This document shows positions 1 through 64,000 of a stretch of DNA of 64,000 nucleotides, piece after piece. The DNA is taken from the NCBI GenBank assembly GCA_009780415.1, contig WRAC01000002.1, forward strand, positions 8,895 to 72,894. The letters are read 5' to 3'. This DNA comes from Defluviitaleaceae bacterium (GTDB lineage: Bacteria > Bacillota > Clostridia > Lachnospirales > WRAX01). The notes beneath the pieces were generated by a model. It was given only the letters and a program-made list of their open reading frames with translations. It was not told the origin of the DNA and did not search any database. Positions within the stretch are counted from its first letter, which is position 1, and each line of letters opens with the position of its first letter. The position numbers were made by a program, and so were the translations under genes.

Positions 1-73
1 CGGATGAGCCAGTACGCTCACGCTCAGGCCGGCTCATCCGCCCGGAGTAAGTGTTGCTTTGATTGCAACTTGG
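1..73 (+). repeat. Nested-hairpin intergenic repeat, copy 1 (5' part cut off by the window edge)
   Basis: 1-73 matches the right two-thirds of the 106-bp element at 29015-29120: inner arms cggatgagcc/ggctcatccgcc, loop tacgctcacgctcagg, outer arm cggagtaagtgttgctttgattgcaacttgg. It lies immediately 3' of the minus-strand CDS 81-953. Confidence 0.85.
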
Positions 74-80
74 TATTAGG

Positions 81-953
81 TTAATTCTTTATACAGTATG
101 ACGAGTTCTCAGCCATGAGTTTAAAGCCGCACGAATAATATAAATCGCTTGCGTGGGTATTCAACTTATCGACCACCAAATCAACGGTATCCGCATTGTA
201 TCTGTTTAGAGCGCAATCAACTGCCATATTAAGCAACGCCCATCCGTAACCTTCACCACGCGCTCCCTCTGCCACAGCAAAGATTTCTGCCGTCATATGG
301 TCAGGGTTGTCTTTGTAACGCTTTAATACCCCATAACCGACAAATACGCCATTTTCGTTAAGCGCGCAAAAAACATCCCGGTCTTTGCCGATAGAACTTA
401 TAAGCTCTCTGCCTGATATATAGGAATCCGGAAATGTATCATGCAGTATTTGAATAACATCGTTTTCAAATTCATCACTATATGAAACGATGTTGTGTTT
501 TATTTGCTGTGGTTTATAATTAAGCTTTTCCAAAAGTAAGATATATTCATTATCACGCCGTTGGGCAGATAATGATTCCATCATCCGATGCAGGTTCCGG
601 TTTCGCGAATCGAAGTAAAAATTAAACCTAACCGCTTTTGGAAGTTTGGCATTGGCAAATTCAAACATGCCTTTTGCGTCGTCCCCGCTCCATTCTCCAA
701 TAAAAAACGGGCCCAGGCAATCGACCCAATTGTTTTCAGGATTTATAAAACATCCGAAGATACCTTTCAGATTATCTCCATCAAAAAGTCCTGCCATAAG
801 ATTGCCGGGATTGTCTATGAGAAATTTAAGGTCTGCATAAATGCCCTCCTTCGATTTCGGACAGTATGCGCAGTTGTTCTCTGGCTGGTTGTTTCGCGTA
901 AAGGCGATGTCAACGCATTGAAGCAAATAATCTGAGCCGCATTTTCTTATCAT
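81..953 (-). CDS. GNAT-family N-acetyltransferase (C-terminal GNAT domain; N-terminal half unassigned)
   Basis: 290-aa ORF. The C-terminal AEIFAVAEGARGEGYGWALLNMAV...DLYYSCGF resembles the acetyl-CoA-binding motif of GNAT enzymes. Confidence 0.6.
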   Translation of the reverse strand: MIRKCGSDYLLQCVDIAFTRNNQPENNCAYCPKSKEGIYADLKFLIDNPGNLMAGLFDGDNLKGIFGCFINPENNWVDCLGPFFIGEWSGDDAKGMFEFANAKLPKAVRFNFYFDSRNRNLHRMMESLSAQRRDNEYILLLEKLNYKPQQIKHNIVSYSDEFENDVIQILHDTFPDSYISGRELISSIGKDRDVFCALNENGVFVGYGVLKRYKDNPDHMTAEIFAVAEGARGEGYGWALLNMAVDCALNRYNADTVDLVVDKLNTHASDLYYSCGFKLMAENSSYCIKN

Positions 954-1071
954 TTATATATCCACCTTTTTAAAAGTAATTTTTCTTTAGAAAACCTATA
1001 AATGCAGTGTAGCATGATTCGAGCAAATAAACATTATATTTAATGGCTATAATCAAATTTTATTTGCCGTA

Positions 1072-1797
1072 TTATTCCGATGAAAATAACCAGTGGTTTA
1101 ACACCGCCAACATCTCTCTCAGATAATTTACCGGCATGGCGTACCAGTCTGTGTACGCTCCGATGTGGTTTACTTCAATTCCTGCTTGTCTGGCGGTCCG
1201 TACCGCCCTGTATATGTGAAAATCGTTGGTTATTAGGACGGCGCTGTAACCGTTGGGGAATCGTTTTTCTATGATGCCGTTTGCGTAAATCAAGTTTTCA
1301 TATGTACTGGTTGACAAGTCTTCCTGCAGGATATTTAAACCCGGCACTCCTCTTGCAATTAGATATCTTGCCATCGCCTCTGCCTCGGTGATGGTTGCCC
1401 TGTTTCCTAATCCTCCGGTGGTTACGATTATTGCGTTGGGATTCTTGTTCCAATAATCAATCGCTGCGTTCAGGCGGTGTGCCAATGGTCTGCTGACGGT
1501 TTCCCGGTTTACACCGGCACCTAAGACGATAATCACGTCCTCTTCGTAATCAGCGGTGCTTATGTTACCGTATATAAAAAGAAACAATGCGAACGCAACC
1601 GGAATTAGAGACATAACCCCGATTGCCGCGTGAATTTTCTTGGGAATCCTTTTAAGGAAGATTGCGTATGCTATTATGCAGATCGAAATTACGGCTTGCA
1701 ATGTGAACCCGATGGTCGGGTTGGCTCTGAAGAACATGAAAGTGACGTTTAACAGAGACAATATACCGATAATTAAGAGCAGTATGCGTATTTTCAC
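1072..1797 (-). CDS. YdcF/DUF218-family membrane protein
   Basis: N-terminal TM helices followed by VIIVLGAGV, IIVTTGG, TITEAEAMARYL, STSTYENL and LITNDFHIYRA, typical of DUF218 (SanA/ElyC/YdcF). Confidence 0.7.
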   Translation of the reverse strand: MKIRILLLIIGILSLLNVTFMFFRANPTIGFTLQAVISICIIAYAIFLKRIPKKIHAAIGVMSLIPVAFALFLFIYGNISTADYEEDVIIVLGAGVNRETVSRPLAHRLNAAIDYWNKNPNAIIVTTGGLGNRATITEAEAMARYLIARGVPGLNILQEDLSTSTYENLIYANGIIEKRFPNGYSAVLITNDFHIYRAVRTARQAGIEVNHIGAYTDWYAMPVNYLREMLAVLNHWLFSSE

Positions 1798-1936
1798 TTG
1801 TTCCCCCGTTATTGTCTTATATTATTATCCCGCCGGTCATTTCTATGCCCGGTTCGTTTGCAATCCCCCATCATCCGGCCAATATCCTCCGTTGTGTTTC
1901 CCTTGCTGCATCGTTAAGAAACCAGATTATATTACA

Positions 1937-2182
1937 TCATACACGGCGCTTGCAATCCTTTTCATTTCCGTGTTTATAATTACCGGTGGCTTTGGCCATG
2001 ATAAGCTGGGCATCTTTGCCGTCAGCATTTGAGATTTTAGTGATGAACGCATCGGCTCTTATGCCTGATAATGTGGTGACGGCCTTATTATCGCAGTAAA
2101 TGAAGACCTTTTTATCTTTGGTTATCTTATAGGTGAAAACCTCTTCGTTGAGGATACCTCGTTTGTCTATCGGATTAGGCAT
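1937..2182 (-). CDS. Small conserved hypothetical protein (81 aa)
   Basis: Intact ORF in an otherwise empty interval, ending ..QLIMAKATGNYKHGNEK. No function recognised. Confidence 0.45.
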   Translation of the reverse strand: MPNPIDKRGILNEEVFTYKITKDKKVFIYCDNKAVTTLSGIRADAFITKISNADGKDAQLIMAKATGNYKHGNEKDCKRRV

Positions 2183-2270
2183 GTTTTACCTCAAAATTTA
2201 TATTTTTGCTATCTTAAGTATAACGCGGGATTTATTAGTTTGCAAGTTATAGAAATTATATATCACATCA

Positions 2271-2298
2271 TTGACGTAAAATTTATTAGGTGTATAAT
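2271..2298 (+). promoter_or_regulatory. Sigma-A-type promoter for rarA
   Basis: TTGACG (2271-2276), 16-nt spacer, TG-extended TATAAT (2293-2298), about 45 nt upstream of the rarA start. Confidence 0.5.
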
Positions 2299-2345
2299 AC
2301 CTATATAAAGTAAAATTACAATAACAATCACAAGTGGGGCGCGCA

Positions 2346-3683
2346 ATGGATAACCCGGACAATAAATTGAATATATTCGCGCCTCTGGCAAATCAGCTAA
2401 GGCCAAGCGCATTGGACGATTTTGTGGGCCAAGCGCATTTGGTTGGCGCAGGCAAGATGCTGCGGCGTCTCATAGATTCCGATAATATCCCGTCCATGGT
2501 TTTTTGGGGGCCGCCGGGCGTAGGAAAAACTACTTTGGCACGGATTATCGCCCGCATGACCAGATCCGAATTTGAAAATTTTTCCGCCGTGCAAAGCGGA
2601 ATTAAAGAAGTGCGGGCCGTAATGGACAAAGCGGAGCTTGCGCAGCAATGGGGTAAACGGACAATTATATTTGTAGATGAAATCCATCGGTTTAACAAAA
2701 GCCAGCAAGACGCGTTTTTGCCCTATGTGGAGAACGGCAGCGTTATATTGATTGGCGCCACTACCGAAAACCCTTCGTTTGAGGTAAATTCCGCTTTGTT
2801 ATCCCGTTGCAAGGTATTTTTGCTGTACGGCTTGAACGCCGAAGAAATAAAAACGCTTATCAGCCGGGCAATCGCTCACTTTGAAAAAGGGATGGGGCTG
2901 ACGGTTCATATTCCGGAGAAGCTTATCGCCATTATCGCCGAATTTGCCAACGGCGACGCCCGGGTTGCCCTGAACAATTTGGAAATGATATTAAACAGCG
3001 CGGATCAAGCCGAGGGGAGGGTCACCATCACCGAGGCCCTTGTTCAGCAATCCGTCACAAAAAAAATAAATCTGTACGACAAGGCGGGGGAGGAGCATTA
3101 CAACCAAATATCAGCGCTGCACAAATCCATGCGCAACAGCGATGCAGACGCGGGTATTTATTGGCTTACGCGGATGCTGGACGGGGGTGAGGATCCCCTA
3201 TACATCGCCCGCCGCGTTATACGTTTTGCAAGCGAGGACATTGGCATGGCAGACGGTAACGCCTTATTGCTGTCGGTAGCGGCTTATCAAGCCTGCCATT
3301 TTCTTGGGATGCCCGAATGCGGCGTGCATCTTGCCCATGCGGTAACATACTGCTCGCTGGCTCCGAAGTCAAACGCTGTTTACAAAGCATTTAACTCCGC
3401 GATGGAAGACAGCCGCCGCTTGCCCGCCGAATCTGTACCTTTGACAATACGCAACGCCCCAACAAAGCTTATGAAGGAACTGGAATACGGAAAAGGCTAC
3501 GAATACGCACACAATCACGACGATAAGTTCATCGCCGGTTTACAATGCTTGCCTGACAGTCTGGCTGATAAGAAATATTATCATCCCACAAACCAAGGAA
3601 GAGAGGCAAGGGTCAAGGAATATCTGGCGCGCTTAGAGGAGCTGCGCAGACAGCATAATCATAAAAATCCGTTTCGGGGATAG
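2346..3683 (+). CDS. rarA: Replication-associated recombination protein A (AAA+ ATPase RarA/MgsA)
   Basis: Walker A GPPGVGKTTLARIIA, Walker B IIFVDEIHRFNK, and the C-terminal MgsA domain (YDKAGEEHYNQISALHKSMRNSD). The ATG at 2346 follows GGGG; the ORF track starts at GTG 2334. Confidence 0.9.
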   Translation: MDNPDNKLNIFAPLANQLRPSALDDFVGQAHLVGAGKMLRRLIDSDNIPSMVFWGPPGVGKTTLARIIARMTRSEFENFSAVQSGIKEVRAVMDKAELAQQWGKRTIIFVDEIHRFNKSQQDAFLPYVENGSVILIGATTENPSFEVNSALLSRCKVFLLYGLNAEEIKTLISRAIAHFEKGMGLTVHIPEKLIAIIAEFANGDARVALNNLEMILNSADQAEGRVTITEALVQQSVTKKINLYDKAGEEHYNQISALHKSMRNSDADAGIYWLTRMLDGGEDPLYIARRVIRFASEDIGMADGNALLLSVAAYQACHFLGMPECGVHLAHAVTYCSLAPKSNAVYKAFNSAMEDSRRLPAESVPLTIRNAPTKLMKELEYGKGYEYAHNHDDKFIAGLQCLPDSLADKKYYHPTNQGREARVKEYLARLEELRRQHNHKNPFRG

Positions 3684-3728
3684 TTCCAAGTTTTATATTC
3701 ATTACCGCACTCAAAAAAATGATGTTCC

Positions 3729-4217
3729 TTAATTACGTGTGTACTCATACATATCTAAAATAAGCAGGGGGTACGACGAGGTAATAATTCCTTCGTCATG
3801 CGCGTCCTGGAGGATATTCCTAAGCGTTCCCGTACGCTGTTCGAAACATGCGACGCACCAGCCGCGGGCGGATTTTGCGCAGGCGATAAAGTCGTCGGCC
3901 CAGCGTTCCATCCTGCCGAAATTCCGCTCTGCCAAAGCCGTGAACCTTGCGCCCGGCTTTGTTTCGCTTCCGCCAATGTTGCGGAAATACAGCTCGTGCA
4001 GGATAACCCCGTCCATGGCGTAACCCTCGCCCTTTTTTAACCCCCGGTAAAACGAGTATGTCTTGTTCGCCTTATCTCTTTCGGCGTTTTTGTCAAGCTC
4101 CTCAGCAATTTCATTTGACTTGCCGATATAACCTTTGTACAGCTTCAAATGTTCGTCGTAAGCCTTTTCCGAAACCAGACCCGTGTTATGCGCAAACGGT
4201 ATTTCGCGGATTCTCAC
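3729..4217 (-). CDS. Fe/Mn superoxide-dismutase-like protein, non-canonical and C-terminally short
   Basis: Segments align by eye to the SOD fold (HLKLYKGY, ILHELYF, GWCVACF, LLILDMYEY). The ORF ends at DMYEYTRN, where SODs have D-x-W-E-H-A-Y-Y plus about 30 more residues. Confidence 0.5.
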   Translation of the reverse strand: MRIREIPFAHNTGLVSEKAYDEHLKLYKGYIGKSNEIAEELDKNAERDKANKTYSFYRGLKKGEGYAMDGVILHELYFRNIGGSETKPGARFTALAERNFGRMERWADDFIACAKSARGWCVACFEQRTGTLRNILQDAHDEGIITSSYPLLILDMYEYTRN

Positions 4218-4277
4218 AATATCGCCCCATACATATTAATGTTTAACTATATTATTCAAAAATAGTACATTTTGCTA

Positions 4278-4305
4278 TAAACAATAAACCGTTAGATGAC
4301 GATAA
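4278..4305 (+). promoter_or_regulatory. Candidate sigma-D/FliA (sigma-28) promoter of fliD
   Basis: TAAA (4278-4281), N16, GACGATAA (4298-4305). This resembles the B. subtilis sigma-D consensus TAAA-N15-GCCGATAT. The same -10 octamer with the same spacing occurs upstream of flgL (62617-62644). Confidence 0.5.
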
Positions 4306-4334
4306 ATACAATAGATTAAGGAGGGGGTATATAT

Positions 4335-6269
4335 ATGTTTACAAACAAGATGCGAATGACGGGTTTTTCAGGATTTGATTCCGAAGCGCTTGTACGCCAG
4401 CTTATGCAAGCGGAGAGTGTTAGATACAACAACCTTTTGAGGAGGAATACCTTCACACAATGGAAGCAGGAAGCCATCAGAAGTGTTGCAAACGATATCC
4501 GCTCGTTCCAGACAAACGTATTGAATGTCAGCGGTAAGGACTCCATACGGTTTCCATCGAACTTCCGCGCTACTTCCGGAGCGGTCACACGGGCTAACGG
4601 GGATGCCGCTAACGAAGTACGGGTAACCACGGGCGCGAATACGAGACTCGGCACATATGATGTGAAAATTCAGCAGATGGCTCAAAGGGAACGGCATCAG
4701 GGCGCTAAAGATTCCATTACTATAACCAGTAAACTGACAGGCGACGGTATTGATTTTAACAGTATTAAGCCCGGCGAGGGTTTCAGCTTCAACATAAGCG
4801 TTAACGGCGGCGCGTCAAGAACCATTCAATTTACCGCCGATGAAGCCGCGGAACTTCACGCGTTGAGGGATGATCCGGCGGAGGCTAACCAAAGGCTGCT
4901 GGAAATGTTAAATGGCAATGCTGAGGCCGATATTCCCAGCAAACTTGCCGCAGCCGGAATTGAGAACGTTACGGCAAGCATCACAAACAATCGGTTAGAG
5001 CTTACCAGCGCGAACGGCAGCCCGCTAAGGATCACAGGAACAGAAGGCTCCGCCGGAGCTTTAGGGATTTCTACGAATCAGGCCAGTATCGTAAATACAG
5101 ATATGAAATTGAGCGATCTGGGGATTGTCGGTTCGGGCGTATTTACCATCAACAACAAGGAAATTACGTTCAATGCCTCCGATTCCGTAAGCGATTTAAT
5201 GAAAAAGATAAGCGAACATGGCGCGACACTTCAATTTAACCAGCAAACTAAATCTTTCACGCTTCAAGGTAATCAGGTCGGCGCGAACGGCGCCCTTAAT
5301 CTGGGCGGCGAGGATCGTGACGTTATCATGGGAGCGCTGGGATTTCACACAGGGCCAGGCGCGCCGCCGCCCGGAGGCCCCACCTTCCAAGCGGCGCAGG
5401 ACACCGTCGCCTTTATCAACGACGAAAGGGTTACGAGCAGCAACAATGTCCTGAACCACCAGGGTATGTCCATCACGCTCGGAGTCGGTGTCAACGCCAC
5501 AACAAACTCCGAATTCCAAATAGAAGTCACAAGCGACACCACGCAGCTCAAGAATATGATTACAAACTTCGTGGATGAGTATAATAAGCTTGTTAAAACC
5601 CTTAACGACCTCCAGCGCACGCCCCGCCCAAAATCCGTAACCGGCGAATTCTTCGAGCCGCTGACGGACGAGGAAAAGAGGGGTATGACGGAAACCGAGA
5701 TCCAGAAATGGGAGGAAAAAGCACGGGAAGGCGTACTGCACAGGGATCCTATTCTTGAGAAGCTTCAGCGCGACATGCGCATGGCGCTTATGAACCCCGT
5801 TGAAATACGCGACGCTGACGGCAATGTGACAAGGATATCGCTCTCGATGCTGGGTATAACTACCACAAACAATCATGCCGACGGCGGTATTTTGGAAATA
5901 AACGAGGAGAAGCTTGACCAGATGCTCAGGGAGCGCCCGGACGACGTAAGGGCCTTGTTTACACAGTCCGGGGACGGCGCGGCGAAGGGCCTTGGCGACA
6001 GGCTGAACGATATTGTACACGGCGCAGTCAGCAGCGGCGGCACTTTAACCCGCTTGGCAGGCAGCGAAGCCCACACAGCTTCCGAAAAAACTAACAGAAT
6101 GTACCGCGAAATATCCGAGCAGAACAACAGGTTGGCGCAAATGCTGGATGTTTTACGGAAGAAAGAGGATTACTACTTTAGTATGTTCGCTAAAATGGAA
6201 GCCGCGATGATGAAGGCCGACTCGCAGATGGCGTCTATTATGGGGATGTTTGGCCAAGGGATGATGTAA
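4335..6269 (+). CDS. fliD: Flagellar filament capping protein FliD (hook-associated protein 2)
   Basis: The N-terminal MRMTGFSGFDSEALVRQLMQAE and the C-terminal coiled-coil region (YREISEQNNRLAQMLDVLRKKEDYYFSMFAKMEAAM) are typical FliD termini. Strong RBS AAGGAGGGGG. Confidence 0.9.
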   Translation: MFTNKMRMTGFSGFDSEALVRQLMQAESVRYNNLLRRNTFTQWKQEAIRSVANDIRSFQTNVLNVSGKDSIRFPSNFRATSGAVTRANGDAANEVRVTTGANTRLGTYDVKIQQMAQRERHQGAKDSITITSKLTGDGIDFNSIKPGEGFSFNISVNGGASRTIQFTADEAAELHALRDDPAEANQRLLEMLNGNAEADIPSKLAAAGIENVTASITNNRLELTSANGSPLRITGTEGSAGALGISTNQASIVNTDMKLSDLGIVGSGVFTINNKEITFNASDSVSDLMKKISEHGATLQFNQQTKSFTLQGNQVGANGALNLGGEDRDVIMGALGFHTGPGAPPPGGPTFQAAQDTVAFINDERVTSSNNVLNHQGMSITLGVGVNATTNSEFQIEVTSDTTQLKNMITNFVDEYNKLVKTLNDLQRTPRPKSVTGEFFEPLTDEEKRGMTETEIQKWEEKAREGVLHRDPILEKLQRDMRMALMNPVEIRDADGNVTRISLSMLGITTTNNHADGGILEINEEKLDQMLRERPDDVRALFTQSGDGAAKGLGDRLNDIVHGAVSSGGTLTRLAGSEAHTASEKTNRMYREISEQNNRLAQMLDVLRKKEDYYFSMFAKMEAAMMKADSQMASIMGMFGQGMM

Positions 6270-6288
6270 TATAAAGGCGGAGTTTATT

Positions 6289-6726
6289 ATGGCTGAGCTT
6301 GGACGTATTAAAGGACTTTTGGAACGCAGGAATGAACTTTGTACCGAGTTGCTGGAGCTGACCAGGAGCGCTGTGTTTGGCGGCAAACCTGAGGACTCTG
6401 AGACCGACGCGGTGATTTTCACAGAGCTTTACGATAATCGCGAGCCGGTATTGGCGGAGCTTGACGGGGTTCATGAGGAGATTGGGCAAGACGGTTACGC
6501 GCTTGCCCGGTCCTCCGGCGACGGGGCCGTTTCAAAGCTTCTTGCCGAATCCGAAGAGCTGCTCACGCAATTAATGGAGCTGGATAAACGTAACATAGAA
6601 TTGGGCCGGGTAATGCACAAGGACATGCGCGAAAATATCCGCCGCATAAACCAGGGGCGGAATATAAGCCTGAAATACGGCGCGCATGGCGAAACGGACG
6701 GGTACTTGGTGGATAATAAGAATTAA
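6289..6726 (+). CDS. Putative flagellar export chaperone (FliT-like)
   Basis: 145-aa helical acidic protein between fliD and flaG. The C-terminal pattern (..NIRRINQGRNISLKY....DGYLVDNK) resembles the B. subtilis FliT tail. Called from position and weak similarity only. Confidence 0.45.
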   Translation: MAELGRIKGLLERRNELCTELLELTRSAVFGGKPEDSETDAVIFTELYDNREPVLAELDGVHEEIGQDGYALARSSGDGAVSKLLAESEELLTQLMELDKRNIELGRVMHKDMRENIRRINQGRNISLKYGAHGETDGYLVDNKN

Positions 6727-6793
6727 TTAATCACGGTACAATGTTGCCTGGCAACGTTATATTATAAGCAAGTCACGGATGGAGGTTATTAAT

Positions 6794-7207
6794 ATGGAAA
6801 TTGACGCTCTAAAAACAGTGCAGGTGACTGTGAATGCTACCCAGCCGAAAGCCCCTGCGCCAAAAGCTTCGGACAAACCGGCGGACACAGGTTCCGCTCC
6901 CGTTGCGGACACAAGCAGGACAACGGCGGTTGATACCGATGCGGCACCTAAAAAACAAGATGCCGGAAAAGAAGAAAAAGCGTCCGCTAAAATGCTGCAA
7001 GCCGCTATTGAGTCCGCAAACAAACAGTTGGCTTTCGCGAACCGCGCGCTTCATGCTTCGTACCATGAGGCAACCAGCCGGATACATGTTAAGGTTATAG
7101 ACACCGAAACTAACGAAATAATAAGGGAGATTCCGCCGGAAAAGACTTTGGATCTTTTCGCAAAGGTTCTGGAGATGGCAGGGATTTTATATGACGAAAG
7201 CAAATAG
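6794..7207 (+). CDS. flaG: Flagellar protein FlaG
   Basis: C-terminal FlaG domain: NRALHASYHEATSRIHVKVIDTETNEIIREIPPEKTLDLFAKVLEMAGIL. The ATG at 6794 is 8 nt after GGAGG; the track start is 6779. Confidence 0.85.
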   Translation: MEIDALKTVQVTVNATQPKAPAPKASDKPADTGSAPVADTSRTTAVDTDAAPKKQDAGKEEKASAKMLQAAIESANKQLAFANRALHASYHEATSRIHVKVIDTETNEIIREIPPEKTLDLFAKVLEMAGILYDESK

Positions 7208-7213
7208 CAGCAA

Positions 7214-7243
7214 ACGGCGGCATCCGTAAAGAGGTGCCGCCGT
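7214..7243 (+). terminator. Rho-independent terminator after flaG
   Basis: Stem acggcggca/tgccgccgt followed by atactttttatt. Confidence 0.8.
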
Positions 7244-7285
7244 ATACTTTTTATTAGCAAAACGGAGGTATTATGACAGTTGATG

Positions 7286-7349
7286 CCAAGTTGCAATCTA
7301 AATCACACTAACTCCGCACGGAGTAAGTGTTGCTTTGATTGCAACTTGG
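7286..7349 (+). repeat. Nested-hairpin repeat, copy 2 (64-bp short form lacking the inner module)
   Basis: It has the same 31-bp outer arms as copy 4, but the 44-bp inner hairpin is replaced by the dinucleotide ca. Confidence 0.9.
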
Positions 7350-7456
7350 TATGAATTATCAGCGGCATAGCGTGACGATAAAGAAATATTACGAAACCTT
7401 ATGGAAAAGTATGATTATGTGTTCCTTTTTTCGTCTGTCAAATAATGAGTAACCCA

Positions 7457-7485
7457 TTGACAAATAAGGTTTATCCCTTCATAAT
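7457..7485 (+). promoter_or_regulatory. Candidate sigma-A promoter for valS
   Basis: TTGACA (7457-7462), 17 nt, CATAAT (7480-7485). Confidence 0.35.
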
Positions 7486-7535
7486 ATCAATGGAGTAATA
7501 TGATTATGTTAGGGATGATACCGTTGAAAAAAGAA

Positions 7536-10142
7536 ATGGAAAAATCATACAATCCTCATGTTGTTGAGGACCGCATATACGCGGATTGGCTGGAAAAGGG
7601 TTATTTCCGCGCCATAACCGGTTCGGGCAGGGAACCGTACACCATCGCCATCCCGCCGCCGAATATCACATCTCAGCTTCATATGGGCCACGCGTTCGAT
7701 TGCTCGATTCTGGATATCCTTATCCGTTTCAAGCGCATGCAGGGCCGCGAAGCCCTTTGCATCCCCGGCACCGACCACGCCAGCATCGCCACCGAGGTTA
7801 TGATAATTAAAGCCATGGCGCAAGAGGGTTTAACCAAGGAAGATATAGGCCGTGAGGGGTTTTTGGAACGCGCCTGGAAATGGTATGATAAATACGGTTC
7901 TCGTATAGTTACCCAGCTAAAAAAAATGGGTTCCAGCTTCGATTGGGACAAATTACGCTTTACCATGGACGACGGGCTGAGCAAAGCCGTAACCGAGTTC
8001 TTTGTGCGCCTGCACGAAAAAGGATATATCTACCGCGGGGAAAAGCTTTGCAACTGGTGCTCATACTGCCAGACCACCATATCCGACGCGGAGGTTGACC
8101 ATACCGACCGTGAGGCCCACCTTTACTATTTACAATATCAAATAAAAGGTACGGATAAATTTATTCAATTTGCCACGACCCGCCCGGAAACCATCCTCGC
8201 CGATACCGCCGTCGCGGTGAACCCGTGTGATGAACGGTACGCTGGCCTTGTCGGCAAAACCTGTCTGGTTCCCTTCGCAAACCGCGAAATCAAAATCATC
8301 GCGGATGATTATGTCGACGCGAAATACGGCTCTGGCGCGGTCAAAATAACCCCCGGGCACGACCATAACGACTTTGCCGTAGGAGAGCGCCACAACCTTG
8401 AACGCATAAACATCCTGAATGACGACGGCACTTTAAACGAACAAACCGGCTGCTACGAAGGACTAACCGTAAAAGCCGCCAGGGAGCGCATATTAAAAGA
8501 CCTCGAGGCCCTCGGGCTTTATGTCAAAAGCGAGAAACTTAACCATTCCGTCGGCACCCATGACCGATGCAAGGACGTGGTTGAACCGCGCCTTAAAACA
8601 CAGTGGTTCGTCCGTATGGAGGAGCTTGCGAAGCCCGCCCTGGAAGCCTTTAAATCCGGCGAGCTGCGTATACAGCCCGAGCGTTTCGCGAAGATATACT
8701 TGCATTGGCTGACAAACATCCGGGATTGGTGCGTCTCACGCCAGTTGTGGTGGGGGCATCGCATACCGGCATGGTACTGCGCTTGCGGTGAAATAACCGT
8801 CGCAAGAACTGCGCCGGAAAATTGCCCCATGTGCGGTTCGGTTTCGCTGAATCAGGAAGAGGATATACTCGACACCTGGTTTTCGTCGGCGCTGTGGCCT
8901 TTCTCAACCTTGGGATGGCCCGACAAAACCCCGGATTTTGACTACTTTTACCCAACAACGGTAATGAGCATGGGATGGGAGATACTTTTCTTCTGGGGTG
9001 TGCGCATGGTGTTTTCGGGGATTGAGCTGACAGGCGCCCTACCCTTCAAAGACATGATAATCCACGGCATGGTCCTCGACCAAAATGGCGTAAAAATGTC
9101 CAAATCCCTGGGCAACGGCATCGACCCCCTTGAAATGATATCCAAATACGGAACCGACGCCCTGCGCCTGTCCCTGATCACGGGCAACACGCCCGGAGCG
9201 GACTTCCGTTTCCGTGAGGAAAAAATAACAAGCTGCCGAAATTTCTGCAACAAAATATGGAACGCGGCGCGGTTTATTCTTATGAATACGCCGGAAGATT
9301 TTGACGCAAAAGCCGCTTACGAGCTTACGGACGCGGATAAATGGCTTATCTCGCATTGCAACCGCCTGTCGCGTGATGTAACGAACCTTCTGGATTCCTA
9401 CGATTTGGGGCTTGCGGCGTCAAAGGTTTACGATTTTATATGGGACGAATTCTGCGACTGGGCCATCGAAATGGCTAAGCCGCGCCTGATTGCGGGAGAC
9501 AAGGCCGCGCTTTGGACGCTGCGCAGGGTGTTCTTCGACGCGCTCCGGCTTCTGCACCCTTTCATGCCTTTCGTTACGGAAGAGGTTTTCCAGAGCCTGC
9601 AATCGGACGAGGAAACCATCATGCGCTCCGCCTGGCCCGTTTACAACGATGAAAATAACCACACGGAAGAGGAACACGCGATTTCCGCCGTGAAAGAGGC
9701 GGTAAAAGCCGTGCGCTCCATCCGCGCCGAAAAGGACGTTCCGCCGTCGCGTAAGGTGCAGATTTTCATCGTCAGCGATTCACGGGAGCAGCGGGAGATA
9801 TTCACGCGCGGTTTGAGTTACCTCAAAACCCTTTCATCCGCTCAGGAAATTTTTATAGACGGTACGAAATGTAATGTGCCGGAAAATGCCCTGTCCGTCG
9901 TCATAACAAACGCCGTAATTTACATCCCGCTTTCCGACCTGATCGACGCGGAAAAGGAACTGGCCCGCTTGAACAAGGAAAAAGTACGCTTGGAATCCGA
10001 GGTTACTCGCTGCGAGTCAAGGCTTGCGAACAAAGGTTTCACTGACAAAGCCAAACCGGAGTTGGTGGCGGCCGAAGCGGCTAAATTAGACGAATATAAA
10101 AATATGTTAAGCAAAGTAACGGAAGAAATCTCCAAATTGTAG
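7536..10142 (+). CDS. valS: Valine--tRNA ligase
   Basis: Class I HIGH-type motif (PPNITSQLHMGHA), KMSKS (GVKMSKSLGNGIDP), and a C-terminal coiled coil. The probable start is MEKSYNPHVVE at 7536; the ORF track begins at 7500. Confidence 0.95.
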   Translation: MEKSYNPHVVEDRIYADWLEKGYFRAITGSGREPYTIAIPPPNITSQLHMGHAFDCSILDILIRFKRMQGREALCIPGTDHASIATEVMIIKAMAQEGLTKEDIGREGFLERAWKWYDKYGSRIVTQLKKMGSSFDWDKLRFTMDDGLSKAVTEFFVRLHEKGYIYRGEKLCNWCSYCQTTISDAEVDHTDREAHLYYLQYQIKGTDKFIQFATTRPETILADTAVAVNPCDERYAGLVGKTCLVPFANREIKIIADDYVDAKYGSGAVKITPGHDHNDFAVGERHNLERINILNDDGTLNEQTGCYEGLTVKAARERILKDLEALGLYVKSEKLNHSVGTHDRCKDVVEPRLKTQWFVRMEELAKPALEAFKSGELRIQPERFAKIYLHWLTNIRDWCVSRQLWWGHRIPAWYCACGEITVARTAPENCPMCGSVSLNQEEDILDTWFSSALWPFSTLGWPDKTPDFDYFYPTTVMSMGWEILFFWGVRMVFSGIELTGALPFKDMIIHGMVLDQNGVKMSKSLGNGIDPLEMISKYGTDALRLSLITGNTPGADFRFREEKITSCRNFCNKIWNAARFILMNTPEDFDAKAAYELTDADKWLISHCNRLSRDVTNLLDSYDLGLAASKVYDFIWDEFCDWAIEMAKPRLIAGDKAALWTLRRVFFDALRLLHPFMPFVTEEVFQSLQSDEETIMRSAWPVYNDENNHTEEEHAISAVKEAVKAVRSIRAEKDVPPSRKVQIFIVSDSREQREIFTRGLSYLKTLSSAQEIFIDGTKCNVPENALSVVITNAVIYIPLSDLIDAEKELARLNKEKVRLESEVTRCESRLANKGFTDKAKPELVAAEAAKLDEYKNMLSKVTEEISKL

Positions 10143-10143
10143 G

Positions 10144-10160
10144 GGCGAACCGCGTTCGCC
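10144..10160 (+). other. Short GC hairpin (ggcgaac-cgc-gttcgcc) directly after the valS stop
   Basis: 7-bp perfect stem. Related hairpins occur at 15506-15526 and, degenerate, at 20508-20524, each just after a stop codon. There is no T-tract. Confidence 0.3.
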
Positions 10161-10188
10161 AGCACCACCCCCAAAAGGAGTTTTATAA

Positions 10189-11571
10189 ATGACCTATATA
10201 GAAGCCGAACACGTTGTAATCAACAGTTATATCAAAGGCGCAAAAGGCGGGTTCGACGTGTGCGGGGACATTCTTGCCGCGCTGGGAGACCCCCACAAGA
10301 AGCTTAAGGTTATACATGTAACGGGCACCAACGGCAAAGGCTCCACCTGCGCTTTTTTACAAACGATTCTGACCGAAGCCGGATATAGGACGGGTATGTT
10401 TACCTCCCCTCACCTGTGCCGCTTTAATGAGCGGTTCAACATCAGCGGGGCTGATATTTCCAATGACGATTTCGCGCGCGTTACGGGCGACATCGTCAAT
10501 GTGTTCAGAAATCTGTACGGAGGCGAGCCCTTTACCGCGGCAAACAGGAGCGGCGTGAACATTTCATATTACGAGCTGCTGACTTTGATGGCGTTTAAGT
10601 ATTTCAACGACCAGAAAGTGGATATCGCCATTATCGAGGTCGGTATGGGCGGGCGCACCGACGCGACGAACATCCTGGACAACCCGCTTTTGTCCGTGAT
10701 GACAAAAGTCAGCCTGGATCATACCGACCGCCTCGGCTCAACCATCGTCACAATAGCGGCGGAAAAATGCGGTATAATAAAGAAAAACACGCCCGTCGCC
10801 CTCTTTTCACAAACAAAAGAGGTGTATAACGTAACCAAGGGCATCTGTTTTATCCGCAACGCTCCCATCTTTTACCCAATGGGTCTTACCGTGGAGATAT
10901 TAAGCGCCGATCTGGACGGCATAGTGTTTAATACTCGTTTCCCGTTCATGGGAGATGAAATCGTGGTTGAAAACGTTAAACTCGGCATGATCGGCGATTA
11001 TCAGGCATATAACGCCGCGAATGTTATAAACGTGGTTTACACGCTCAATGCGCTGGGCTTTAATATCAGCGAGGACGTTATGCGCCGCGGTCTTACGAAC
11101 ACCCGCTGGGCGGGGAGGCTTGAGATTATATCGCGGAATCCCATGGTTATCGTAGACGGCGCGCATAACCCGGAAGGCGCGGAAAGCGTTAAAAGGTTCA
11201 TGCAGAATTACTTAAAGGGCCGCAAAATCATTCTTGTCGCCGGCGTGCTGAACGATAAGGACTTCCGCGCGATAATGCGCCCGTTTTCCGAAGCCGCCGA
11301 CCAAATTATACTGACCCAGCCCAAATACAATGTGAAGGCATGCCCGCCCGAGTTCTTATTCGCCGCGCTGCCGGACCAGAGCAAGAGCGCCGGCGTTATC
11401 CACGATTACAGGGAAGCGGTTGATACCGCCAAGGAATTAGCCGGCGAAGACGGATGCGTCGTTGTTTCCGGTTCCCTGTACCTTGTCGGCGACATAAAAA
11501 TGTACTTGGAAAACCGTATAAACGACGATCTGGATGACGTCACACCCGAATTGCCGGAGGACGAAGATTGA
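10189..11571 (+). CDS. folC: Bifunctional folylpolyglutamate synthase / dihydrofolate synthase
   Basis: Mur-ligase P-loop HVTGTNGKGST, DGAHNPEGA, and valS-folC synteny as in other Firmicutes. Confidence 0.9.
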   Translation: MTYIEAEHVVINSYIKGAKGGFDVCGDILAALGDPHKKLKVIHVTGTNGKGSTCAFLQTILTEAGYRTGMFTSPHLCRFNERFNISGADISNDDFARVTGDIVNVFRNLYGGEPFTAANRSGVNISYYELLTLMAFKYFNDQKVDIAIIEVGMGGRTDATNILDNPLLSVMTKVSLDHTDRLGSTIVTIAAEKCGIIKKNTPVALFSQTKEVYNVTKGICFIRNAPIFYPMGLTVEILSADLDGIVFNTRFPFMGDEIVVENVKLGMIGDYQAYNAANVINVVYTLNALGFNISEDVMRRGLTNTRWAGRLEIISRNPMVIVDGAHNPEGAESVKRFMQNYLKGRKIILVAGVLNDKDFRAIMRPFSEAADQIILTQPKYNVKACPPEFLFAALPDQSKSAGVIHDYREAVDTAKELAGEDGCVVVSGSLYLVGDIKMYLENRINDDLDDVTPELPEDED

Positions 11572-11733
11572 TTGATTTTAAGAAGGAAATTCAAAAATAT
11601 AAACCGGCCCAGCAATTGGATGATTTGCATAACGGCATCGTAACCGGGGAGATTACGGATATTACCGATATATTGATTTATCTCCTGCGCGAGGATACCG
11701 GTAAAAGCAGCGAGAAGCCACGAGGGAATCGGA

Positions 11734-13068
11734 ATGAAACAGATTGACGAACAAGCGGTTTTAGGCCGCGTCATAAATATATCGGACGCGCTGTACAATA
11801 AAGGGCTGCGGTACGCGCAGACAGGCAAGTTATCACCCGCAATGGAAGCTTTGGAAAAATCACTGGAGTTTGATAAATACAACATTCCCGCGCGAAACCT
11901 CCTGGGTCTGTGTCTTTGCCAGACAGGCCGCCTGGGCGACGCGATGAGGCATTGGATTATTTCGGAATCCCAACGCGAGGAAAATAACCCCGCGAACGGA
12001 TATCTCGAAAATATTCGTACGGACCAGCGTTATATGGATAAAATCAACCACAGTCTGGGCATTTACAACTCCGCTCTCGAATTCCTGCGCGGCGGAAGCA
12101 ACGATATGGCTATCATGCGCATGAAGAAATGCGTTGAATTGAACCCGAATTTTACGGACGGGCTATGCCTTCTGGCACTGGCCTATATAATGGCCGGGCA
12201 CGCGAAAAAGGCCGAGCCGCATATACGCAAGGTTTTACAGATAGACCCGGCGAACCCACGGGCACTGGCTTATTATGCGGTTGTGACGGGCGGCGTTAAT
12301 CCCCCGCCGCGCGTAAGGGGTTCGGGCCGTCCAAGCCTCATGGATGTAAGCGGTTACGCCAAGCCGGATAACAAGCGCAACATTGCGCAGGATTTCCGGT
12401 TATCCGAGGTGCTGAGCGTTTTAATCAGCTGCGTGATCACGGCCGCTGTATTTATATTCCTGGTACTTCCGGACAGGGAGCAGGATTTACGCGCCGCCCT
12501 GGACGAACAGAACGCGTTCATAGCAACGCTCCACGCCGCCGCCGAAATAGCCGTAGAACGCAAAGCCGAGGAATACCGCGATGTTGACGAGCGTATCGCA
12601 CAGCTTGAGGCCCTTCGTGATGCCAACGCGGCGGAGCTTTCCATTTTACAGAGGGAAAAAACCCTCCGCGAAGCACAGGACTATTTCGACGGCGGAGATT
12701 GGGAGCTATCCTACAACACGCTCTCGCAAACCTCAACCGAGGGTTTTTCCGTTGAACTGACCCAGCAGCACGCGCAGCTCCTGCGCAATTCCGCGGCACA
12801 CCTTGAAGCGGGCTTTTACCGCGACGGCAAAGCTGCTTTCGACAGAAGGAATTACGAACAGGCCCATTCCCTGCTTCAGCAGGCGGAGTATTACTCACGG
12901 GGCGATTCCCCCACCGCCGATCTCATGTTCTACTATCTGGGCCGTGTCGCCCAGCATAATAACGATGCCGATACAGCCATATATTATTATGATATTGTCG
13001 TAACGAAATACCCCAGCTCCAGCCAGTACAGAGATGCCAATAACAGGCTCAGGCAGTTGGGGAACTAA
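11734..13068 (+). CDS. TPR-repeat membrane protein
   Basis: N-terminal and C-terminal TPR-like repeats (..AMEALEKSLEFDKYNIPARNLLG.., ..KCVELNPNFTDGLCLLALAY..) flank a TM helix (VLSVLISCVITAAVFIFLVL) and a coiled coil. Confidence 0.7.
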   Translation: MKQIDEQAVLGRVINISDALYNKGLRYAQTGKLSPAMEALEKSLEFDKYNIPARNLLGLCLCQTGRLGDAMRHWIISESQREENNPANGYLENIRTDQRYMDKINHSLGIYNSALEFLRGGSNDMAIMRMKKCVELNPNFTDGLCLLALAYIMAGHAKKAEPHIRKVLQIDPANPRALAYYAVVTGGVNPPPRVRGSGRPSLMDVSGYAKPDNKRNIAQDFRLSEVLSVLISCVITAAVFIFLVLPDREQDLRAALDEQNAFIATLHAAAEIAVERKAEEYRDVDERIAQLEALRDANAAELSILQREKTLREAQDYFDGGDWELSYNTLSQTSTEGFSVELTQQHAQLLRNSAAHLEAGFYRDGKAAFDRRNYEQAHSLLQQAEYYSRGDSPTADLMFYYLGRVAQHNNDADTAIYYYDIVVTKYPSSSQYRDANNRLRQLGN

Positions 13069-13081
13069 TAAAAAGGGGGTA

Positions 13082-13249
13082 ATGACATTGAACATGCATG
13101 TAAAAGCCGGGCTTCTTTCATTCGCTCTGATGATCGTTATAGGTTTCTTTGGCAATTCAAGCTTCGCGGATTTCCTTTCGGGATTATTTTGCGGTTTGGG
13201 ATTATGCCTTCTGCTGTTTGGAATAATAACCGGTAAAAAGAAATTGTAG
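13082..13249 (+). CDS. Small two-TM membrane protein (55 aa)
   Basis: ATG at 13082 follows AAAAAGGGGG. Two hydrophobic helices. The track ORF 13034-13249 starts upstream of this RBS. Confidence 0.45.
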   Translation: MTLNMHVKAGLLSFALMIVIGFFGNSSFADFLSGLFCGLGLCLLLFGIITGKKKL

Positions 13250-13264
13250 ACAAAGGTGGCATAT

Positions 13265-13705
13265 ATGGAAAACATAATTAACCACGGCAACGCCGAGATG
13301 ATTGAGCGGACGAAGCTTGCGTCGTTTTATTTATGGGAGTACACGGGGCACGAGAACACGTTAGCGCTGTGGTACTGCTCGGAAGATATCGCCAGCTTTT
13401 TTGAGCGCTGCCAGATGTACACGGAACAAAGTGTTCTGGACATTTTTCATCTAAACCGCAATACCCGTGAATACAGGGCATTTATCCGGCATATTGCCTA
13501 CCGCCTGCATCTGTATACGGGCATCGGGGACGACGGATTCAATTGGAATATCGCGGAACGGCTCCTGGACAACCGCGATTGGCGCGACGCCATAATTTTC
13601 CTTGCGTGCGGGTTTCATGAACTGCGCGAGGGGCATGCCCCAGAAAGCGGTTATCAGCTTCAATCCCCCGCGATAAAAGAATATTATTCACAGAACAGAC
13701 TTTAA
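13265..13705 (+). CDS. Hypothetical protein
   Basis: Intact ORF with RBS AAAGGTGG before the ATG at 13265. No motif recognised. Confidence 0.45.
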   Translation: MENIINHGNAEMIERTKLASFYLWEYTGHENTLALWYCSEDIASFFERCQMYTEQSVLDIFHLNRNTREYRAFIRHIAYRLHLYTGIGDDGFNWNIAERLLDNRDWRDAIIFLACGFHELREGHAPESGYQLQSPAIKEYYSQNRL

Positions 13706-13756
13706 TAAAACACAAGCGTATAATGTGTTAAAGAAAGATATTGAGGAGGAATAAAA

Positions 13757-14092
13757 ATGAAAAAATCATTGTTTGGATTGAGCGAGAACATGGCGGCGGC
13801 GTTTGCTTATGTGGGGGTTTTTGTTACGGGCATAATCGTGCTTGTAATGGAGAAGGAAAATAAAACCCTCCGCTTCCACGCCTTGCAATCAGTGGTACTG
13901 TTCGCCGGGTTATGCATTCTGACAACGGTAATGGGCTGGCTGCCGATAATCAATTTACTGGCCTGGATACCGAGGACACTAACCTTCGTCGCATGGTTAT
14001 TCTTAACATTCATGGCCTACAAAGGCGCTTTGATCAAAGTCCCGGTAATTGGGGACGCATGTTGGGCGCACATCCACAAGGATCAAGAATAA
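13757..14092 (+). CDS. DUF4870-family membrane protein
   Basis: LSENMAAAFAYVGVFVTGIIVLVMEKENKTLRFHALQS followed by two more TM helices, the typical DUF4870 layout. RBS GAGGAGG. Confidence 0.65.
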   Translation: MKKSLFGLSENMAAAFAYVGVFVTGIIVLVMEKENKTLRFHALQSVVLFAGLCILTTVMGWLPIINLLAWIPRTLTFVAWLFLTFMAYKGALIKVPVIGDACWAHIHKDQE

Positions 14093-14106
14093 AACAAATA
14101 TTATTT

Positions 14107-14177
14107 AACCACAAAAACCACAAAAAAACACAAAAAGCCTTTATTACTTTTTGTGTTTTTTTGTGGTTTCTGTGGTT
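14107..14177. terminator. Long bidirectional hairpin terminator between convergent genes
   Basis: aaccacaaaaaccacaaaaaaacacaaaaag / ctttttgtgtttttttgtggtttctgtggtt, a stem of about 30 bp, between 13757-14092 (+) and mtnN (-). Confidence 0.7.
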
Positions 14178-14187
14178 GAATATCTCT

Positions 14188-14886
14188 TTAAAAACTCAAA
14201 AGCATTCTCTCTACAATCGCGCCGCTTTGCTCAGCCGCCTTTATGACGAACTTGTTGAAATCTTCCGTAGCGCCGCCGTCTGCGGTGTCAGACATAGCGC
14301 GGATGATCACAAAGGGTATCTTGTTCAGATAACAGGCATGTCCGATTGCCGCGCCTTCCATTTCCACACAGCTTGCACTAAAAACATTGATTATGCGATC
14401 CTTATCTTCTTTACGCGAAACGAATAAATCACCGCTGGCAATTCTGCCTAAAATGGCTTTATGCCCGGACAAAACCACATCGCAGGCTTTTTCAGCCGCC
14501 GACACCAATTCCGAATCCGCTTCAAAAAAGCTTACGGGCATACGCGGAATTATACCCGCCTCATAGCCGAACATTGTTGCGTCGAAATCATGCTGAACCA
14601 CATCTTTGGAAATAACAACATCACATACGGAAAGCCGCGGGTCAAGGCCGCCGGCAACGCCCGTATTTATTATGCAATCCACACCGTACATGTCAGACAG
14701 CACCTGTACGCACACGGCAGCATTCACCTTCCCGATACCGCAGCGGACAACGACCGCGCTTACATCACGCAGCTTACCCATGTAAAATTCCGTACCGACA
14801 ATGCTTTTTGCCGATATCATTTCTAATTTAGGTTTTAAAACAGCTATCTCTTCATCCATTGCCCCAATAATGCCGATGGTTTTCAT
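14188..14886 (-). CDS. mtnN: 5'-methylthioadenosine/S-adenosylhomocysteine nucleosidase
   Basis: MKTIGIIGAMDEEI..., VGTEFYMGKL, GIGKVNAA, SASCVEMEGAAIGH: MtnN/Pfs signature regions. Confidence 0.9.
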   Translation of the reverse strand: MKTIGIIGAMDEEIAVLKPKLEMISAKSIVGTEFYMGKLRDVSAVVVRCGIGKVNAAVCVQVLSDMYGVDCIINTGVAGGLDPRLSVCDVVISKDVVQHDFDATMFGYEAGIIPRMPVSFFEADSELVSAAEKACDVVLSGHKAILGRIASGDLFVSRKEDKDRIINVFSASCVEMEGAAIGHACYLNKIPFVIIRAMSDTADGGATEDFNKFVIKAAEQSGAIVERMLLSF

Positions 14887-15093
14887 TTCGATACACCTTC
14901 CTGTTTTTAATTCTTTTTGGCCATCTAAAAAGAATTCAAATTAATGTTTAGCATTAATGAAACTTCCTTGGTTGTCTCATATAATATCATTAGATATATT
15001 ATACAGTGTTTATTTTTTATTTCAAGTAATACTATAGAAGTATGTAAGTGAAACAAGGGGGGATTTAATATAGAAACTCTTCTTTCCGGCGCT

Positions 15094-15489
15094 GTGCTGG
15101 ACAGTTATTTGGCTGATATAAAACATCTTTTCCGCGAATATGATTTCGGACGGCTGAAAAAGATGATATTTTTAAATGCCGAAAGTTTTTTCAGTTTTAT
15201 AGATATCGGGTATGAGCCTGGCGAAACAGGTCTTAGCTTCAAAGAGATCATCGAGGCTATAGAACCATTTATACCATTGGTGATATCGGACGACTGTCTG
15301 GAGGCTTACTTGCTTACCGCCCTGTCACGCGACAGCGAGGAGCTTGAACGCTTGCAAAACCAATTCATGCAAAACGCCAAAATCAAGTTTGTCAAAAATA
15401 TCTTCAATGCGCGCTCGGACGCGGATCTTGAGGAAATATTCGATATCTGCCGCACAATACGTGATTACAAGGAAAAAAGCGGCGGGTAA
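15094..15489 (+). CDS. Hypothetical protein
   Basis: 131-aa ORF from GTG. The start is uncertain, because a strong GGGGGG lies at about 15056 with no canonical start codon after it. Confidence 0.4.
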   Translation: MLDSYLADIKHLFREYDFGRLKKMIFLNAESFFSFIDIGYEPGETGLSFKEIIEAIEPFIPLVISDDCLEAYLLTALSRDSEELERLQNQFMQNAKIKFVKNIFNARSDADLEEIFDICRTIRDYKEKSGG

Positions 15490-15505
15490 TATTTACAGAT
15501 TTCCG

Positions 15506-15526
15506 CGGGCGAACTGTGTTCGCCCG
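15506..15526 (+). terminator. Short GC hairpin / weak terminator
   Basis: cgggcgaa-ctgtg-ttcgcccg followed by ttta. Same sequence family as 10144-10160. Confidence 0.4.
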
Positions 15527-15658
15527 TTTACATATGGAACATTTATGCGTTTTTTACGTTATTTTTAACATAAAACTAGACAAATCGCACCTTTATAAGT
15601 TATACTATAATGGGATAAATATGTAATCCCGTACTTTCATCGATTTGGAGGCAATTTA

Positions 15659-16930
15659 ATGTCGAATAACGGTAACAACGGGTATAGAGACAACGGCCCA
15701 AGGCCCAAGCCATATATTCCGCCCAAGGCCACGCGCCCGTTCAAAAAAAGCAGGAAAAAGCGCGGCCCGGCTTTTAGGTTCTTAGTCGTTACGCTGTCTG
15801 TTTTTGTCCCGCTTATTTTGCTTACAACCGCCGCCATTTGGGTCTATGGATATATGATGAGCGACAGCAACCTGGATGACGATCAACGGGAAAGCCGCCA
15901 GGAAGCTATGCGGGTTTTGGATCTTGATGACTTGATAACCGAAGAGAATTTTTGGCGGGACATAACAAGCAGCATACCGCAGCGTACGAACTTTGTCATA
16001 ATGGGTATAGACTGGGAGGGACAAACAAGCCGTTCAGACGTAATAATGGTCGGTTCCTTTGACACCGCGTCAAACGAACTGAGCCTTATTTCCATCCCGC
16101 GCGACACACATATAAGGCTTTCCGATAGCACGCGTGAAACCATACCGGGCCTGAACACACGGCATCTTCCCGGACATAGCGTCAGAAACGGCGCGCCGAA
16201 CATACAAAGAGAAATGAAAATAAACGCAATCTGGCATTTCTTCGGCCCGGTTTACGGCCCGGCCTATGTCGTCAATCAAATACAGGAATTACTTGATATA
16301 ACCATACATTACTGGGTTTCCGTTGAGCTGGACGGCTTCATTAAGATTATAGACGCGGTGGGCGGCGTGGAGTATAACGTACCCCAGCGCATGTATTACG
16401 TGTTCCCAAAAGATGAATTCGGCATCGAGTTCAGCATCAATCTGCACCCCGGCTTACAGATGTTAAACGGCAAGCAAGCGTTGGATATGGTGCGTTACCG
16501 CGCTTCCAGCGACGAAAGCATTGCAAGGGGCTACCCGGCCGCTGATCTGCGCCGCGTCCAGGTTCAGCAGAACTTCATGCGCGAGGTAATACCACAGGTG
16601 CTTAACCGGGATAACATAGTGCGCAATATATTCTCCTATATTGAGATTATCCACGAGCATGTCGAGACAAACCTCGAAATCACAGACGCGCTGAAGTATG
16701 TCAACTACGCCAGGCGCCTGACGCCGGAAAATATCAAAACCTACACAATGCCGCATATGCCCAACCCCGGCTCTTACGTTTACATTGACGCGCTGAAGAC
16801 CTACGATCTGGTTCAGGAAATTTTTTACGGCAACAATAATATACCGGGCGAACCCGAACCCGAAACTGACGCGGATGCCGAAGACGTTGTAAATGCCGAA
16901 GAATCCGACGTAACCTTGGACAATGATTAA
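15659..16930 (+). CDS. LytR-CpsA-Psr (LCP) family cell-wall glycopolymer transferase
   Basis: Basic N-terminus plus a TM helix, then FVIMGIDWEG..SDVIMVGSFD..LSLISIPRDT and ..LNGKQALDMVRYR, typical of the LCP domain. Confidence 0.85.
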   Translation: MSNNGNNGYRDNGPRPKPYIPPKATRPFKKSRKKRGPAFRFLVVTLSVFVPLILLTTAAIWVYGYMMSDSNLDDDQRESRQEAMRVLDLDDLITEENFWRDITSSIPQRTNFVIMGIDWEGQTSRSDVIMVGSFDTASNELSLISIPRDTHIRLSDSTRETIPGLNTRHLPGHSVRNGAPNIQREMKINAIWHFFGPVYGPAYVVNQIQELLDITIHYWVSVELDGFIKIIDAVGGVEYNVPQRMYYVFPKDEFGIEFSINLHPGLQMLNGKQALDMVRYRASSDESIARGYPAADLRRVQVQQNFMREVIPQVLNRDNIVRNIFSYIEIIHEHVETNLEITDALKYVNYARRLTPENIKTYTMPHMPNPGSYVYIDALKTYDLVQEIFYGNNNIPGEPEPETDADAEDVVNAEESDVTLDND

Positions 16931-17008
16931 CCGTTAACGGCATATTACCCGGGACATAAAAATATACTAGAAAATGTAAGCCTAGTATCTGTTCCGGGAT
17001 GGTGTCGT

Positions 17009-18028
17009 ATGGAGAGTTTTAAGGGCAATTACCCAAAAATTTTAAAGGAATTTGGCTTGACCGGAACGGAGTTGCGCCGGGATAAGACGGGGCATATCTT
17101 CAGCACAGCCCGCGGCCCCGTTTTAATACAAAAACCCAGAGGAAGCAAGGAGCAGCTCCTGTTTGCGCATTATGTGAAGGAATCCCTGCACAAGGCCGGT
17201 TTTGCGGAAACGGACAGGTTTATCGTCACCGACGCAGGCAGCCCGTTTTGCGAGATCGGCGAGGATGTTTACACCGCCGTACTTGCCCTCGGCTCGGATT
17301 TAAAGGAAACCCGCTTTGATGACGCGATTTCCGTCGCCGCCGCCGCGCGTACCGTCGCGCGGATGCATAATCTGGCGGCTAAACACGGATTCTTTTGCAA
17401 TTTTCCGTCAAAAACGCCGCGCCGTAAAGAGTACACGGCCTTTACCACAACCGGCGGCTTTGAGAATCATCTAAAGACCATGCAAGGCTATAAAAAAATG
17501 CTGAAAAAGAGAAACAGACTGTCGGATTTCGACGTGCTTTTCTTAAAACACTTCGACGGGTACGAACGCCTTGTAACAAGCGGCAGTGAACTGGTAACGC
17601 AGGCCGGAGCGGGACAATCGCTGCAAAAAGTGATCTTCTCGCATAACATGCTTAAGGAAGAAACCCTGACGGTACTGGCGGGTAAAACATACATAACCGG
17701 TTTCGACGAATGCTCGGGGGATCATTATCTCTTTGACCTGGCTTCTTTAATCAAACGGTATGTACGCACCGCCGCCGAACCGACGCAATCGGGCCTTGCC
17801 GCAATTTTACAGGCTTACTGCTCCCAAAACCCGCTGGATACGCACGGCATTAAGGTTCTGTACGCCATTCTCCTCTTCCCGGATAAATTTTACAAGACAT
17901 GCGTAAAATATTACTCTAAAAAGAGATCGTGGACGCCCGCTTCGTTTAATATATCCGCCGAGGGGCTTAACGGGCAAAATGACGCCGGTTTCCGTTTAAT
18001 CAACGATTTCTTTAATGTACATGTTTAA
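17009..18028 (+). CDS. CotS-family (spore-coat kinase-like / phosphotransferase fold) protein
   Basis: The size and the motif pattern ..YITGFDECSGDHYLFDLASLIKRY.. resemble the CotS/YutH family. The catalytic-loop region is degenerate. Confidence 0.5.
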   Translation: MESFKGNYPKILKEFGLTGTELRRDKTGHIFSTARGPVLIQKPRGSKEQLLFAHYVKESLHKAGFAETDRFIVTDAGSPFCEIGEDVYTAVLALGSDLKETRFDDAISVAAAARTVARMHNLAAKHGFFCNFPSKTPRRKEYTAFTTTGGFENHLKTMQGYKKMLKKRNRLSDFDVLFLKHFDGYERLVTSGSELVTQAGAGQSLQKVIFSHNMLKEETLTVLAGKTYITGFDECSGDHYLFDLASLIKRYVRTAAEPTQSGLAAILQAYCSQNPLDTHGIKVLYAILLFPDKFYKTCVKYYSKKRSWTPASFNISAEGLNGQNDAGFRLINDFFNVHV

Positions 18029-18077
18029 TATATACCTTGATGTTTTCGTACGATGGATAAAACAATGGAGTGGTAAT

Positions 18078-19700
18078 ATGGATAGAAAAGGCAGGCGAGG
18101 GGTTGGGGGCGGCTCCGGGTATAACGCGGACGACCCAAAGGGTTATACAACGCGGTATGTCACCCCGTCCGCGGATACGGGACGTAAAACCACAAGCCGT
18201 AAAACCGGCGGGCGCCTTGACCTCCGCTATCCTCCCGAACCGCCGCCAAGGCCGGAATCAAGACCGTCAACAGGAAGACGTTACGGCACGGCATACGGTA
18301 CGGCCGCAAAACCCGACGCGCCCCACCCGCGTCCAAAACCTTCGGCGCCTTCCCCTAGATATGCGCCTAAACCCCAAAAAAAATCACGCTACGGAATATT
18401 ATACGCCGCGATTATTTTTACCGGCGTTGTAGTCTGTATCTCCGCTTTTACGCTGATTTTCGGGAACCTGGCGCAGAACACCTCCGCTTCCGGCCCTTCC
18501 CCCACTCCGCGCGCTTCCGCCGTGAACGCCGGCGTTCCCGAAAGCAGGCGCGAGGTGCGGGACACCTGCCTGATACAGGCCATTGACCCCGGCACGCGGC
18601 AATTCACATTGTACTCGATAGGCACGGGGCGAACATATTACGCGGTGACGGCGGGCAGTACCGATATGAAGGACAGCTTCGGCAACAATTTGGTATTCGC
18701 AGAGTTCAGGCCCGGCGATGTTGTTGACGTTGTTTATAACGAAAACGACCCCGTCCTGACCTCTATCCGGTTAAGCCCAAACGCCCTGACATTCACCAAT
18801 CAGGACGGCCTTATTGTAGACACAACCGACCCCTTGCTGGGCCGGATTACACGCGGCAACACCACATACGTCTTCGGGCAGGAGCTGATAAGCCTCTACA
18901 AGGGCGAACCCTACGACATCTCGCAGCTTTCGCCGGCGGATGTGGTCACAATGCGTGTTTACAGGCATGTCTGCGTTTTTATTGAGATAACCTCGGGAAC
19001 CGGTATTATTGACGTACGGTTTAACGATCATATCCGGGGCGGCAACATCGCCATCGGCACAAATATATATTCCCGCCTTGATCAGGATGCCCAGTTCAAC
19101 GTTTCCGAGGGCATCCACCGCGTTATCATAAAAGGTGAAAATATCGAAGACATCATGCGCGACGTAATGGTACGGCATGAGGAAACCTCAGTTATCGACC
19201 TTAGCGACGCACAGTTCAGGCGCGGCGTAATCTATTTTTCAACGAATATAGATTCACCCGTTTACCTCACCGTAAACGACCACGCCGTTGATATGGACAC
19301 TCCGCTGACCCTGGAATACGGCACGTACGCCATACGCGGCACGGCTATGGGCTATTTGGCGCATGAGCAGACCTTTGAGCTGCGCGACCCGCTTGTGAAC
19401 TATACGGTGCTGATGAACCCCTTGCCGACTCCGACGCCCAGACCCGAGCGCGTGCAGACCCTAAGGCTAAGCATCACCACAAACGTAGGCGGGGTGGAGG
19501 TTTACGTGGACGGCGATTACGTCGGCATGACGCCCGAGGGCTGGAACGTGACGACGCACACGCTGACCTTTGACTGCGAAGTGGGCAACCGCGTAATAAC
19601 CCTATCCAAGACCGGATACGCGACAATCGAATCAGCCATATACCTTATCCCCGGGCAGTGGTCTCACGATATTTCCTACCATATGCACCCGGAACCATAA
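18078..19700 (+). CDS. PEGA-domain membrane protein with a Pro/Arg-rich cytoplasmic N-terminus
   Basis: ATG at 18078 follows GGAGTGG. Low-complexity basic/proline N-terminus, one TM helix (ILYAAIIFTGVVVCISAFTLIF), and a C-terminal PEGA-like segment (VEVYVDGDYVGMTP...TLSKTGYATIE). Confidence 0.6.
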   Translation: MDRKGRRGVGGGSGYNADDPKGYTTRYVTPSADTGRKTTSRKTGGRLDLRYPPEPPPRPESRPSTGRRYGTAYGTAAKPDAPHPRPKPSAPSPRYAPKPQKKSRYGILYAAIIFTGVVVCISAFTLIFGNLAQNTSASGPSPTPRASAVNAGVPESRREVRDTCLIQAIDPGTRQFTLYSIGTGRTYYAVTAGSTDMKDSFGNNLVFAEFRPGDVVDVVYNENDPVLTSIRLSPNALTFTNQDGLIVDTTDPLLGRITRGNTTYVFGQELISLYKGEPYDISQLSPADVVTMRVYRHVCVFIEITSGTGIIDVRFNDHIRGGNIAIGTNIYSRLDQDAQFNVSEGIHRVIIKGENIEDIMRDVMVRHEETSVIDLSDAQFRRGVIYFSTNIDSPVYLTVNDHAVDMDTPLTLEYGTYAIRGTAMGYLAHEQTFELRDPLVNYTVLMNPLPTPTPRPERVQTLRLSITTNVGGVEVYVDGDYVGMTPEGWNVTTHTLTFDCEVGNRVITLSKTGYATIESAIYLIPGQWSHDISYHMHPEP

Positions 19701-19744
19701 TAAACTTTATATAAAGGAAATATAAAACGAAAGGAGCATTGTAT

Positions 19745-20506
19745 ATGACTATCTTTTCACAGAAACGGCCAAAGTATGGGGAAGACCCGAATTTCACCCC
19801 CAATACGATAATTGGCGAGGGCGTGACGATCCGCGGCGGTATTATAAAGGGCGCTAATTCCGTTATGGTCAGCGGGCTGGTGTTCGGCGACATTAACGTT
19901 GACGGCGAGGTCATCGTTACCGAGACGGGTTATGTCAAGGGCGACATCGTCAGCACATTCGCGGTTATCGCGGGTATTGTCGAAGGGAATATACAGCTTA
20001 CGTCATACGCAAGTTTGAAATCGTCGGCGAGTGTTACGGGCGACATTTGCTGCACGGCTATAAACATTGAGGACGGCGCGGTGTTTACAGGCTCGTGCAA
20101 CATGATCGTCAAAAGCGGGTCACTTGCAAAGAAACTAAGGCGCATAAACGAACAGGCCGCGGCAATGGAAGCGTGGGAGCCGCCGCGTAGCTCTGCCCCG
20201 GTTGAAGAAGAGGATTTTGAGCCGGAAGCCGATGATGAGCCCACGGAAATTGAAACGCCTTTTGAACCGGCATTCGAGCCGGAGTTCGATCTTGTCTTTG
20301 ATCCCGCAGAGGCCGATGAGGCAGAGGAAACGGAAGCGTTGGAGTTGGAACCGGAGCTTGAGGCCGCGGATGAAGAGCCGGAGTGGATGGGCATGGAAGA
20401 CGAGCTTCCACTGGAAGCCGAAGCCGGCTCAGAACATATTGAACCGGATACGGAAACTGAGTTTGCGGCGCTGCTAAAGGCTGATGAAGAGGACGGGGAT
20501 TTATAA
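19745..20506 (+). CDS. Bactofilin-family cytoskeletal protein with a long acidic C-terminal tail
   Basis: Repetitive beta-helix segment IIGEGVTIRGGIIKGANSVMVSGLVFGDINVDGEVIVTETGYVKGDIV...(DUF583), then an E/D/P/A-rich tail. AAGGAG precedes the ATG at 19745. Confidence 0.8.
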   Translation: MTIFSQKRPKYGEDPNFTPNTIIGEGVTIRGGIIKGANSVMVSGLVFGDINVDGEVIVTETGYVKGDIVSTFAVIAGIVEGNIQLTSYASLKSSASVTGDICCTAINIEDGAVFTGSCNMIVKSGSLAKKLRRINEQAAAMEAWEPPRSSAPVEEEDFEPEADDEPTEIETPFEPAFEPEFDLVFDPAEADEAEETEALELEPELEAADEEPEWMGMEDELPLEAEAGSEHIEPDTETEFAALLKADEEDGDL

Positions 20507-20530
20507 GGGCGAATTGCGTTCACATGATGC

Positions 20531-20555
20531 GGGGGCAGACATAAGGTCTGCCCCC
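20531..20555 (+). terminator. Rho-independent terminator after the bactofilin gene
   Basis: gggggcagac-ataa-ggtctgccccc followed by tttc. Confidence 0.75.
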
Positions 20556-20614
20556 TTTCAATTATTCCGCCTACTGTCAGATGTTTATAAAATGAAGCAA
20601 GCACATCCCTTATA

Positions 20615-20720
20615 CCAAGTTGCAATCAAAGCAACACTTACTCCGGGCGGATGAGCCGGCCTGAGCGTGAGTGTGCTGGATCATCCGCCCGGAGTTAGTG
20701 TGATTTAGATTGCAGCTTGG
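20615..20720 (-). repeat. Nested-hairpin repeat, copy 3 (full length, inverted relative to copy 4)
   Basis: It is the reverse complement of 29015-29120 with a handful of substitutions. It lies between convergent genes. Confidence 0.9.
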
Positions 20721-20793
20721 TGTTTATAAGCGGAATAAGCACCCTGCCCGTTCCGACTTATTCATTGAACAATTAATTCGTCTTCCATAAAAA

Positions 20794-20818
20794 GAGGCTG
20801 CCGCAAAGCGACAGCCCC
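20794..20818 (-). terminator. Terminator of the RCC1/SLH gene
   Basis: On the minus strand: ggggctgtcgc-tttg-cggcagcctc followed by ttttta. Confidence 0.65.
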
Positions 20819-20830
20819 TTCTGTGTTTAT

Positions 20831-23722
20831 TTAATAGATTCTCTTATACAAATTGCCGATAATAACGGCGGCTTCGCCCCTCGTCATTTCGTAGCCGGGC
20901 ATGAACAAAGCGGCGTTTATGTCGGTAAATAACTGGGCGCTAGCCATTACGGCGATGGGAGGGAACGCCCATTCCGCGATATCTCCGAAATCCTGGTATC
21001 TGGAAAGGAAGGATGCGCCGTCTACAGGGAAGTAATCCTTGTTTATTGTAAGGACGCGTCCGGCAATGGCGATGAGCTGCACTTTCGGTATGGGCATCAT
21101 GGGCAGGAACAGAATTTCATCATCAACCGCCGAACCGGTGATATAACCCCTTGTCCTTGACATACCCGCAAATGGCGCGTACCATATGCCCGGGTCAACG
21201 TCCGGGAACCCGCCGTTATCATGTGATAGGTCAGCTTCGGACAGGGCCATGAGCAGCATTGTGGCAAACTCGACGCGGTTTATTGGCGAAAGCGGGTCGA
21301 AGATGGTGCCGGCGCTGTCGCGTCCCCCGAGGCGGCCCTTGTTCCTGAGGTATTGAATAATATCCTGTTGGGCCGCGGTGAGCGTGTAGATGTCAACGAA
21401 ACCGTGGTCTACACGGGCCGCCGTCATGGTTACCGTGCTGTCGATCATCGTCTCCAGCCTGTTTGTGTTGGGGTTGACCATACCGCCGATGTTCGCGTTA
21501 TCGCCGTTGAAGACGGTCTGGTTGGCGTCCGCCACGCCGTGCACCGCCGGTACGCCCGCGCGGAACTTGGAATTGTTGTTTATCCCGCTTACATTAAACC
21601 TAACACCCGCGTGCAGCCCGGTATGATCGGGGTTGGCGTTCGCGGCGGCTGCCGCAACGGATTCCGCCGAGACGCTTATTATGAAGTTATCAAAGACCTG
21701 CCTGACGTCAACGATTACGTCAATCTCGCCTACAGAGACTACAACACGGTCAATATCAGTATTCTTCATGCTTTGGTCAACATGGATATCCACGGCTTCG
21801 GCGGGCATGTTAATGCGCAGGGCATGATCAACTTTACGGTCAGGCCTTACGCCGTTGTCGCGGATAATGTTAAGTGCTCTACCGGCAAGGTTTCTTGCGG
21901 CTCCCTCGAACTGGAAAAGGAAGTCACCGTTCAGGTTTACGCGGTTGGCGTCGTGATTTACTTCCAGCGCCTTCATCACGGCATGTTCCGCGAAGCGCAC
22001 CACGGCGTCCGCATTGCCGCGGTTGGCCTTCTGGTCCGGCGACATGCCCTGAACGACCTCCCTGACAGCCGCAAGAGCCTCATCATCGTTCGTAATATCA
22101 TCTAGGAGTGAGTAGTCAATAGCGTAAAACGCCGGGTTGTTCACGTCACCAAACGTTATATTATAGCCGGGGTCAGTTACGGTTTCCGCAGGCTCATCCG
22201 CAGCGAAATCCACCTCCGCTCCAGGTATCGCGGCGGATTCCATAACTCTTGCAGGCGTACGCTGATCGTTCCTGTTGCCGGTGCCAAGCTGCCCGAACTC
22301 GTTATTACCCCATGCAAACAGCTCGCCAGACGCATTCAAGGCGAAGGTATGCGTCGCCATGGGCCATACGTACACCGCGTCGGGCAGAATACGCGTGGGG
22401 CTGGTTTTATCGGAGCTGGAGCCGTCGCCGATGCTTGCATGGCTGTTTTCGCCCCAAAGGTATAACGCGCCCCGCGCAATAGCCGCGCTCTGGCTGCTTA
22501 CTGCCCAAACCTCGTCCACTTCGGCAAAGCCTTGCAATCTCGCCACAAAATCTACGCTGTAATCGTCGTGGGAACCGTCGCCAAGCTGCCCGCGCGTACC
22601 CGATCCCCAAGTATACATATTATTGTGGTAGTCCACGGCAAGGCTGTGATCTTTACCCGCCGCCATGGTTTTAATGCCTTGGGCTATGCGAACCGGCGAA
22701 AGAACGTGCGTATCATCGTCCATATCCACCCCAGCCTGACCGTATCCGTTATAACCCCAGGCAAACAGATCCGCGTTGCCGTTAAGCGCCAGCACATGCC
22801 TTTCGCCAAGCTCGACCATAACGATATTACCCATTATCCTTTCGGGCGCAAGACGGTCATTAATTACGGCAAGTACAGTAACCGTGCCGGGAGATTCCGG
22901 TGTCGGTTCCGGATCCGGCGCAGCTTCCGGCGGATCATCTTCGCCGTCCTCGTCATCCCCGTCGTCCCCGTCGTCCTCATCGTCTTCATCATCTTCGTCG
23001 TCCTCGTCATCGGTTTCGGTCAATACCCTGGGAAGCTGCGCTATCGCCGCCGTGGCTTCATACTCCGGCGTGGTGATCCTGCCGTCGCCGAGCATACCGT
23101 CAATATTGCTGCCCCATGTCCAAAGCCCGCCGTCATCGCGTATAACGGCCATTATCGCGCCGTTTGTCGTTACATACGCAACTTCGGTAAATACCTGCCT
23201 GGGCAAGCGGATATATTCATCCCTGCTGTTTGCAAGCCAATACGGGCCAGCTTCATTTTCATATTCGTTCAGACCCCAGAAAAACAGGATTCCGTCTTTC
23301 TTTACGGCGTATGAGAAATCTCCGAATGCGCTCGCGTGGGCAACATCTTCCATGATTGCAATCGGCGCAAGCCCTGTGTTTGATTGGTTTCCGATGCCAA
23401 GCTGCCCTGCCCTGTTGTCACCCCAGGCCCACAAGGTATTGTCCGCCGTAATAGCCAGCACATGGCTCTTGCCCGCCGAGACGTGGATTACGTCTTCCAA
23501 AACCTGTACGGGCGAGTTCCGTGACACATTGGTGCCGTCGCCAAGCTGCCCGTACTGGTTTTCGCCCCAAGCCCACAGCACGCCGTCAGCGTCAATGGCA
23601 AGCGTAAAGTTCCGCGCCGCGCCAACCGTGTTGCCGAAGCTTGTCCCTGCATGTGCCGCAACGCCCAGCGAAAGCGCCAAAACCAGCGCAATAACAATGG
23701 CAACGATAGATTTGATTCTCAT
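20831..23722 (-). CDS. Secreted RCC1-repeat protein with a poly-acidic insert and C-terminal SLH domains
   Basis: Signal peptide MRIKSIVAIVIALVLALSLGVAAHA (AGGAGG RBS). Repeated WAWGxNxxGQLGDG blades. An internal DDEDDEDDEDDEDDGDDGDDEDGEDD run. C-terminal SLH-like repeats (INRVEFATMLL.., FPDV..WYAPF.., EMTRGEAAVIIGNLY). Confidence 0.8.
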   Translation of the reverse strand: MRIKSIVAIVIALVLALSLGVAAHAGTSFGNTVGAARNFTLAIDADGVLWAWGENQYGQLGDGTNVSRNSPVQVLEDVIHVSAGKSHVLAITADNTLWAWGDNRAGQLGIGNQSNTGLAPIAIMEDVAHASAFGDFSYAVKKDGILFFWGLNEYENEAGPYWLANSRDEYIRLPRQVFTEVAYVTTNGAIMAVIRDDGGLWTWGSNIDGMLGDGRITTPEYEATAAIAQLPRVLTETDDEDDEDDEDDEDDGDDGDDEDGEDDPPEAAPDPEPTPESPGTVTVLAVINDRLAPERIMGNIVMVELGERHVLALNGNADLFAWGYNGYGQAGVDMDDDTHVLSPVRIAQGIKTMAAGKDHSLAVDYHNNMYTWGSGTRGQLGDGSHDDYSVDFVARLQGFAEVDEVWAVSSQSAAIARGALYLWGENSHASIGDGSSSDKTSPTRILPDAVYVWPMATHTFALNASGELFAWGNNEFGQLGTGNRNDQRTPARVMESAAIPGAEVDFAADEPAETVTDPGYNITFGDVNNPAFYAIDYSLLDDITNDDEALAAVREVVQGMSPDQKANRGNADAVVRFAEHAVMKALEVNHDANRVNLNGDFLFQFEGAARNLAGRALNIIRDNGVRPDRKVDHALRINMPAEAVDIHVDQSMKNTDIDRVVVSVGEIDVIVDVRQVFDNFIISVSAESVAAAAANANPDHTGLHAGVRFNVSGINNNSKFRAGVPAVHGVADANQTVFNGDNANIGGMVNPNTNRLETMIDSTVTMTAARVDHGFVDIYTLTAAQQDIIQYLRNKGRLGGRDSAGTIFDPLSPINRVEFATMLLMALSEADLSHDNGGFPDVDPGIWYAPFAGMSRTRGYITGSAVDDEILFLPMMPIPKVQLIAIAGRVLTINKDYFPVDGASFLSRYQDFGDIAEWAFPPIAVMASAQLFTDINAALFMPGYEMTRGEAAVIIGNLYKRIY

Positions 23723-23855
23723 AATACTTCCTCCTCTATTTAGAAACATTTTCCATATTCCATATAAATTATATGGGTTTTATACTATTAGGTCAAGTCC
23801 TTTATTGTATTATGTGGTATAATGGAACTAATTATTTCTGCAAGGAGTGACGGAT

Positions 23856-24476
23856 TTGAAAATATTGATAACAGGCTTCCAACCCTTTGGAGGCGAAACG
23901 GTAAACCCGTCTTATGAGGCGGTTAGGCTTCTTCCAGACAAAATAGGCGGAGCGGAAATCGTTAAGGAAGAACTGCCCGTGGTGTTTGGCAAAAGCGGTG
24001 ATGCCCTTGAGGAAGCGATAGAGCGCCACAAACCCGACGCCGTATTATGTGTGGGCCAAGCCGGCGGCAGATCAAGCGTTACTATTGAGAAAGTCGCCAT
24101 AAACCTGGACGAAGCCCGCATTGCCGACAACGCGGGGCAAAAACCCGAGGATATGCCCATCCGCAGGGACGGACCCGACGCTTACTTTGCAAGGCTGCCC
24201 GTAAAGGATATTGTTAAGAACATCCGCGGCAACGGCATCCCCGCAAATATTTCATATACCGCCGGCACTTATGTGTGCAATCACGTTATGTACCGTCTGC
24301 TGTATTTCATAGAACGGAAGTATCCGCATATGCAGGGCGGTTTTATCCACGTCCCCTATGATACCGCTCAGGTTTTGGAAAAGCCCGACGGCACGGCAAG
24401 CATGCCCGTGGCAATGATTGCCAAAGCGCTCGAATGCGCCGCAGCGGTTATATCAACCCCGTCATTGCGGGCTTGA
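23856..24476 (+). CDS. pcp: Pyroglutamyl-peptidase I
   Basis: KILITGFQPFGGETVNPS..., GQAGGR, and AGTYVCNHVMY (catalytic Cys context). The likely TTG start at 23856 is 8 nt after AGGAG; the track start is GTG 23847. Confidence 0.9.
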   Translation: MKILITGFQPFGGETVNPSYEAVRLLPDKIGGAEIVKEELPVVFGKSGDALEEAIERHKPDAVLCVGQAGGRSSVTIEKVAINLDEARIADNAGQKPEDMPIRRDGPDAYFARLPVKDIVKNIRGNGIPANISYTAGTYVCNHVMYRLLYFIERKYPHMQGGFIHVPYDTAQVLEKPDGTASMPVAMIAKALECAAAVISTPSLRA

Positions 24477-24524
24477 CCCGTAATCTCCCTAACATTATAA
24501 TGGAACTGCATAGGAGGTTGGATT

Positions 24525-27500
24525 ATGTTTTTAACGCTTGAGAAACTGGAAGCAAGAACAAGGCAGCTTGAGAGGTTCCGCTTTATTGAGATGGAGCCGG
24601 TAACGCCGATGATTTCCATGGAGGAGAACGGTGACCTCGATGGCATTAACGTTATTATACCGGAGCGGATTTCCGGGCCGGCCTTAAATCTGGACGATGA
24701 GTTTGCGGGCAGGGACAGGTATCTATGGGTACATAAAAAGCTGTGCCTGCCCAAAAAACGCGAGGGCTGCGAAGTTGCCGGGCTGTTTGATTTCGGGGAT
24801 ACCGGAGGCGGTCATAACAGCGGCTTTGAGTCGCTGCTGTATGTAAACGGGGAGCCGTATCAGGGCGTCGATACAAATCATATGGACGTTATATTTGAAG
24901 CTTTGGCCGGGCAGGAAGCTGAACTGGTATTTTTACTTTGGACGGGTCTTGAGGGCGGCGGGCCGCGGCGCGCATTCCGGCACCGGATAAAGCAAGCTCA
25001 CATTGGGTATCTGCACAAAGCTACCGATGAATTTTATTATTTCTCAAAGGCTGTATATAAAACCTTAAAGCTTCTTCCGGACACCAGCGCGGAAAAGCAT
25101 GAGCTTACCGCCGCTCTTGATGCCGCCTACGGGCTTATAAATTGGGACGGGGATAAATTTCATTCCACGGTAGACGCGGCGCTGGCCTTGCTTCTGGAGC
25201 GCATTGACGGGATAGAGAAAAAAACGGCGGTTACCGTGGGCGTCGTCGGGCATACGCATATTGACGTGGCCTGGCTGTGGCGGCTGAAGCACACCCGGGA
25301 AAAGTCCGTGCGCTCATTCTCAACCGTGCTGCGGCTGATGGAGGAGTTCGACGAGTATATCTTCCTGCAAACCCAGCCGCAATTGTATAAGTACATTAAA
25401 AACGACTGCCCCGCTTTATATGAAAGAATCAAAGAGCGCATTAATGAAGGCAAATGGGAAGCTGACGGCGGCATGTGGGTTGAGGCCGATTGCAACATCT
25501 CGTCGGGCGAGGCCCTGGTGCGTCAGCTTATTCACGGAATCGGTTACTTTCGCGACGAATTCGGCGTTAAATGCGAGTTCCTCTGGCTGCCCGATGTGTT
25601 CGGATATAGCTGGGCGCTTCCGCAGATCTTGACGCAAGCCGGCATAAAGACCTTTATGACCACAAAAATAAGCTGGAACCAATATAATACAATCCCAAAC
25701 GACCTCTTCAAATGGCGCGGCATCGACGGAACCGAGATTCTGACTTATTTCATAAACACGCCCGAGGTTGGGCATTCGATTGATTCGCGTTTTTCTACAT
25801 ATAATGGAATGCTCTCCCCGCGCAGCATACTGGGAAGCTGGCATAAATTTAAGGATAAAGCCCTTTCGCCGGAGACGCTGGTCAGTTACGGTTACGGCGA
25901 CGGCGGCGGCGGTGTTAACCGGAACATGCTCAAAATGCGCCGGGCGATGGACCGCTTGCCCGGCCTGCCGAACGTGAAGCCCACCACGGCGCGCGAGTTC
26001 TTCCGGCGTATCCGCGAACGCGTAGATAACACGGAGCGGTATGTCCACACCTGGGACGGCGAGCTTTATCTGGAGTATCACCGCGGCACATATACGTCTC
26101 AGGCGCATAATAAAAAAATGAACCGTTTGCTGGAGAATGAAATAGCCCGGGCGGAGTGGCTTTGCAGTATGCGTTACCTTCTTGACGGCGTTTATCCCGC
26201 GCAGGAATTAAGTGATGCATGGGAGACAGTTTTGACGCACCAGTTCCACGATATTATCCCGGGTTCGTCAATACGCGAGGTGTACGAGGATTCGGACAAG
26301 GCGTACGCGGAGACAAGGGATAATGTTACAACACTTGCCATTAACGCTCTTGACTGCCTGATAAATAAGGATGCCGCGTCATTTACCCTTTACCATTCCG
26401 GCAGCTTTGAGCGCAGCGATTTGGTTCTGCTGCCGGTGAAATCCGACGGAAGATTTTACGATGAAAACGGCGCGGAACTGCCCGCGCAAAAAACCGAGGA
26501 CGGCTGGCTTGTAAATATTCCCATGCCCGCGCTTGGCATCAGGACAATTGAATTTTTGCCGGGAAACAACCCTTATGAATTAAAGGCAATGCCTTTCGCG
26601 GCGGATATGGCAAACCGCAGGCTGGAAACATGCTTCTATTCGATTGAATGGAATGAATGCGGGCATCTTGTTTCCTTGTACGATAAGCAAAACAGTCGCC
26701 AGGTGCTGTCCGGCGCGGGTAATGTGCTTGAGGTTTATGAGGACAAGCCGCTTAATTTTGATTGCTGGGATATTGATATTTACTATACGCAAAAACGCGA
26801 GGTTATGCGCCTGGAAGGCGCGCCGGAGCTTGTTGAGAACGGCCCGGAGCGCGCGGTTATCCGCTTCCGGTATGTTTATAACCGCTCAGGCGTAACGCAG
26901 GATATTATTGTTTACAGGGGCAGCGCGAGGATTGACTTTGAGACTTGTGTTGATTGGCATGAATCCGACCGTCTGCTTAAAGCCGCGTTCCCCGTAGATA
27001 TCCGCGCCACGAAGGCCACGTATGACATCCAGTTCGGGCATGTGGAGAGGCCAACGCATTTTAATACAAGCTGGGACTGGGCGCGGTTTGAGGTTGTGGG
27101 GCATAAATGGGCCGATTTATCCGAAACGGATTATGGCGTCAGCTTGCTTAACGATTGCAAATACGGCTACAGCATTAAAGACGGCGTTATGCGCCTGACG
27201 CTGCTCAAAAGCAGCAAATACCCGGACACGGAAGCGGATATGGGTAAACATGCCTTCTCGTACGCGTTATTGCCCCATGCCGGTTTTGCCGGGAAGACAA
27301 CGATTGAGGAGGGCGTTAAATTCAACCTGCCCGTATCCGTGGTATCCGGCGCGTTAAAGGAACCCGGCAGGCGAATCGTAAAGGTCAATTCCCAAGCTGT
27401 TAACATTGACGCGATTAAGAAATCGGATAGGGAGGACTGCATTGTACTGCGCGTTCATGAATGCTTCGGAGCGCAGGCCAAGATTGAAATAACCTCCGAT

Positions 27501-27632
27501 TTCCCATTGAAGGCTTACGCCGTGTGTAATCTGCTGGAGGATAGCTTGGAGGAAGCCGCGCAGGGGAATATTATCAAAATCACAATGAAGCCGTTTGAAA
27601 TCAGGACTTATAAATTATGGTTCCAGAAGTGA
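24525..27632 (+). CDS. GH38 alpha-mannosidase
   Basis: VGHTHIDVAWLW, WLPDVFGYS and EYHRGTYTSQ, the hallmark GH38 catalytic-domain motifs. Length is 1035 aa. Confidence 0.9.
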   Translation: MFLTLEKLEARTRQLERFRFIEMEPVTPMISMEENGDLDGINVIIPERISGPALNLDDEFAGRDRYLWVHKKLCLPKKREGCEVAGLFDFGDTGGGHNSGFESLLYVNGEPYQGVDTNHMDVIFEALAGQEAELVFLLWTGLEGGGPRRAFRHRIKQAHIGYLHKATDEFYYFSKAVYKTLKLLPDTSAEKHELTAALDAAYGLINWDGDKFHSTVDAALALLLERIDGIEKKTAVTVGVVGHTHIDVAWLWRLKHTREKSVRSFSTVLRLMEEFDEYIFLQTQPQLYKYIKNDCPALYERIKERINEGKWEADGGMWVEADCNISSGEALVRQLIHGIGYFRDEFGVKCEFLWLPDVFGYSWALPQILTQAGIKTFMTTKISWNQYNTIPNDLFKWRGIDGTEILTYFINTPEVGHSIDSRFSTYNGMLSPRSILGSWHKFKDKALSPETLVSYGYGDGGGGVNRNMLKMRRAMDRLPGLPNVKPTTAREFFRRIRERVDNTERYVHTWDGELYLEYHRGTYTSQAHNKKMNRLLENEIARAEWLCSMRYLLDGVYPAQELSDAWETVLTHQFHDIIPGSSIREVYEDSDKAYAETRDNVTTLAINALDCLINKDAASFTLYHSGSFERSDLVLLPVKSDGRFYDENGAELPAQKTEDGWLVNIPMPALGIRTIEFLPGNNPYELKAMPFAADMANRRLETCFYSIEWNECGHLVSLYDKQNSRQVLSGAGNVLEVYEDKPLNFDCWDIDIYYTQKREVMRLEGAPELVENGPERAVIRFRYVYNRSGVTQDIIVYRGSARIDFETCVDWHESDRLLKAAFPVDIRATKATYDIQFGHVERPTHFNTSWDWARFEVVGHKWADLSETDYGVSLLNDCKYGYSIKDGVMRLTLLKSSKYPDTEADMGKHAFSYALLPHAGFAGKTTIEEGVKFNLPVSVVSGALKEPGRRIVKVNSQAVNIDAIKKSDREDCIVLRVHECFGAQAKIEITSDFPLKAYAVCNLLEDSLEEAAQGNIIKITMKPFEIRTYKLWFQK

Positions 27633-27644
27633 GGTGAACGCCGC

Positions 27645-28721
27645 TTGACGCACCGCGAAAACCTTCTGTCATTAATACGCCGCGAAGGGCCGGAGTGGGT
27701 GCCCGTCAGCTTTTCACTCTGCCCTTCGCTGGAAAAGAAATATATTGAACGGGTGGGAGCCAGCCCCTGGTATGACGGGCATTTTCAATTTCCCTGGCGG
27801 AATATCGGGGACATCCGTCTGCCCGGTGAGGATTACGCGAAGAAATATGCGCGGTATTATCCCGGGGGATATAAGAAAGGCACGCATGTAGACCACATCG
27901 GCGTGGCGCATGAGCCGGGCAGCGAGGCTGCTATGCATATGACGTATATGCGCCATCCGCTGGAACATGTGAAAAACGCTGCCGATATTAAGGAATACCC
28001 TTTCCCCGATTTCCCGGGCGGTGAAACCGCGCACCAAAAAGCACAGGCGGAGGAAATCCACGCAAGGGGGCTTGCGGCGGTGGGCGATATGCCCTGTACC
28101 ATTTGGGAAACCGCGTGGTATATCCGCGGCATGGAAAACCTGATGATGGATATGATGGAAGATAACCCGACGGCAAGCTATTTGTTGGACGCGGTTACGC
28201 GCAACGCCGTTTCACGGGCAAGGGCGTATGCGGCGGCGGGCGCGGATATTCTGTCCCTGGGCGACGATGTGGGTATGCAAAGCCGCATTATGATTAGCGA
28301 AGAGTTGTACAGGAAATGGCTGTGGCCCAGGCTCAAACTTGTGATTGACGAGGCGCGCTCCGTCAAGCCGGATATCATTGTTTTCTACCACTCATGCGGG
28401 TATGTTACGCCTTTTATCCCGTTGTTTATTAAAGCCGGGATAGATGTGCTGACCCCCGTACAACCGGAATCTATGGATTTTACGGAGATATGCGGGATAT
28501 ACGGCGATAGACTGTCCTTCCATGGCGCGATAGGCACACAATCCGTTATGCCTTTCGGAACGCCGGGGGAAGTCAAGGATAAGGTTTGGGAATATTTAAG
28601 CATAGCCGGGCCGAAGGGCGGTTTGTTCCCCGCGCCTACGCATTTGCTGGAGCCTGAGGTTCCGTGGGAGAATGTGGAGGCCTATGTTCAAGCCTGTAAT
28701 GAATACCGGTATGGAGTTTAA
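27645..28721 (+). CDS. Uroporphyrinogen-decarboxylase (URO-D) family protein (MtaA/CmuA-like fold), function unknown
   Basis: TIM-barrel pattern ..GADILSLGDDVGMQ.., ..FYHSCGYV.., ..GIDVLTPVQPE.., ..LSFHGAIGTQ.. typical of the URO-D superfamily. TTG start. Confidence 0.65.
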   Translation: MTHRENLLSLIRREGPEWVPVSFSLCPSLEKKYIERVGASPWYDGHFQFPWRNIGDIRLPGEDYAKKYARYYPGGYKKGTHVDHIGVAHEPGSEAAMHMTYMRHPLEHVKNAADIKEYPFPDFPGGETAHQKAQAEEIHARGLAAVGDMPCTIWETAWYIRGMENLMMDMMEDNPTASYLLDAVTRNAVSRARAYAAAGADILSLGDDVGMQSRIMISEELYRKWLWPRLKLVIDEARSVKPDIIVFYHSCGYVTPFIPLFIKAGIDVLTPVQPESMDFTEICGIYGDRLSFHGAIGTQSVMPFGTPGEVKDKVWEYLSIAGPKGGLFPAPTHLLEPEVPWENVEAYVQACNEYRYGV

Positions 28722-28755
28722 TATACCCAGCCCCATACAGTTGGCGAATCCGAAT

Positions 28756-28796
28756 ATCGGCGCGGCGGCGTATTTGCTTACGCCGGCCGCGCCGAT
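28756..28796. other. GC-rich hairpin in an apparently non-coding stretch
   Basis: atcggcgcggcggcgta-tttgct-tacgccggccgcgccgat (17/18-bp stem, one bulge). No T-tract on either side. Confidence 0.35.
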
Positions 28797-29014
28797 TGCG
28801 CTGCTTCCGCACAAATCAGGCATTGTTAAAATATTATCCGTGATTTTGCGGAATACGGTATTCAGTGTAAAGCATGTACCAACAGTCCGAATTTGCGCGT
28901 ATGAAGTCCATTAAACTACGGTAGCTTGGCCCCCTGTTTTCCCAGGCGTTATCATTCCAGCCGGCAAACTCGTATGCGGAAACCGGCACCCTGTCAACGG
29001 GTTCGCGCCTGAGA

Positions 29015-29120
29015 CCAAGTTGCAATCTAAATCACACTAACTCCGGGCGGATGATCCGGTACGCTCACGCTCAGGCCGGCTCATCCGCCCGGAGTAAGTG
29101 TTGCTTTGATTGCAACTTGG
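29015..29120 (+). repeat. Nested-hairpin repeat, copy 4 (full-length reference copy)
   Basis: Layout: outer arm ccaagttgcaatctaaatcacactaactccg, inner hairpin ggcggatgatccgg-tacgctcacgctcagg-ccggctcatccgcc, outer arm cggagtaagtgttgctttgattgcaacttgg. It lies between convergent genes. Confidence 0.9.
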
Positions 29121-29152
29121 TATGAGACAGAGCGGAAGCCGCTCGCGGGAGG

Positions 29153-30385
29153 TCATTGCAAAACACATTCCATTGCAATTTTTTCCCATTCTGCCAAATT
29201 GGACAGCTTGCCCTTGCATGTGCTGATGTCTTTCAGGACAAATTCGCAGGTGGTTCCATTTTTCCGGCAGGCGCTCAGTACCGCGTTAATTTCTTGGCGC
29301 ACGGCAGCGGCATCAAGGCTTGAATCCGCGACAAACGCCGGATTAGGCTTTGCCGCGAATACATACTTGCTTCCGATTGCTTCCGCGGCAGGCTCGATTT
29401 TTGCCCATGGGGAAATAGATATCTTCCGCAGATTCGGTATTTTTGATATAATATCGATTTTATTATCCAACGGCTCGCAGCAGCCGTAATATACCAGCCC
29501 GAACCGCTTCATAAGTTTTATCATATACTGAGTGTCGAATTCGTTGTGCATTTCCCTTGAAACGGAACCGAAAAGCTGCGCGGTGCCTCGTCCCCAAACG
29601 TTTTTCAAAGTTACCGGGCCGTCCGCCTGCAGCTCGTCGCAAAGCCCCGCCGTACAGTGGATGTAGTATGCCGGATTGTGCAGCAAATCCAGCTCCTCGT
29701 ACTGGTCAAGCCGTCGTTCTATTATTGCAAGCAATTTTTCCATGGTATAATGCATCAGCTCCGGCTCGTCCGCAAGTCCCGTCAAAAGCGGCTCCACACC
29801 GCGGTATCTCGATATATCGTCCCAAGGATTCCATGCGATACCCGAAAAACCTTCCGCTCTCGCCTCTATAATACCGTCAAAGATTTCGCATACGCGCTCA
29901 AGCTCCTCCTCCGTTTCACCCTTTAAATATGTAATTGCCGGGAACAGCAGCGCGTCAACGCTTTTCTTGTTTTGGAGCTGGTCAATGTAAGCGTGGGATA
30001 TGATTCCGCCGGCCGCGTCCGAGCCTTGGTTGATATCAACCGTGTCCTCCTTGACCCTGATTCCGATTCCCGTATCCTGAATCTTCTTCCGCACAGGGAT
30101 ATACGGAACCAGAACATTATCCGCCGGAAAATGCTTGTGTGAAAAAATCCATCTGCGGAGAAACCACTCGTATCCCCTATTCACTTCATCCCCGCATTGG
30201 AGTTTCAACTCTTCATGGTCGCGGAACTCGTTCCACGGCACCTCGTCAATCATAACCACCGGGCGTTCCGGCTTTAATCCGTTGATTTTTCGGTACAAAT
30301 CCATCTTTTTAATGTTACCGCCGCTTTGCGCTATTTCCGCGTAGCGTTCGCCAAGGCCGCGCAGGATCAATCTATCCGTTTTCAT
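29153..30385 (-). CDS. Hypothetical TIM-barrel-like protein, possibly a distant URO-D-family member
   Basis: 410-aa ORF. The C-terminal ..FGLVYYGCCEPLDNKIDIISKIPNLRKISISPWA.. resembles the URO-D-like barrel end. The assignment is weak. Confidence 0.4.
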   Translation of the reverse strand: MKTDRLILRGLGERYAEIAQSGGNIKKMDLYRKINGLKPERPVVMIDEVPWNEFRDHEELKLQCGDEVNRGYEWFLRRWIFSHKHFPADNVLVPYIPVRKKIQDTGIGIRVKEDTVDINQGSDAAGGIISHAYIDQLQNKKSVDALLFPAITYLKGETEEELERVCEIFDGIIEARAEGFSGIAWNPWDDISRYRGVEPLLTGLADEPELMHYTMEKLLAIIERRLDQYEELDLLHNPAYYIHCTAGLCDELQADGPVTLKNVWGRGTAQLFGSVSREMHNEFDTQYMIKLMKRFGLVYYGCCEPLDNKIDIISKIPNLRKISISPWAKIEPAAEAIGSKYVFAAKPNPAFVADSSLDAAAVRQEINAVLSACRKNGTTCEFVLKDISTCKGKLSNLAEWEKIAMECVLQ

Positions 30386-30456
30386 AATAACCTCCCCGGG
30401 GTATTGTTTTGAATGTACTCTTGCTCTATAATATCATAAAAGAAGGAGGCGTAGCA

Positions 30457-31500
30457 ATGACCAAAAAAGAACGTGTGCTGAGGGCCATAACGCGCCGGGA
30501 GACAGATTTTATTCCTTTTTCCATGGGGTTTACCCAGCAGGCGCGTGATAAGGCGGTGCGTTATTTCGCGGATGAGCGTTTTGAGGATAAAATAAATAAT
30601 CACTTTGCCGGGGCATATTACGCCGGGGAACCCATCATGATAAAGCCGGGGTTTTTCCGGGATGATTTCGGGGTTATATGGAACCGCACGGGCGCGGACA
30701 AGGATATCGGCGTTATTGACAAGCTCACGCTGCCGGAGCCGGCTATCGGCTCCTACCGCTTTCCCGAGCCGCCCGCCGCGATGCTGCGTAAGATATGCGG
30801 GGAAGCGCTGGCTTCCGCCGGGGATTGCTTTACGGGCGCGGCGCTGGGTTTTTCGCTGTTTGAACGCGCGTGGACATTGGCGGGGATGGAGAACATTCTG
30901 ATGTATATGCTGACGGATCCTCAGTTTGTCCACGATTTATTGGATGAAATCACGGTGTTTAACATTAAGCTTATCCGCGTTTATCTTGAATACGATTTTG
31001 ACTTCATAAATTTCGGCGACGACTGGGGCCAGCAGAAAGGGTTGATTATGGGGCCGAATCTGTGGCGCGCGTTTATCAAGCCGCGTTTGGCGCAGATGTA
31101 CGCGCTGGTTAAGGAGCATGGCAAATTCGTGTTCCAGCATTCCTGCGGAGATATCAGCGAAGTTTTGGACGACGCCATCGAAATCGGACTGGATGTTTAT
31201 GAAACCTTCCAGCCCGAGATATACGGCTTGCAGGAAGCCAAAACCCGCTGGGGGAGCCGCCTTTCCTTTTTCGGCGGATTAAGCACACAGCGGCTGCTTC
31301 CCTTTGAAACGCCTGAAAATGTTATAAAGAAAGCCGCCGAAATCATGAGGATCATGGGAAAAGACGGCGGATACATAGCCGCGCCCACACACTCCATACC
31401 CGGTGATGTTCCGCCCGAAAACATCGAAGCGCTTATGGAATTATTCCATAATCAGGCGAAGTACGGCGGATTCCCTTGTGGTATAGGAACCGCTCATTGA
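30457..31500 (+). CDS. Uroporphyrinogen-decarboxylase (URO-D) family protein
   Basis: MTKKERVLRAI..., FINFGDDWGQQKG, FQHSCGDI, GLDVYETFQPE, LSFFGGLSTQ and YIAAPTHSIPGDVP. GAAGGAGG RBS before the ATG at 30457. Confidence 0.7.
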   Translation: MTKKERVLRAITRRETDFIPFSMGFTQQARDKAVRYFADERFEDKINNHFAGAYYAGEPIMIKPGFFRDDFGVIWNRTGADKDIGVIDKLTLPEPAIGSYRFPEPPAAMLRKICGEALASAGDCFTGAALGFSLFERAWTLAGMENILMYMLTDPQFVHDLLDEITVFNIKLIRVYLEYDFDFINFGDDWGQQKGLIMGPNLWRAFIKPRLAQMYALVKEHGKFVFQHSCGDISEVLDDAIEIGLDVYETFQPEIYGLQEAKTRWGSRLSFFGGLSTQRLLPFETPENVIKKAAEIMRIMGKDGGYIAAPTHSIPGDVPPENIEALMELFHNQAKYGGFPCGIGTAH

Positions 31501-31520
31501 GATAAAATGATTGGGAAAAA

Positions 31521-32375
31521 TCATTGTGATTTCCCAAACGCCGCTTGATTATTGTTTGGGCTTGACCTGCGTTCCAAATCAGGGAACCGCCCTTCCAGCG
31601 CGGCGGCGGATATCTCCACATCCTCATGAACCTCGTCAACGGCGGTACATCCTACCGTTATCATATCGCAATCGCGTATGGTGCTCCAACTGAAATTTAA
31701 CCCCACATAAGGCGTAACCCGCCCCGCCGCCATGGGTTTTATCGTCATCACGGGTTTTTTTGCGCTGTTGATAATTGCCGCCACCGCCTCCACTTCCACC
31801 TGCATCAAAAACCCGGCGCAGTTATAAATCTGTATGTAAGTCTCCACATCGTACCCGTTGGAGTCGGAATACACAACCAGCTCGGGCATGTGAGCCGACA
31901 GGCCGGGAATCATCCCCGCATCGCGTATCATCGCCGTGTAATCGCCGATCCGCTCAATAGAGGCCTTATTCTTATTCACAAGCTGCTCAACGCTGGAATG
32001 GTGCGGAAGGCAGAAAACCGCGCCGCCCGCCGCGCATTTACGGATAACGGCTTCGGCTTCCCTGCGCGCTTCCGTTGAATCCGACACATTAATAATCGGC
32101 GTGTCTATAATAATTAAGTCCTTGCCGGTTTTTTGCCTTGCGTACTCAATCGCGTCCCGCATAAGCGGTTCATTGGCAATCGGGCCCATAACCGCGTCTA
32201 TGCCGTACTCAAGAAAAGCGGACAGTACCGGAAAAAAATCCTCCGGCTTAGCAAAACGTTCCTTAATACTTCTGTCCGCAGACGCGCTGGTATGGCTCCA
32301 GCCCAGCATCCAGTTGGTTCCGATAAGCATCCGGGGCAGCGAAACCCCTGCCACAAGCGTTCTTGGAAAATCCAT
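31521..32375 (-). CDS. Conserved hypothetical protein (function unknown)
   Basis: The probable start is MDFPRTLVAGVSLPRMLIGTNW at 32375; the track ORF extends to 32495. No catalytic motif recognised. Confidence 0.45.
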   Translation of the reverse strand: MDFPRTLVAGVSLPRMLIGTNWMLGWSHTSASADRSIKERFAKPEDFFPVLSAFLEYGIDAVMGPIANEPLMRDAIEYARQKTGKDLIIIDTPIINVSDSTEARREAEAVIRKCAAGGAVFCLPHHSSVEQLVNKNKASIERIGDYTAMIRDAGMIPGLSAHMPELVVYSDSNGYDVETYIQIYNCAGFLMQVEVEAVAAIINSAKKPVMTIKPMAAGRVTPYVGLNFSWSTIRDCDMITVGCTAVDEVHEDVEISAAALEGRFPDLERRSSPNNNQAAFGKSQ

Positions 32376-32508
32376 TATGCCACATCCCCATATATTTAAT
32401 TTCTCCGCACCCTGATAATACCATTTCCGGCGGGAACATTCAATAGCCGGTTTTTTATGTTTTCTGCGTCTGACTAATATGTTATAATATCCCATACCGG
32501 AGGTTTAC

Positions 32509-33411
32509 ATGGATATTATCAATTTCGGTTCCTTGAATATAGACTGCGTATATTCCGTCGGGCATATCGCGGCGCCGGGTGAAACCGTTTCATCATACGC
32601 CCTTGATGTGTTCGCCGGCGGGAAAGGGCTTAACCAGTCGATAGCGCTGGCCCGCGCCGGGGCGAAGGTTTATCACGCCGGGATGATTGGAAGCGACGGC
32701 GTATCGCTGGTTAAGCTTCTGGACGAAAATCAGGCGGATACGCGGTTTGTACGCCAAACCGGCAACCGGACCGGACACGCGGTCATCCAATTGTCAAAAA
32801 CGGGGCAGAACTCGATAGTCCTTCACGGCGGCGCAAACAGATGTTTTACCAAAGAATTTATAGACGGGGTTTTGGAGGGCTTTGGCTCCGAAACCATGGT
32901 TTTATTGCAAAACGAGACAAATTTAGGCGATTACATAATCGATATGGCACACGCCAAAAAAATGAAGATAGCCTTAAACCCTTCGCCTTATGACAATAGC
33001 ATAAAAGCCTCCGATTTAACAAAAGTCTCAATTTTTATATTGAATGAAATCGAGGGAAAGCAAATTACCGGCTGTGACAATGTACAGGAAATCCCCGGCG
33101 TAATGGCAGAATCGTACCCGCAAGCCTTAACTGTTCTGACGCTGGGTGAGGATGGAGCCATCGTCCGCAATAAAGGCAAAGAATACCGCCACGGGATTTT
33201 TGAAGTACCCGTTGCAGACAGCACAGCCGCCGGAGATACCTTTACCGGATTCTTTTTGGCGGCATTATTAAATGGCGGGGGCTTGGAACACGCGCTGCAT
33301 ATCGCTTCCAAAGCCGCCGCCCTGGCGGTTTCGCAGAAAGGCGCGGCAAATTCAATACCGTTATTATCCGCCGTTACGGCGGCAAATCTAAAGTTGGGTG
33401 GTGTGTTATGA
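32509..33411 (+). CDS. rbsK: Ribokinase (PfkB family)
   Basis: GGKGLNQSIALARAG and the C-terminal DSTAAGDTFTGFF anion-hole/catalytic motif. Confidence 0.8.
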   Translation: MDIINFGSLNIDCVYSVGHIAAPGETVSSYALDVFAGGKGLNQSIALARAGAKVYHAGMIGSDGVSLVKLLDENQADTRFVRQTGNRTGHAVIQLSKTGQNSIVLHGGANRCFTKEFIDGVLEGFGSETMVLLQNETNLGDYIIDMAHAKKMKIALNPSPYDNSIKASDLTKVSIFILNEIEGKQITGCDNVQEIPGVMAESYPQALTVLTLGEDGAIVRNKGKEYRHGIFEVPVADSTAAGDTFTGFFLAALLNGGGLEHALHIASKAAALAVSQKGAANSIPLLSAVTAANLKLGGVL

Positions 33412-34328
33412 ATTGGAAAATCCCCGATTACGGGGCTTTAATCGCGCGTTTGTCGCCTTCGCCGGGCGTTGTGGACATGGTGCTGGACACCGATACATAC
33501 AATGAGGTGGACGACCAGTTCGCGTTGTGCTATAGCTTGCTTTCACCCGAGAAGCTGCGGGTAAAGCGTATATACGCCGCGCCGTTTTACAATGACCGCT
33601 CCTCCGGCCCCGAGGACGGCATGGAGCGCAGTTACGAAGAAATAATCCGCCTGTTAAAGACCATGGGGCATTACCGCGGCGGCTTCGTGTTTAAGGGGTC
33701 AAAAAGCTACCTGCCGGGAGCGGCGGCCTTCGTGGATTCTCCCGCAGCCCGTGACCTTGTCAGCCTGTCCATGCAATACACGCCTGAAAACCCGCTATAT
33801 GTCGCGGCTATCGGCGCGATAACAAACGTCGCCAGCGCATTGCTTATGGAACCCGCAATCGCCGAACGGATTGTCATTGTGTGGCTGGGCGGAAACACGC
33901 CGGATTATCCTCACACCGATGAGTTCAACCTGACCCAGGATGTCCACGCCGCAAGGGCGGTACTGGACAGCGGCGCCGCTCTTGTGCTGGTGCCCTGTAT
34001 GGGAGTCGCGTCCCATTTGCTTACGTCCGTCCCTGAAATGGAGAGTTGTCTGCGCGGAAAGAACCCCGTTTGCGACGTCCTCTGCGATTTGTTCGCTGAA
34101 TATGGGCGGGGCGAATATGCCTGGGCAAAGGAGATTTGGGATATATCCGCTATCGCATATCTGTTGAACCCCGAGTGGGTGCCCACCATTATAACCTCAA
34201 GCCCCCTTTTAACCGACAGCAGGCATTGGGCCAGGGATCCGCGCCGCCATCCCGTCCGCGTTGCATACATGGCTCACCGTAACCCGATTTTTAAGGATAT
34301 GTTTAATAAATTGAGAATGGAGAGTTGA
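33408..34328 (+). CDS. Nucleoside hydrolase (IUNH family)
   Basis: N-terminal Asp cluster VLDTDTYNEVDDQFAL, matching the DxDxxxDD fingerprint. Overlaps the rbsK stop by 4 nt. Confidence 0.75.
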   Translation: MNWKIPDYGALIARLSPSPGVVDMVLDTDTYNEVDDQFALCYSLLSPEKLRVKRIYAAPFYNDRSSGPEDGMERSYEEIIRLLKTMGHYRGGFVFKGSKSYLPGAAAFVDSPAARDLVSLSMQYTPENPLYVAAIGAITNVASALLMEPAIAERIVIVWLGGNTPDYPHTDEFNLTQDVHAARAVLDSGAALVLVPCMGVASHLLTSVPEMESCLRGKNPVCDVLCDLFAEYGRGEYAWAKEIWDISAIAYLLNPEWVPTIITSSPLLTDSRHWARDPRRHPVRVAYMAHRNPIFKDMFNKLRMES

Positions 34329-37295
<2,967 letters not shown>

Positions 37296-37305
37296 GGAGT
37301 TGGAG

Positions 37306-37675
37306 TATGTCGCGCTGCAATTTGTCGAGCATAAGCCGGGCGGTCAGGAAAACACCATCGGCATCGCCTTTAACCCCGATCACAACGCCGGGATAGACCG
37401 TGGTACATTATCTCGACGCCCTTGACGAGGAGTTGCGCAAGAAAGTTTGATACAAGGAACCCGTTTCCGTAACCGAGGAAAAGAAAGCGTACAAAAGTGC
37501 AACCTACCCCGATTGCGGGTATATCGGCCAAGAACACAAACAAGGAATCGGCTGCCTATCCGAGATGACCGTCGATACTGCGAACGGGATTGTCTTGGGC
37601 GTTGATTGTTATCCGGCAAATTATCGCGAAAGCAGTATTATATTGAAACACATAGAGAGAATCAAGACCTCTTGA
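37306..37675 (+). pseudogene. IS (IS1182/IS5-like) transposase fragment, frameshifted and stop-interrupted
   Basis: Pieces in two frames: ..VVHYLDALDEELRKKV-stop and YKEPVSVTEEKKAYKSATYPDCGYIGQEHKQGIGCLSEMTVDTANGIVLGVDCYPANYRESSIILKHIE. This resembles the internal DDE region of IS1182-type transposases. There is no start codon and no terminal repeats. Confidence 0.55.
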
Positions 37676-37690
37676 AAATATCATGAACAT

Positions 37691-37837
37691 TTAATTTAGG
37701 ATTGTTTCTTTTTCATGTCCTTCCCTTATCCCGCTAAAAAATAGCTGACTGAGTTTCTTTGCTTGAGATGTGGGTTCATGCGTTTGGCGTGCGTAGGCTC
37801 CGGCTTGGCTGGGCTTTTCGCAAATAACTAATTTCAT
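37691..37837 (-). pseudogene. Possible N-terminal remnant of a topoisomerase III (Toprim) gene
   Basis: The minus-strand ORF begins MKLVICEKPSQAGAYA, matching the TopB N-terminus (MKLxIAEKPS) for about 16 residues and then diverging. RBS AAAGGA. Confidence 0.3.
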
Positions 37838-37874
37838 GAAAAATCATCCTTTCTGCATAATGTTTAATTGTTGA

Positions 37875-37956
37875 TGCATATAATAAAAAATACATATGCA
37901 GTATTTTAACGTAATAGTAATGAAATCCTGCATATAATATGCTACACTATATGCAG
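37875..37956 (+). promoter_or_regulatory. Two palindromic operator-like sites upstream of the Fic gene
   Basis: tgcatat-N12-atatgca (37875-37900) and a perfect ctgcatata-N11-tatatgcag (37928-37956). A TATAAT at 37933-37938 lies inside the second palindrome. Confidence 0.45.
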
Positions 37957-37975
37957 AATCGAAAAGAGGTGATTT

Positions 37976-39028
37976 GTGTTGAAACGCTTTGATTATTCAT
38001 TTTTGGAAAGCGGGATGCTCCCTGCGGGGCTTGTAAACATCGTGAGTGCCATTGCGGAACTGCGTGAGCGCGAAAACCAACTCAAAGACAATTACCCCGA
38101 TGTTTTCACGCGGCTTGAAAGCATTGCAAAGGTTCAATCCGTCAAAGGGTCAAATGAAATTGAAGGGATCGTCACCACCGAACAGCGCATCCATGAAATC
38201 GTCAATCAGAACAGCGCGCCGATCAACCACAACGAAGCTGAAATCGCCGGATACCGTGATGCCCTCACTTTAATCCATACAGGATCCGCCGACCTCGATA
38301 TCCGTGAACGTGACATCCTCCGGTTGCATGAAATTATGCTGTCCTACGCGCCCGTGAACGGCGGCGAATACAAGCTGAACGACAACTTCATAATGGAAGT
38401 GGATTCGGCCGGCTCCCGAAAGGTGCGGTTTGCGCCGACACCGGCAAATGAAACCGCCGCCGCAATGGAGCAACTCGTCCTTGCTTTTATGGACGCAAGG
38501 AGCAGTTATAACGTCAACCAGCTTATCTTGATCCCTTGTTTTGTCCTTGATTTCCTCTGCATCCATCCGTTTGCCGATGGCAACGGTAGAATGAGCCGTT
38601 TGCTCTCCCTGCTCCTGCTATACAAGAACGGGTTCGACGCAGGGAAATACATCTCCTTTGAGGAACAAATCAATAAGGGCAAATGGAATTACTACGAAGC
38701 CCTGCGTTTGTCTTCTGACGGATGGCATGAAAACACCAACAGCTATTTTCCGTTTATAGAAAATTTCGTCACCACCCTGCTGTATTGCTACAAAGAGCTT
38801 GATAAGCGGTTCGCCGTGGTTAACGCCAAAAAGGTAAATAAGCGGGAACGGGTGGAAGCGACCGTGCTTAACAGCCTTTTGCCTATCTCGAAACAGGAAG
38901 TTTGCTACGTCCTGCCCGATGTCAGCCCCACGACCGTGGAAGCCGCTCTCGCCGCGATGGTCAGGAGTGGAACGGTTGAAAAAGTCGGGGTAGGAAAGAA
39001 CACAAAGTATATTAAGAGGGAGCGGTGA
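37976..39028 (+). CDS. Fic-family protein (AMPylase-type) with a C-terminal winged-helix domain
   Basis: Canonical Fic motif HPFADGNGRMSRLL. N-terminal inhibitory-type motif SNEIEG ([ST]xxxE[GN]). Confidence 0.85.
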   Translation: MLKRFDYSFLESGMLPAGLVNIVSAIAELRERENQLKDNYPDVFTRLESIAKVQSVKGSNEIEGIVTTEQRIHEIVNQNSAPINHNEAEIAGYRDALTLIHTGSADLDIRERDILRLHEIMLSYAPVNGGEYKLNDNFIMEVDSAGSRKVRFAPTPANETAAAMEQLVLAFMDARSSYNVNQLILIPCFVLDFLCIHPFADGNGRMSRLLSLLLLYKNGFDAGKYISFEEQINKGKWNYYEALRLSSDGWHENTNSYFPFIENFVTTLLYCYKELDKRFAVVNAKKVNKRERVEATVLNSLLPISKQEVCYVLPDVSPTTVEAALAAMVRSGTVEKVGVGKNTKYIKRER

Positions 39029-39032
39029 CTTT

Positions 39033-39791
39033 ATGGATTGCAATTCGTGTATATATTAGTTTTCCGGCACAGGCAACTCGCTCTACGCGGCAAAGCGTCT
39101 GTCCGAGGAACTCGGCAACGCGAAGCTTGTGCAGATTACGGACGAGCCGCTCCCGACTGCCGTTGGCGGCACAGGGAAAAAGGTCGGTTTTGTGTTCCCG
39201 TCCTATTATTGCAACATTCCCCGTGCCGTTCATGCTTTTGTTGAGAAGTTGGAAATCAAGCCCGATACATACATCTTCGCCATTGTTACGATGGGCGCTG
39301 TCGGACAGGGAAGCGTAGCCGCGATGAGTAAATTGCTGAAAGCAAAAGGGCTGCGGCTGGACTACGGCAGGGGCATAAAAATGCCCGCGAACAACATGCT
39401 GTTGTATAACCCCGCCGATCCGAGCAAGAGCGGCAATACGCTGGATAAGACAGACAAACTCCTTCGGACAGTTGCCGCAGATATAAAGGCGAGGATGCAA
39501 AAGGTCAATTCCCATCCGTTTATTTTGCATAACCATTTCAAGAACATCGAAACGCTGGATGCCGGTTATACAGCGGGGGATAGCTGTACAGGCTGCGGTC
39601 TCTGCGAAAAAATCTGCCCGGTGCGTAACATACGGATAGATAACGGCAAACCGCAATGGCTTCACCGCTGTGAACTCTGCGTAGCTTGCATATGCTGGTG
39701 TCCGGCAAAGGCGATAGAGAACGGCAACAAAACACAAAGCAGGCGGCGGTACCGGAATCCGCGGGTTACAGCGGAAGAACTAATAAAATAA
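39033..39791 (+). pseudogene. EFR1-family ferredoxin (flavodoxin-like domain plus 2x4Fe-4S) interrupted by an in-frame TAG at codon 9
   Basis: ATG 39033 reads MDCNSCIY-TAG(39057-39059)-FSGTGNSLYAAKRL.., so the stop precedes the flavodoxin-like SGTGNS loop. The C-terminus has CTGCGLCEKICP and CELCVACICWCP clusters. The track ORF restarts at GTG 39129. Confidence 0.65.
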
Positions 39792-39816
39792 ACCAATATG
39801 AAAGGAATGAACCAAC

Positions 39817-40053
39817 ATGAATGTAATGCCTTATTTAGCGTTCAACGGAAATTGCGCGGAAGCCCTCGCGTTATACGAGAAGGCCTTCGGAGTCAAAGCG
39901 TGCGAAGTCGTGAAATACAGTGACTCGCCGCCAGCCGAAGGATACCAACCGCCACCCGGAACAGAAGACTTCGTCATGCACACCGAATTAAAACTCGGTG
40001 CCGGCACCATCTATTTATGCAAATACATGAGACAGACAACTCCAATCATTTAA
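39817..40053 (+). pseudogene. Truncated VOC/PhnB-like (glyoxalase-fold) gene fragment
   Basis: MPYLAFNGNCAEALALYEKAFG...FVMHTELKLGAGTIYL matches the first half of PhnB-like proteins, but the ORF stops at 78 aa, roughly half the expected size. Confidence 0.5.
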
Positions 40054-40076
40054 CGGTTAGTTTCGGTTCAAAACTT

Positions 40077-40232
40077 ATGAGCGACCTTCTTAGAGAGTGG
40101 CGGCAACGTAAAAAAGACCTTGCCGATGGTGTAATTAGCAAGGCCGAATATATGGAACGGAAGGTCAACTGGCCGCAAACTTGTGATGATTGCGGTAAAT
40201 TTGAGCCAAAGAAGCAATGGCGCAAAGAATAG
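40077..40232 (+). CDS. Small hypothetical protein (51 aa, CxxC-containing)
   Basis: MSDLLREWRQRKKDLADGVISKAEYMERKVNWPQTCDDCGKFEPKKQWRKE. No function recognised. Confidence 0.35.
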   Translation: MSDLLREWRQRKKDLADGVISKAEYMERKVNWPQTCDDCGKFEPKKQWRKE

Positions 40233-40282
40233 ACCCCATAGGTACTTATGTTATCAAATCGTTATCAATTCACATAAAAACA

Positions 40283-40316
40283 CCCCGAAAAGCCTGATTT
40301 ACCTAGCTTTTCGGGG
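40283..40316 (-). terminator. Terminator following the displaced guaA-like 3' tail
   Basis: ccccgaaaagc-N12-gcttttcgggg. On the minus strand it is followed by gtttttat, so it is the better terminator in the guaA direction. Confidence 0.7.
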
Positions 40317-40325
40317 TTCGTTTAA

Positions 40326-40352
40326 TTACTCCCACTCAATAGGTACAAGCTG
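40326..40352 (-). other. Displaced guaA-like 3' end (..QLVPIEWE-stop), the left attachment-site core
   Basis: The minus strand reads cag ctt gta cct att gag tgg gag taa. The intact guaA ends ..GTVEWE-stop at 58881. The shared core is gagtggga (40330-40337 and 58885-58892). Confidence 0.6.
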
Positions 40353-40399
40353 TCTATAAATCCCGTAATATCGGGGTTGATAAACTCACAAAGATAATT

Positions 40400-40423
40400 T
40401 GTACACAAATTTGTACTCAAAAA
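40400..40423 (+). repeat. 24-bp sub-terminal direct repeat (left copy), a candidate integrase arm-type site
   Basis: tgtacacaaatttgtactcaaaaa is identical to 58736-58759. It contains the near-palindrome gtacacaaatttgtac. Confidence 0.7.
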
Positions 40424-40638
40424 CATTTTTCATCTACATTTTTTCACAGTTTCGAGAGGAAAATATTTCGCCGACGTTCGCGTTGGTTTCGGTTCGTTTT
40501 GTATATTTTATAACAGAGTAGGGACGAGATAATAAATCCCTACACAACACCATTATATCATAAAGATATGCTATTTTCAAGCCTGCGGAAAAATTCATCA
40601 TAAACAAAAGTGTCCGACGGACAACCGATGGATAACAA

Positions 40639-40670
40639 AACCGCGCCCTTTTTTTAAGGTTTGCGCGGTT
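40639..40670 (-). terminator. Terminator of the SLH/beta-helix gene
   Basis: Minus strand: aaccgcgc-N16-gcgcggtt followed by ttgttat. Confidence 0.55.
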
Positions 40671-40736
40671 TGTCCGTTTTGCTTATAACCTTGTTTCCTA
40701 ATTATAATAAGCGTCTTTTATGGTTATTATGCGTCG

Positions 40737-42770
40737 TTATTGGGTTGAATTGTACATCTCGAATATACGGTTTACAAATGTCACCATTTCGCCCCGTGTA
40801 ACTTTTACGTCTGGGAGAAATAACACATCATCATTTATCCAACCTTGACCAACTGCGGTACGGATAAATATTTCACTCCAATGCCCTGCGATATTAATAT
40901 AATGTAACGGGACGGTATTATCAAGTTCAACGAATTGGCAAAAAAGCGTTATAAGCTCCGCCCACGATAAAAATTCGTATGGGTGATAACCGCCATTCCA
41001 CCCGTTTACAACACCGCAATTTGCTAATGTTGATACGGCTTCCGTAAACCACGCATTGTAAGGTACGTCATAAAATCTGCTTGTTCTAGTATAAACGGAA
41101 ATACGGCTCTCATTTGTTAATAAACGGTATATAATCATAGCCATTTCAGCCCTGTTAATTAATTGATTCGGTAAAGTTTGACCGTCAGCATATCCTTGTA
41201 AATAAGCCTTTTGGCTTGTATCAAGCACAGCACCGCCACGCATTAGGAGTTTAGGAGCTTGTGTCTGTATCGGTGTTGGTGTCGCTGTTGGCGTGGGAGT
41301 TGGCGGCGGTGTGGGGGTGATTGCATTGATATGTATATCTCTGTCACGGTTCGGGCTTGATGTATACGGTCTATATGTCGGTTGAGATTCCCATGTGTTT
41401 TCTGTCTCTGGCGACGAAGTAATACCCGGCGTAGGCTCTGGCGTAGATTGTATCGGCGGTGGAGTAGGCACAACTTTCGGCGTAGGTATATGCATGATTG
41501 ACGGCTCTATTGTTTGAGTTGGCGTGAGCGTAGGTTCTGGCGTTGGTGCTATTTCGGGGGTTGGTTCTGGTGTTATTGTTGGTATTGGTTCAGTTGTAGG
41601 CGTAGAACTCGGTGTAGGTTCTGTCGTAGGCTCTGGTGTAGGTTCTGTCGTAGGCTCTGGTGCCGGCTCTGGTGTAGGTTCTGTCGTAGGCTTTGGGGTA
41701 GGTTCTATCGTAGGCTTTGGGGTAGGTTCTGATGTGGGTTCTGGGGTCGGCTCTGGCTCTTGGGTAGGCTCTGGTGTTGGCGTGGGTTCTGGGGTCGGCA
41801 CAGGGGTCGGGGTGGGCTTTGCCGGAGGTATTAACGGCTCGGGTATTCTGTTGAGAACAGGAAAATAATAGTCGAGAATGTCGATAAAAACGATACTTGT
41901 TTCTTGATTGTCGGGTACTTCAGTACATTCTCTGATATTATCGCGTGTTAAGCGGTTTTCGGTTTCATCATAGAAAAACCCGGAGGAGCTTGTCCCGTAC
42001 ATACTTTTATAAAAATCATTATCCAAGATAACACGCAATATACCCGTGTTGTAAATGGTAGACGCTTCGATACGAGCGACGTTTTGAGAAAAAACATTCT
42101 CGTAATCGGCCGCACGGACGTAACCGCCGAGATTAACGATTGCTCCACCCCTTACTTGTGCCATGTTTTGGCTGAATCCCGTGCGGGTCATGGTTATGCT
42201 CCCGCCGTTGTTTTGTATCGCACCCCCAACCGCGCCGATATTATCCAAAAAATCGCAACTGTCAATAGTAATAGTCGCACCCGCTTCTACCGCGAATATA
42301 GCACCGTCTGTACTGACGTTTCTAAAAAAGTAACTGCTTTCAAGGTTCATATTACCGTTTACGGCATAAATTACGCTTCCGTTTTCTTCTGACCGATGAT
42401 TTATAATGTTAAGCATAGCCAGATTAGCATTGCTATATGATGTTATCAATCTGCCCCCGAAGGTGTCCCCACCATCGAAGCGAAGATATATCATACCCGT
42501 TTGCGAATCCCCCGGTAGAAGCACGAACATTGAACCCATGTAACCGCTATGCCGTTTTATTGTTTTGCCGGAAAAGTTCAATCGTGTGCCGTTCGGAATT
42601 TCTATGCGCCCACCAATGTATATAATATTTGACGTGTTAAATACTTCTATGAACTCCTCATAATTCGTAACAACCAGTCCGGCGTTTTCGTTCCCTACGG
42701 CGTTTACCTGTCCGAATAACGCAGATAAACACATAATAGCGGCAATAAATACCGCAATTCTCTTTTTCAT
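40737..42770 (-). CDS. Secreted beta-helix (Pmp-like repeat) surface protein with a Pro/Thr/Glu linker and C-terminal SLH domains
   Basis: Signal peptide MKKRIAVFIAAIMCLSALFGQVNA. Repeats of the GGAIxN type (VGGAIQNNGGSITM.., VRGGAIVNLGG). A linker of about 100 aa of (E/K)PTP units. C-terminal SLH-like repeats (LINRAEMAMIIYRLL, FYDVPYNAWF, VTRGEMVTFVNRIF). Confidence 0.75.
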   Translation of the reverse strand: MKKRIAVFIAAIMCLSALFGQVNAVGNENAGLVVTNYEEFIEVFNTSNIIYIGGRIEIPNGTRLNFSGKTIKRHSGYMGSMFVLLPGDSQTGMIYLRFDGGDTFGGRLITSYSNANLAMLNIINHRSEENGSVIYAVNGNMNLESSYFFRNVSTDGAIFAVEAGATITIDSCDFLDNIGAVGGAIQNNGGSITMTRTGFSQNMAQVRGGAIVNLGGYVRAADYENVFSQNVARIEASTIYNTGILRVILDNDFYKSMYGTSSSGFFYDETENRLTRDNIRECTEVPDNQETSIVFIDILDYYFPVLNRIPEPLIPPAKPTPTPVPTPEPTPTPEPTQEPEPTPEPTSEPTPKPTIEPTPKPTTEPTPEPAPEPTTEPTPEPTTEPTPSSTPTTEPIPTITPEPTPEIAPTPEPTLTPTQTIEPSIMHIPTPKVVPTPPPIQSTPEPTPGITSSPETENTWESQPTYRPYTSSPNRDRDIHINAITPTPPPTPTPTATPTPIQTQAPKLLMRGGAVLDTSQKAYLQGYADGQTLPNQLINRAEMAMIIYRLLTNESRISVYTRTSRFYDVPYNAWFTEAVSTLANCGVVNGWNGGYHPYEFLSWAELITLFCQFVELDNTVPLHYINIAGHWSEIFIRTAVGQGWINDDVLFLPDVKVTRGEMVTFVNRIFEMYNSTQ
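41510..41835. repeat. Tandem 12/24-nt coding repeats (EPTP linker)
   Basis: Reiterated ggttctgtcgtaggctctggtgta-type units on the plus strand. They produce spurious Gly/Ser/Val and Arg/Cys/Trp ORFs in other frames. Confidence 0.8.
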
Positions 42771-42838
42771 GGTTTCCCCTCCTGTTTTCTTTGGTTTAAT
42801 TTGGTATAGTTTAATCCTACAACCATTTCACCAAAAAA

Positions 42839-43192
42839 TCATTGCAAACTGGGTGGGTGATTTTTTCGCCAACGCCAGATTGTGGCATTATCGGCGGGGC
42901 AGTCCGCGCCGCCGCCGTTAAGTACATCATCAATGACCGCCGCCGCGTAATGCTTGCGTGGGCGCATGAAGTCGGGTATTTCTCTGTGTAGTGATTTGCA
43001 AACAGGACAGCGGACGCGGCGTAATAGGTAGACGGTAGCATTTCCGTCGTTGACGATAACGCGGCGCGGGCGCGAATCATAGCCGGAACATAAAGAGCCG
43101 CAGAGAGGGCAGAGCGGCGCGTCAAGGTTGCGAACGTGCAGAACGTCGGAATCGGGGTCTTTTACGAGATTGTAACGAGATATAATAATCAT
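42839..43192 (-). CDS. Zinc-ribbon protein (DUF6431-like)
   Basis: Two CxxC pairs (CPLCGSLC, CPVCKSLH) in a 117-aa protein. The family assignment is from memory of the pattern. Confidence 0.45.
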   Translation of the reverse strand: MIIISRYNLVKDPDSDVLHVRNLDAPLCPLCGSLCSGYDSRPRRVIVNDGNATVYLLRRVRCPVCKSLHREIPDFMRPRKHYAAAVIDDVLNGGGADCPADNATIWRWRKNHPPSLQ

Positions 43193-43324
43193 ACGGCTTT
43201 ATCACAGCCGTTTTATGAGATACCCCATAAACGCAAAAGCCCCGCAAAACGCAAAAGATTACAGCGGCAATATATACACCTCTGTATGGTATGCGTCCTA
43301 CGGGGTTATTTAGGTTCGTTCAAT

Positions 43325-44083
43325 TCAAAGCGAGCCGTTTTTATTTTCAATAATTTTTATATACCGTTCCAGTTCTCCGACCTCGTACCCCGCTATCAGT
43401 TCGGCAAGCGCGTCCGGCTTGTGCGGTTCGTTCCCGTAGTAGCTGTCGAAGCAGTCATAATATTTGCGCCTATCGGTGAATTTTATGTTGACGGGCAGGA
43501 ATCCCGCTTTTATCAATTCAAGGTTGATTATCAACCGTCCTGTACGCCCGTTGCCGTCAATGAATGGGTGTATACCCTCAAATCGGAGGTGAAACTCCGC
43601 TATCGCTTCTATGATGTGCCGCCCGCGCTTCATATCCTCGTATTCTGCGAGCAAGGCTTCCATTTGCGGCGCGATTAGGTACGGTTGCGGCGGTGTGTGT
43701 AAAGCCCCTTGAATCATCACCGGGACGCTCCTATATATACCCCTGTTTTCTGCGTCGCTCATCAATACAAGCGTGTGAATCTCTTTTATCCGGCGTTCTG
43801 TCAACGGGTCTGCTGTGTCGGAGATTTTAACAACATACTCGAAAGCGTCACGGTGTCCGATTGCGTCAAGGTGCATACGGAGCGGCTTTTCGCCGATTGT
43901 AATATCCTCTTGGAGAATGAGCGCGGTTTCCCGTAAGGTTAAGGTGCTTCCCTCTATGGCGTTCGTGTCGTAGGTAAATTCGATGTTAAATTCATTCCGT
44001 AACCGTTTCAATTCTCCGGCATTAAGAGGACGTAAAACGGCAAGCCGCGCCTTTAATTCGTTCAATTTTGAGTAATCAATCAT
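43325..44083 (-). CDS. Fic-family protein (second copy in the window)
   Basis: Fic motif HPFIDGNGRTGRLIINL. N-terminal TNAIEG inhibitory-type motif. ATG 44083 is preceded by AAAGGGGG and overlaps the upstream ORF stop by 8 nt (ATGATTGA). Confidence 0.85.
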   Translation of the reverse strand: MIDYSKLNELKARLAVLRPLNAGELKRLRNEFNIEFTYDTNAIEGSTLTLRETALILQEDITIGEKPLRMHLDAIGHRDAFEYVVKISDTADPLTERRIKEIHTLVLMSDAENRGIYRSVPVMIQGALHTPPQPYLIAPQMEALLAEYEDMKRGRHIIEAIAEFHLRFEGIHPFIDGNGRTGRLIINLELIKAGFLPVNIKFTDRRKYYDCFDSYYGNEPHKPDALAELIAGYEVGELERYIKIIENKNGSL

Positions 44084-44303
44084 TTTGCGCCCCCTTTCCT
44101 CTCTCCATAGCTTCATCAATGGCACGATTGACAAAACCGTTAAGGCTTTCGCCGTTCGATGTTGCATAATCCTTTATACTTTCCCGCTGACCTTTTTTTA
44201 CTCGAATGTTAAGCGTATCATAAGCCTTTGAATTCCACTTGTTTTTTACGGCTGTACTCGTATGGGTTTTACGCTTTTTATCCGTTTCAGTTATAACAAC
44301 CAC
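44076..44303 (-). CDS. Ribbon-helix-helix (Arc/CopG-like) small DNA-binding protein coupled to Fic
   Basis: ..KAYDTLNIRVKKGQRESIKDYATSNGESLNGFVNRAIDEAMER is a typical RHH beta-alpha-alpha pattern. Translationally coupled to the Fic gene. Confidence 0.6.
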   Translation of the reverse strand: MVVITETDKKRKTHTSTAVKNKWNSKAYDTLNIRVKKGQRESIKDYATSNGESLNGFVNRAIDEAMERGKGAQND

Positions 44304-44419
44304 CCACTTTTATATTATTTTTGGATAATCAATAACCGCACCATTATTATATACTACTTAATACAGTATGTCAAGAAAAAAGAAATTTCAAAAATAATAA
44401 AATATTTCTCAAAAAACAC

Positions 44420-44448
44420 TTGACATACTTAACACACCATGTTATACT
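44420..44448 (+). promoter_or_regulatory. Near-consensus sigma-A promoter
   Basis: TTGACA (44420-44425), 17 nt, TG-extended TATACT (44443-44448). Confidence 0.65.
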
Positions 44449-44451
44449 ATA

Positions 44452-44596
44452 TTCAGAGGTAGAGAGAAGCGGCGGCAAGCCGAAAGCACCGGGAAAGCCT
44501 ACCCCATATCCTTGTGAGTGGTCGCATACGAACCCCAATAGTCAAGAAGATGAGTAGCCCGCTTCTCCACAAATAAAAAACAGGAGGTACACCACC
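44452..44596 (+). other. Roughly 145-nt 5' leader with a long-range closing stem, a candidate structured RNA
   Basis: gagaagcgg (44464-44472) pairs with ccgcttctc (44559-44567), enclosing 86 nt. It is followed by an A-rich tract and GGAGG before ATG 44597. No known family recognised. Confidence 0.3.
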
Positions 44597-44863
44597 ATGA
44601 TAAACTTACAAGAAAAAATCAGAGAATACCGCGAGTTTAAGCGGTTAGCAGAGGAAGCGCAAACCGCCGCCGACAGCATAGCAGACGAACTAAAAGCGGC
44701 AATGCAGGAAGCGGGACAGGACAAAATGACAATCGGTGAGTATAAGCTCTCCTACACCGAAGCTACACGCGAAACCCTCGACAAGAAAAGATTGGAAGCA
44801 GACTTGGGCGACCTGTCCGACTACACGAAAGTCACAACCTACAAGCGGTTCTCGGTAGCATAG
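44597..44863 (+). CDS. Hypothetical protein (coiled-coil N-terminus)
   Basis: RBS CAGGAGG. 88 aa ending ..YTKVTTYKRFSVA. Proteins like it are recalled from firmicute mobile elements, with no function assigned. Confidence 0.5.
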   Translation: MINLQEKIREYREFKRLAEEAQTAADSIADELKAAMQEAGQDKMTIGEYKLSYTEATRETLDKKRLEADLGDLSDYTKVTTYKRFSVA

Positions 44864-44925
44864 GAAAAGCCCTTACATTAGCACCCGACCAAGAGTAACG
44901 ATGATAAGAGCTTTAACACCACCGC

Positions 44926-44964
44926 CGGAGCGGGGTAAATCAAGTATAGCACAGCCCCGCTCCG
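44926..44964 (+). terminator. Hairpin between small ORFs (weak terminator or processing site)
   Basis: cggagcgggg-N19-ccccgctccg followed by an AT-rich tract. Confidence 0.3.
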
Positions 44965-45001
44965 AATTACAATAAAATAATTATGAATGGAGCGTGAAAT
45001 T

Positions 45002-45205
45002 ATGTTGAACCCTCAAAGCCTGCCGAACGGCGGCGAGCAGTACGAGAAATATAAACCCGCCGGGCGCGGTATTGCACCCCGCTACGCATATGATTACAGG
45101 CATACCGACGGCGAGTTGTTCTCATGCGTTAAGCGGACGCTTGACGAGTGCCGCGCGGCGCGTGATGAATGGATAGCCAAGAAAGGAAGCGGCGGCGATG
45201 TTTGA
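45002..45205 (+). CDS. Hypothetical protein
   Basis: ATG 45002 follows GGAG. Contains ..YDYRHTDGELFSCVKRTLDECRAARDEW.. The track start is 44987. Confidence 0.45.
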   Translation: MLNPQSLPNGGEQYEKYKPAGRGIAPRYAYDYRHTDGELFSCVKRTLDECRAARDEWIAKKGSGGDV

Positions 45206-45386
45206 AAAATTGTTAAAAGAAATCGAGTACGCCAAGACCGCAACTTTTAAGCGTCAATCTCTTTACCACGAATACGGGCGTATCACAATGGCGCGGGAGT
45301 TGGGCGCAATAACTCAAAATGAGTATATGGAGCTTAACCACGCTTGCGTCTATGACGGGATTAACAATCCGAAACATTACGATTAA
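45198..45386 (+). CDS. Hypothetical protein
   Basis: 62-aa ORF whose start overlaps the upstream stop. Confidence 0.4.
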   Translation: MFEKLLKEIEYAKTATFKRQSLYHEYGRITMARELGAITQNEYMELNHACVYDGINNPKHYD

Positions 45387-45471
45387 CCGAAAGTGAGCAT
45401 TAATAAAAATCGTGCCGGGCGGGAGCTTATCCGCTCGGCGCGGCAAACCAAAAACCGAAAGGGGAATAATT

Positions 45472-46026
45472 ATGTATCCAAATCTTAAAGCGGAGTTCGG
45501 AATCGGAGGGCGGCGTTTCTGCGGAGTAAGCCCGGACCCCCTCTCTATGAATGGAATCATTAAAAAGCCGTTTTTGCTTGCCGTGTTGGGCGATATGGAA
45601 TCCCTCACCGATAGGCAAGCGCAAATAATCGCCGACGCATTGAACCAGTTAAGCCATATCGGGAATTATTGGCGACCCGCAATAACAGGCGACTATCTGC
45701 TTTCGCCTACGTTGACAATGTTTATCGCTGAAACTCACGAAAGGGAACATTTTAATTTATTTACCTTGATTGATATGCAGGGAATTATTGAGCAATACTG
45801 CGACGAGAGTAACTTCGTGTTTGAGTATCTCGACGACGACGAGCGGGACTTCCAAAAGATGTTTTATCGACATATACGGCGCAATGTAGCGGAATGGCTA
45901 CCTGTTGTCGAAAGGGCATTGAATGAGCCTATAAGCTATGCGGAATATCGTTGTATGTACAGTCATATCAACTTTGCGTATCATCATTTAGCACAGGTTG
46001 TTGAAAGGGGTATGCAGTATGCGTAA
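45472..46026 (+). CDS. Hypothetical protein
   Basis: ATG 45472 follows AAAGGGGA (MYPNLKAEFG..). The track start is 45412. Confidence 0.45.
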   Translation: MYPNLKAEFGIGGRRFCGVSPDPLSMNGIIKKPFLLAVLGDMESLTDRQAQIIADALNQLSHIGNYWRPAITGDYLLSPTLTMFIAETHEREHFNLFTLIDMQGIIEQYCDESNFVFEYLDDDERDFQKMFYRHIRRNVAEWLPVVERALNEPISYAEYRCMYSHINFAYHHLAQVVERGMQYA

Positions 46027-46273
46027 AGAGCGAATCGTAATCCCCATAGACAACCCGGCAGGACTGCGGGCGCATGAAGTGTTGGTAAAAGTCGCAATGA
46101 ACCAGTTAAGACGGGCGCAGGAAGCGGTACAAGTATTTTTAGATGAAACATTCCCAAATGTTGAAATCATCGACGAAAAGGTTATGCACGAAAGCAAATA
46201 CTGGGCGTTCCTTGACGGCGGCACAACCGTAGTCTACGGTTATAAAACAAAAACGATAGAAGTTATAAATTAA
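46019..46273 (+). CDS. Hypothetical protein
   Basis: ATG 46019 follows AAGGGG and overlaps the upstream stop. 84 aa. Confidence 0.4.
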   Translation: MRKERIVIPIDNPAGLRAHEVLVKVAMNQLRRAQEAVQVFLDETFPNVEIIDEKVMHESKYWAFLDGGTTVVYGYKTKTIEVIN

Positions 46274-46281
46274 AGGCAGAA

Positions 46282-46320
46282 CGCGAATATTAGACCCCGT
46301 AAAACGGGTCTATTTTCGCG
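46282..46320. terminator. Bidirectional terminator between convergent blocks
   Basis: cgcgaatat-tagacccc-gtaaaa-cgggtcta-ttttcgcg, an extended hairpin with T/A tracts on both sides. Confidence 0.7.
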
Positions 46321-46347
46321 TTAAAGCGTCGTTTATATATAGGAGGG

Positions 46348-46773
46348 TTAATCGTCGAGCTTATCGAACAACCCCTCTTTTACGGCTTTTTTGCATATTA
46401 CACCGTATATCCGTTTTACTGAATCGGTTGACAAGTCAAGCTCCGATGCGATTTCTTTCCATGTCAGACAATTTTCAAAACGTAAATTTAATAATCGCAT
46501 ATGCTCATAGGAAAGTGAAAATAAAAACATATCAAATTCGGCGCGTTGTTTAAGTAAATCATCTGTGCTTTTTTGCATATCAATAATATTTACCATTGTA
46601 TTATCGAAGCGGTGCGGGTTTAACTGTGATTTCGGCATACCGTCGATTTTGGGATTGCCTGCGGTAGCGGAAGCGTAAAGCGACAAAAGCCGCTTATTTG
46701 CGGCGGCAATTTTGTCATGCGCTCTATACAATTTTCTGAAATGCTCGTTTTTATCGTTCACACCCGCTACCAC
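46348..46773 (-). CDS. Sigma-70 region-4-type HTH protein (phage late-transcription regulator-like, ArpU/RinA class)
   Basis: C-terminal ..LLNLRFENCLTWKEIASELDLSTDSVKRIYGVICKKA.. is a region-4 HTH. Its size (141 aa) and phage context fit. Confidence 0.55.
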   Translation of the reverse strand: MVAGVNDKNEHFRKLYRAHDKIAAANKRLLSLYASATAGNPKIDGMPKSQLNPHRFDNTMVNIIDMQKSTDDLLKQRAEFDMFLFSLSYEHMRLLNLRFENCLTWKEIASELDLSTDSVKRIYGVICKKAVKEGLFDKLDD

Positions 46774-46837
46774 CCCACGATGGTTTTATGATTACACCAA
46801 TTTCACCCCCGATAATTACATTTTCCATTGCGCCGAA

Positions 46838-49800
46838 TTATGAAAATGCCCCCCTCATGTTACGGATTCTTAACGATTGCGTCCTGTCTACCATATCCGC
46901 GACGACACGGGGTTCGCCCGACGTGTCGTTAATGTTGAACGTGGATTTTTGGTCGTAGGCATAGGAACGGTTATCGTAGGAAATATTGTTGTTTGACGTG
47001 GTGTATGACGCTTGGGTAGCTTGCCCCATTTGCCCCATTACCCTGTTCGCGTTGTCAAGAAACTCACCCATTTTCGCACCCAGTCCGGCGAGGTCTACGC
47101 CGCCGACGGTAGAGGTCGCGGCTTCCGCGCCTTTTCCAAGAATGGCAACGATTTGGGCGATTGAACCGCTGATGTTTTGCAATATCGCGCTGACTTTCTC
47201 AATGCTCGCGCCGCCGTCCTGTTTCTTAAATTGGTCGGAAACTTTATTAATCCATTCGGTATTCTTTTCAAGGGGTACGACAGCTTCCGCGCCCGTACCT
47301 TCCAAAAGTCCTACCTGCCCCTTGCGAAGAACGCCGCCCTTTGCCAGTTCCGGGATTTGCGGCGTATTGATAATAGGCATCCAGTCAAACGGTTTAAGAC
47401 CAAATATGCTAATGTCTTTGATTTTTTGTAATGCCGCATTAATTCCGTCAAAGGGGAGAGTGATAACGGTATTGATTCCGCGAATAATGCCATTTACAAT
47501 ATTCTTAAAGGCTTCCAGTATTCCGTTCCCTATTCCGCTGAATATTTCGCCACCCTTTGAAAATACGTCCTTGACACCCTGCCATGCGCCGGAAAATATA
47601 CCTATGAACCAGTCTGCGATTCCAATAAACGGGGCTTTTATACTGTCCCATATCCCGGCAAAGTAATCACCGACCGCGTTCCAAATGCCCTTGATACCCT
47701 CCCATGCGTTTTTGAAAATATCTTGAATTGTGTTCTCGCCGCTAAACGCGCCGATTATGCTATCCCATATACCAGAGAAAAAATCACCGACAGCGGAGAA
47801 TATGCCTTTGATACCCTCCCATGCCGCGCCGAATAATCCCTCGAACCACCCGGCGACATCGGGAAACATTCCCTTGATTTTGTCCCAAATACCGCCAAAG
47901 AACTCGCCAACAGCCGCGAAAGCGGTTTTTATGCCCTCCCAAGCACCAGAGAACAGCCCGGAGAACCATTCTGCCACGCCCGAAAACGCGCTCATTATAC
48001 TGTTCCAAATGCCTACGAAGTAGTCCCCGACCGCGTTCCAAATGCCGACTATTCCGTCCCAAGCAGTAGAAAATATATCACCTATCGTGTTTTCGCCGGA
48101 GAACGCTCCTATGATACTGTTCCAAACGCCAGTAAAGAACTCGCCAACGGCGGCGAAAATGCCCTTAATGCCCTCCCACGCACCGCTGAACAAGTCCTCA
48201 AACCATTCGGCTACGTTGGGGAACTTCTCTTTTATCCCCTGCCAAACGCCGCCGAAAAACTCTCCGACGGCGGCAAACGCGCCCGTGATTCCGTCCCATG
48301 CGCCAGTAAACAAACCCGTAAACCATTCCGCAACGCCAGAAAACAATTCGGATATTTTATCCCATATCCGGGTAAAAAACGCGGCGGCGGTCGCCTATGC
48401 GCCGGAGATACCCTCCCACGCTCCGCTGAACTTTTCGGAGAACCATGTCGCTACACCCGTAAACGCGGCTGATATGCTTTCCCATATTCCAGAGAAGTAC
48501 GCGCCAACCGCGTCCCAGATACCTTTAATGCCCTCCCATGCGGTTATAAAGATGTCTTGGATTGTATTTTCGCCCTTGAAAGCACCGATAATGCTGTCCC
48601 ATATACCCTTGAAAAAATCTCCGACGGCGGCGAAAACTCCCTTGATACCATTCCATGCTGATGTAAAAGTATCTTCAAACCACCCGGCGACGTTTGGGAA
48701 TTTTTCTTTTATGCCGTCCCAGATACCTCCGAAAAATTCACCGACTGCCGAGAACGCGCCTTTTATGCCGTCCCAAGCCTTAGAAAAAATGTCGGTAAAC
48801 CATGTGCCGACGGTTGAGAATATATTTTTTATGCCCTCCCAAACATCGGAAAAGAAGCCCGGTATCGCTTCCCATATGCCCTTGACCCAATCGACGAATT
48901 TAGATATGGCTTTCTTTATGTTCTCCCACACATTTATGAAGAAATTTCGGAAGCCCTCGCTATTGTTCCATAGCAGAATGAATCCGGCGACAAGCGCGGC
49001 GATAAGCCCTATGATAATGCCGATAGGGTTTGCGTTCATAGCCGCGTTAAGAAGCCATTGCGCGGTGGTGAGAGCCGTCTTGACGGCTTTTACAGCCGTT
49101 ATAGCCGTTTTGTACGCGATTATTGCGCCGACTAATGCAAATACAACCTCTTTCGCGCCCTTTAACTGAATGAACCATGTGACTGCGTTGGCAACTTTGG
49201 TCGCAACATCAGCCAATAGCCCTATCGCGCCGGGTAATGCGTCGCTGATAAGCCAAGTTAAAAAAGGCGATAAGATGTCCGCTCCGTCCATAAAGCCGCC
49301 AAACAGCGTTGACAAAACAGTACCGATTGCGGCAAATATGCTTTTAATCGCGCCGCCTACTTTTTCAAAGGTGGCTTTGAAGTTGTCAATCGCACCACTT
49401 TCTTGGAGCGTGTTCCAAAAGTTGCGTACCCATGATATGACGCGCAAGATACTAAGCCTTATAGCGTCCATTGCTCTCTCGAATCCCTGTTTAAGTTTTT
49501 CGATTACGCCGCCCTGCTTGTTAAGTTCTGTCCATATATCTATAAGCCATTGCCAAAACCCGCCGAGAAGCGCGTCCCCGCCGTCCAAATATGTGAAAAA
49601 ATCCTCCGCAAGCAACATCAGAGCCGAAAATATCATAATAAGTTTACCTACAAACCCGGATTTAATGAAAAATGCTAAAGCCGACAATATTGCCATAACG
49701 CCCTTTACTTCTGTGGGAATCATATCAAACACGCGCTTAATTACGTTAAATATAATCCCCGCGCCGCGTATGATTGTGCCGCCGAGTTGTACCAACCATG

Positions 49801-50407
49801 CAAGGGCTTTCGCAATGTTCGATGTCCAGTTAGGTATATTTTTTTTCAGCGTTTCGTTGAATCCGTTAAACAGCTTCCTTAAATTCTCCATAGGAGTTTG
49901 GACGTATTTAAGAAAATGATAGCCTACCCATTGCAAGGCGTTCGACGCTGTTTGTTTTATCTCCTTGAAAGCTGTCGCCATTTCGCGGAACGGTTCGAGT
50001 GCTTCCGACATATCGGGCATTTTGAGTGTTTCCGCGTTCCTCTTTAACTGCTCAAATTCTTTCAACAATCGCGGGTCGAGCGCAATTTCCTCCATGCTCT
50101 TACCCATAATGTCGAGCGCGGATTTTACTTTGTACGCTTCCTCACGCGGCAGACCCATGTTTCGGGCAAATCTCGTTAATTCGTCGTCCGCTCTTGAAAG
50201 GTTGCTCGTAAATTTCAAAAGCCCTGCGGCGGCTACGGACACGAAGCCCGTAACCGCCAGTCCCGCTTTGGCGAAATCCTTGACAAAAGAGTTAGCCAGT
50301 TTGTTTGTTTTTCTTTCTGCGTCCTTTGTGGCTTTTTCGAGTTGCTTTGTCATGTTGTCTTTCAAGCCAAGAGCAACTAAAAATTCATTCAATACCAAGA
50401 ATCTCAC
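46838..50407 (-). pseudogene. Phage tail tape-measure gene interrupted by one in-frame TAG
   Basis: Two track ORFs (48395-50407 and 46838-48346) are in the same frame and separated only by a TAG at 48395-48397. Together they make 1190 codons. Features: TM-rich centre, reiterated W/F-periodic units ([26 protein letters not shown]), and position after a tail-chaperone gene. Confidence 0.75.
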
Positions 50408-50425
50408 CTCGCTTCCGATTAGGCT

Positions 50426-50935
50426 TTATTCGCGTTCCGTATATGGTTGTGTGCGCGGAAAGGAAGAAGATAGGGGCGACATAATTGAAGTCAAGCGTTT
50501 TCCATCGAAAAAATCGCCGATACTCCACATAATTACCTCGCAGAGCAAGCGCAGGACGAGCAACGGGTCGTGTTCCACGTCCAGTACGCCGTATGTCCCG
50601 TCCGGGTTAAGGACGCGGGCTTCACCCGCAGGGAGCAGTTCAAAGGCGTTCTGTAAAGACTTCTGCATGATGTAATCGAAGTCTGCGGGTGCTACCTTGT
50701 CGAGCGTTTCCGCTATGGTGTCGAGCGAGAGGTAGTCCCCCAAGTTCGACAATACCGCTTCCGCGTGTACCCCGCTTTTTTGCGCTTCCGCGACAAGCGG
50801 CATAAAGTTCTGAAATACGGGTAGGATTTTCGCAATAAAAACCTTTACGACTTTCAGCCCGTCCATTGCCGGGTATTTTTTGACGATAAAGTTGCGTTCC
50901 TCGATTGTGATTGTTTTAGAGATTGTCCGTGCCAT
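50426..50935 (-). CDS. Phage tail assembly chaperone-like protein
   Basis: 169-aa acidic protein immediately upstream of the tape-measure gene. Called mainly from position. Confidence 0.5.
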   Translation of the reverse strand: MARTISKTITIEERNFIVKKYPAMDGLKVVKVFIAKILPVFQNFMPLVAEAQKSGVHAEAVLSNLGDYLSLDTIAETLDKVAPADFDYIMQKSLQNAFELLPAGEARVLNPDGTYGVLDVEHDPLLVLRLLCEVIMWSIGDFFDGKRLTSIMSPLSSSFPRTQPYTERE

Positions 50936-51054
50936 AATAAAATCCCTCTTTTCTTATTTTTGTGGTTTGGCATTTATAGCCAACGATTTTTACTGCCCTG
51001 TTGGGTGTTTTCTGCGGTCATAAGCTCGCCTGTACTAACTTTATTATTATGTAA

Positions 51055-51343
51055 CTATGGTACACCTCCTTTTTGATGTTCGTCGTCCGGCACAGGGTAG
51101 TTTTTCGAGCGTAGATATATAAATAAATCCGCTTGCCGCTCAACCTCCGTTATTTCTTCATCGGTGAATCTAAAATACCTATATGGTGACATTTGCAAAG
51201 CAACACTTAACTTTGACGCAATCACTAATTCGTCTAAGGTCGCAAGAGTAAGGTCGTTTTTTCTTTGCAAATGTGGGTTCGAGCTTATCCGTTACTTTGT
51301 CTATACGGTTATTCATTTCTTTTTTACTTAACGGTTTACCCAT
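51055..51343 (-). pseudogene. Small phage ORF apparently frameshifted at a homopolymer
   Basis: ATG 51343 (RBS AAGGGTG) reads MGKPLSKKEMNNRIDKVTDKLEPTFAKKK. The reading then continues in another frame as the track ORF 51055-51270. The switch coincides with the A6/T6 run at 51256-51261. Confidence 0.4.
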
Positions 51344-51357
51344 TTTGTACACCCTTG

Positions 51358-51969
51358 TTATGTAATTAATGATTTCAACCAGTTGCGTGAATTATAGCGA
51401 CGGGTCGCAAGCCACACACCCATTGCCGCCGACAGTACAATATCGTCGTGTACCCCCTCGCGCCACGCTTCGTACTGGTCGTGACCGTTGAGATTTATTT
51501 TCACCTTGAAATTAGTTAGCTCCTTAACAAGTGTGTCCGCTCCCTCTAAATCCCGCGCAATTTTTAACTGTTCGTTTTGGAAAGCTACTTGCAGGGCAGA
51601 TATTAAATCCCGCTTCGGTACGCGGTATATTTTGCCGTCCTCCGTGACTTCGTTCCCGCCCGTTATTAAAACCCCTCGCAGATTCGCCCATGTTCCACGA
51701 AAATTTTGTTTCAATAAATCCCACACAGGACGACCGACACCAGTAATATCAATGGCAACGGTTTTGTGTTGTTGCTTAATTTGCGGGCTTTCTGCAATCT
51801 CTTTTAAGCGGTCAACAATTTTGGGGTACGGTGTGCCGCGCTCCGGGCGTTCGATACGCCGTAAATGATATTCCGCTCCCTTTTCATCTGTAAGAAAACT
51901 TTCAATAATGGTTATCGCGGTAAAATCGCTTATTTGCGCCAAGTCTGCTGATATAAAATATTCTCCCAT
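51358..51969 (-). CDS. Terminase large subunit, C-terminal nuclease-domain ORF
   Basis: MGEYFISADLAQISDFTAITIIE.. (RNaseH-like nuclease start with an acidic residue) ... HDDIVLSAAMG. It has its own AGGAGGGG RBS 7 nt upstream. Confidence 0.65.
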   Translation of the reverse strand: MGEYFISADLAQISDFTAITIIESFLTDEKGAEYHLRRIERPERGTPYPKIVDRLKEIAESPQIKQQHKTVAIDITGVGRPVWDLLKQNFRGTWANLRGVLITGGNEVTEDGKIYRVPKRDLISALQVAFQNEQLKIARDLEGADTLVKELTNFKVKINLNGHDQYEAWREGVHDDIVLSAAMGVWLATRRYNSRNWLKSLIT

Positions 51970-51980
51970 GTATACCCCTC

Positions 51981-52727
51981 CTATAAAATCAATGGCTTTA
52001 CATTATCGTCAAATGCCGCCTGCACCATGTCATAATTAAATACCGTGTCAACCGTTTCGACAAACTCACAACAAAACTCTTGACGAAAAAACATACTGCC
52101 TAAGCTCTGGCGTTGCCGTTCCAGTTCTTCCGGCGATATGCGCGGGCATTTTGTAGCGGGTATTTCTACCCTGTGCCAGTCCTCGCCGCCGTCCTGCCAC
52201 TCTTGAAAGAAGTGTCCACGCTTGCCGTAGGGCGTTGTCATGGCTATAAACGTCCCGTTATTTATTATCAACATAGGCATTACGGCTTTGTAAAATTCGT
52301 CGTCCACCTGCGCCGATTCGTCCTCTAAAATCAGATTAACGCCGGAAAAACCCCTAACCGTCGCTTGATTGCTCGGCAACGATATTATGCGGCTTCCGTT
52401 CTCTAACACCATTGACAGGCGGTTATCTTCGAGTAACGCGGGGCGCGTGTCCATACACTCATAACCCTCTTTGACCTTGCGGAAAAGTTCCTGCGACTGC
52501 CGCAACGACGGCGAAACAAGCAGTATCAAAGACTTTGGGCGGTATATGCCTGTGTGCAATGCTTTTGTCGCGGTCGTGGTGCTTTTGCCCGACTGCCGCG
52601 AACAGTTAAGTAATAACCGCTTGCCCTCATACCGCAAAACCTCCGCTTGCCATTCGTCCGGCTCTATGCCTATGTAGCGGGAAAACTCTACCGGGTCAAG
52701 GGCGCGGATTAAATCTTGATGTATCAC
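51981..52727 (-). CDS. Terminase large subunit, N-terminal ATPase-domain ORF
   Basis: Walker A NCSRQSGKST and Walker B LILEDESA. It ends with a TAG at 51981-51983. The nuclease ORF follows 11 nt later in a different frame. Confidence 0.7.
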   Translation of the reverse strand: MIHQDLIRALDPVEFSRYIGIEPDEWQAEVLRYEGKRLLLNCSRQSGKSTTTATKALHTGIYRPKSLILLVSPSLRQSQELFRKVKEGYECMDTRPALLEDNRLSMVLENGSRIISLPSNQATVRGFSGVNLILEDESAQVDDEFYKAVMPMLIINNGTFIAMTTPYGKRGHFFQEWQDGGEDWHRVEIPATKCPRISPEELERQRQSLGSMFFRQEFCCEFVETVDTVFNYDMVQAAFDDNVKPLIL

Positions 52728-53198
52728 GTTTCAACCCTCCCCACCGCTTCAATGACAGCCCGCCGCGCTTCCGGGTACGGTTCAAGGGCGGCAAGTATCA
52801 CGTTACGTAGGTTCACCCACTCCGGCGCGATAATTATGTTGTTGACCGTTTGCGATTGGAGTTCTCCTGTAATTTTGGCGTAAAGTTCCGTTATCCCTCT
52901 AAGCTCCCGTATAGCGGCAATAGCGGCGTTGAGGTTGTCGGCTTTTAATGCTTTTGAGTAAATATCCTCCGCTTTGGCGTTCAAGGCAGAAACACGTCCC
53001 ATAAGACTATCAGCGGCGGCGATTTTTTGCGCGTCCTGCGCTTTGGAGAGTTGCGACGGTATATGCTTCTTGTGGCGTTGCAAGGACGATATTGTAAGCC
53101 CGTGCGCCTTTGCTAATCGGTCGCGGGACACCCTCTAAAAGCTGTTCGTTAATCGCGTTCGCTTCCGCATGAGCGCACACGGTACATTGTTTAGCCAT
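52724..53198 (-). pseudogene. Terminase small subunit-like gene with a frameshift
   Basis: ATG 53198 gives MAKQCTVCAHAEANAINEQLLEGV. The expected continuation SRDRLAKAHGLTISSLQRHKKHI... lies in another frame (track ORF 52724-53131). The switch is near 53125-53135. Confidence 0.55.
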
Positions 53199-53417
53199 AA
53201 AACCGCCCCCCTTTCTGCTCCGGTAAATTTGCCGTTATTTTTCGATTGAAACGAAAAACGCTTTTCCCGCACCGCTTGCGGCGGTGTCCCTGCGGGTTAT
53301 TACTGGTCGGGATTTAACGAAACCCCACATATCGCCGCCGCGTCTGCGACGGAGTCCGAAACACCGCGCCGTGTCTCCCAAGTTCCCGCATACATTCATA
53401 TAGCAGACGGCTTTCGG

Positions 53418-53615
53418 TCATGCGTGTACCCCCTCGCGTTTCATTTGGTTAATCGCTCGGTTTATGATGAAATCGTTGGCTTCCTCAAAAAAAAGCATAT
53501 CGTAACCACCATCGGCGGCTATACCCCAATCTTTGGGGTTTGTTGTAATTCTAAGCAAGGTTTTTTCATGGATTTGATTGAGTTCGGCAGGCGTTATTGT
53601 CCCGGTATTGTTCAT
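53418..53615 (-). CDS. Hypothetical phage protein
   Basis: 65-aa ORF in the early operon. Confidence 0.4.
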   Translation of the reverse strand: MNNTGTITPAELNQIHEKTLLRITTNPKDWGIAADGGYDMLFFEEANDFIINRAINQMKREGVHA

Positions 53616-53643
53616 GGTGTTTCCTCCTTATTTCCACTAAGAT

Positions 53644-54492
53644 TTATAAATTTTGCTCTATAACGCTGTTAATACGCCAGTTTTTAGTTCTATCTTTACC
53701 GATTGCAAGCGCATATTTACCCGACCGTTCTAATATGCGGCTTCCCGTCGCTTCGTCGAAATTGATTACTTCGTTTATGGTGAACTCGCTTGATATTAAA
53801 GTCGTGAGCTTAGAATTGTTATACCGAAAGTTAATTATTTCAAACGCGAGCTTAATATCTGCGTCGGTAGGGGACGCGCCTTTTTTAGTTTTAAGGAAAT
53901 CGTCGATATATAACACTTGCGTTTCACGCAAATCCTTGATTGCCGCGTCATAATCTGCGTCGTCGTTTACGAGAGCTTTCAATTTCTTGGATTCCATATC
54001 CCATACCATGTAACGAGCAGGTATACCTTGATTTAACAATTCCCCAACTATCGCAGTACAAAGGTGAGTTTTACCCGCACCGACTTGACCTCCTGCTTAA
54101 AACCATTTACCGATGGATTCAGCCAAAAAAGCCCGCGCTATTTCTTTTATCTTCCGTTGCCAAGCATTAGGGGTTAAATATAAATCAAAGGTATAGCGCG
54201 TCATAAGCTCGCTTAACCCGCTCCGCTCAATTTGACGTAAATTTTTGCGCGTTTCCATGCACGAACAAGTCTGCATAACTTCGTGATTATCTTCGCGTAA
54301 AATTGCAATATAACCCCGATTCAAGCAGAATAAACAGTCATACCCAGTCAAATCCCCGACGGATTTATTTATTGATTCAATGCGACGGCGAGCAAGCTCC
54401 CCGATGTCATAAGGCGTTTGCGGCATAGTTTGCATATTTCGTAACAACTCCGAGAAAGGTGTTAATTTATCCTGCATTGAAAGAACCTCCAT
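53644..54492 (-). pseudogene. DnaC/IstB-like helicase-loader ATPase interrupted by an in-frame TAA
   Basis: The track ORFs 54097-54492 and 53644-54039 are in frame. Read-through gives ..ESIGKWF-TAA(54097-54099)-AGGQVGAGKTHLCTAIVGELL.., so the stop sits just before the Walker A. Walker B is VLYIDDF. Confidence 0.7.
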
Positions 54493-54493
54493 G

Positions 54494-55294
54494 TTAATTT
54501 ATTTCAATACCGTATATCGGCTCGTTTGACGGGGTAGGTTGGTTAAGGCTCGCGGTCGGTGTTATATCGTCGTCCCAACACCCGCCGTTAATCCATGTTG
54601 CGGGGTTCGGGATATATTGCCCATTATCGCGTTGCCATTTATCGCTATGCTTTGCCGCTTCGACCGCTTCGATTATCTTTTTATGAAGCTCTGCCGATGG
54701 TTTCGCCTTTTTCCATGCAGTAAACGCCGTTTTCTTTGCCGTTTTCTTTGGATATATCGCCCAAAACTCGTTAAAGCGTTCTTCGAGAACCGACACCTCC
54801 CGCGCCTGCGGCGCGTCCTCGTCGCCGCTCGCGGCGATAGAGGGGTTGTTCTTTACATTCTTTAATTCTTTATTATTCTTTACATTCTTGATAGTGGTTA
54901 GGTCTTGGTTAGCTGTTGGTTGGCTGTTGGTTAGGCTTTGGTTATCATGTTGGTTAGGTGCATTGTTAAAACCTTGATAAATCCCCCAATTTAGTATGTT
55001 TATGAACAACCCCGTCTTGGTTGATTGGTAGGTTAGAAATTCGTATTTAGTAAATCGGACTAACGCAGTTCTAACATTTTGCCTACTCACACCTGCGGCG
55101 TTTGCAAGGCTCGTTGAACTCGTAATAAATTGACCGGGCTGTATTGCAAACTTTTTCCCTTGCCATTCCCATTCCTTTTCTGTATGGCTTGCCAAAAGTA
55201 ATATCGTTATCAATACAGCTTTTTGCTCCGCTGATGATTTACACCATATCGGCTTTTCTAATAATTCGCGGTAAATCTTGACCCAACCCGTCAT
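54494..55294 (-). CDS. Phage replisome-organizer / DnaD-like replication protein
   Basis: N-terminal GWVKIYRELLEKPIW.. wHTH-type organizer domain. C-terminal FNEFWAIYPKK..AFTAWKKA.. phage-conserved C-terminus. Confidence 0.6.
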   Translation of the reverse strand: MTGWVKIYRELLEKPIWCKSSAEQKAVLITILLLASHTEKEWEWQGKKFAIQPGQFITSSTSLANAAGVSRQNVRTALVRFTKYEFLTYQSTKTGLFINILNWGIYQGFNNAPNQHDNQSLTNSQPTANQDLTTIKNVKNNKELKNVKNNPSIAASGDEDAPQAREVSVLEERFNEFWAIYPKKTAKKTAFTAWKKAKPSAELHKKIIEAVEAAKHSDKWQRDNGQYIPNPATWINGGCWDDDITPTASLNQPTPSNEPIYGIEIN

Positions 55295-55323
55295 GTTATC
55301 ACCTGCCTTTTACACGAGCCGGA

Positions 55324-55467
55324 TTATATATCGCTGTCGCTCGCTCCGTGAACGTAGTCATGGACGGCTTTAAGGGCGATTTTTGCAGACTTGATGCGCG
55401 ATTGTTGTTCCCGAATGAACGGCAAGGCTTCCTCGCTTGAAGTCGGAAGAAGGTCTAATAATTTCAT
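55324..55467 (-). CDS. Small hypothetical ORF (47 aa)
   Basis: ATG 55467 overlaps the upstream stop (ATGA). It fills the gap in the early operon and falls below the track length cutoff. Confidence 0.3.
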   Translation of the reverse strand: MKLLDLLPTSSEEALPFIREQQSRIKSAKIALKAVHDYVHGASDSDI

Positions 55468-55661
55468 GTAAGCTCCCCCCGTAAAAACAATTCAAATTTA
55501 CCTTGATGTATTAAGACTTTCACACCTACACGGATAAAAAAAGGAATTTCTTCTTTAACCCACCGTCTTATCGCCCGTTCCGATATGCCATATTCACGGT
55601 ATTTCGCCGCCGTTTTTGGAATGGTTTTCATATCCGATATATTATTCATTGTTTCCGTCAT
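55464..55661 (-). CDS. Excisionase/MerR-type HTH protein
   Basis: ..KTAAKYREYGISERAIRRWVKEEIPFFIRVGVKVLIHQGKFELFL.. matches the excisionase-family DNA-binding fold. Confidence 0.55.
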   Translation of the reverse strand: MTETMNNISDMKTIPKTAAKYREYGISERAIRRWVKEEIPFFIRVGVKVLIHQGKFELFLRGELT

Positions 55662-55830
55662 GCGGGTTCACCCCCTGTTGCGTGGCTTGCTCCTGTTGCT
55701 CTTGTAAGACTTTCCGTTCCCAATAACGGCGTGTATGCTCGCGGCATTTGTCGCGGTTCTTTGCGTTCCAATATTTCTTGTATTCGCGGCGTTTCTCGGC
55801 GGCTTGTTCGGCTAAACTTTTTTCGTTCAT
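55642..55830 (-). CDS. Small basic protein, first gene of the leftward early operon
   Basis: RBS AAGGAGGG. 62 aa, Lys/Arg/Glu-rich. Confidence 0.4.
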   Translation of the reverse strand: MNEKSLAEQAAEKRREYKKYWNAKNRDKCREHTRRYWERKVLQEQQEQATQQGVNPHDGNNE

Positions 55831-55845
55831 TTTTGGTTTCCCTCC

Positions 55846-55940
55846 TTGACATAATTCTTTTCCTATGATAGAATAAGAATTAGAACATATTCCGAGTTAG
55901 GTTCTAAATAAATTCTATCATATCTATTTCTTGTCGTCAA
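55846..55940. promoter_or_regulatory. Lysis/lysogeny switch: two face-to-face promoters within a nested palindrome
   Basis: Plus strand: TTGACA (55846-55851), 17 nt, TAGAAT (55869-55874). Minus strand: TTGACG (55940-55935), 17 nt, TAGAAT (55917-55912). Outer inverted repeat tatgatagaat/attctatcata (55864-55874 and 55912-55922) contains both -10 boxes. Inner inverted repeat ttagaac/gttctaa (55880-55886 and 55901-55907). An extra half-site attctat is at 55967-55973. Confidence 0.6.
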
Positions 55941-56005
55941 TAGAAAAAGAACATCACATGGAATATATTCTATTGCAGGTGCATAATAAAACGGAGGTGC
56001 ATAAA

Positions 56006-56767
56006 ATGTACGATAAAGAATTAGCAGAAATAGGAAAACGCATTGAAACATTACGCAAGGGTAAGGGTTGGACACAAGAAATACTCGCGGATAAACTCAA
56101 CATCGCCCGCAACACACTTACTAAGTTAGAGGGCGGTTTTCGGGATTTCAAGAGTACAGAGCTATTAAACATCGCAAAAGTGCTTGATGTGTCAACAGAT
56201 TATTTACTCGGCTTAACGGAAATGAGCCGTGCAGACGCTACGGCGCGTGATGTAAGCGAGCGTTACGGGCTATTTGAAACACCTCTAAACGAATTATCGA
56301 ATATGCCCACATCGGAGAAGCCATTCGGAGCAGAACACGCGCAAGCAATGAGCAGGCAAGCCGAAACAATGGCATACCGCGCAATATTTAACTTACTTTT
56401 GAGTAGTGAACATGGTAAAAAAGCTCTCAAACTTCTTACGAGTTATTACTTCGCAAACCTCGACGACAGAAGCAAAGAGAGCATACCCGCCTTTATTCTT
56501 CCGTGGGATTTACCGGACGGCGGGACATGGTTAGATACCGCTATGGTAGCAGACGATTTACAACGTGAAGTGTTGTTAATCCTTGCTAACGACGAATTAA
56601 GGGCTTTAAGACTTGAACTCGCCGGGATAGATACGACTTACCCGCAAAAATACAGCTATGCAAAACCACCAAGCACAGAAACGGTTATTAAAGCGCAAGC
56701 CGCTTATGACGCACGAAACCCGCACATAAAAAAAGGGGGGGCAGACGATGGCAAAGAAAACAAATAA
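56006..56767 (+). CDS. XRE-family HTH repressor (cI/ImmR-like) with an unassigned C-terminal domain
   Basis: ATG 56006 follows ACGGAGG. HTH is GWTQEILADKLNIARNTLTKLEGG. The track start is 55931. Confidence 0.75.
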   Translation: MYDKELAEIGKRIETLRKGKGWTQEILADKLNIARNTLTKLEGGFRDFKSTELLNIAKVLDVSTDYLLGLTEMSRADATARDVSERYGLFETPLNELSNMPTSEKPFGAEHAQAMSRQAETMAYRAIFNLLLSSEHGKKALKLLTSYYFANLDDRSKESIPAFILPWDLPDGGTWLDTAMVADDLQREVLLILANDELRALRLELAGIDTTYPQKYSYAKPPSTETVIKAQAAYDARNPHIKKGGADDGKENK

Positions 56768-58211
56768 CGGCTTGCCCTCCGGCGTGTCGGCTCGCGCTAA
56801 TCGTCCGGGATTGTATATGCTTCGAGTTATGATAAACGGACAGCAGTTCACCGAATACTACCGCACAGCCGAAACAAGCAAAAAGAAATTACAAAGCGAA
56901 TTACAAAAGGTGTTCGACGCTTTCAAGGAACGCGCTGAACGCGGCACACTTAAAAATAGCGACATTACCGATAAAAACACATTCGCACAAGCGGTTGAAT
57001 GGTTCACCGAAATGCGTAAACTCGATATACGGGAGAGTACACAGCTTGCAGACAACTTTATATTTGAACATTACCTTATTCCGCGCCTTGCACCTTATAA
57101 GCTCCGCGAGATTACCTCCCCGATGATTACGAAACTACTTGCGGAACTGCTCGAAAAGGGCGGCGGCGGTGGTCGGGCGTTATACGCCGCTCGCGAAGAA
57201 TTTATTAAACTGATGTACGACACCAAACCCAAACGGACGGACGGCGGGTTTAATAAAGTAGCGCGGGAAATTAACATCGGCAAAGACAATACGTTCATAC
57301 GTGTAAGGTACGGGGAGAACTGTGACAAGGAAATCGCGGAAAAGGTAGCAAAGTATTACGGCGTTCCACTTCTAACGGCATTTGAAAAGAAAACCACTAC
57401 AAAACCTCTTTCGGCACTATATGTATCAAAAATCACATATACATTGTCTGCTCTGTTTACGGCTTGCGTCAAGAATGGCGTTTTATTTCAAAATCCTGTT
57501 ATGAACGCCACAAAGCCACGTATCGGCGAAAAAGACATACCTGCATACCTTGACAACACGCAAATACCGATATTCCTTGACGCGCTCGGCGAGCTTGATA
57601 TTGATAACTCAATCCGTGTTTCCTTGACCTTAATGTTAATGCTCGGCTTGCGTAGTGGCGAAGCTCGCGGGCTTCGTTGGGTAGATGTTGATTTCAATAC
57701 GGGGATTGTCAGCATTGAAAAAAATTGCGGTGATACCTTTGACGGATTAGCATTGACCGACCTAAAAACGAAACGCTCCCGGCGCAAGCTCCCGTTATCG
57801 CCCATACTTCACGATATTTTAATTGAGCATAACAAGCGGTTGAACGAATACTCCCGTTCGCTCGGTTCAATATGGCAGGATAATGGTGTTATATGCCCGA
57901 ACACAACAGGCGGGTTAATGGCAAAGTCTACGCCCAACAAAGCAGTTAAACGTATCTTGACCGCAAGAAAGGAGTTACCCCGAAAACTTCATGCTCATTC
58001 ATTGCGCCACAGTTTTATATCCCTGCTTATCTCAAATGGGCTTGACTTAGTAACGGTTGCCGCCCTTGCAGGTGATACGATTGAGATTATTAACAAACAC
58101 TACGCACACAGCTTCGCGGAACGCCGCGCCGCCGCTATGGACGTTGTAGGGGCTTCATTCGCGACATTAACTGAAAACCATGTACCGAGTAAAGTCCTAC
58201 TAATAAAATAA
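56748..58211 (+). CDS. int: Tyrosine-type site-specific integrase
   Basis: Catalytic-domain motifs LRSGEARGLRW (Arg), HSLRHSFISLL (H-x-x-R) and INKHYAH (Tyr). Adjacent to the element end next to guaA. Confidence 0.9.
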   Translation: MAKKTNNGLPSGVSARANRPGLYMLRVMINGQQFTEYYRTAETSKKKLQSELQKVFDAFKERAERGTLKNSDITDKNTFAQAVEWFTEMRKLDIRESTQLADNFIFEHYLIPRLAPYKLREITSPMITKLLAELLEKGGGGGRALYAAREEFIKLMYDTKPKRTDGGFNKVAREINIGKDNTFIRVRYGENCDKEIAEKVAKYYGVPLLTAFEKKTTTKPLSALYVSKITYTLSALFTACVKNGVLFQNPVMNATKPRIGEKDIPAYLDNTQIPIFLDALGELDIDNSIRVSLTLMLMLGLRSGEARGLRWVDVDFNTGIVSIEKNCGDTFDGLALTDLKTKRSRRKLPLSPILHDILIEHNKRLNEYSRSLGSIWQDNGVICPNTTGGLMAKSTPNKAVKRILTARKELPRKLHAHSLRHSFISLLISNGLDLVTVAALAGDTIEIINKHYAHSFAERRAAAMDVVGASFATLTENHVPSKVLLIK

Positions 58212-58222
58212 GGAGGGGCAGT

Positions 58223-58660
58223 ATGCAACCCGAATATGCTGAAAACGAAGTTTACAAACTAATTGCTTCATGGGTTGAATGTTGCGGTTATAAGATTCGA
58301 TACAAAGTGCGTGAAAATGAAGAAAACGCCGCATATACTCTCCCAGACGAATACGGAGAAAGTTCTATCCAAATGTACACCAACAACGAAATATATATCC
58401 AATTCGGGAAGTATTTCGGAACACCAAATTGCCATGATGATATATACACAGAAATTGGAGCTTCCAATGTTCTTGCACATGAATTAGCACATCAAATATT
58501 TACCAATGTTTCAAATAAGCCTTTTGCAAAACTTTTCAGCATAAATCCCGAATATGAAGCAAATAGGGTAATGGTCGATAATGAAGAAGCGTGTGACGCA
58601 TTTGGTAATTTTCTTTACACGTTAGCAGAACGTATTATCAATGGAGCAGTAATAAATTAA
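58223..58660 (+). CDS. HExxH metalloprotease-like protein (ImmA/IrrE-like candidate anti-repressor)
   Basis: The NVLAHELAHQIF zinc-binding motif in a 145-aa protein, directly downstream of the repressor and integrase. Confidence 0.5.
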   Translation: MQPEYAENEVYKLIASWVECCGYKIRYKVRENEENAAYTLPDEYGESSIQMYTNNEIYIQFGKYFGTPNCHDDIYTEIGASNVLAHELAHQIFTNVSNKPFAKLFSINPEYEANRVMVDNEEACDAFGNFLYTLAERIINGAVIN

Positions 58661-58677
58661 TCCACATAGAATAAAAT

Positions 58678-58705
58678 AAGCCCTTGCCGATTATGGCAGG
58701 GGCTT
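58678..58705. terminator. Bidirectional terminator at the island edge
   Basis: aagcccttgcc-gattat-ggcaggggctt with T-rich tracts on both strands. It can serve the ImmA-like gene (+) and guaA (-). Confidence 0.7.
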
Positions 58706-58735
58706 AAATATTTGTTGGGTATTTCTGTTTATTCG

Positions 58736-58759
58736 TGTACACAAATTTGTACTCAAAAA
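58736..58759 (+). repeat. 24-bp sub-terminal direct repeat (right copy)
   Basis: Identical to 40400-40423. A partial third copy ttgtgtacaaatg lies at about 58773-58785. Confidence 0.7.
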
Positions 58760-58880
58760 GATATGAAAAATTTTGTGTACAAATGAAAAATGATGAAATG
58801 ATACGCAATGGTCGAAGGGCATAAAGCGCGGTGTTGTGAGAGTTAGCGGCAAGTCGTGAAACGGCGTGAAATTTAAAATG

Positions 58881-60113
58881 TCATTCCCACTCCACTGTAC
58901 CCGGCGGCTTCGCGGTAATGTCGTATACGACACGCCCAACACCCGGTATTTCATTTATTATGCGGGAGGCGGCGGTAGCTAGGGTTTTATGTGAAAGGGG
59001 GCAATAGGCGGCGGACATGAAGTCTTGCGAGTAAACGGCGCGGAGGGCGATGACCGTTGCGTATGAGCGTTTGCCGGCGAAAACACCGACCGCGCGGAGA
59101 CCTGTGTGTACGGCGAAATACTGGTCGGGGCGGCGGCGAAGGCGCGAGACTTCGTGGCAAAAGATGGCATCCGCAAGGCGCAGGGTTTCGAGCTTTTCTT
59201 CCGTTACCTCGCCCAGTACGCGCACGCTAAGACCGGGGCCGGGGAAAGGCTGTCTGTTTATGTATGCCTTTGCCAACCCGAGTTTACGACCCGCATCCCG
59301 TACCTCGTCTTTGAAAAGCATCGAAAGCGGCTCCACAAGTTCTTTAAACCCCATATTTTTTGGCAACCCGCCGACATTGTGGTGGCTTTTGACAAGATTT
59401 GAGCCGTCCGCACCTGATTCTATAATATCGGCATAGTTTGTCCCCTGCGCAAGGAACGGGATGTTCAGCTTTGCCGCCTCCTCGCGGAACACGGCAATAA
59501 ACTCGGCGCCGACAAGCTTACGTTTTTCTTCAGGATCAATAACGTGTTTGAGCTTAGACAAAAACCGTTCACGCGCGTTTACGCGGATCATTGTCAAATC
59601 CATACGCTTGAAAGCGGACTCCACTTCATCGCCCTCATTCAACCTCATAAGCCCATGATCAACAAAAACACAAACCGTACGCCCGGGTATGGCGCGCGAC
59701 AAAAGCGCCGCGCACACCGATGAGTCCACCCCGCCGGATAAAGCGAGCAGCACCCGCTCACCGCCTGTTTGTGCGCGTACGATGTCGATTTGCTCCGCGA
59801 TATAATTCTCTATGTTATAATTTCCTGTGGCTTTGCATATATCAAATAAAAAATTGTTAAGGATACATGATTCTATATCCGCGCCATCATTGATTTTCAG
59901 CAACGGTATGCCGAGCTTTGTAATATCAGGGTTCAAATCCTGCGCGTCATCCGTTGCTGCCGCAATAACTATGCCAATTGGGCTTATGTCTTTTACAGCC
60001 TGCCCTTTTATCGTCTCCGGCTTTATTACGGAATACACACCCGCTTGTCTGATGCTGCGGGCGATATCCTTCGCATTTCCGCCAAAATTAAGAACCAATA
60101 CGGTTTCTCTCAT
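58881..60113 (-). CDS. guaA: GMP synthase, ATP-pyrophosphatase type, with a vestigial glutamine-amidotransferase domain
   Basis: PP-loop LALSGGVDSSV, KSHHNVGGLP, QPFPGPGL and C-terminal ..VVYDITAKPPGTVEWE. The N-terminal region is only about 100 aa and lacks the GxCxG nucleophile and the HPE segment. The likely start is MRETVLVLNFGG at 60113; the track starts at 60185. Confidence 0.85.
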   Translation of the reverse strand: MRETVLVLNFGGNAKDIARSIRQAGVYSVIKPETIKGQAVKDISPIGIVIAAATDDAQDLNPDITKLGIPLLKINDGADIESCILNNFLFDICKATGNYNIENYIAEQIDIVRAQTGGERVLLALSGGVDSSVCAALLSRAIPGRTVCVFVDHGLMRLNEGDEVESAFKRMDLTMIRVNARERFLSKLKHVIDPEEKRKLVGAEFIAVFREEAAKLNIPFLAQGTNYADIIESGADGSNLVKSHHNVGGLPKNMGFKELVEPLSMLFKDEVRDAGRKLGLAKAYINRQPFPGPGLSVRVLGEVTEEKLETLRLADAIFCHEVSRLRRRPDQYFAVHTGLRAVGVFAGKRSYATVIALRAVYSQDFMSAAYCPLSHKTLATAASRIINEIPGVGRVVYDITAKPPGTVEWE

Positions 60114-60156
60114 TCCCGACACCCCTTTTTTCTTTACAATTCCAGCTATCTGTATT

Positions 60157-60185
60157 AATATATCTAATAGAGCCAAGTAAGTCAA
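60157..60185 (-). promoter_or_regulatory. Candidate sigma-A promoter for guaA
   Basis: Minus strand: TTGACT (60185-60180), 17 nt, TATATT (60162-60157). Confidence 0.4.
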
Positions 60186-60205
60186 GGCTTTAAAAAGAGG
60201 TTTAC

Positions 60206-60787
60206 ATGAGCATAATTGAATTATTGATTATCGCGGCGGGGCTGTCCATGGACGCGTTCGCGATAGCTGTATGCATAGGGCTTTCTTCCCGCCCGACTAT
60301 TAAGAACATGATAATAGCGGGGCTTTATTTTGGCATTTTCCAGGCGATAATGCCGATTATCGGTTTTTATGCCGGATACAATTTGACGGGTTTTATTGTA
60401 CAATATGACCATATAATCGCCTTTGCCCTGCTTGCGTTTCTTGGCGGCAAGATGGTTTGCTCCGGCGTAAACGGCATCCGCGGCAAAAAAACGGAGCCAT
60501 TTTTTGCAATAGGCTCCGGAATGCCGCCATTTAAAACAATGCTGCCTCTCGCCGTCGCCACCAGCATTGATGCCCTTGCCATAGGGCTCAGTTTCGCATT
60601 AGTTGATGTGAGCATCTTACCGGCGGCGGCTATTATCGGCGCAACAACATTTTTCCTTTCGGCCATAGGCGTGCGTCTTGGCGGAGTTTTCGGCGCGAAA
60701 AACCGCGCCCTGGCCGAAGTTGCCGGGGGCGCGGCGCTTATTTTGATGGGTATACGTATCCTGCTGCAGCATAACGTTATCTTATAA
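60206..60787 (+). CDS. mntP: Manganese efflux pump MntP
   Basis: LLIIAAGLSMDAFAIAVCIGL and the repeated ..ATSIDALAIGLSFA.. motif (two DUF204 halves). About 6 TM helices. Confidence 0.85.
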   Translation: MSIIELLIIAAGLSMDAFAIAVCIGLSSRPTIKNMIIAGLYFGIFQAIMPIIGFYAGYNLTGFIVQYDHIIAFALLAFLGGKMVCSGVNGIRGKKTEPFFAIGSGMPPFKTMLPLAVATSIDALAIGLSFALVDVSILPAAAIIGATTFFLSAIGVRLGGVFGAKNRALAEVAGGAALILMGIRILLQHNVIL

Positions 60788-62558
60788 AGTCCGCCAGGGT
60801 CATTTGCTGTATACGCGAACCCGCCATCATCGAAGCCTGATACACGGCCTCCATGGCGGTCATGTTCATTATAACCTCCAGATAGTCTATGTTTTCGTTA
60901 TCTGACATCAAAGCCCTGTAGCTCAAGCGGTTCGACTCCAGCCGTTCGGTTGTAAGGTCTACCCGGATGATACGGCTGCCCAACGCGGTGTCTTCCCTCA
61001 TTACCGCCGCCTGATGCTCGTCAAACCTGCCCAGCATCGCGCTGAACGCGTCATGCATATAATCCGTGAATTTTTTCTTCTCATCGGATAAATGTGCCGC
61101 AACCCTGTCATTTAATGCCTTGGCATACTCCGGGGTGCCTGGGGTAAGCGGCGGCATGGGCGGCGGCCCCGGATATCCGGCGGCAAACATCGGCCCATAG
61201 TGCAACAAAAGCGCCGATTCGGATGATAAAGTCACGTTTTCTATCATTTTAGTGAAGTTCATAATCTCGGCGTATAATGTGGGGGTGAAGACATCCTTGG
61301 CAAGGCTGTTTATCTGCACCTGCGTATTTACGCCAAATTCAAATTTAAGATGCTGCCCCTCCATGCTGAAGGTCTTTGTCGTCGGAGCCGTTAACGGGGT
61401 AAGCAGCCCGGTATGGACAAAAGTGGCGGGGTCGCCCGGATCGGGTTTGCTTACAAATACCGGATAAGGCGCAGTTCCGTCAAAATTAACATTAAACGGG
61501 GGCTGCGACAAATCACGGAGAAGGACAACCTGCCCGTTGTTTATTGTAAAATCGGTGCCCTGTCTCAGAATAATCTCATTATCATCCTCGTCACGAAGAT
61601 AATCAGGGCCGACAAAAATGCGTATGTCAGGGTTTACCGTTGAGGTTCCGGCAGGCAAGGACAATTTGCCAAAATCCAGATATTCCTCGGACTCAAAATA
61701 TACCTTGGGGTTTAAATCCCCGGTTTTAAGACCCTCAATGTTATAATTCACGGTAATAGCCGCATTGGGGTTACCCAGAAGATAACTTTTAACATCGTCT
61801 CCCAGGACAAGTTCGCCCGTTTCCTCAATAAAGAAAATCTGATCCGGAGCGGGGCTGTACCGGTCTTCAAGGGTTACAGGCGGCACCTGCGTGGCATCCG
61901 GCGGAGTGACTAACGTAAACGCGGGCGGCGACGTACCCGTTATAGTAACGCTAAGATTATTTATATTATTAGCGCTTGTATACGGAAGGTCTATCTTTGT
62001 GATATTATGAATCTTAGGCTGTCCTACAGGGTTGTCTTTTACATATGCCTTTGTTTCGTTCACAGCCGTCCAGTTCAAGGTTTGCGTTATGTTAAATCTG
62101 GCTTTCGGATCGTCCTGGATCATAATGGGCGGCATATCCGTGCGGTAACCGGAGAAAACATACCTCCCCGCATACGACACATTCATCTCACCGCCAATTT
62201 GTTCAGCGAAAGTACGCATTTCCGTTACTATCTTGTCCCTGTCTTCGATGGTCAGCGTATCCGTTACGCCCTGCACAAGGCGTTCGCGTATGGAATCCAT
62301 CAGGTTCTGCATATTCTTGAAGCTTTCTTCCGTAACGCTCATCCATGATTTGGCCTGCGCCGCGTTACGCATGTACTGCTCCGTATCCGAAATGTTAGCG
62401 CGGAATTTCAACGCCCGGCTGGCTATGATCGGGTTGTCCGACGGGTTTTGAATCTTTTTCCCCGAGGCGAGCTGCTGGTACATAAAATCGACTTTCCGGG
62501 CGTTCCTGTTGATATTTAAAAGCATCCTGTTCATTGACATCTGGTTGGTTACGCGCAT
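60777..62558 (-). CDS. flgL: Flagellar hook-filament junction protein FlgL (long form)
   Basis: The N-terminal MRVTNQMSMNRMLLNINRNARKVDFMYQQLASGKKIQNPSDNPIIASRAL and the C-terminal flagellin-like helix are characteristic. A large central insert brings it to 593 aa. Confidence 0.85.
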   Translation of the reverse strand: MRVTNQMSMNRMLLNINRNARKVDFMYQQLASGKKIQNPSDNPIIASRALKFRANISDTEQYMRNAAQAKSWMSVTEESFKNMQNLMDSIRERLVQGVTDTLTIEDRDKIVTEMRTFAEQIGGEMNVSYAGRYVFSGYRTDMPPIMIQDDPKARFNITQTLNWTAVNETKAYVKDNPVGQPKIHNITKIDLPYTSANNINNLSVTITGTSPPAFTLVTPPDATQVPPVTLEDRYSPAPDQIFFIEETGELVLGDDVKSYLLGNPNAAITVNYNIEGLKTGDLNPKVYFESEEYLDFGKLSLPAGTSTVNPDIRIFVGPDYLRDEDDNEIILRQGTDFTINNGQVVLLRDLSQPPFNVNFDGTAPYPVFVSKPDPGDPATFVHTGLLTPLTAPTTKTFSMEGQHLKFEFGVNTQVQINSLAKDVFTPTLYAEIMNFTKMIENVTLSSESALLLHYGPMFAAGYPGPPPMPPLTPGTPEYAKALNDRVAAHLSDEKKKFTDYMHDAFSAMLGRFDEHQAAVMREDTALGSRIIRVDLTTERLESNRLSYRALMSDNENIDYLEVIMNMTAMEAVYQASMMAGSRIQQMTLADFIR

Positions 62559-62616
62559 GATAAGCCTCCGGTGGTTTCTACATCCATATAGTTATTCCAA
62601 TCCGTTATCAGTAGAT

Positions 62617-62644
62617 TTATCGTCATAACCGCATCAAAACATTA
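62617..62644 (-). promoter_or_regulatory. Candidate sigma-D/FliA promoter of flgL
   Basis: Minus strand: TAAT (62644-62641), N16, GACGATAA (62624-62617). Same -10 octamer and spacing as upstream of fliD. Confidence 0.5.
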
Positions 62645-62652
62645 CACCAACC

Positions 62653-63381
62653 TTATCTAACCGACATTTTCTCCCTTATCATCCCCAGCACGCGCTTCTC
62701 AATACGCGATATCTGTACCTGAGACACCCCTATCGCCCGCGCTACTTCAGTCTGGGTCTTGTCCTGGAAATAACGCATTACAATGACTGTCCTGTCCTTC
62801 TTATCCAATTCGCTTATAATTTGTTTCAACGCGATGATATCAACCATATTGTCATCGCCGCCGGAATCACTGCCCAATCTGTCGATTAGGTAAATAGGCG
62901 AACCGTCGCCCTGCCCTATCACACTGTGCAGCGACTCAATCTCAAAACCGGATTCCATAGCCAGCACCAATTCCTCGGAATCCGTCTCCATTGCCGCCGC
63001 AAGCTCATCAATAGTCGGCGGCTTCCCCAGCTTTTGCTGAAGCATCAAATGCGTATAACGCGCCTTCATAGCCATTTCTTTAAGCGGGCGGGAAACCTTT
63101 ATTATACCGTCGTCACGCAAGAAACGTTTTATCTCACCCAAAATCATCGGAACGGCATATGTGGAGAACTTAACGCCATACTCCGTATCAAACTTGTCAA
63201 TACATTTGATAAGCCCTATAGCGCCAATCTGGTAAAGGTCATCCAGATCACAGCCGCGCCCGGAAAAACGCCTGGCGATACTCCAAATCAACCCGGCGTT
63301 TCTTTTCACAAGGCTCTCCTTGGCTTCCAAATCTCCGGCCTGCGCCATGCGCACAAGCTCAAACGTATCGTCAGTGTTCAT
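62653..63381 (-). CDS. sigF: Sporulation sigma factor SigF
   Basis: Sigma-70 regions 2-4 (DLYQIGAIGLIKCIDKFD, FSTYAVPMILGEIKRFLRD, QTEVARAIGVSQVQISRIEK). It is the third gene after spoIIAA and spoIIAB. Confidence 0.9.
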   Translation of the reverse strand: MNTDDTFELVRMAQAGDLEAKESLVKRNAGLIWSIARRFSGRGCDLDDLYQIGAIGLIKCIDKFDTEYGVKFSTYAVPMILGEIKRFLRDDGIIKVSRPLKEMAMKARYTHLMLQQKLGKPPTIDELAAAMETDSEELVLAMESGFEIESLHSVIGQGDGSPIYLIDRLGSDSGGDDNMVDIIALKQIISELDKKDRTVIVMRYFQDKTQTEVARAIGVSQVQISRIEKRVLGMIREKMSVR

Positions 63382-63404
63382 AAACGGCGCTTACCCCCAT
63401 GCCC

Positions 63405-63851
63405 CTATTCGGGCAGCTTCTTCATCATCACAACGGTAGTCCCCTGCCCTGGGGCCGAGGTTACGTGTATGTAATCCATGAAGTTTTCCATTACCGCGAA
63501 GCCCATGCCGCTGCGTTCCTGTTCCGGCTTGGAGGTGTAGAGCGGTTCCATGGCCTGCGCTATATCCTGTATGCCGATACCGTTGTCTACCACCTCTATG
63601 TACAGTTCACGCCCGTTCAGGCGGCAGTTCAGGTGGACAAACTCGTCCAGGCCCTTGTTTTCGTACCCGTGTATGATGGCGTTGGTAACGGCCTCGGAAA
63701 CGGCGGTCTTTATTTCCATTATCTCAGAAATAGTCGGGTTAAGGCCCGTAACAAAGGCGGCGGCCACTGTGCGCGCAAAACTCTCGTTTGCTGAAATCGC
63801 CCGGAAACTCAGCTGCATTTCATTATTCAGCATATGCTTATCATTATCCAT
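63405..63851 (-). CDS. spoIIAB: Anti-sigma F factor (serine kinase) SpoIIAB
   Basis: HATPase_c motifs EAVTNAIIHGY, DNGIGI and ERSGMGFAVM. 148 aa. Confidence 0.9.
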   Translation of the reverse strand: MDNDKHMLNNEMQLSFRAISANESFARTVAAAFVTGLNPTISEIMEIKTAVSEAVTNAIIHGYENKGLDEFVHLNCRLNGRELYIEVVDNGIGIQDIAQAMEPLYTSKPEQERSGMGFAVMENFMDYIHVTSAPGQGTTVVMMKKLPE

Positions 63852-63856
63852 TGTTT

Positions 63857-64000
63857 TTATTGACCCTCCGCATTTTGCAAAACATCCTCAACGCTGGCGT
63901 AACAAGGGATTATACGCGCCAGACCCGAGACTCCGAATATCCGCCCAATCTCGCCGCTTATATTTATGGCGTAAACCTTGCCGCCCAGCTTGCTAAGCTC
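63857..64000 (-). CDS. spoIIAA: Anti-sigma F factor antagonist SpoIIAA (STAS), 3' part only; continues beyond the window
   Basis: The minus strand reads ..ELSKLGGKVYAINISGEIGRIFGVSGLARIIPCYASVEDVLQNAEGQ-stop. Position upstream of spoIIAB supports the call. Confidence 0.8.
   Translation of the reverse strand, partial: ELSKLGGKVYAINISGEIGRIFGVSGLARIIPCYASVEDVLQNAEGQ

Follow-up and report, generated by a model that had tools for sequence, protein, structure and literature searches.

What kind of element is the nested hairpin of about 106 bp that lies between two convergent genes at 29015–29120 of the window, and how has it come to be repeated in the same DNA? The window, which is the whole stretch of DNA that was analysed, is 64,000 nucleotides long and comes from a Defluviitaleaceae bacterium. 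A sequence-only reading placed four copies of the hairpin at 1–73, 7286–7349, 20615–20720 and 29015–29120, and all four are present at these positions when the sequence is read. A separate repeat search of the window recovers the same family as direct-repeat families D5 and D9 and inverted families I1–I12, and a degenerate 31-nt pattern covering both arms gives seven matches in the window and none in 100 dinucleotide-preserving shuffles. The positions stand, but the extent of the copies does not: the true ends lie 2 nt further out on each side and read TACCAAG...CTTGGTA. The corrected spans are 1–75, where the window edge cuts the first copy, 7284–7351, 20613–20722 and 29013–29122, and the element is 110 nt long in its long form and 68 nt long in its short form.

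Copy 4, a long form of 110 nt delimited by sequence, fold and alignment (29013–29122, plus strand), consists of a left terminal inverted repeat at 29013–29045, an inner hairpin at 29046–29089 and a right terminal inverted repeat at 29090–29122, all on the plus strand, and its predicted fold has an energy of -72.7 kcal/mol (z -11.3). Its convergent neighbours are the URO-D gene, with a stop codon at 28721, and a gene for a 410-aa protein, with a stop codon at 29153. The triplet TGA is found immediately to its left (29010–29012) and again immediately to its right (29123–29125). Copy 3 is a long form in the opposite orientation (20613–20722, minus strand), detected as inverted repeat I1 with 96% complementarity to copy 4, and is located between the bactofilin terminator (20531–20555) and the terminator of an RCC1-repeat gene (20815–20800, minus strand). 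Its flanking triplets are TTA at 20610–20612 and TTT, one mismatch away from TTA, at 20723–20725. Copy 2, recognized from sequence and fold, is the 68-nt short form (7284–7351, plus strand), in which the two outer arms are linked by CA and the 44-nt inner hairpin is missing. It is flanked by TGA at 7281–7283 and at 7352–7354, and lies between the FlaG terminator (7214–7243) and a promoter-like site (TTGACA-17-CATAAT, 7457–7485) for the ValRS gene. Copy 1 is a long form (1–75, plus strand) whose left 35 nt lie beyond the window edge; it is seen whole on another contig (L026:10879–10988, reverse strand), 5 nt past the stop codon of a 290-aa GNAT gene and 38 nt ahead of the start of the next GNAT gene. 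The TTA on its right side (76–78) has its partner outside the window, where contigs L026, L027 and L030 show it to be TTA as well.

The sequence-only reading had noticed short similarities, tgaga around copy 4 and ttata around copy 3, as hints of target duplication. A real duplication stands behind them but the register was wrong, since the true repeat is 3 bp long. The 5-bp TGAGA match at copy 4 is a coincidence, because only the 3-bp register holds across the copies. The terminal dinucleotides of the window copies are peculiar in their own right. Read in the orientation of the element, the left one is altered in three of the four copies, being TG in copy 2 (7284–7285), CA in copy 3 (20721–20722, where TG/CA takes the place of TA) and GA in copy 4 (29013–29014), whereas TA is present at both ends in all 17 copies outside the window. 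One possibility is that the window copies with an altered end are older, immobilised ones.

The internal architecture is as first described, with 31-nt outer arms, an inner stem of 14 bp and a 16-nt loop of the sequence TA-CGCTCA-CGCTCA-GG. The outer arms differ at five positions (14, 17, 18, 19 and 25), producing four mismatches and one G-U wobble. The claim that every copy keeps the same asymmetric mismatches is correct apart from small exceptions in two window copies, namely a T at left-arm position 25 in copy 1 and a T-to-C change at left-arm position 6 in copy 3; position 25 is corrected to pair both in copy 1 and in the copy L005b. Since the arm asymmetry is kept, each copy has a definable orientation. 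The terminal inverted repeat is perfect over 15 bp (TACCAAGTTGCAATC) and continues imperfectly to 33 bp, so that the element begins with TACCAAGTTGCAATC and ends with GATTGCAACTTGGTA. Predicted folding energies lie between -61 and -75 kcal/mol for the long form and between -36 and -40 kcal/mol for the short one, and z falls between -8.5 and -12.8 whichever strand is folded. No open reading frame of at least 80 aa lies within any copy, and the listed frames touch only the edges of copies, in agreement with the earlier statement that the element is non-coding.

A scan of 241 million metagenome records with a 23-nt end pattern returned 21 stretches in JGI metagenome contigs, mostly large Ga0123353 contigs. 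Once duplicate loci are removed (L016 is the same as L005b, and L008 the same as L006) and the four window copies are counted in, the missing part of copy 1 being supplied by L026, L027 and L030, there are at least 23 distinct insertion sites, 4 in the window and 19 on other contigs, and 21 of them are complete with both flanks. The 19 other sites come mostly from the same termite-gut metagenome, and the element is the only sequence that they have in common with the window. The tetranucleotide composition of the contigs that carry the element correlates with that of the window at r of 0.80–0.97, compared with 0.33–0.65 for Lachnospiraceae loci. Pairwise identity among 18 long copies is 93–100%, with a mean of 96.8%. 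This high identity, together with the conserved left/right asymmetry of the arms, indicates that the copies descend from one master sequence, as the sequence-only reading had argued. All 21 complete copies are intergenic, so that this part of the original description extends to the whole family. An exact scan with the 22-nt right-arm core finds nothing in 185,579 species-representative genomes and nothing in viral contigs, and comparison of the window element with a plasmid collection gives only chance matches of 20–33 nt. A search of the searchable literature with the end sequence gave only unrelated primers.

When all copies are oriented alike, the flanks read TxA-TA-[CCAAG...CTTGG]-TA-TxA, with x equal on the two sides. 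A perfect 3-bp direct repeat of the form T-N-A is present in 19 of the 21 complete copies and carries one mismatch in the other two, and equal TNA triplets at the same spacing occur in the same DNA at a chance rate of 0.0012. Twelve copies have A as the middle base, four have T, another four have G and one has C. A longer palindrome would not explain a base that varies between copies and yet matches on both sides, as in TGA...TGA and TCA...TCA, so the triplet is a direct duplication. A pyrimidine precedes it in 16 of the 21 copies and a purine follows it in 17, the latter position never being T, which gives a target of the form Y|TNA|R.

[quoted passage not shown] It is therefore very probable that the element is a non-coding, non-autonomous DNA transposon moved at TNA targets by a transposase acting in trans. 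The original description of a REP/MITE-like mobile hairpin is thus half right: the MITE part agrees with the inverted repeats, the TNA duplication in 19 of 21 copies, the 23 sites and the identity of about 97%, and the REP part fails. The family is a new one of a well-known kind, and is neither a terminator nor an RNA gene. That the element has been mobile is suggested by the duplications themselves. In a plausible mechanism, a DDE transposase provided in trans would bind and cleave the inverted ends and would cut the target with a 3-nt stagger at T-N-A within Y|TNA|R, and gap repair would leave TNA duplicated on either side of the inserted element. The enzyme may belong to the IS5 family (IS1031-, ISL2- or IS427-like), which comprises the bacterial relatives of PIF/Harbinger, since 3-bp TNA or TWA duplications typify that superfamily. 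An IS5-type transposase is our best guess, taken from the length and sequence of the duplication. Within IS5, a target of 3 nt is reported to be common in the IS1031 group (PMC2516522). The duplications typical of the IS5-related groups PIF/Harbinger and NuwaII are TWA and C|TNA|G, respectively (PMC4482050), compared with Y|TNA|R here. The PIF/Harbinger elements, the Tourist-like MITEs and the IS5 groups IS1031, ISL2 and IS427 share with the present element the 3-bp TNA/TWA duplication at a palindromic, AT-centred target, and Tourist-like MITEs are also short non-autonomous derivatives mobilised in trans. In eukaryotic terms, a MITE of this sort would be called Tourist-like. Bacteria commonly carry MITEs, and this family adds a clear TNA-duplicating, "Tourist-like" example in an uncultured Defluviitaleaceae bacterium of a higher-termite gut.

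The likeness to IS5 and PIF/Harbinger is one of target signature; no IS5-family transposase and no full-length insertion sequence (IS) with TACC... ends was found. The remark that no transposase lies nearby is borne out by the 64-kb window and by the surrounding gene lists. An autonomous partner is likewise absent from the window, the fetched loci and the metagenome matches to the 23-nt end pattern; the collected element loci have no long repeat in common, and at no site among the metagenome matches do two ends enclose a coding insert. The precise end sequence and target now available can be used for tracing the missing transposase. Contigs with identical flanking proteins are all either filled or broken inside the element, so that they offer no empty site and no presence/absence polymorphism. 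The closest sequenced relatives, with ValRS 59–73% identical, are too distant for a comparison of orthologous sites. Among representative genomes scanned by ValRS, the best match is 59% identical, and 1.5 Mb of ValRS-relative loci from these genomes contain no end-like sequence. The element is also absent from relatives taken from the protein database, whose ValRS is 66–73% identical, and locus L113 keeps the FlaG–ValRS arrangement but is too diverged to reveal an empty site.

A different element of 238 bp is present in another metagenome (L014:1322–1559, contig Ga0066631_10048613, 36% G+C). It has the same 13-nt termini and matches at about 20 of 23 end bases; its interior is unrelated and it lacks a clean TNA duplication. 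Compared with plasmids, it gives only a 33-nt A-rich Campylobacter stretch (E = 0.2), with no inverted partner and no IS nearby. This element may be another non-autonomous derivative of the same IS in another organism, and its termini suggest that the TACC...GGTA ends belong to a wider family of elements.

Suppose instead that the host had selected the hairpin as an RNA element that works at gene ends, to terminate transcription, to stabilise mRNA 3' ends or to be processed by RNase III. Its great stability on either strand would then be expected, and each window copy does come after a stop codon. At one locus (L006), the duplicated TAA even doubles as the stop codon of the upstream gene, and such effects on transcripts have known precedents in Correia and ERIC elements (PMC10969869). 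The placement just downstream of a stop codon or terminator is real for the window copies but does not extend to the family as a whole. With crude longest-ORF gene calls, the neighbouring gene ends of the 21 copies are 5' ends in 19 cases and 3' ends in 19 cases, so that the supposed bias to gene 3' ends disappears and the pattern in the window is a small-sample effect. The gene contexts of these copies are convergent in 3 cases, divergent in 3 and tandem in about 11, with one side unknown in the rest, and in tandem contexts the element is sense to transcription in 4 and antisense in 7, with no bias. The stem is not followed by a T-run or U-tract, since the right end reads ...CTTGGTA-TNA, and a terminator scan finds nothing at the element and separate terminators nearby. 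Copies 2 and 3 lie behind such separate intrinsic terminators and are thus probably little transcribed. When 19 long copies are aligned, the share of paired cells is 94.9%, a value equal to that of shuffles, and a single double change is seen, in the copy whose core is inverted (described below). Substitutions are mostly pair-breaking; one pair has become a C-A mismatch in 9 of the 17 distinct sequences. There is no covariation, and the suggestion of a 3'-end stabiliser is not supported, given the lack of a 3'-end or orientation bias, the pair-breaking substitutions and the separate terminators. Against Rfam, the window has no match at the gathering score, and the E-value mode returns only look-alikes of miRNA precursors, at 18–33 bits against thresholds of 87–90, which owe their scores to its long hairpin shape. 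The absence of an Rfam match and of covariation and the presence of both orientations contradict a structured RNA gene, and a selected RNA element of any kind is very unlikely. As a MITE, the element probably owes its long hairpin to its inverted ends and palindromic core as a by-product, and not to selection for an RNA structure.

The same evidence on the target bears on two other ways in which such palindromes could spread. A REP/BIME-type sequence copied by a RAYT (TnpA-REP) or an IS200/IS605-type HUH enzyme acting on single-stranded hairpins would be a strong imperfect palindrome, extragenic, present in both orientations and without an adjacent transposase, just as is seen here. REP units are about 20–40 nt long and are spread by HUH enzymes without target duplication, whereas the present element is 110 nt long, occurs as single copies and not in BIME-like clusters, and carries a perfect TNA duplication in 19 of 21 copies. 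To our knowledge, HUH-mediated elements create no target duplications at all, and no Y1/HUH transposase domain occurs in any gene list obtained. Since the element makes a target duplication, the earlier proposal of a RAYT/IS200-type substrate is not supported, and this route is extremely improbable. The arms could also be the ends of a larger IS, with the short copies as solo or collapsed ends. The five fixed differences between the left and right arms resemble the IRL and IRR of an IS, and the 238-bp element of L014 shows the same termini at a greater spacing. Yet at all 23 sites the arms are separated by only 2 nt or by the 44-nt hairpin, the single-arm matches are explained by locus ends, by a mismatch to the search pattern or by the one truncated copy, and the 23-nt end pattern finds no end pair around a coding insert in the 241 million metagenome records. 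We give next to no probability to this last reading as an account of the copies themselves; it is compatible with the MITE interpretation, as insertion sequences of this kind are the usual origin of MITEs. The insertions are no assembly artefact, since they recur at the same places in the independent JGI, ENA and Logan assemblies.

The family includes a few variants, of a sort already known from palindromic MITEs. A second short copy with the same core as copy 2 occurs at a different site (L015:2456–2519, core coordinates). In another copy (L005:11626–11735, identical with L016:1837–1946) the 44-nt inner hairpin is reversed relative to the outer arms, the bases beside the core are altered (G to T and C to A) and one arm mismatch is corrected. 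A third kind of variant, at about 10999–11045 of L003, is truncated and lacks the left half. The possibility that the inner hairpin is a separately inserted repeat was considered and rejected: about 300 kb of DNA from this organism contain it only within the element, so that it is an integral part and not a second, nested repeat. The short form, the inverted-core copy and the half-deleted copy may all be products of palindrome instability, caused by deletion of the hairpin or by strand-switch inversion.

Although a selected RNA role is very unlikely for the family, individual copies could have been co-opted by the host, and effects on neighbouring genes are possible at single sites as incidental consequences of a hairpin in a 5' or 3' untranslated region or of an outward -10-like junction. 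At TAA targets, the right junction reads TGGTATAA, which is close to an extended -10 box, so that an outward promoter is a possibility. Genes point away from the right end in 8 of 18 cases and do not in 10, and a consensus promoter scan yields no site within it. The copies that lie less than 40 nt ahead of a start codon are copy 1, one in L019 and one in L009 (12082–12191). The L009 copy has a TTGACA hexamer on its upstream side and a ribosome-binding site on the other, and is about 22 nt from the ATG; the hexamer was read by eye, and the promoter scan reports no site there. In a more far-reaching interpretation, the element would be the trace of an undescribed IS5/PIF-like transposase lineage with TACC...GGTA ends that is active in termite-gut Clostridia, with the central hairpin as an invertible or deletable module that affects the adjacent gene. 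If so, flipping or loss of the hairpin could alter the expression of the neighbour through the outward TGgTATAA extended -10-like junction at TAA targets, in a manner resembling the Correia-type phase variation proposed for Neisseria. We regard this combination as unlikely.

The closest working analogue of the MITE described here is the Correia element of Neisseria, yet the two are not of the same family. Correia elements (CREE/NEMIS) are also about 100–150 bp long, non-coding, bounded by inverted repeats and present in tens or more of intergenic copies; they too occur as long and short forms by internal deletion, inversion has been reported for them, their target junctions can make -10-like boxes, and once transcribed their hairpin may be cut by RNase III (PMC10969869). 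Correia elements have demonstrated functions as promoters, in IHF binding and with RNase III. The host differs, being a Clostridia MAG and not Neisseria. There is no sequence similarity between the two, and the ends of the present element are presumably unrelated to the Correia terminal repeat. Correia elements duplicate the 2-bp TA, whereas the 3-bp TNA is duplicated here. We know of no cognate transposase for Correia elements, a situation that is the same for the present family in the window, the fetched loci and the metagenome matches. RUP, BOX and SPRITE of Streptococcus pneumoniae and ERIC of enterobacteria are likewise small palindromic intergenic repeats with possible effects on mRNA stability (PMC10969869). 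Their sequences are unrelated to that of the present element, which is itself without an Rfam match. RUP is linked to an IS630-type TA duplication, and BOX is modular and lacks a duplication.

The host of the family is an uncultured Defluviitaleaceae MAG from the gut of a higher termite. The window matches JGI 3300010167 contig Ga0123353_10000139 exactly and contig k141_2470743 of ENA ERZ27257304 at 99.996% identity. A sister sample, 3300010369, was taken from the P1 segment of the gut of Labiotermes labralis, a higher termite (PMC7800795). Since flagella, YutH and a SpoIIAA/AB-type sigma-factor operon are encoded, the organism appears to be a motile, spore-forming member of Clostridia. Several short-read contigs end inside or beside the element (L028, L029, L118, L121 and L122; Logan SRR10512951 and SRR5215140). 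Ends of this kind show that the element fragments assemblies of the host organism, as expected for a dispersed repeat. On contig L025 (Ga0136643_10118659), the stretch 2100–2180 joins the left flank of window copy 2 (7278–7354) to the right flank of L015:2451–3599, and the junction falls exactly across the 68-nt short form. This contig is either an assembly chimera at the repeat or the result of a real recombination between two copies. Breakage and mis-joining of short-read contigs by the element matter for MAG quality in these samples, and the element can be used as a strain marker. The practical consequences are otherwise modest, and no new biological question is opened.

The window contains further repeats. 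A 27-bp direct repeat (TGTACACAAATTTGTACTCAAAAA[C/G]AT), identical at 26 of 27 positions, is found at 40400–40426 and 58736–58762 and brackets about 18 kb that encode a tyrosine integrase (56748–58211), an HTH regulator, halves of a terminase large subunit, a tail-assembly chaperone, a small sigma-like protein and a Fic protein. The region from 40400 to 58762 has the appearance of a small prophage or phage-like island that has integrated and is bounded by its attL and attR. Within this phage-like region, diverged internal repeats with a period of about 120–360 nt (47573–48803; families D2 and D3, 62–73% identity) sit in large minus-strand open reading frames, which suggests a repeat-domain tail or fibre protein. 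Long tandem repeats with a 12-nt period (GGTGTAGGTTCT-like) occupy 41260–41830 inside the minus-strand frame 40737–42770, whose 677-aa product has a weak S-layer-homology match and looks like a repetitive, low-complexity cell-surface protein. At 14102–14182, an inverted repeat with 36-nt arms that are 94% complementary and built of CCACAAAAA-type units lies between the convergent frames 13757–14092 (plus strand) and 14188–14886 (minus strand); it is probably a bidirectional terminator unrelated to the MITE. Finally, in the related locus L113 (ENA ERZ27257299), where ValRS is 72% identical and the order FliD–FlaG–ValRS is kept, the FlaG–ValRS spacer carries an unrelated palindromic repeat (CCCAAACCCCC...TTTTGAAA / TTTCAAAAGTTTGCGGG...) that is present twice, at 4640–4792 and 10578–10712, 6 kb apart. 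This repeat may represent a second MITE-like family in a sister lineage.

Follow-up and report, generated by a model that had tools for sequence, protein, structure and literature searches.

A probable defective mosaic integrative element at the 3′ end of guaA in an uncultured Defluviitaleaceae bacterium

Introduction

Two guaA-like gene ends lie about 18.5 kb apart in a 64-kb stretch of DNA, hereafter the window, from the metagenome-assembled genome of an uncultured Defluviitaleaceae bacterium. This arrangement raises the question of whether the DNA between them was inserted at a specific site, and if so, what kind of element it is. [quoted passage not shown] The region from 40338 to 58884 (~18.5 kb) is very probably a defective mosaic integrative element, put into the last guaA codons by a site-specific tyrosine integrase. 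Conserved attachment site (att) architecture and the context of the integrase family support a site-specific insertion that displaced the native gene tail and terminator by 18.5 kb. The predicted difference in composition also holds: G+C content is 45.6% in the island and 50–52% in the flanks, and the island lies below all 18.5-kb windows to its left (minimum 48.4%).

The guaA gene and its two junctions

The target gene and the attachment sites comprise the following features.

40283–40316, minus strand: displaced native guaA terminator in host DNA just beyond the element, with a 13-bp stem and a U-run
40326–40346, minus strand: displaced guaA-like tail V-P-I-E-W-E-TAA (reverse complement translation), the attL junction
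40330–40337: attL core TCCCACTC (GAGTGGGA in the sense of guaA), homologous to the 12–16 bp direct repeats of L014, L016 and L021
40338–40445, plus strand: P′ arm, aligned with attL of L014, L016, L021 and L011
58678–58884, plus strand: P arm, aligned with seven relatives
58881–60113, minus strand: guaA, the target gene, 410 aa (Pfam GMP_synt_C), still intact
58885–58892: attR core TCCCACTC, within the final guaA codons

The source annotation gives the guaA product as a glutamine-hydrolyzing GMP synthase. Its C-terminus, ..PPGTVEWE, is followed by TGA at 58881–58883 (minus strand), and only the final base and the stop codon of the gene are contributed by the element. At attL, read in the sense of guaA, the bases 5′ of the core come from the element, while the stop codon and what follows it belong to the host's original gene end. 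Here, a stretch of 19 nt (ATTGAGTGGGAGTAATTAA) exactly matches the natural end of guaA in a relative whose guaA is 62% identical. The terminator hairpin that follows has a folding energy of -22.2 kcal/mol (z = -4.3), equalled by 0 of 200 shuffled sequences. The intact gene ending GTVEWE-stop at 58881, the second, diverged PIEWE-stop tail 18.5 kb away, the minus-strand terminator behind it and the core shared by both sites are thus all present as first described.

The octamer GAGTGGGA occurs exactly twice in the window, at the two junctions, on the plus strand as TCCCACTC. Since about two occurrences are expected by chance in 64 kb, the octamer alone is not significant and proves nothing. The shared core, at 8 bp, is shorter than the repeats of the relatives. 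The reconstructed attP reads ..CCTATTGAGTGGGAATGACATT.. and the reconstructed attB ..ACAGTGGAGTGGGAGTAATTAAAC...

Arm repeats and attachment site architecture

What lifts the observation above chance is an exact 24-nt direct repeat, TGTACACAAATTTGTACTCAAAAA, considered together with the comparison with relatives. This repeat, absent from the original prediction, is present in both arms (40400–40423 and 58736–58759) and consists of two tandem TTGTACNCAAA units. The P′ arm comprises a 61-nt spacer, two tandem putative arm-type sites, TTGTACACAAA/TTGTACTCAAA (40399–40421), and a conserved motif, TTTCATCTACATTT (40428–40441). The P arm begins with a conserved hairpin (58678–58705), followed by two tandem putative arm-type sites (58735–58757), one inverted copy (58772–58782) and a spacer of ~100 nt that closes in the element-supplied guaA stop codon. 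In one relative, L013, AAAATGTCATTCC is common to the P arm as far as ..TCATTCC; beyond this point its sequence is that of another host gene, which indicates the position of the crossover. The architecture of attL and attR aligns across the family, in unrelated hosts and with different cargo.

The arm repeats are the same in both arms of one element, differ from element to element, and track the first ~40 residues of the integrase. Over these residues, integrases with the same arm type are 80–84% identical, against 53–70% for most pairs with different arm types; the remainder of the protein is 65–86% identical. This co-variation, together with the match within each element and the difference between elements, identifies the repeats as probable arm-type integrase sites, and the boundaries first drawn for the element are therefore right.

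The integrase and its relatives

The integration and regulatory module lies at the guaA end of the island.

56748–58211, plus strand: tyrosine integrase, 487 aa (Pfam Phage_integrase 6e-18, and a SAM-like domain)
56006–56767, plus strand: cI-like HTH repressor (Pfam HTH_3 7e-10, phrog_8; a 253-aa gene call in L001)
55642–55830, minus strand: small conserved ORF, common to L011, L015 and L016
55464–55661, minus strand: Xis-like HTH protein (Pfam Tn916-Xis and HTH_17, both weak)

The repressor gene is divergent from the Xis/replication operon and runs at its 3′ end into the first bases of int. The integrase belongs to a family of ~90 metagenomic homologues, most of them 66–85% identical, and is convergent with the 3′ end of guaA in seven of the ten contexts examined (the window, L012, L014, L016, L021, L022 and L023). 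Three complete relatives have the same att layout, with direct repeats that contain the same core: L014 (9.3 kb, 13-bp repeat), L016 (9.2 kb, 12-bp repeat) and L021 (8.1 kb, 16-bp repeat). Relatives of 8–9 kb carry a primase-helicase (DUF3987), sometimes TerS and TerL, and accessory genes; L016 has the primase-helicase, TerS and TerL, and no capsid genes. A TraG/TrwB-like gene is found in two family members, L012 and L022, and no complete prophage with this integrase was found among the relatives. The int–cI–xis–att backbone is that of a small (8–9 kb) satellite-like family.

Phage-derived genes and their lesions

Leftwards of the backbone lie genes for replication, packaging and tail assembly.

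54494–55294, minus strand: replication initiator like DnaD/phage O protein (phrog_270 1.6e-32; Pfam Phage_rep_O weak)
53644–54492, minus strand: DnaC-like helicase loader, with an in-frame TAA at 54097–54099
52724–53198, minus strand: TerS-like gene directly upstream of TerL, with an apparent frameshift near 53120–53131
51358–52727, minus strand: TerL in two ORFs (ATPase 51981–52727, nuclease 51358–51969)
50426–50935, minus strand: tail assembly chaperone (Pfam Phage_TAC_15, phrog_1688)
46838–50407, minus strand: tail tape measure, one gene of ~1189 codons with a single in-frame TAG at 48395–48397

In the DnaC-like loader, the TAA comes directly ahead of the Walker A motif GAGKTH. Taken separately, the halves of the gene reach 23 and 57 bits on phrog_50; joined, they give one continuous match of 122 bits. 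In three-frame translation, the Cys-rich N-terminus of the TerS-like protein lies in one frame and an HTH-like remainder in another. Because no family match was obtained for this gene even after repair of the frameshift, both its identity and the lesion are putative. TerL matches Pfam Terminase_6N and 6C, phrog_7579 (profile length 239) and phrog_27743, and the nuclease ORF has its own ribosome-binding site. Damage was rejected as an explanation of the split, since the 150 best ATPase homologues are mostly 250–280 aa long and the two-ORF form is normal for this TerL family. The closest relative of the TerL block is L064.

Both halves of the tape measure match tape-measure PHROGs in the same frame, and a repeat motif runs on through the TAG. 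For the chaperone and tape measure, the nearest intact counterpart is L054, with a chaperone that is 73% identical and a tape measure that is homologous from start to end in one uninterrupted 985-aa ORF. In L054, sheath and tube genes lie upstream of the pair and baseplate genes downstream, which points to a contractile-tail phage as the source of the block. Homology to the phage block starts at the chaperone start and stops at the tape-measure stop, which is tidier than random deletion predicts.

The original prediction offered a deleted siphovirus prophage or a satellite. Both are partly true, as the int–att module comes from a family whose complete members are satellite-like elements of 8–9 kb, but a siphovirus-type tail is rejected on the evidence of the flanking L054 genes. 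Searches of the island against Pfam and PHROGs bore out the integration, regulation, replication, packaging and tail genes first listed, as well as the absence of capsid and lysis genes, and detected no portal, sheath, tube or baseplate genes. The in-frame stops in two genes and the apparent frameshift in a third had been missed. The same lesions are present in independently assembled copies at 99.97–100% identity. Judging from the two nonsense mutations, the apparent frameshift and the absence of any further virion or lysis gene, the element is predicted to be inactive in replication, packaging and tail functions.

Cargo genes and small open reading frames

Pfam and PHROGs also confirmed the predicted non-phage cargo (the SLH protein, DUF6431, RHH-Fic and small ORFs).

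40737–42770, minus strand: secreted SLH protein, 677 aa (Pfam SLH, E = 4e-8)
42839–43192, minus strand: DUF6431 protein (Pfam PF20020, E = 4e-25)
43325–44167 (longest ORF), minus strand: Fic-domain protein (Pfam Fic, E = 6e-21)
44076–44303, minus strand: RHH/Arc-like small partner, upstream of and overlapping Fic (weak Arc/TacA matches)
44597–46273, plus strand: small ORFs, namely a RecE-like C-terminal fragment of 88 aa, DUF3873, and three unassigned ORFs (62, 204 and 91 aa)
46348–46773, minus strand: regulator like sigma-70 region 4, 141 aa (Pfam Sigma70_r4 4e-5; phrog_36 1.7e-12)
58223–58660, plus strand: 145-aa ORF with an HExxH motif, not at this position in the relatives examined

The SLH protein has a linker rich in Pro and Thr, and its SLH domain forms a cell-wall anchor at the C-terminus. 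The Fic/RHH locus matches PDC-S04 (1e-37) and SoFic (3e-25) in PADLOC, and a homologous pair is present in L014; the pair resembles candidate defence genes. The HExxH ORF has no family match in Pfam, PHROGs or PADLOC.

Origin of the element

Taken together, these features suggest a mechanism in which the N-terminal domain of the integrase would bind the arm-type repeats that stand in tandem in each arm of attP, and strand exchange would take place within GAGTGGGA, the Glu-Trp-Glu codons that end guaA. The element would supply a replacement gene end (A + TGA), so that GMP synthase keeps its full length, and would leave the native TAA stop and terminator stranded 18.5 kb away at attL. Besides the int–cI–xis–att backbone, the island carries a DnaD/DnaC module, the TerS-like gene and two-ORF TerL, an isolated chaperone/tape-measure fragment from a contractile-tail phage, and accessory cargo in the form of the SLH surface protein, the Fic/RHH pair, DUF6431 and the sigma-like regulator.

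Not all of the phage genes need be debris. Since L016 carries TerS and TerL with no capsid genes, some may be functional satellite equipment, and the island could in principle be a working PICI-like satellite rather than a remnant, in which TerS/TerL redirect packaging, the chaperone and tape measure alter or complete the contractile tail of a helper, and the tape-measure TAG is read through only with a helper-supplied suppressor. A backbone and att sites like those of the 8–9 kb relatives, the intact two-ORF TerL, the clean gene-boundary limits of the tail block, and the apparently intact integrase, Xis-like gene, repressor and att sites would all accord with this. It is nevertheless unlikely, given the loader cut before its Walker A motif, the apparent frameshift in the TerS-like gene, and a size about twice that of complete relatives. 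TAA is not known to be recoded, and satellites are not known to encode a tape measure. The window itself contains neither a tRNA nor a suppressor.

Alternatively, a satellite reaching from int to TerL and a contractile-tail prophage, from the chaperone leftwards, could have integrated in tandem at the guaA site and fused when a later deletion removed the att site between them along with most of the prophage. In favour of such a fusion, the TerL block and the chaperone/tape-measure block have their closest relatives in different phages, L064 and L054, with no other genes in common, and many members of the integrase family have used this guaA site again. The DNA beyond attL (37.3–40.3 kb) likewise shows accretion and decay, in the form of an IS fragment and truncated genes. 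However, no core or arm-type repeat is left inside the island, including between TerL and the chaperone, and the usual mosaicism of phages, whether through illegitimate or homologous recombination, gives the same pattern, which makes a fusion improbable.

The degraded left flank also has a motif in common with the flank of L014, and the original host junction is consequently not cleanly defined. Exact junction searches recovered neither an empty attB nor a circular attP junction. As every conspecific contig carries the island, in a copy uniform across the sampled population, and the next closest guaA shows 62% identity and no common synteny, insertion of the mosaic element is read from its architecture rather than from a presence/absence polymorphism. 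That the second EWE tail matches by chance, in a gene order ancestral to the lineage, as the chance frequency of the octamer and the lack of an empty site in any database might allow, is effectively refuted by the 24-nt arm repeat at both ends, the attL/attR alignments in unrelated hosts with different cargo, and the co-variation of arm repeats with the integrase N-terminus, and sits poorly with the adjacent integrase, the drop in G+C and the strong orphan terminator directly after that tail.

Comparison with known elements at guaA

Targeting of the guaA 3′ end is already known, and SaPIbov1 is assigned to this gene. In an integrase tree that includes the SaPIbov1/2 integrases, one study lists guaA as a target group (PMC5341023). 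The 3′ end of guaA is also the integration site of Tn5801-like elements and streptococcal ICEs (PMC4844618, PMC4701971), and the parallel first drawn with Tn5801-like ICEs holds. Unlike these ICEs and ICE_guaA, the present element has phage-type cargo and no conjugation genes; relaxase, coupling protein and type IV secretion genes were not detected in the window by Pfam or PHROGs.

The closest parallel in target is GIsul2 of Proteobacteria, which integrates at exactly 5′-GAGTGGGA-3′ in guaA, and for which excision and integration, and their dependence on integrase and att, have been shown experimentally (PMC9376610). Target gene, position and core are identical, and both islands follow an intact guaA. 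However, the hosts belong to different phyla, that of GIsul2 being gammaproteobacterial, and GIsul2 carries sul2/CR2 and plasmid-type genes where the present element carries phage genes. The integrase of the window has no more than ~30% identity to anything in plasmid or phage collections, and is therefore not a close homologue of that of GIsul2.

With SaPIs and other PICIs the element shares the int–repressor–xis layout, divergent transcription and a site-specific att in a housekeeping gene, and its 8–9 kb relatives match them in their DUF3987 primase-helicase, occasional TerS/TerL and accessory genes. It differs in its 18.5-kb size, in DnaD/DnaC in place of a primase, in its tail genes and inactivating mutations, and in being known from sequence. 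The patchwork of phage modules, nonsense and frameshift lesions, large gaps and population-uniform copy recall cryptic prophages, although the integration module comes from a satellite-like family.

The island is therefore of an ordinary type, a partly decayed phage-satellite/prophage mosaic at a previously documented integration site. It cannot form particles alone. With its integrase, Xis-like gene, repressor and both att sites apparently intact, it may still be capable of excision and perhaps of mobilisation by a helper.

[quoted passage not shown] A protein identical to this GuaA is named glutamine-hydrolyzing GMP synthase at its source, a Defluviitaleaceae metagenome-assembled genome (MAG).

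Features of the island and its target, in order from guaA inwards
58881–60113, minus strand: guaA, 410 aa, Pfam GMP_synt_C, ending ..AKPPGTVEWE with TGA at 58881–58883
nearest the guaA side: 145-aa HExxH ORF
next inwards: 487-aa tyrosine integrase
after the integrase: cI-like repressor, followed by divergently transcribed genes
divergent from the repressor: small conserved ORF, Xis-like HTH gene, DnaD/O-like initiator, DnaC-like loader
after the loader and before the TerS-like gene: 65-aa ORF
next: TerS-like gene, then TerL (51358–52727) as separate ATPase and nuclease ORFs
between TerL and the chaperone: 71-aa ORF
next: tail assembly chaperone, tape measure, then a sigma-region-4-like regulator
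plus strand: five small ORFs, including a RecE-like C-terminal fragment and DUF3873
43325–44303: RHH partner and Fic protein (PADLOC PDC-S04, 1e-37; SoFic, 3e-25)
end far from guaA: DUF6431, then a 677-aa SLH-anchored surface protein

At the far end, the reverse complement of 40326–40346 reads V-P-I-E-W-E-TAA, a second guaA-like tail. It is followed directly by a hairpin with a 13-bp stem and a U-run (−22.2 kcal/mol, z = −4.3, with 0 of 200 shuffles as stable). The core octamer GAGTGGGA, which covers the Glu-Trp-Glu codons of guaA, occurs exactly twice in the window, once per junction (40330–40337 in attL, 58885–58892 in attR). The guaA tail, the second tail, the terminator and the shared core from which an insertion was originally predicted are all present in the sequence. 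The octamer match alone carries no weight, because about two occurrences of any octamer are expected by chance in 128 kb of two-strand sequence. The displaced tail nevertheless looks like a true guaA terminus: in another organism, the gene for a GuaA with 62% identity ends in ATTGAGTGGGAGTAATTAA, the same 19 nt.

Reconstruction of the empty target (attB) gives ..GGT ACA GTG GAG TGG GAG TAA followed by the terminator, with the junction ..GGTACAGTGGAGTGGGAGTAATTAAACGAACCCCG.., while the circular form (attP) would read ..CCT ATT GAG TGG GAA TGA.., with the junction ..GTACCTATTGAGTGGGAATGACATTTTAAATTT... The G+C content of the island is 45.6%, against 50–52% in the flanks, and the lowest 18.5-kb stretch to its left has 48.4%. 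Low G+C stretches (0.41–0.46 vs about 0.51) are also found at window positions 1–3000 and 13000–16000.

The original prediction missed a 24-nt exact direct repeat, TGTACACAAATTTGTACTCAAAAA, at 40400–40423 and 58736–58759. This repeat consists of two tandem TTGTACNCAAA units, and a third, inverted unit lies at 58772–58782. With up to one mismatch allowed, the whole window contains 11 such units, compared with 4.5 ± 1.9 in shuffles; the five between 40 and 59 kb are all in the two arms.

The window GuaA has Pfam PP-loop and GMP_synt_C domains but no GATase domain, and its N-terminal ~110 residues resemble a truncated amidotransferase without the catalytic part. Short GuaA forms (403–420 aa) also occur in related MAGs (P0003, P0053, P0075 and the host of integrase context L016), which indicates a lineage trait.

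An integrase family that targets guaA

The decisive evidence for insertion is comparative, and comes from the family of the integrase. This tyrosine-type protein has Pfam Phage_integrase and SAM-like domains, and its gene ends 670 bp from the guaA stop. About 90 homologues, most of them 66–85% identical, were found in metagenomes and MAGs. [quoted passage not shown] The remaining three are located elsewhere, L013 beside recR, together with L011 and L015.

Three of these elements are complete within the fetched DNA, and each is bounded by a direct repeat containing the core: L014 (9.3 kb, TACTCCCACTCAA), L016 (9.2 kb, TCACTGCCACTC) and L021 (8.1 kb, TATTCCCACTCGATAG). These repeats of 12–16 bp lie at the same place as the 8-bp core at both junctions of the window island. 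Alignment with the window reveals a common layout. On the attL side, the core is followed by (A/G)ATAGG and, after ~61 nt of spacer, by a tandem pair of repeats and TTTCATCTNCATTT. On the attR side, a conserved hairpin comes after the integrase stop; then follow a tandem repeat pair, one inverted copy or two, ~100 nt and finally the core. The P arm (guaA side) of L013 is shared with the window up to AAAATGTCATTCC, after which a different host gene follows, which places the crossover within the core.

The predicted boundaries at the guaA core are upheld by the synteny breaks, direct repeats and end alignments of L014, L016 and L021. The 24-nt repeat was also considered as the att core, which would move the boundaries to 40400 and 58759, and was ruled out because these three relatives have both their break and their direct repeat at the guaA core. 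Their arm repeats lie ~61 nt and ~100 nt inside it.

No member of the integrase family was found in IMG/VR by searches with the integrase, the degenerate core and the P′-arm (attL-side) patterns, and a 14-mer search there gave random matches only. Phage and plasmid collections contained nothing closer than ~30% identity.

Relative to a typical phage integrase, the protein is extended by ~100 aa. The added segment (approximately residues 135–265, including a GGGGG run) sits between the SAM-like and catalytic domains, and the uniform length of ~485 aa suggests that it is conserved throughout the family. Integrases that are 75–80% identical carry the source labels of Bacteroidia, Synergistaceae, Oscillospiraceae, Gracilibacteraceae and Defluviitaleaceae MAGs, which points either to a very wide host range or to mobile DNA that is often mis-binned. 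In L011 (3929–4064), from a MAG with the label Synergistaceae, the integrase is 78% identical and immediately abuts an attL-type junction, with arm repeats, 57 nt and then CTATTGAATGGGAGTAG, so that att is inverted relative to int in comparison with all other family members; the contig stops before the other end of the element.

Arm sites and a proposed mechanism

Each element carries the same repeat on both arms, and the repeat differs between elements.

Arm repeats of the integrase family
window: TTGTACNCAAA
L011 and L023: GGGTACAAA
L012 and L022: TGTAGYCAAA
L013: TGTAGNCCA
L014 and L021: TGTGTGCCA
L016: TGTAG variant

The repeat co-varies with the first ~40 residues of the integrase. Over the N-terminal 75 columns, pairs with the same repeat type are 80–84% identical; most pairs with different types are 53–70% identical there and 65–86% identical over the rest of the protein. 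Integrases of the lambda type recognise arm-type sites through an N-terminal arm-binding domain. By analogy, this co-variation would be the signature of arm-type sites read by such a domain. The end of the element appears to mimic the conserved Ile-Glu-Trp-Glu-stop of guaA, so that after integration it would supply a new stop codon and leave GuaA unchanged.

The search for an empty site

Exact searches for the reconstructed junctions returned no matches, either for attB in metagenome contigs or for attP in viral contigs. Contigs encoding the exact GuaA protein came from four samples, and the island is present on every one. Look-up of a left-flank protein recovered only occupied contigs or contigs ending at 37.7–38.6 kb, and the conspecific contigs from these look-ups are 99.7–100% identical to the window. 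The population is present in samples ERZ27257304, JGI 3300010167, SRR10512951 and SRR5215140, and in ERZ27257297 as a 99.7%-identical variant whose contig breaks off at window position 38626. A search of metagenome contigs with the guaA protein gave a single distant fragment. Outside the same population, the databases searched contained no GuaA closer than 62% identity; the nearest other proteins are 58–62% identical, and their neighbourhoods are unrelated, with no attB readable.

Two contigs encoding the 62%-identical GuaA end 4 and 29 bases past the guaA stop (L009, 11254–11258; L010, 5834–5863). An assembly break at this point would fit a polymorphic insertion there too.

Decay and mosaic origin

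Two genes of the island are interrupted by in-frame stops. Two DnaC-like ORFs lie in one frame, separated by a TAA just before GAGKTH; joined, the halves match phrog_50 in one stretch with 122 bits, compared with 23 and 57 bits separately. Similarly, a single TAG divides two tape-measure ORFs that share a frame, with the repeat motif continuous across it. In the closest intact relative (contig L054), the tape measure is one 985-aa ORF. The TerS-like gene, whose family assignment is unconfirmed, changes frame after ~24 codons, from which we infer a further lesion. Stop-codon recoding was considered as a general explanation and rejected on account of the TAA stop, the apparent frameshift and the lack of a suppressor tRNA; a tRNA scan found no tRNA genes, and Rfam nothing, in the window. 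The same lesions are present in independently assembled copies.

The division of TerL is of a different kind. Most of the best 150 homologues of the ATPase are stand-alone proteins of 250–280 aa and a minority are fused (440–500 aa), which rules out a split pseudogene. The matching PHROG profile has 239 positions, and a separate ribosome-binding site precedes the nuclease ORF. The two ORFs appear, from these comparisons, to represent a widespread two-gene terminase family, with relatives of the ATPase in IMG/VR at no more than 26% identity.

The original prediction offered a heavily deleted siphovirus prophage as one origin of the island. For the tail genes, a siphovirus source is ruled out by the contractile-tail gene order around their L054 homologues, where portal, protease, major capsid, sheath and tube genes precede the chaperone, and baseplate hub, wedge and fibre genes follow the tape measure. 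L054 and the window share 73% identity in the chaperone and tape-measure N-terminus, and 85% at the tape-measure C-terminus. The block in the island is therefore a lone fragment of a contractile-tail module. TerL has its closest relative in L064, a phage distinct from L054. A search for the core and arm repeats inside the island found no internal att remnant.

We therefore regard the island as a mosaic that has become defective. Its integrase is not truncated relative to other family members; judged from sequence, no damage is apparent in the Xis-like gene, the repressor, the cores or the arm sites, and the element may still be able to excise.

Relation to satellites, phages and conjugative elements

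The relatives of the element are small. L014, L015, L021 and L023 carry a DUF3987 primase-helicase and small ORFs, while L016 carries a prim-pol/helicase, TerS, a 421-aa TerL and toxin–antitoxin pairs. L014 also shares with the window a homologous sigma factor and Fic/antitoxin pair, and L012 and L022 encode a TraG/TrwB-like protein. The backbone is thus that of small satellite-like or mobilisable islands, and the window copy is about twice the size of its satellite-like relatives. A tyrosine recombinase gene lies at its end beside att, and independent hosts repeatedly carry this integrase family at guaA.

The other predicted origin, a satellite of the PICI type, captures part of this organisation. 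Like PICIs, the window element has an int, cI-like repressor and xis module with divergent transcription. However, PICIs measure ~8–15 kb and lack structural genes beyond packaging redirection, features shared by L014, L016 and L021 but not by the window element, with its 18.5 kb, chaperone and tape measure. It also departs from PICIs in its replication module, as the DnaC-like loader is cut by a TAA before Walker A. A complete temperate phage is a poorer description: Pfam and PHROGs detected no portal, capsid, protease, tube, sheath, baseplate or lysis genes among the island ORFs, whereas portal, major capsid, tube, baseplate and lysis genes are all present in L054. A Tn5801-like ICE would bring a conjugation module, and the island has no Pfam or PHROG matches to relaxase, coupling protein or type IV secretion genes.

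A more ambitious reading is improbable. It holds that the window belongs to an undescribed and wide guaA-targeting satellite-like family (MAG labels Bacillota, Bacteroidia and Synergistaceae) in which lineage-matched pairs of arm site and N-domain provide orthogonal specificities on one core, and that the window copy, having picked up genes for packaging and tail length from a contractile-tail helper, is still mobilisable rather than dead DNA.

A degraded flank

The sequence to the left of attL (37296–40329) is degraded rather than clean host DNA, and could have been left by earlier insertions at this hotspot. It contains a transposase-like remnant after lacZ (~37300–37680), a second Fic gene (350 aa), an N-terminally truncated ferredoxin-like ORF, and truncated PhnB-like and other fragments. 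In other samples, contigs end at 37.7 and 38.6 kb.

Beyond the terminator, ~61 nt outside the attL core, lies a tandem motif, GTTATCAAAT(C/T)GTTATCAA (40250–40268). The tandem GTTATCAA motif recurs at the equivalent place beyond attL in L014 (2119–2137), an element from a host with a very dissimilar guaA. Exact copies of the 18-base pattern number more than 120 in IMG/VR; their contexts vary, and none lies near a guaA core. An earlier occupant of the hotspot may have left the motif behind.

The Fic protein of the island (43325–44303) matches two PADLOC candidate defence families, PDC-S04 and SoFic. L014 (4283–5210 and 941–1750) has a homologous Fic pair, and an SduA_C (Shedu-type) gene lies just outside its attL. 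The guaA hotspot may collect defence genes.

Significance

Decayed prophage and satellite mosaics are commonplace, and the conserved Glu-Trp-Glu codons of guaA are a documented integration site in Staphylococcus, Streptococcus, Enterococcus and Proteobacteria. Tn5801-like elements use the guaA 3′ end with 11-bp repeats (PMC4844618), and guaA is among the housekeeping-gene ends used by streptococcal ICEs (PMC4701971). GIsul2 inserts at exactly 5′-GAGTGGGA-3′ in guaA, the core it shares with the window element, and its integrase- and att-dependent excision and integration have been shown experimentally (PMC9376610). The best plasmid matches to the window integrase reach at most ~30% identity and are confined to the catalytic domain. 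Given these precedents, the targeting logic was already known, down to the octamer.

There is consequently little that is conceptually new. On sequence comparison, what is new is the host, an uncultured bacterium, and the integrase lineage, the latter relative to the phage and plasmid records searched. For annotation, 40338–58884 should be marked as mobile, defective DNA and guaA as intact. The use of this octamer by an integrase lineage without close likeness to those records represents independent elements converging on the tail of a housekeeping gene. The ~90 integrases, with four or five arm-repeat types matching N-terminal variants, form a comparative set for arm-site specificity, which could be used to study or engineer this property of tyrosine integrases.

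Follow-up and report, generated by a model that had tools for sequence, protein, structure and literature searches.

Experimental study of face-to-face genetic switches has dealt almost only with P2- and 186-like coliphages. Ordinary CI/Cro modules of Firmicute phages, such as those of TP901-1 (CI/MOR) and phi11, are back-to-back; they have a divergent repressor and early operon, operators spread over about 100 bp and an oligomeric repressor, and in these respects the locus described here would be like them; they are unlike it in that their promoters fire apart and their first early gene encodes an HTH protein, Cro or MOR. Convergent promoters, PQ and PX, also occur on the enterococcal plasmid pCF10. 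The face-to-face switch of coliphage 186 is the subject of Dodd et al. 1990 and of Callen et al. 2004, both of which are cited in PMC2760811 and PMC11318856. The 186 CI protein occupies three sites over the lytic promoter together with the distant sites FL and FR, and its effect on its own promoter is an indirect activation, through relief of interference. Our search of the literature on Gram-positive phages found no experimental face-to-face case, and for the Firmicutes the sole precedent that it returned is a prediction made with the program PhagePromoter in 2024, which placed a convergent pair between the regulators of prophages phi5 and phi12 of Clostridium clostridioforme LM41 and led to the suggestion of 186-like interference (PMC11318856). 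By the published description, these Clostridia prophages share with our locus an XRE/ImmR-like repressor and a predicted facing pair, whereas the paper offers a program prediction for two prophages without conservation analysis or operators (PMC11318856). A remark in the sequence-only reading that preceded this analysis, that the facing layout is not the usual one for firmicute XRE/Cro modules, has to be qualified in view of this precedent.

The window, that is, the whole 64-kb stretch of DNA that was analyzed, contains a control interval of 175 bp (55831-56005) between a repressor ORF and a leftward ORF, and the G+C content of this interval is 30%, compared with 49% across the window. On its right side lies the gene of a 253-aa repressor (56006-56767, plus strand), with the ATG at 56006 and the Shine-Dalgarno sequence GGAGG at 55993-55997, followed by a tyrosine integrase (56748-58211, plus strand); because the two ORFs overlap by 20 nt, we assign them to one operon. 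On its left side, the first leftward gene encodes a small protein of 62 aa (55642-55830, minus strand; Shine-Dalgarno sequence GGAGGG at 55845-55840), the second is an excisionase-like HTH ORF (55464-55661, minus strand) with Tn916-Xis and HTH_17 matches under the cut-off, and the leftward operon continues with a DnaD/O-like initiator (55294-54494, minus strand) and a split DnaC-like loader. This domain content supports the earlier view, in which the interval controls an XRE repressor-integrase operon on one side and a leftward early/replication operon on the other. A scan of 55300-56300 against Rfam detected no RNA family. Judging from the sequence, the interval may be the lysis-lysogeny switch of an integrated phage-like element in this Defluviitaleaceae MAG, composed of facing sigma-A-type promoters and two putative operators, O1 and O2, and we put the probability of this reading at roughly 60%. 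The element that carries this copy is 18.4 kb long, with a 24-bp direct repeat at its bounds; its head genes appear to have been lost and it is probably defective. Since the element looks degraded, the switch may no longer matter in this copy.

The promoter scan located both promoters exactly where the sequence-only reading had put them, as TTGACA-17-TAGAAT on the plus strand and TTGACG-17-TAGAAT on the minus strand. P_right, which would drive the repressor-integrase operon, has its -35 hexamer TTGACA at 55846-55851 (+), at a distance of 15 nt from where the small leftward gene starts, and, after a 17-nt spacer, its -10 hexamer at 55869-55874 within the extended -10 region TATG-A-TAGAAT (55864-55874, +), which gives a score of 11/12. 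P_left, which would drive the early operon, has its -35 hexamer TTGACG at 55940-55935 (-), 65 nt before the repressor ATG, and the same extended region TATG-A-TAGAAT at 55922-55912 (-), with the hexamer at 55917-55912 after a 17-nt spacer and a score of 10/12. TG is present at -15/-14 in both promoters. Gram-positive promoters reportedly carry a TRTG '-16' motif, said to have been described by Voskuil and Chambliss in 1998, and we take both -10 regions to be this motif joined to the hexamer. Judged from the -10 positions, rightward transcription would start at about 55881 (55880-55882, +), leaving a 5' UTR of about 125 nt to the repressor ATG, while leftward transcription would start at about 55905 (55904-55906, with an A at 55905, -), leaving a 5' UTR of about 75 nt. 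The region 55881-55905, about 25 nt, is thereby predicted to be transcribed on both strands. The face-to-face orientation, with these starts and this overlap, had been proposed before, and it was borne out at the level of sequence by the scan, in which the best site on each strand faces the other here and also in 17 relatives.

Sites scoring at least 10/12 number 33 in the 64-kb window; only four of these carry TG, and two of the four are P_right and P_left. Facing pairs of such sites within 200 bp occur three times in the window, this pair included. Because of the two other pairs, the facing pair alone is suggestive and not decisive, and the chance argument rests more strongly on the conservation of the layout in relatives than on the pair in the window. 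In dinucleotide shuffles of the interval, the best score per strand had a mean of 7.8 (sd 0.55), a score of 10.2 was reached in 0 of 1000, and a facing pair of equal strength likewise appeared in 0 of 1000; when 14 loci were tested for such a pair in the same way, 11 gave 0/1000 and the remaining three gave at most 3.5%. This background helps to judge a different assignment, in which the working promoters would be a weaker back-to-back pair as in CI/Cro modules, with the leftward -35 near 55908 and the rightward -35 near 55941. Weak candidates of this kind are present, namely TAGAAA-17-TATATT (+, 55941-55969) and TTTAGA-18-TCTAAT (-), but the back-to-back candidates score 6.0 to 9.4, which is the level of the shuffles (7.8 ± 0.55), and their positions and hexamers vary among loci, whereas the strong facing sites keep both position and sequence over 17 loci. 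We consider the back-to-back assignment very improbable, and the locus falls outside the back-to-back CI/Cro class both in these background scores and in its first early gene, which encodes no HTH protein.

The small repressor family comprises 23 clusters, every one of them from metagenomes or MAGs, and a protein identical to the repressor is on record from a Defluviitaleaceae MAG. Context loci were reached through the repressor (L001 and L002, both Oscillospiraceae MAGs, L028-L031, L033, L034, L108-L112, L117 and L118) or through the small leftward protein (L125, L126 and L128), with four divergent sequences left out of the alignment used for the search of related loci; together they yielded 17 non-redundant intervals, 14 of them homologous (165-190 bp) and three reached through the small protein. 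Nearly all loci hold the same cassette of integrase, repressor, an interval of 165-190 bp and the small protein, usually followed by an HTH_17/AlpA-like gene. The predicted starts face each other in 17/17 intervals, with overlaps of 15 to 41 nt; in all 17, the top plus-strand -35 lies at interval position 14-18, directly past the leftward gene's Shine-Dalgarno sequence, and position 100-126 holds the -35 of the top minus-strand site. These locus counts are not independent, because the related loci are phylogenetically linked. The hexamers hold 1.72 bit per column versus 0.48 to 0.6 in the spacers, a figure that is somewhat inflated by the choice of the best-scoring sites and by the relatedness of the loci. 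Among the loci, the P_right -35 is no more than 13 to 17 nt away from the codon at which the leftward gene starts, so any leftward promoter inside the interval must fire through P_right. The face-to-face reading is well supported by this comparative sequence evidence. Outside this set, a collection of 50,697 sequenced phages was searched at the DNA and the protein level; neither the region nor the small protein had a relative there, and the repressor met only generic XRE repressors, at 31% identity or less. A scan of IMG/VR with the repressor gave no match, and a scan with the small protein gave two distant loci only (L119 and L120). These keep P_right, but their leftward promoter, which is weak, apparently overlaps P_right instead of facing it, and the two loci were left out of the locus count.

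By comparing the two -10 regions among the loci, we found that they are not equally well kept. The P_right -10 is TAGAAT in 10 of the first 15 loci, while the P_left -10 is more variable, with 0.5 to 0.9 bit at three positions, and in relatives such as L117 (CACACT) and L118 (TACCCT) it is weak, so an activator may be needed there. This far lower conservation would suit a locus in which only P_right is strong and constitutive and the leftward operon needs an activator or another sigma factor, so that an autoregulated repressor promoter is combined with a conditional lytic promoter in place of a symmetric interference switch, and a sigma-70 region-4-like ORF does lie within the element (46348-46773). 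Nevertheless, we think this quite unlikely: P_left scores 10/12 with TRTG in the window, its -35 is TTGACA in 10 of 15 loci and is conserved together with the 17-nt spacing at 1.72 bit per column, and only one locus departs from T1, A2 and T6 of its -10. Besides, P_left would have to fire through P_right even if it were conditional.

The sequence-only reading had described a nested palindrome around these promoters, and its repeats do exist. The outer 11-bp inverted repeat, TATGATAGAAT and ATTCTATCATA (55864-55874 and 55912-55922), is perfect, the inner repeat TTAGAAC/GTTCTAA extends to 10 nt at 90%, and a further half-site, ATTCTAT, is present at 55967-55973. The outer repeat fails as a conserved element: it is made up of the two copies of TRTG-N-TAGAAT, and relatives lack it owing to their varying leftward -10, so we rejected it as an operator. 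The inner repeat and the further half-site are instead re-read as parts of O1 and O2. It is a unit of four half-sites, RGAA-N8-RGAA-N4-TTCY-N8-TTCY, that is conserved; half-sites 2 and 4 of O1 make up the inner repeat, and the further half-site forms part of O2.

The predicted operator O1 is a symmetric stretch of 36 bp (55870-55905) with the half-sites AGAA (55870), AGAA (55882), TTCC (55890) and TTCT (55902), separated by N8, N4 and N8, with the P_right -10 at one end and the P_left +1 at the other. Half-site 1 (AGAA, 55870-55873) sits inside the P_right -10 hexamer TAGAAT, the core palindrome AGAACATATTCC (55882-55893) follows the pattern RGAAYATRTTCY, and the last base of O1 coincides with the predicted P_left start, as it also does in L110, L117 and L118; in L001, the two lie no more than 2 nt apart. 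The full O1 pattern has no mismatch in the window, L001, L117 and L118, and 1 to 3 mismatches in L028, L030, L031, L108, L109 and L110. The predicted operator O2 (55948-55971) reads AGAA (55948)-N8-GGAATATATTCT, with its core at 55960-55971, and lies about 8 bp past the P_left -35 on the upstream side of that hexamer. In relatives, the distance from the GTCA in the P_left -35 to the beginning of the O2 core palindrome is exactly 12 bp; O2 is rearranged in the window, with an extra half-site on its left.

In the window, both patterns occur in the interval only. The 12-bp palindrome RGAAYATRTTCY has two exact matches in 64 kb versus 0.04 expected, both inside the interval, and in relatives it occupies two slots, at interval positions 51-59 and 118-130. 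The longer form RGAA-N4-TTCY-N8-TTCY has three matches in the window versus 0.13 expected, again all in the interval, and it appears in the same slots of L001, L002, L108, L110, L117 and L118. The centers of O1 and O2 are 66, 68, 69, 72 or 78 bp apart; because this distance varies (66-78 bp) without a common helical phase, a rigid loop between the two operators is not supported. A second promoter, PRM-like or leaderless, was sought between O2 and the repressor ATG, where no usable -10 was present, and a conserved TTGCA about 27 nt upstream of the ATG was the sole thing found in this search.

The repressor contains an HTH_3 domain of the XRE (Cro/C1) type at residues 13-67 (E 5.9e-10; 39.5 bits against a Pfam cut-off of 23). 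In the predicted model, its C-terminal domain is all-helical (mean pLDDT 83) and has no match among PDB folds; the fold matches concern the HTH only and comprise C.BclI of the C-proteins, SinR (34-36% identity), ImmR (44%) and P22 c2. No Peptidase_S24 was detected in the repressor with Pfam, which places it outside the LexA/lambda-CI-type self-cleaving class, and there is no ImmA-type protease gene next to it. SinR of Bacillus subtilis is a tetramer that reads the TTCT-containing 7-mer GTTCTYT in several copies and orientations (PMC3163267), which resembles the multi-half-site TTCY/RGAA units of our locus. Among solved structures, the DNA-binding domains of SinR and of ImmR (ICEBs1) come closest to that of the repressor. 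Their likeness to it is confined to the HTH domain, and the ImmR/Pxis promoters are described as divergent (PMC11318856).

The 62-aa protein belongs to a family of 32 clusters with 53% mean column identity and the core AEKRREYKRxWNAKNRDKCREHTRRYWERKVL. It is basic, is predicted to form two long helices (pLDDT 84) without an HTH, and has neither a Pfam match nor a PDB fold match. The Xis-like ORF next to it matched Tn916-Xis (E 5e-4) and HTH_17 (E 2.8e-3) under the Pfam cut-off, and it showed a weak pairwise similarity to 186 Apl (E 0.003) and none to P2 Cox (E 9.8); HTH_17 or AlpA genes occupy the same position in relatives.

Such leftward products raise the question of which protein reads the AGAA/TTCY array. 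The facing promoters could be real and the array be bound by the Xis-like or the 62-aa protein in an Apl- or Cox-like manner, with the repressor acting elsewhere. It would fit this assignment that, in loci with either type of repressor HTH, the P_right -10 is followed by runs of AGAA spaced at 5-7 bp, that the core of the small protein is nearly invariant over all loci, so that its DNA target would likewise be shared, and that 186 Apl, to which the Xis-like ORF shows the weak similarity mentioned above, binds seven repeats between pR and pL in the annotated record. We tried to link the repressor recognition helix to the operator through co-variation and dropped the attempt, since the AGAA core is also found in loci with a different HTH; an AGAA-N4-TTCT palindrome is present even in L126, whose HTH is of the other type. 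However, the best-conserved element is a two-fold symmetric palindrome, a trait of XRE HTH dimers, while excisionases read direct repeats; the half-site core TTCT is that of SinR, the structurally closest HTH with a known target; and the small protein has no recognizable DNA-binding fold. It seems unlikely, then, that a leftward product and not the repressor is the ligand of the array, and the repressor remains our preferred candidate for both O1 and O2.

By comparing our locus with the annotated records of P2 and 186, we could separate the shared features from the distinct ones. P2 Pe/Pc (AF063097) has the same order of integrase, repressor, facing promoters and early operon, and there, as predicted here, the promoter beside one gene drives the opposite gene. 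P2 likewise has a short intergenic interval, of 114 bp compared with 175 bp at our locus; its two -10 elements are 49 bp apart on their inner sides, compared with 37 bp at our locus (27-53 bp in relatives), and the transcript overlap in P2 comes to about 37 nt when the starts are placed by the same +7 rule. The P2 C protein has 99 aa, compared with the 253 aa and extra helical domain of our repressor, and the two share only the Cro/C1-type HTH (27% identity over 48 aa, pairwise E 7e-4). The P2 C sites are two 8-bp direct repeats that flank the lytic -10 only, in contrast to the symmetric 36-bp O1 plus O2 predicted here; the first early gene of P2 is Cox, while here a non-HTH protein of 62 aa comes first and the Xis-like ORF second; and the hosts belong to different phyla.

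The 186 pR/pL region (U32222) also combines face-to-face promoters with a repressor-int lysogenic operon, and an excisionase-type HTH protein is encoded early in its lytic operon, where our locus has the Xis-like ORF. In the P2 and 186 records, the lytic -35 lies within 0-14 nt of the repressor start codon (14 nt in 186), and our locus is the mirror image, its P_right -35 lying 15 nt from the lytic start. CI of 186 shows no sequence similarity to our repressor (E 11), no CII/pE-type establishment promoter of the 186 kind was seen here, and the predicted central operator covers the repressor promoter too, unlike in 186. The 186 start sites are 62 bp apart, which fits the annotated hexamers in U32222, versus a predicted distance of about 25 here.

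Measured against the P2/186-type class, the locus has, at the level of sequence, facing promoters with overlapping predicted 5' ends, and it has a repressor-then-integrase operon read from the distal promoter, in an order that is the same in relatives. It departs from the class in that O1, whose binding protein is a presumed one, spans the -10/+1 of the repressor promoter too, instead of sites lying over the lytic promoter only, by which the repressor leaves its own promoter free in P2 and indirectly activates it in 186. As for evolutionary family, the repressor shows no full-length similarity to 186 CI or P2 C. The 186/P2 likeness put forward by the sequence-only reading is upheld for the geometry and the integrase-repressor order and fails for the placement of the operators. 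It seems that the switch is P2/186-like in layout, not of that lineage, with an operator placement of its own.

The sequences, their conservation, the pattern of the operators and the order of the genes are what the above analysis shows, and from them a working scheme may be proposed, in which the start sites, the assignment of proteins to sites, the oligomeric state and the transcriptional interference are those that we infer. O1 and O2 would both be occupied by the XRE repressor, which is probably tetrameric or of a higher oligomeric state. P_right would fire rightward through the leader of about 125 nt into the repressor-integrase operon, and P_left would fire leftward through P_right into the genes of the small protein, the Xis-like protein and replication. 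Repressor on O1 would cover the P_right -10/+1 and bring about negative autoregulation; because this operator lies over the repressor's own -10/+1, maintenance expression would depend on partial occupancy, a point that counts against the scheme. P_left would be clamped twice, by O1 at its +1 and by O2 at its -35, and P_right hit once, so that P_left would be held off more tightly than P_right, being hit twice and also transcribed over by polymerases from P_right. Once the repressor is inactivated, both promoters would open, and mutual interference would follow because each must transcribe across the other, with a short stretch of complementary RNA arising between the opposing transcripts. A leftward product, either the Xis-like protein by analogy with Apl/Cox or the small protein, would probably tip the balance.

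A wider conjecture can be built on this scheme, although we hold it only tentatively and rate it as rather doubtful. The locus could represent a widespread, Cro-less integration-immunity cassette of Clostridia, carried by prophages, primase-type islands and minimal Abi-carrying islets, in which one 36-bp operator of four half-sites exactly fills the promoter overlap, and the repressor, an XRE protein whose C-terminal domain is new, throttles its own promoter and blocks the lytic one together by means of a single oligomer. Commitment would then come from mutual polymerase interference together with a new, nearly invariant 45-residue basic two-helix protein in Cro's place, for example, an anti-repressor or an RNA polymerase-binding factor.

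The layout described here is backed by conservation over about 17 diverged elements of uncultured Clostridia with unrelated backbones, and its operator logic would differ from that of P2 and 186 in that a shared predicted operator fills the transcript overlap. If confirmed, the finding would mean that convergent-promoter bistability arose independently of the P2 lineage. It would also provide a compact Gram-positive switch of 175 bp with one repressor, which may serve as a part for anaerobes, and it would give a pointer to the function of a very conserved and unannotated family of small proteins.

The element appears to be bounded by a 24-bp exact direct repeat, TGTACACAAATTTGTACTCAAAAA, whose copies lie at 40400-40423 and 58736-58759. 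These two copies are probably the attachment sites of an element of about 18.4 kb, whose right end sits immediately beyond the 3' end of a minus-strand gene for GMP synthase (58881-60185). Between these repeats, the gene content of 46838-54492 gives the element a defective look. The large terminase ORF (51981-52727) encodes only 248 aa, covering the ATPase part, and is followed by an unknown ORF and then by a tail assembly chaperone gene (50426-50935). The tape-measure protein is broken into two ORFs (48395-50407 and 46838-48346), the DnaC-like loader is likewise in two pieces (54097-54492 and 53644-54039), and no portal or capsid gene was found among the genes of this region. It is possible that the split and missing genes reflect an assembly error in the MAG.

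Two further ORFs of the element are candidates for regulatory roles. The 145-aa ORF at 58223-58660, located between the integrase gene and the right 24-bp repeat, had no match in Pfam and PHROG searches; it contains an HExxH motif (AHELAHQ) and could encode a putative ImmA-like metalloprotease that inactivates the repressor. The 141-aa ORF at 46348-46773 (minus strand) shows weak sigma-70 region 4 / ECF-sigma similarity (E value of 4e-5, slightly under the Pfam cut-off), and its product may regulate the late genes of the element.

Additional promoter-like pairs and repeats were observed in the window. Within the element, an ORF-poor stretch (44168-45212) surrounds a back-to-back pair of near-consensus promoters at 44346-44448: TTGACA-17-TATAAT on the minus strand (-35 at 44374), which matches the consensus at 12/12 positions, and TTGACA-17-TATACT with an extended -10 TG on the plus strand (-35 at 44420). 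The stretch may be a second control region. A second facing pair of promoter-like sites, at 55238-55265 on the plus strand and 55352-55323 on the minus strand (10/12 each), is placed around the gap separating a 47-aa ORF from the gene of the replication initiator, and may have arisen by chance in AT-rich DNA. Immediately upstream of the repressor gene, the direct repeat AGGTGCATAA occurs in two copies 18 bp apart (55977-55986 and 55995-56004), the second of which contains the repressor Shine-Dalgarno sequence. A TTGCA about 27 nt upstream of the repressor ATG is conserved among relatives.

The 62-aa first early protein (55642-55830, minus strand) is a member of a family that has no annotation and comprises at least 41 clusters (P0024-P0064) with a basic, nearly invariant core. 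The "phosphatase" label carried by one member in its NCBI record finds no support in the sequence. Two distant relatives, the loci L119 and L120 on IMG/VR contigs, carry an XRE repressor of a different kind and retain the TTGACA promoter directly next to the small gene; there, the best leftward promoter overlaps the TTGACA promoter at the -10 region, not facing it from a distance, and this "overlapping divergent" layout may be an intermediate. At the related loci L108, L110 and L126-L129, the same cassette of integrase, repressor, facing promoters, small protein and Xis-like gene is found in differing backbones, including one with a DnaG zinc-ribbon primase together with DUF3987, one with a Prim-Pol/D5 helicase-primase, and a minimal islet with an Abi_2 gene as sole cargo. 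The cassette behaves as a portable module.
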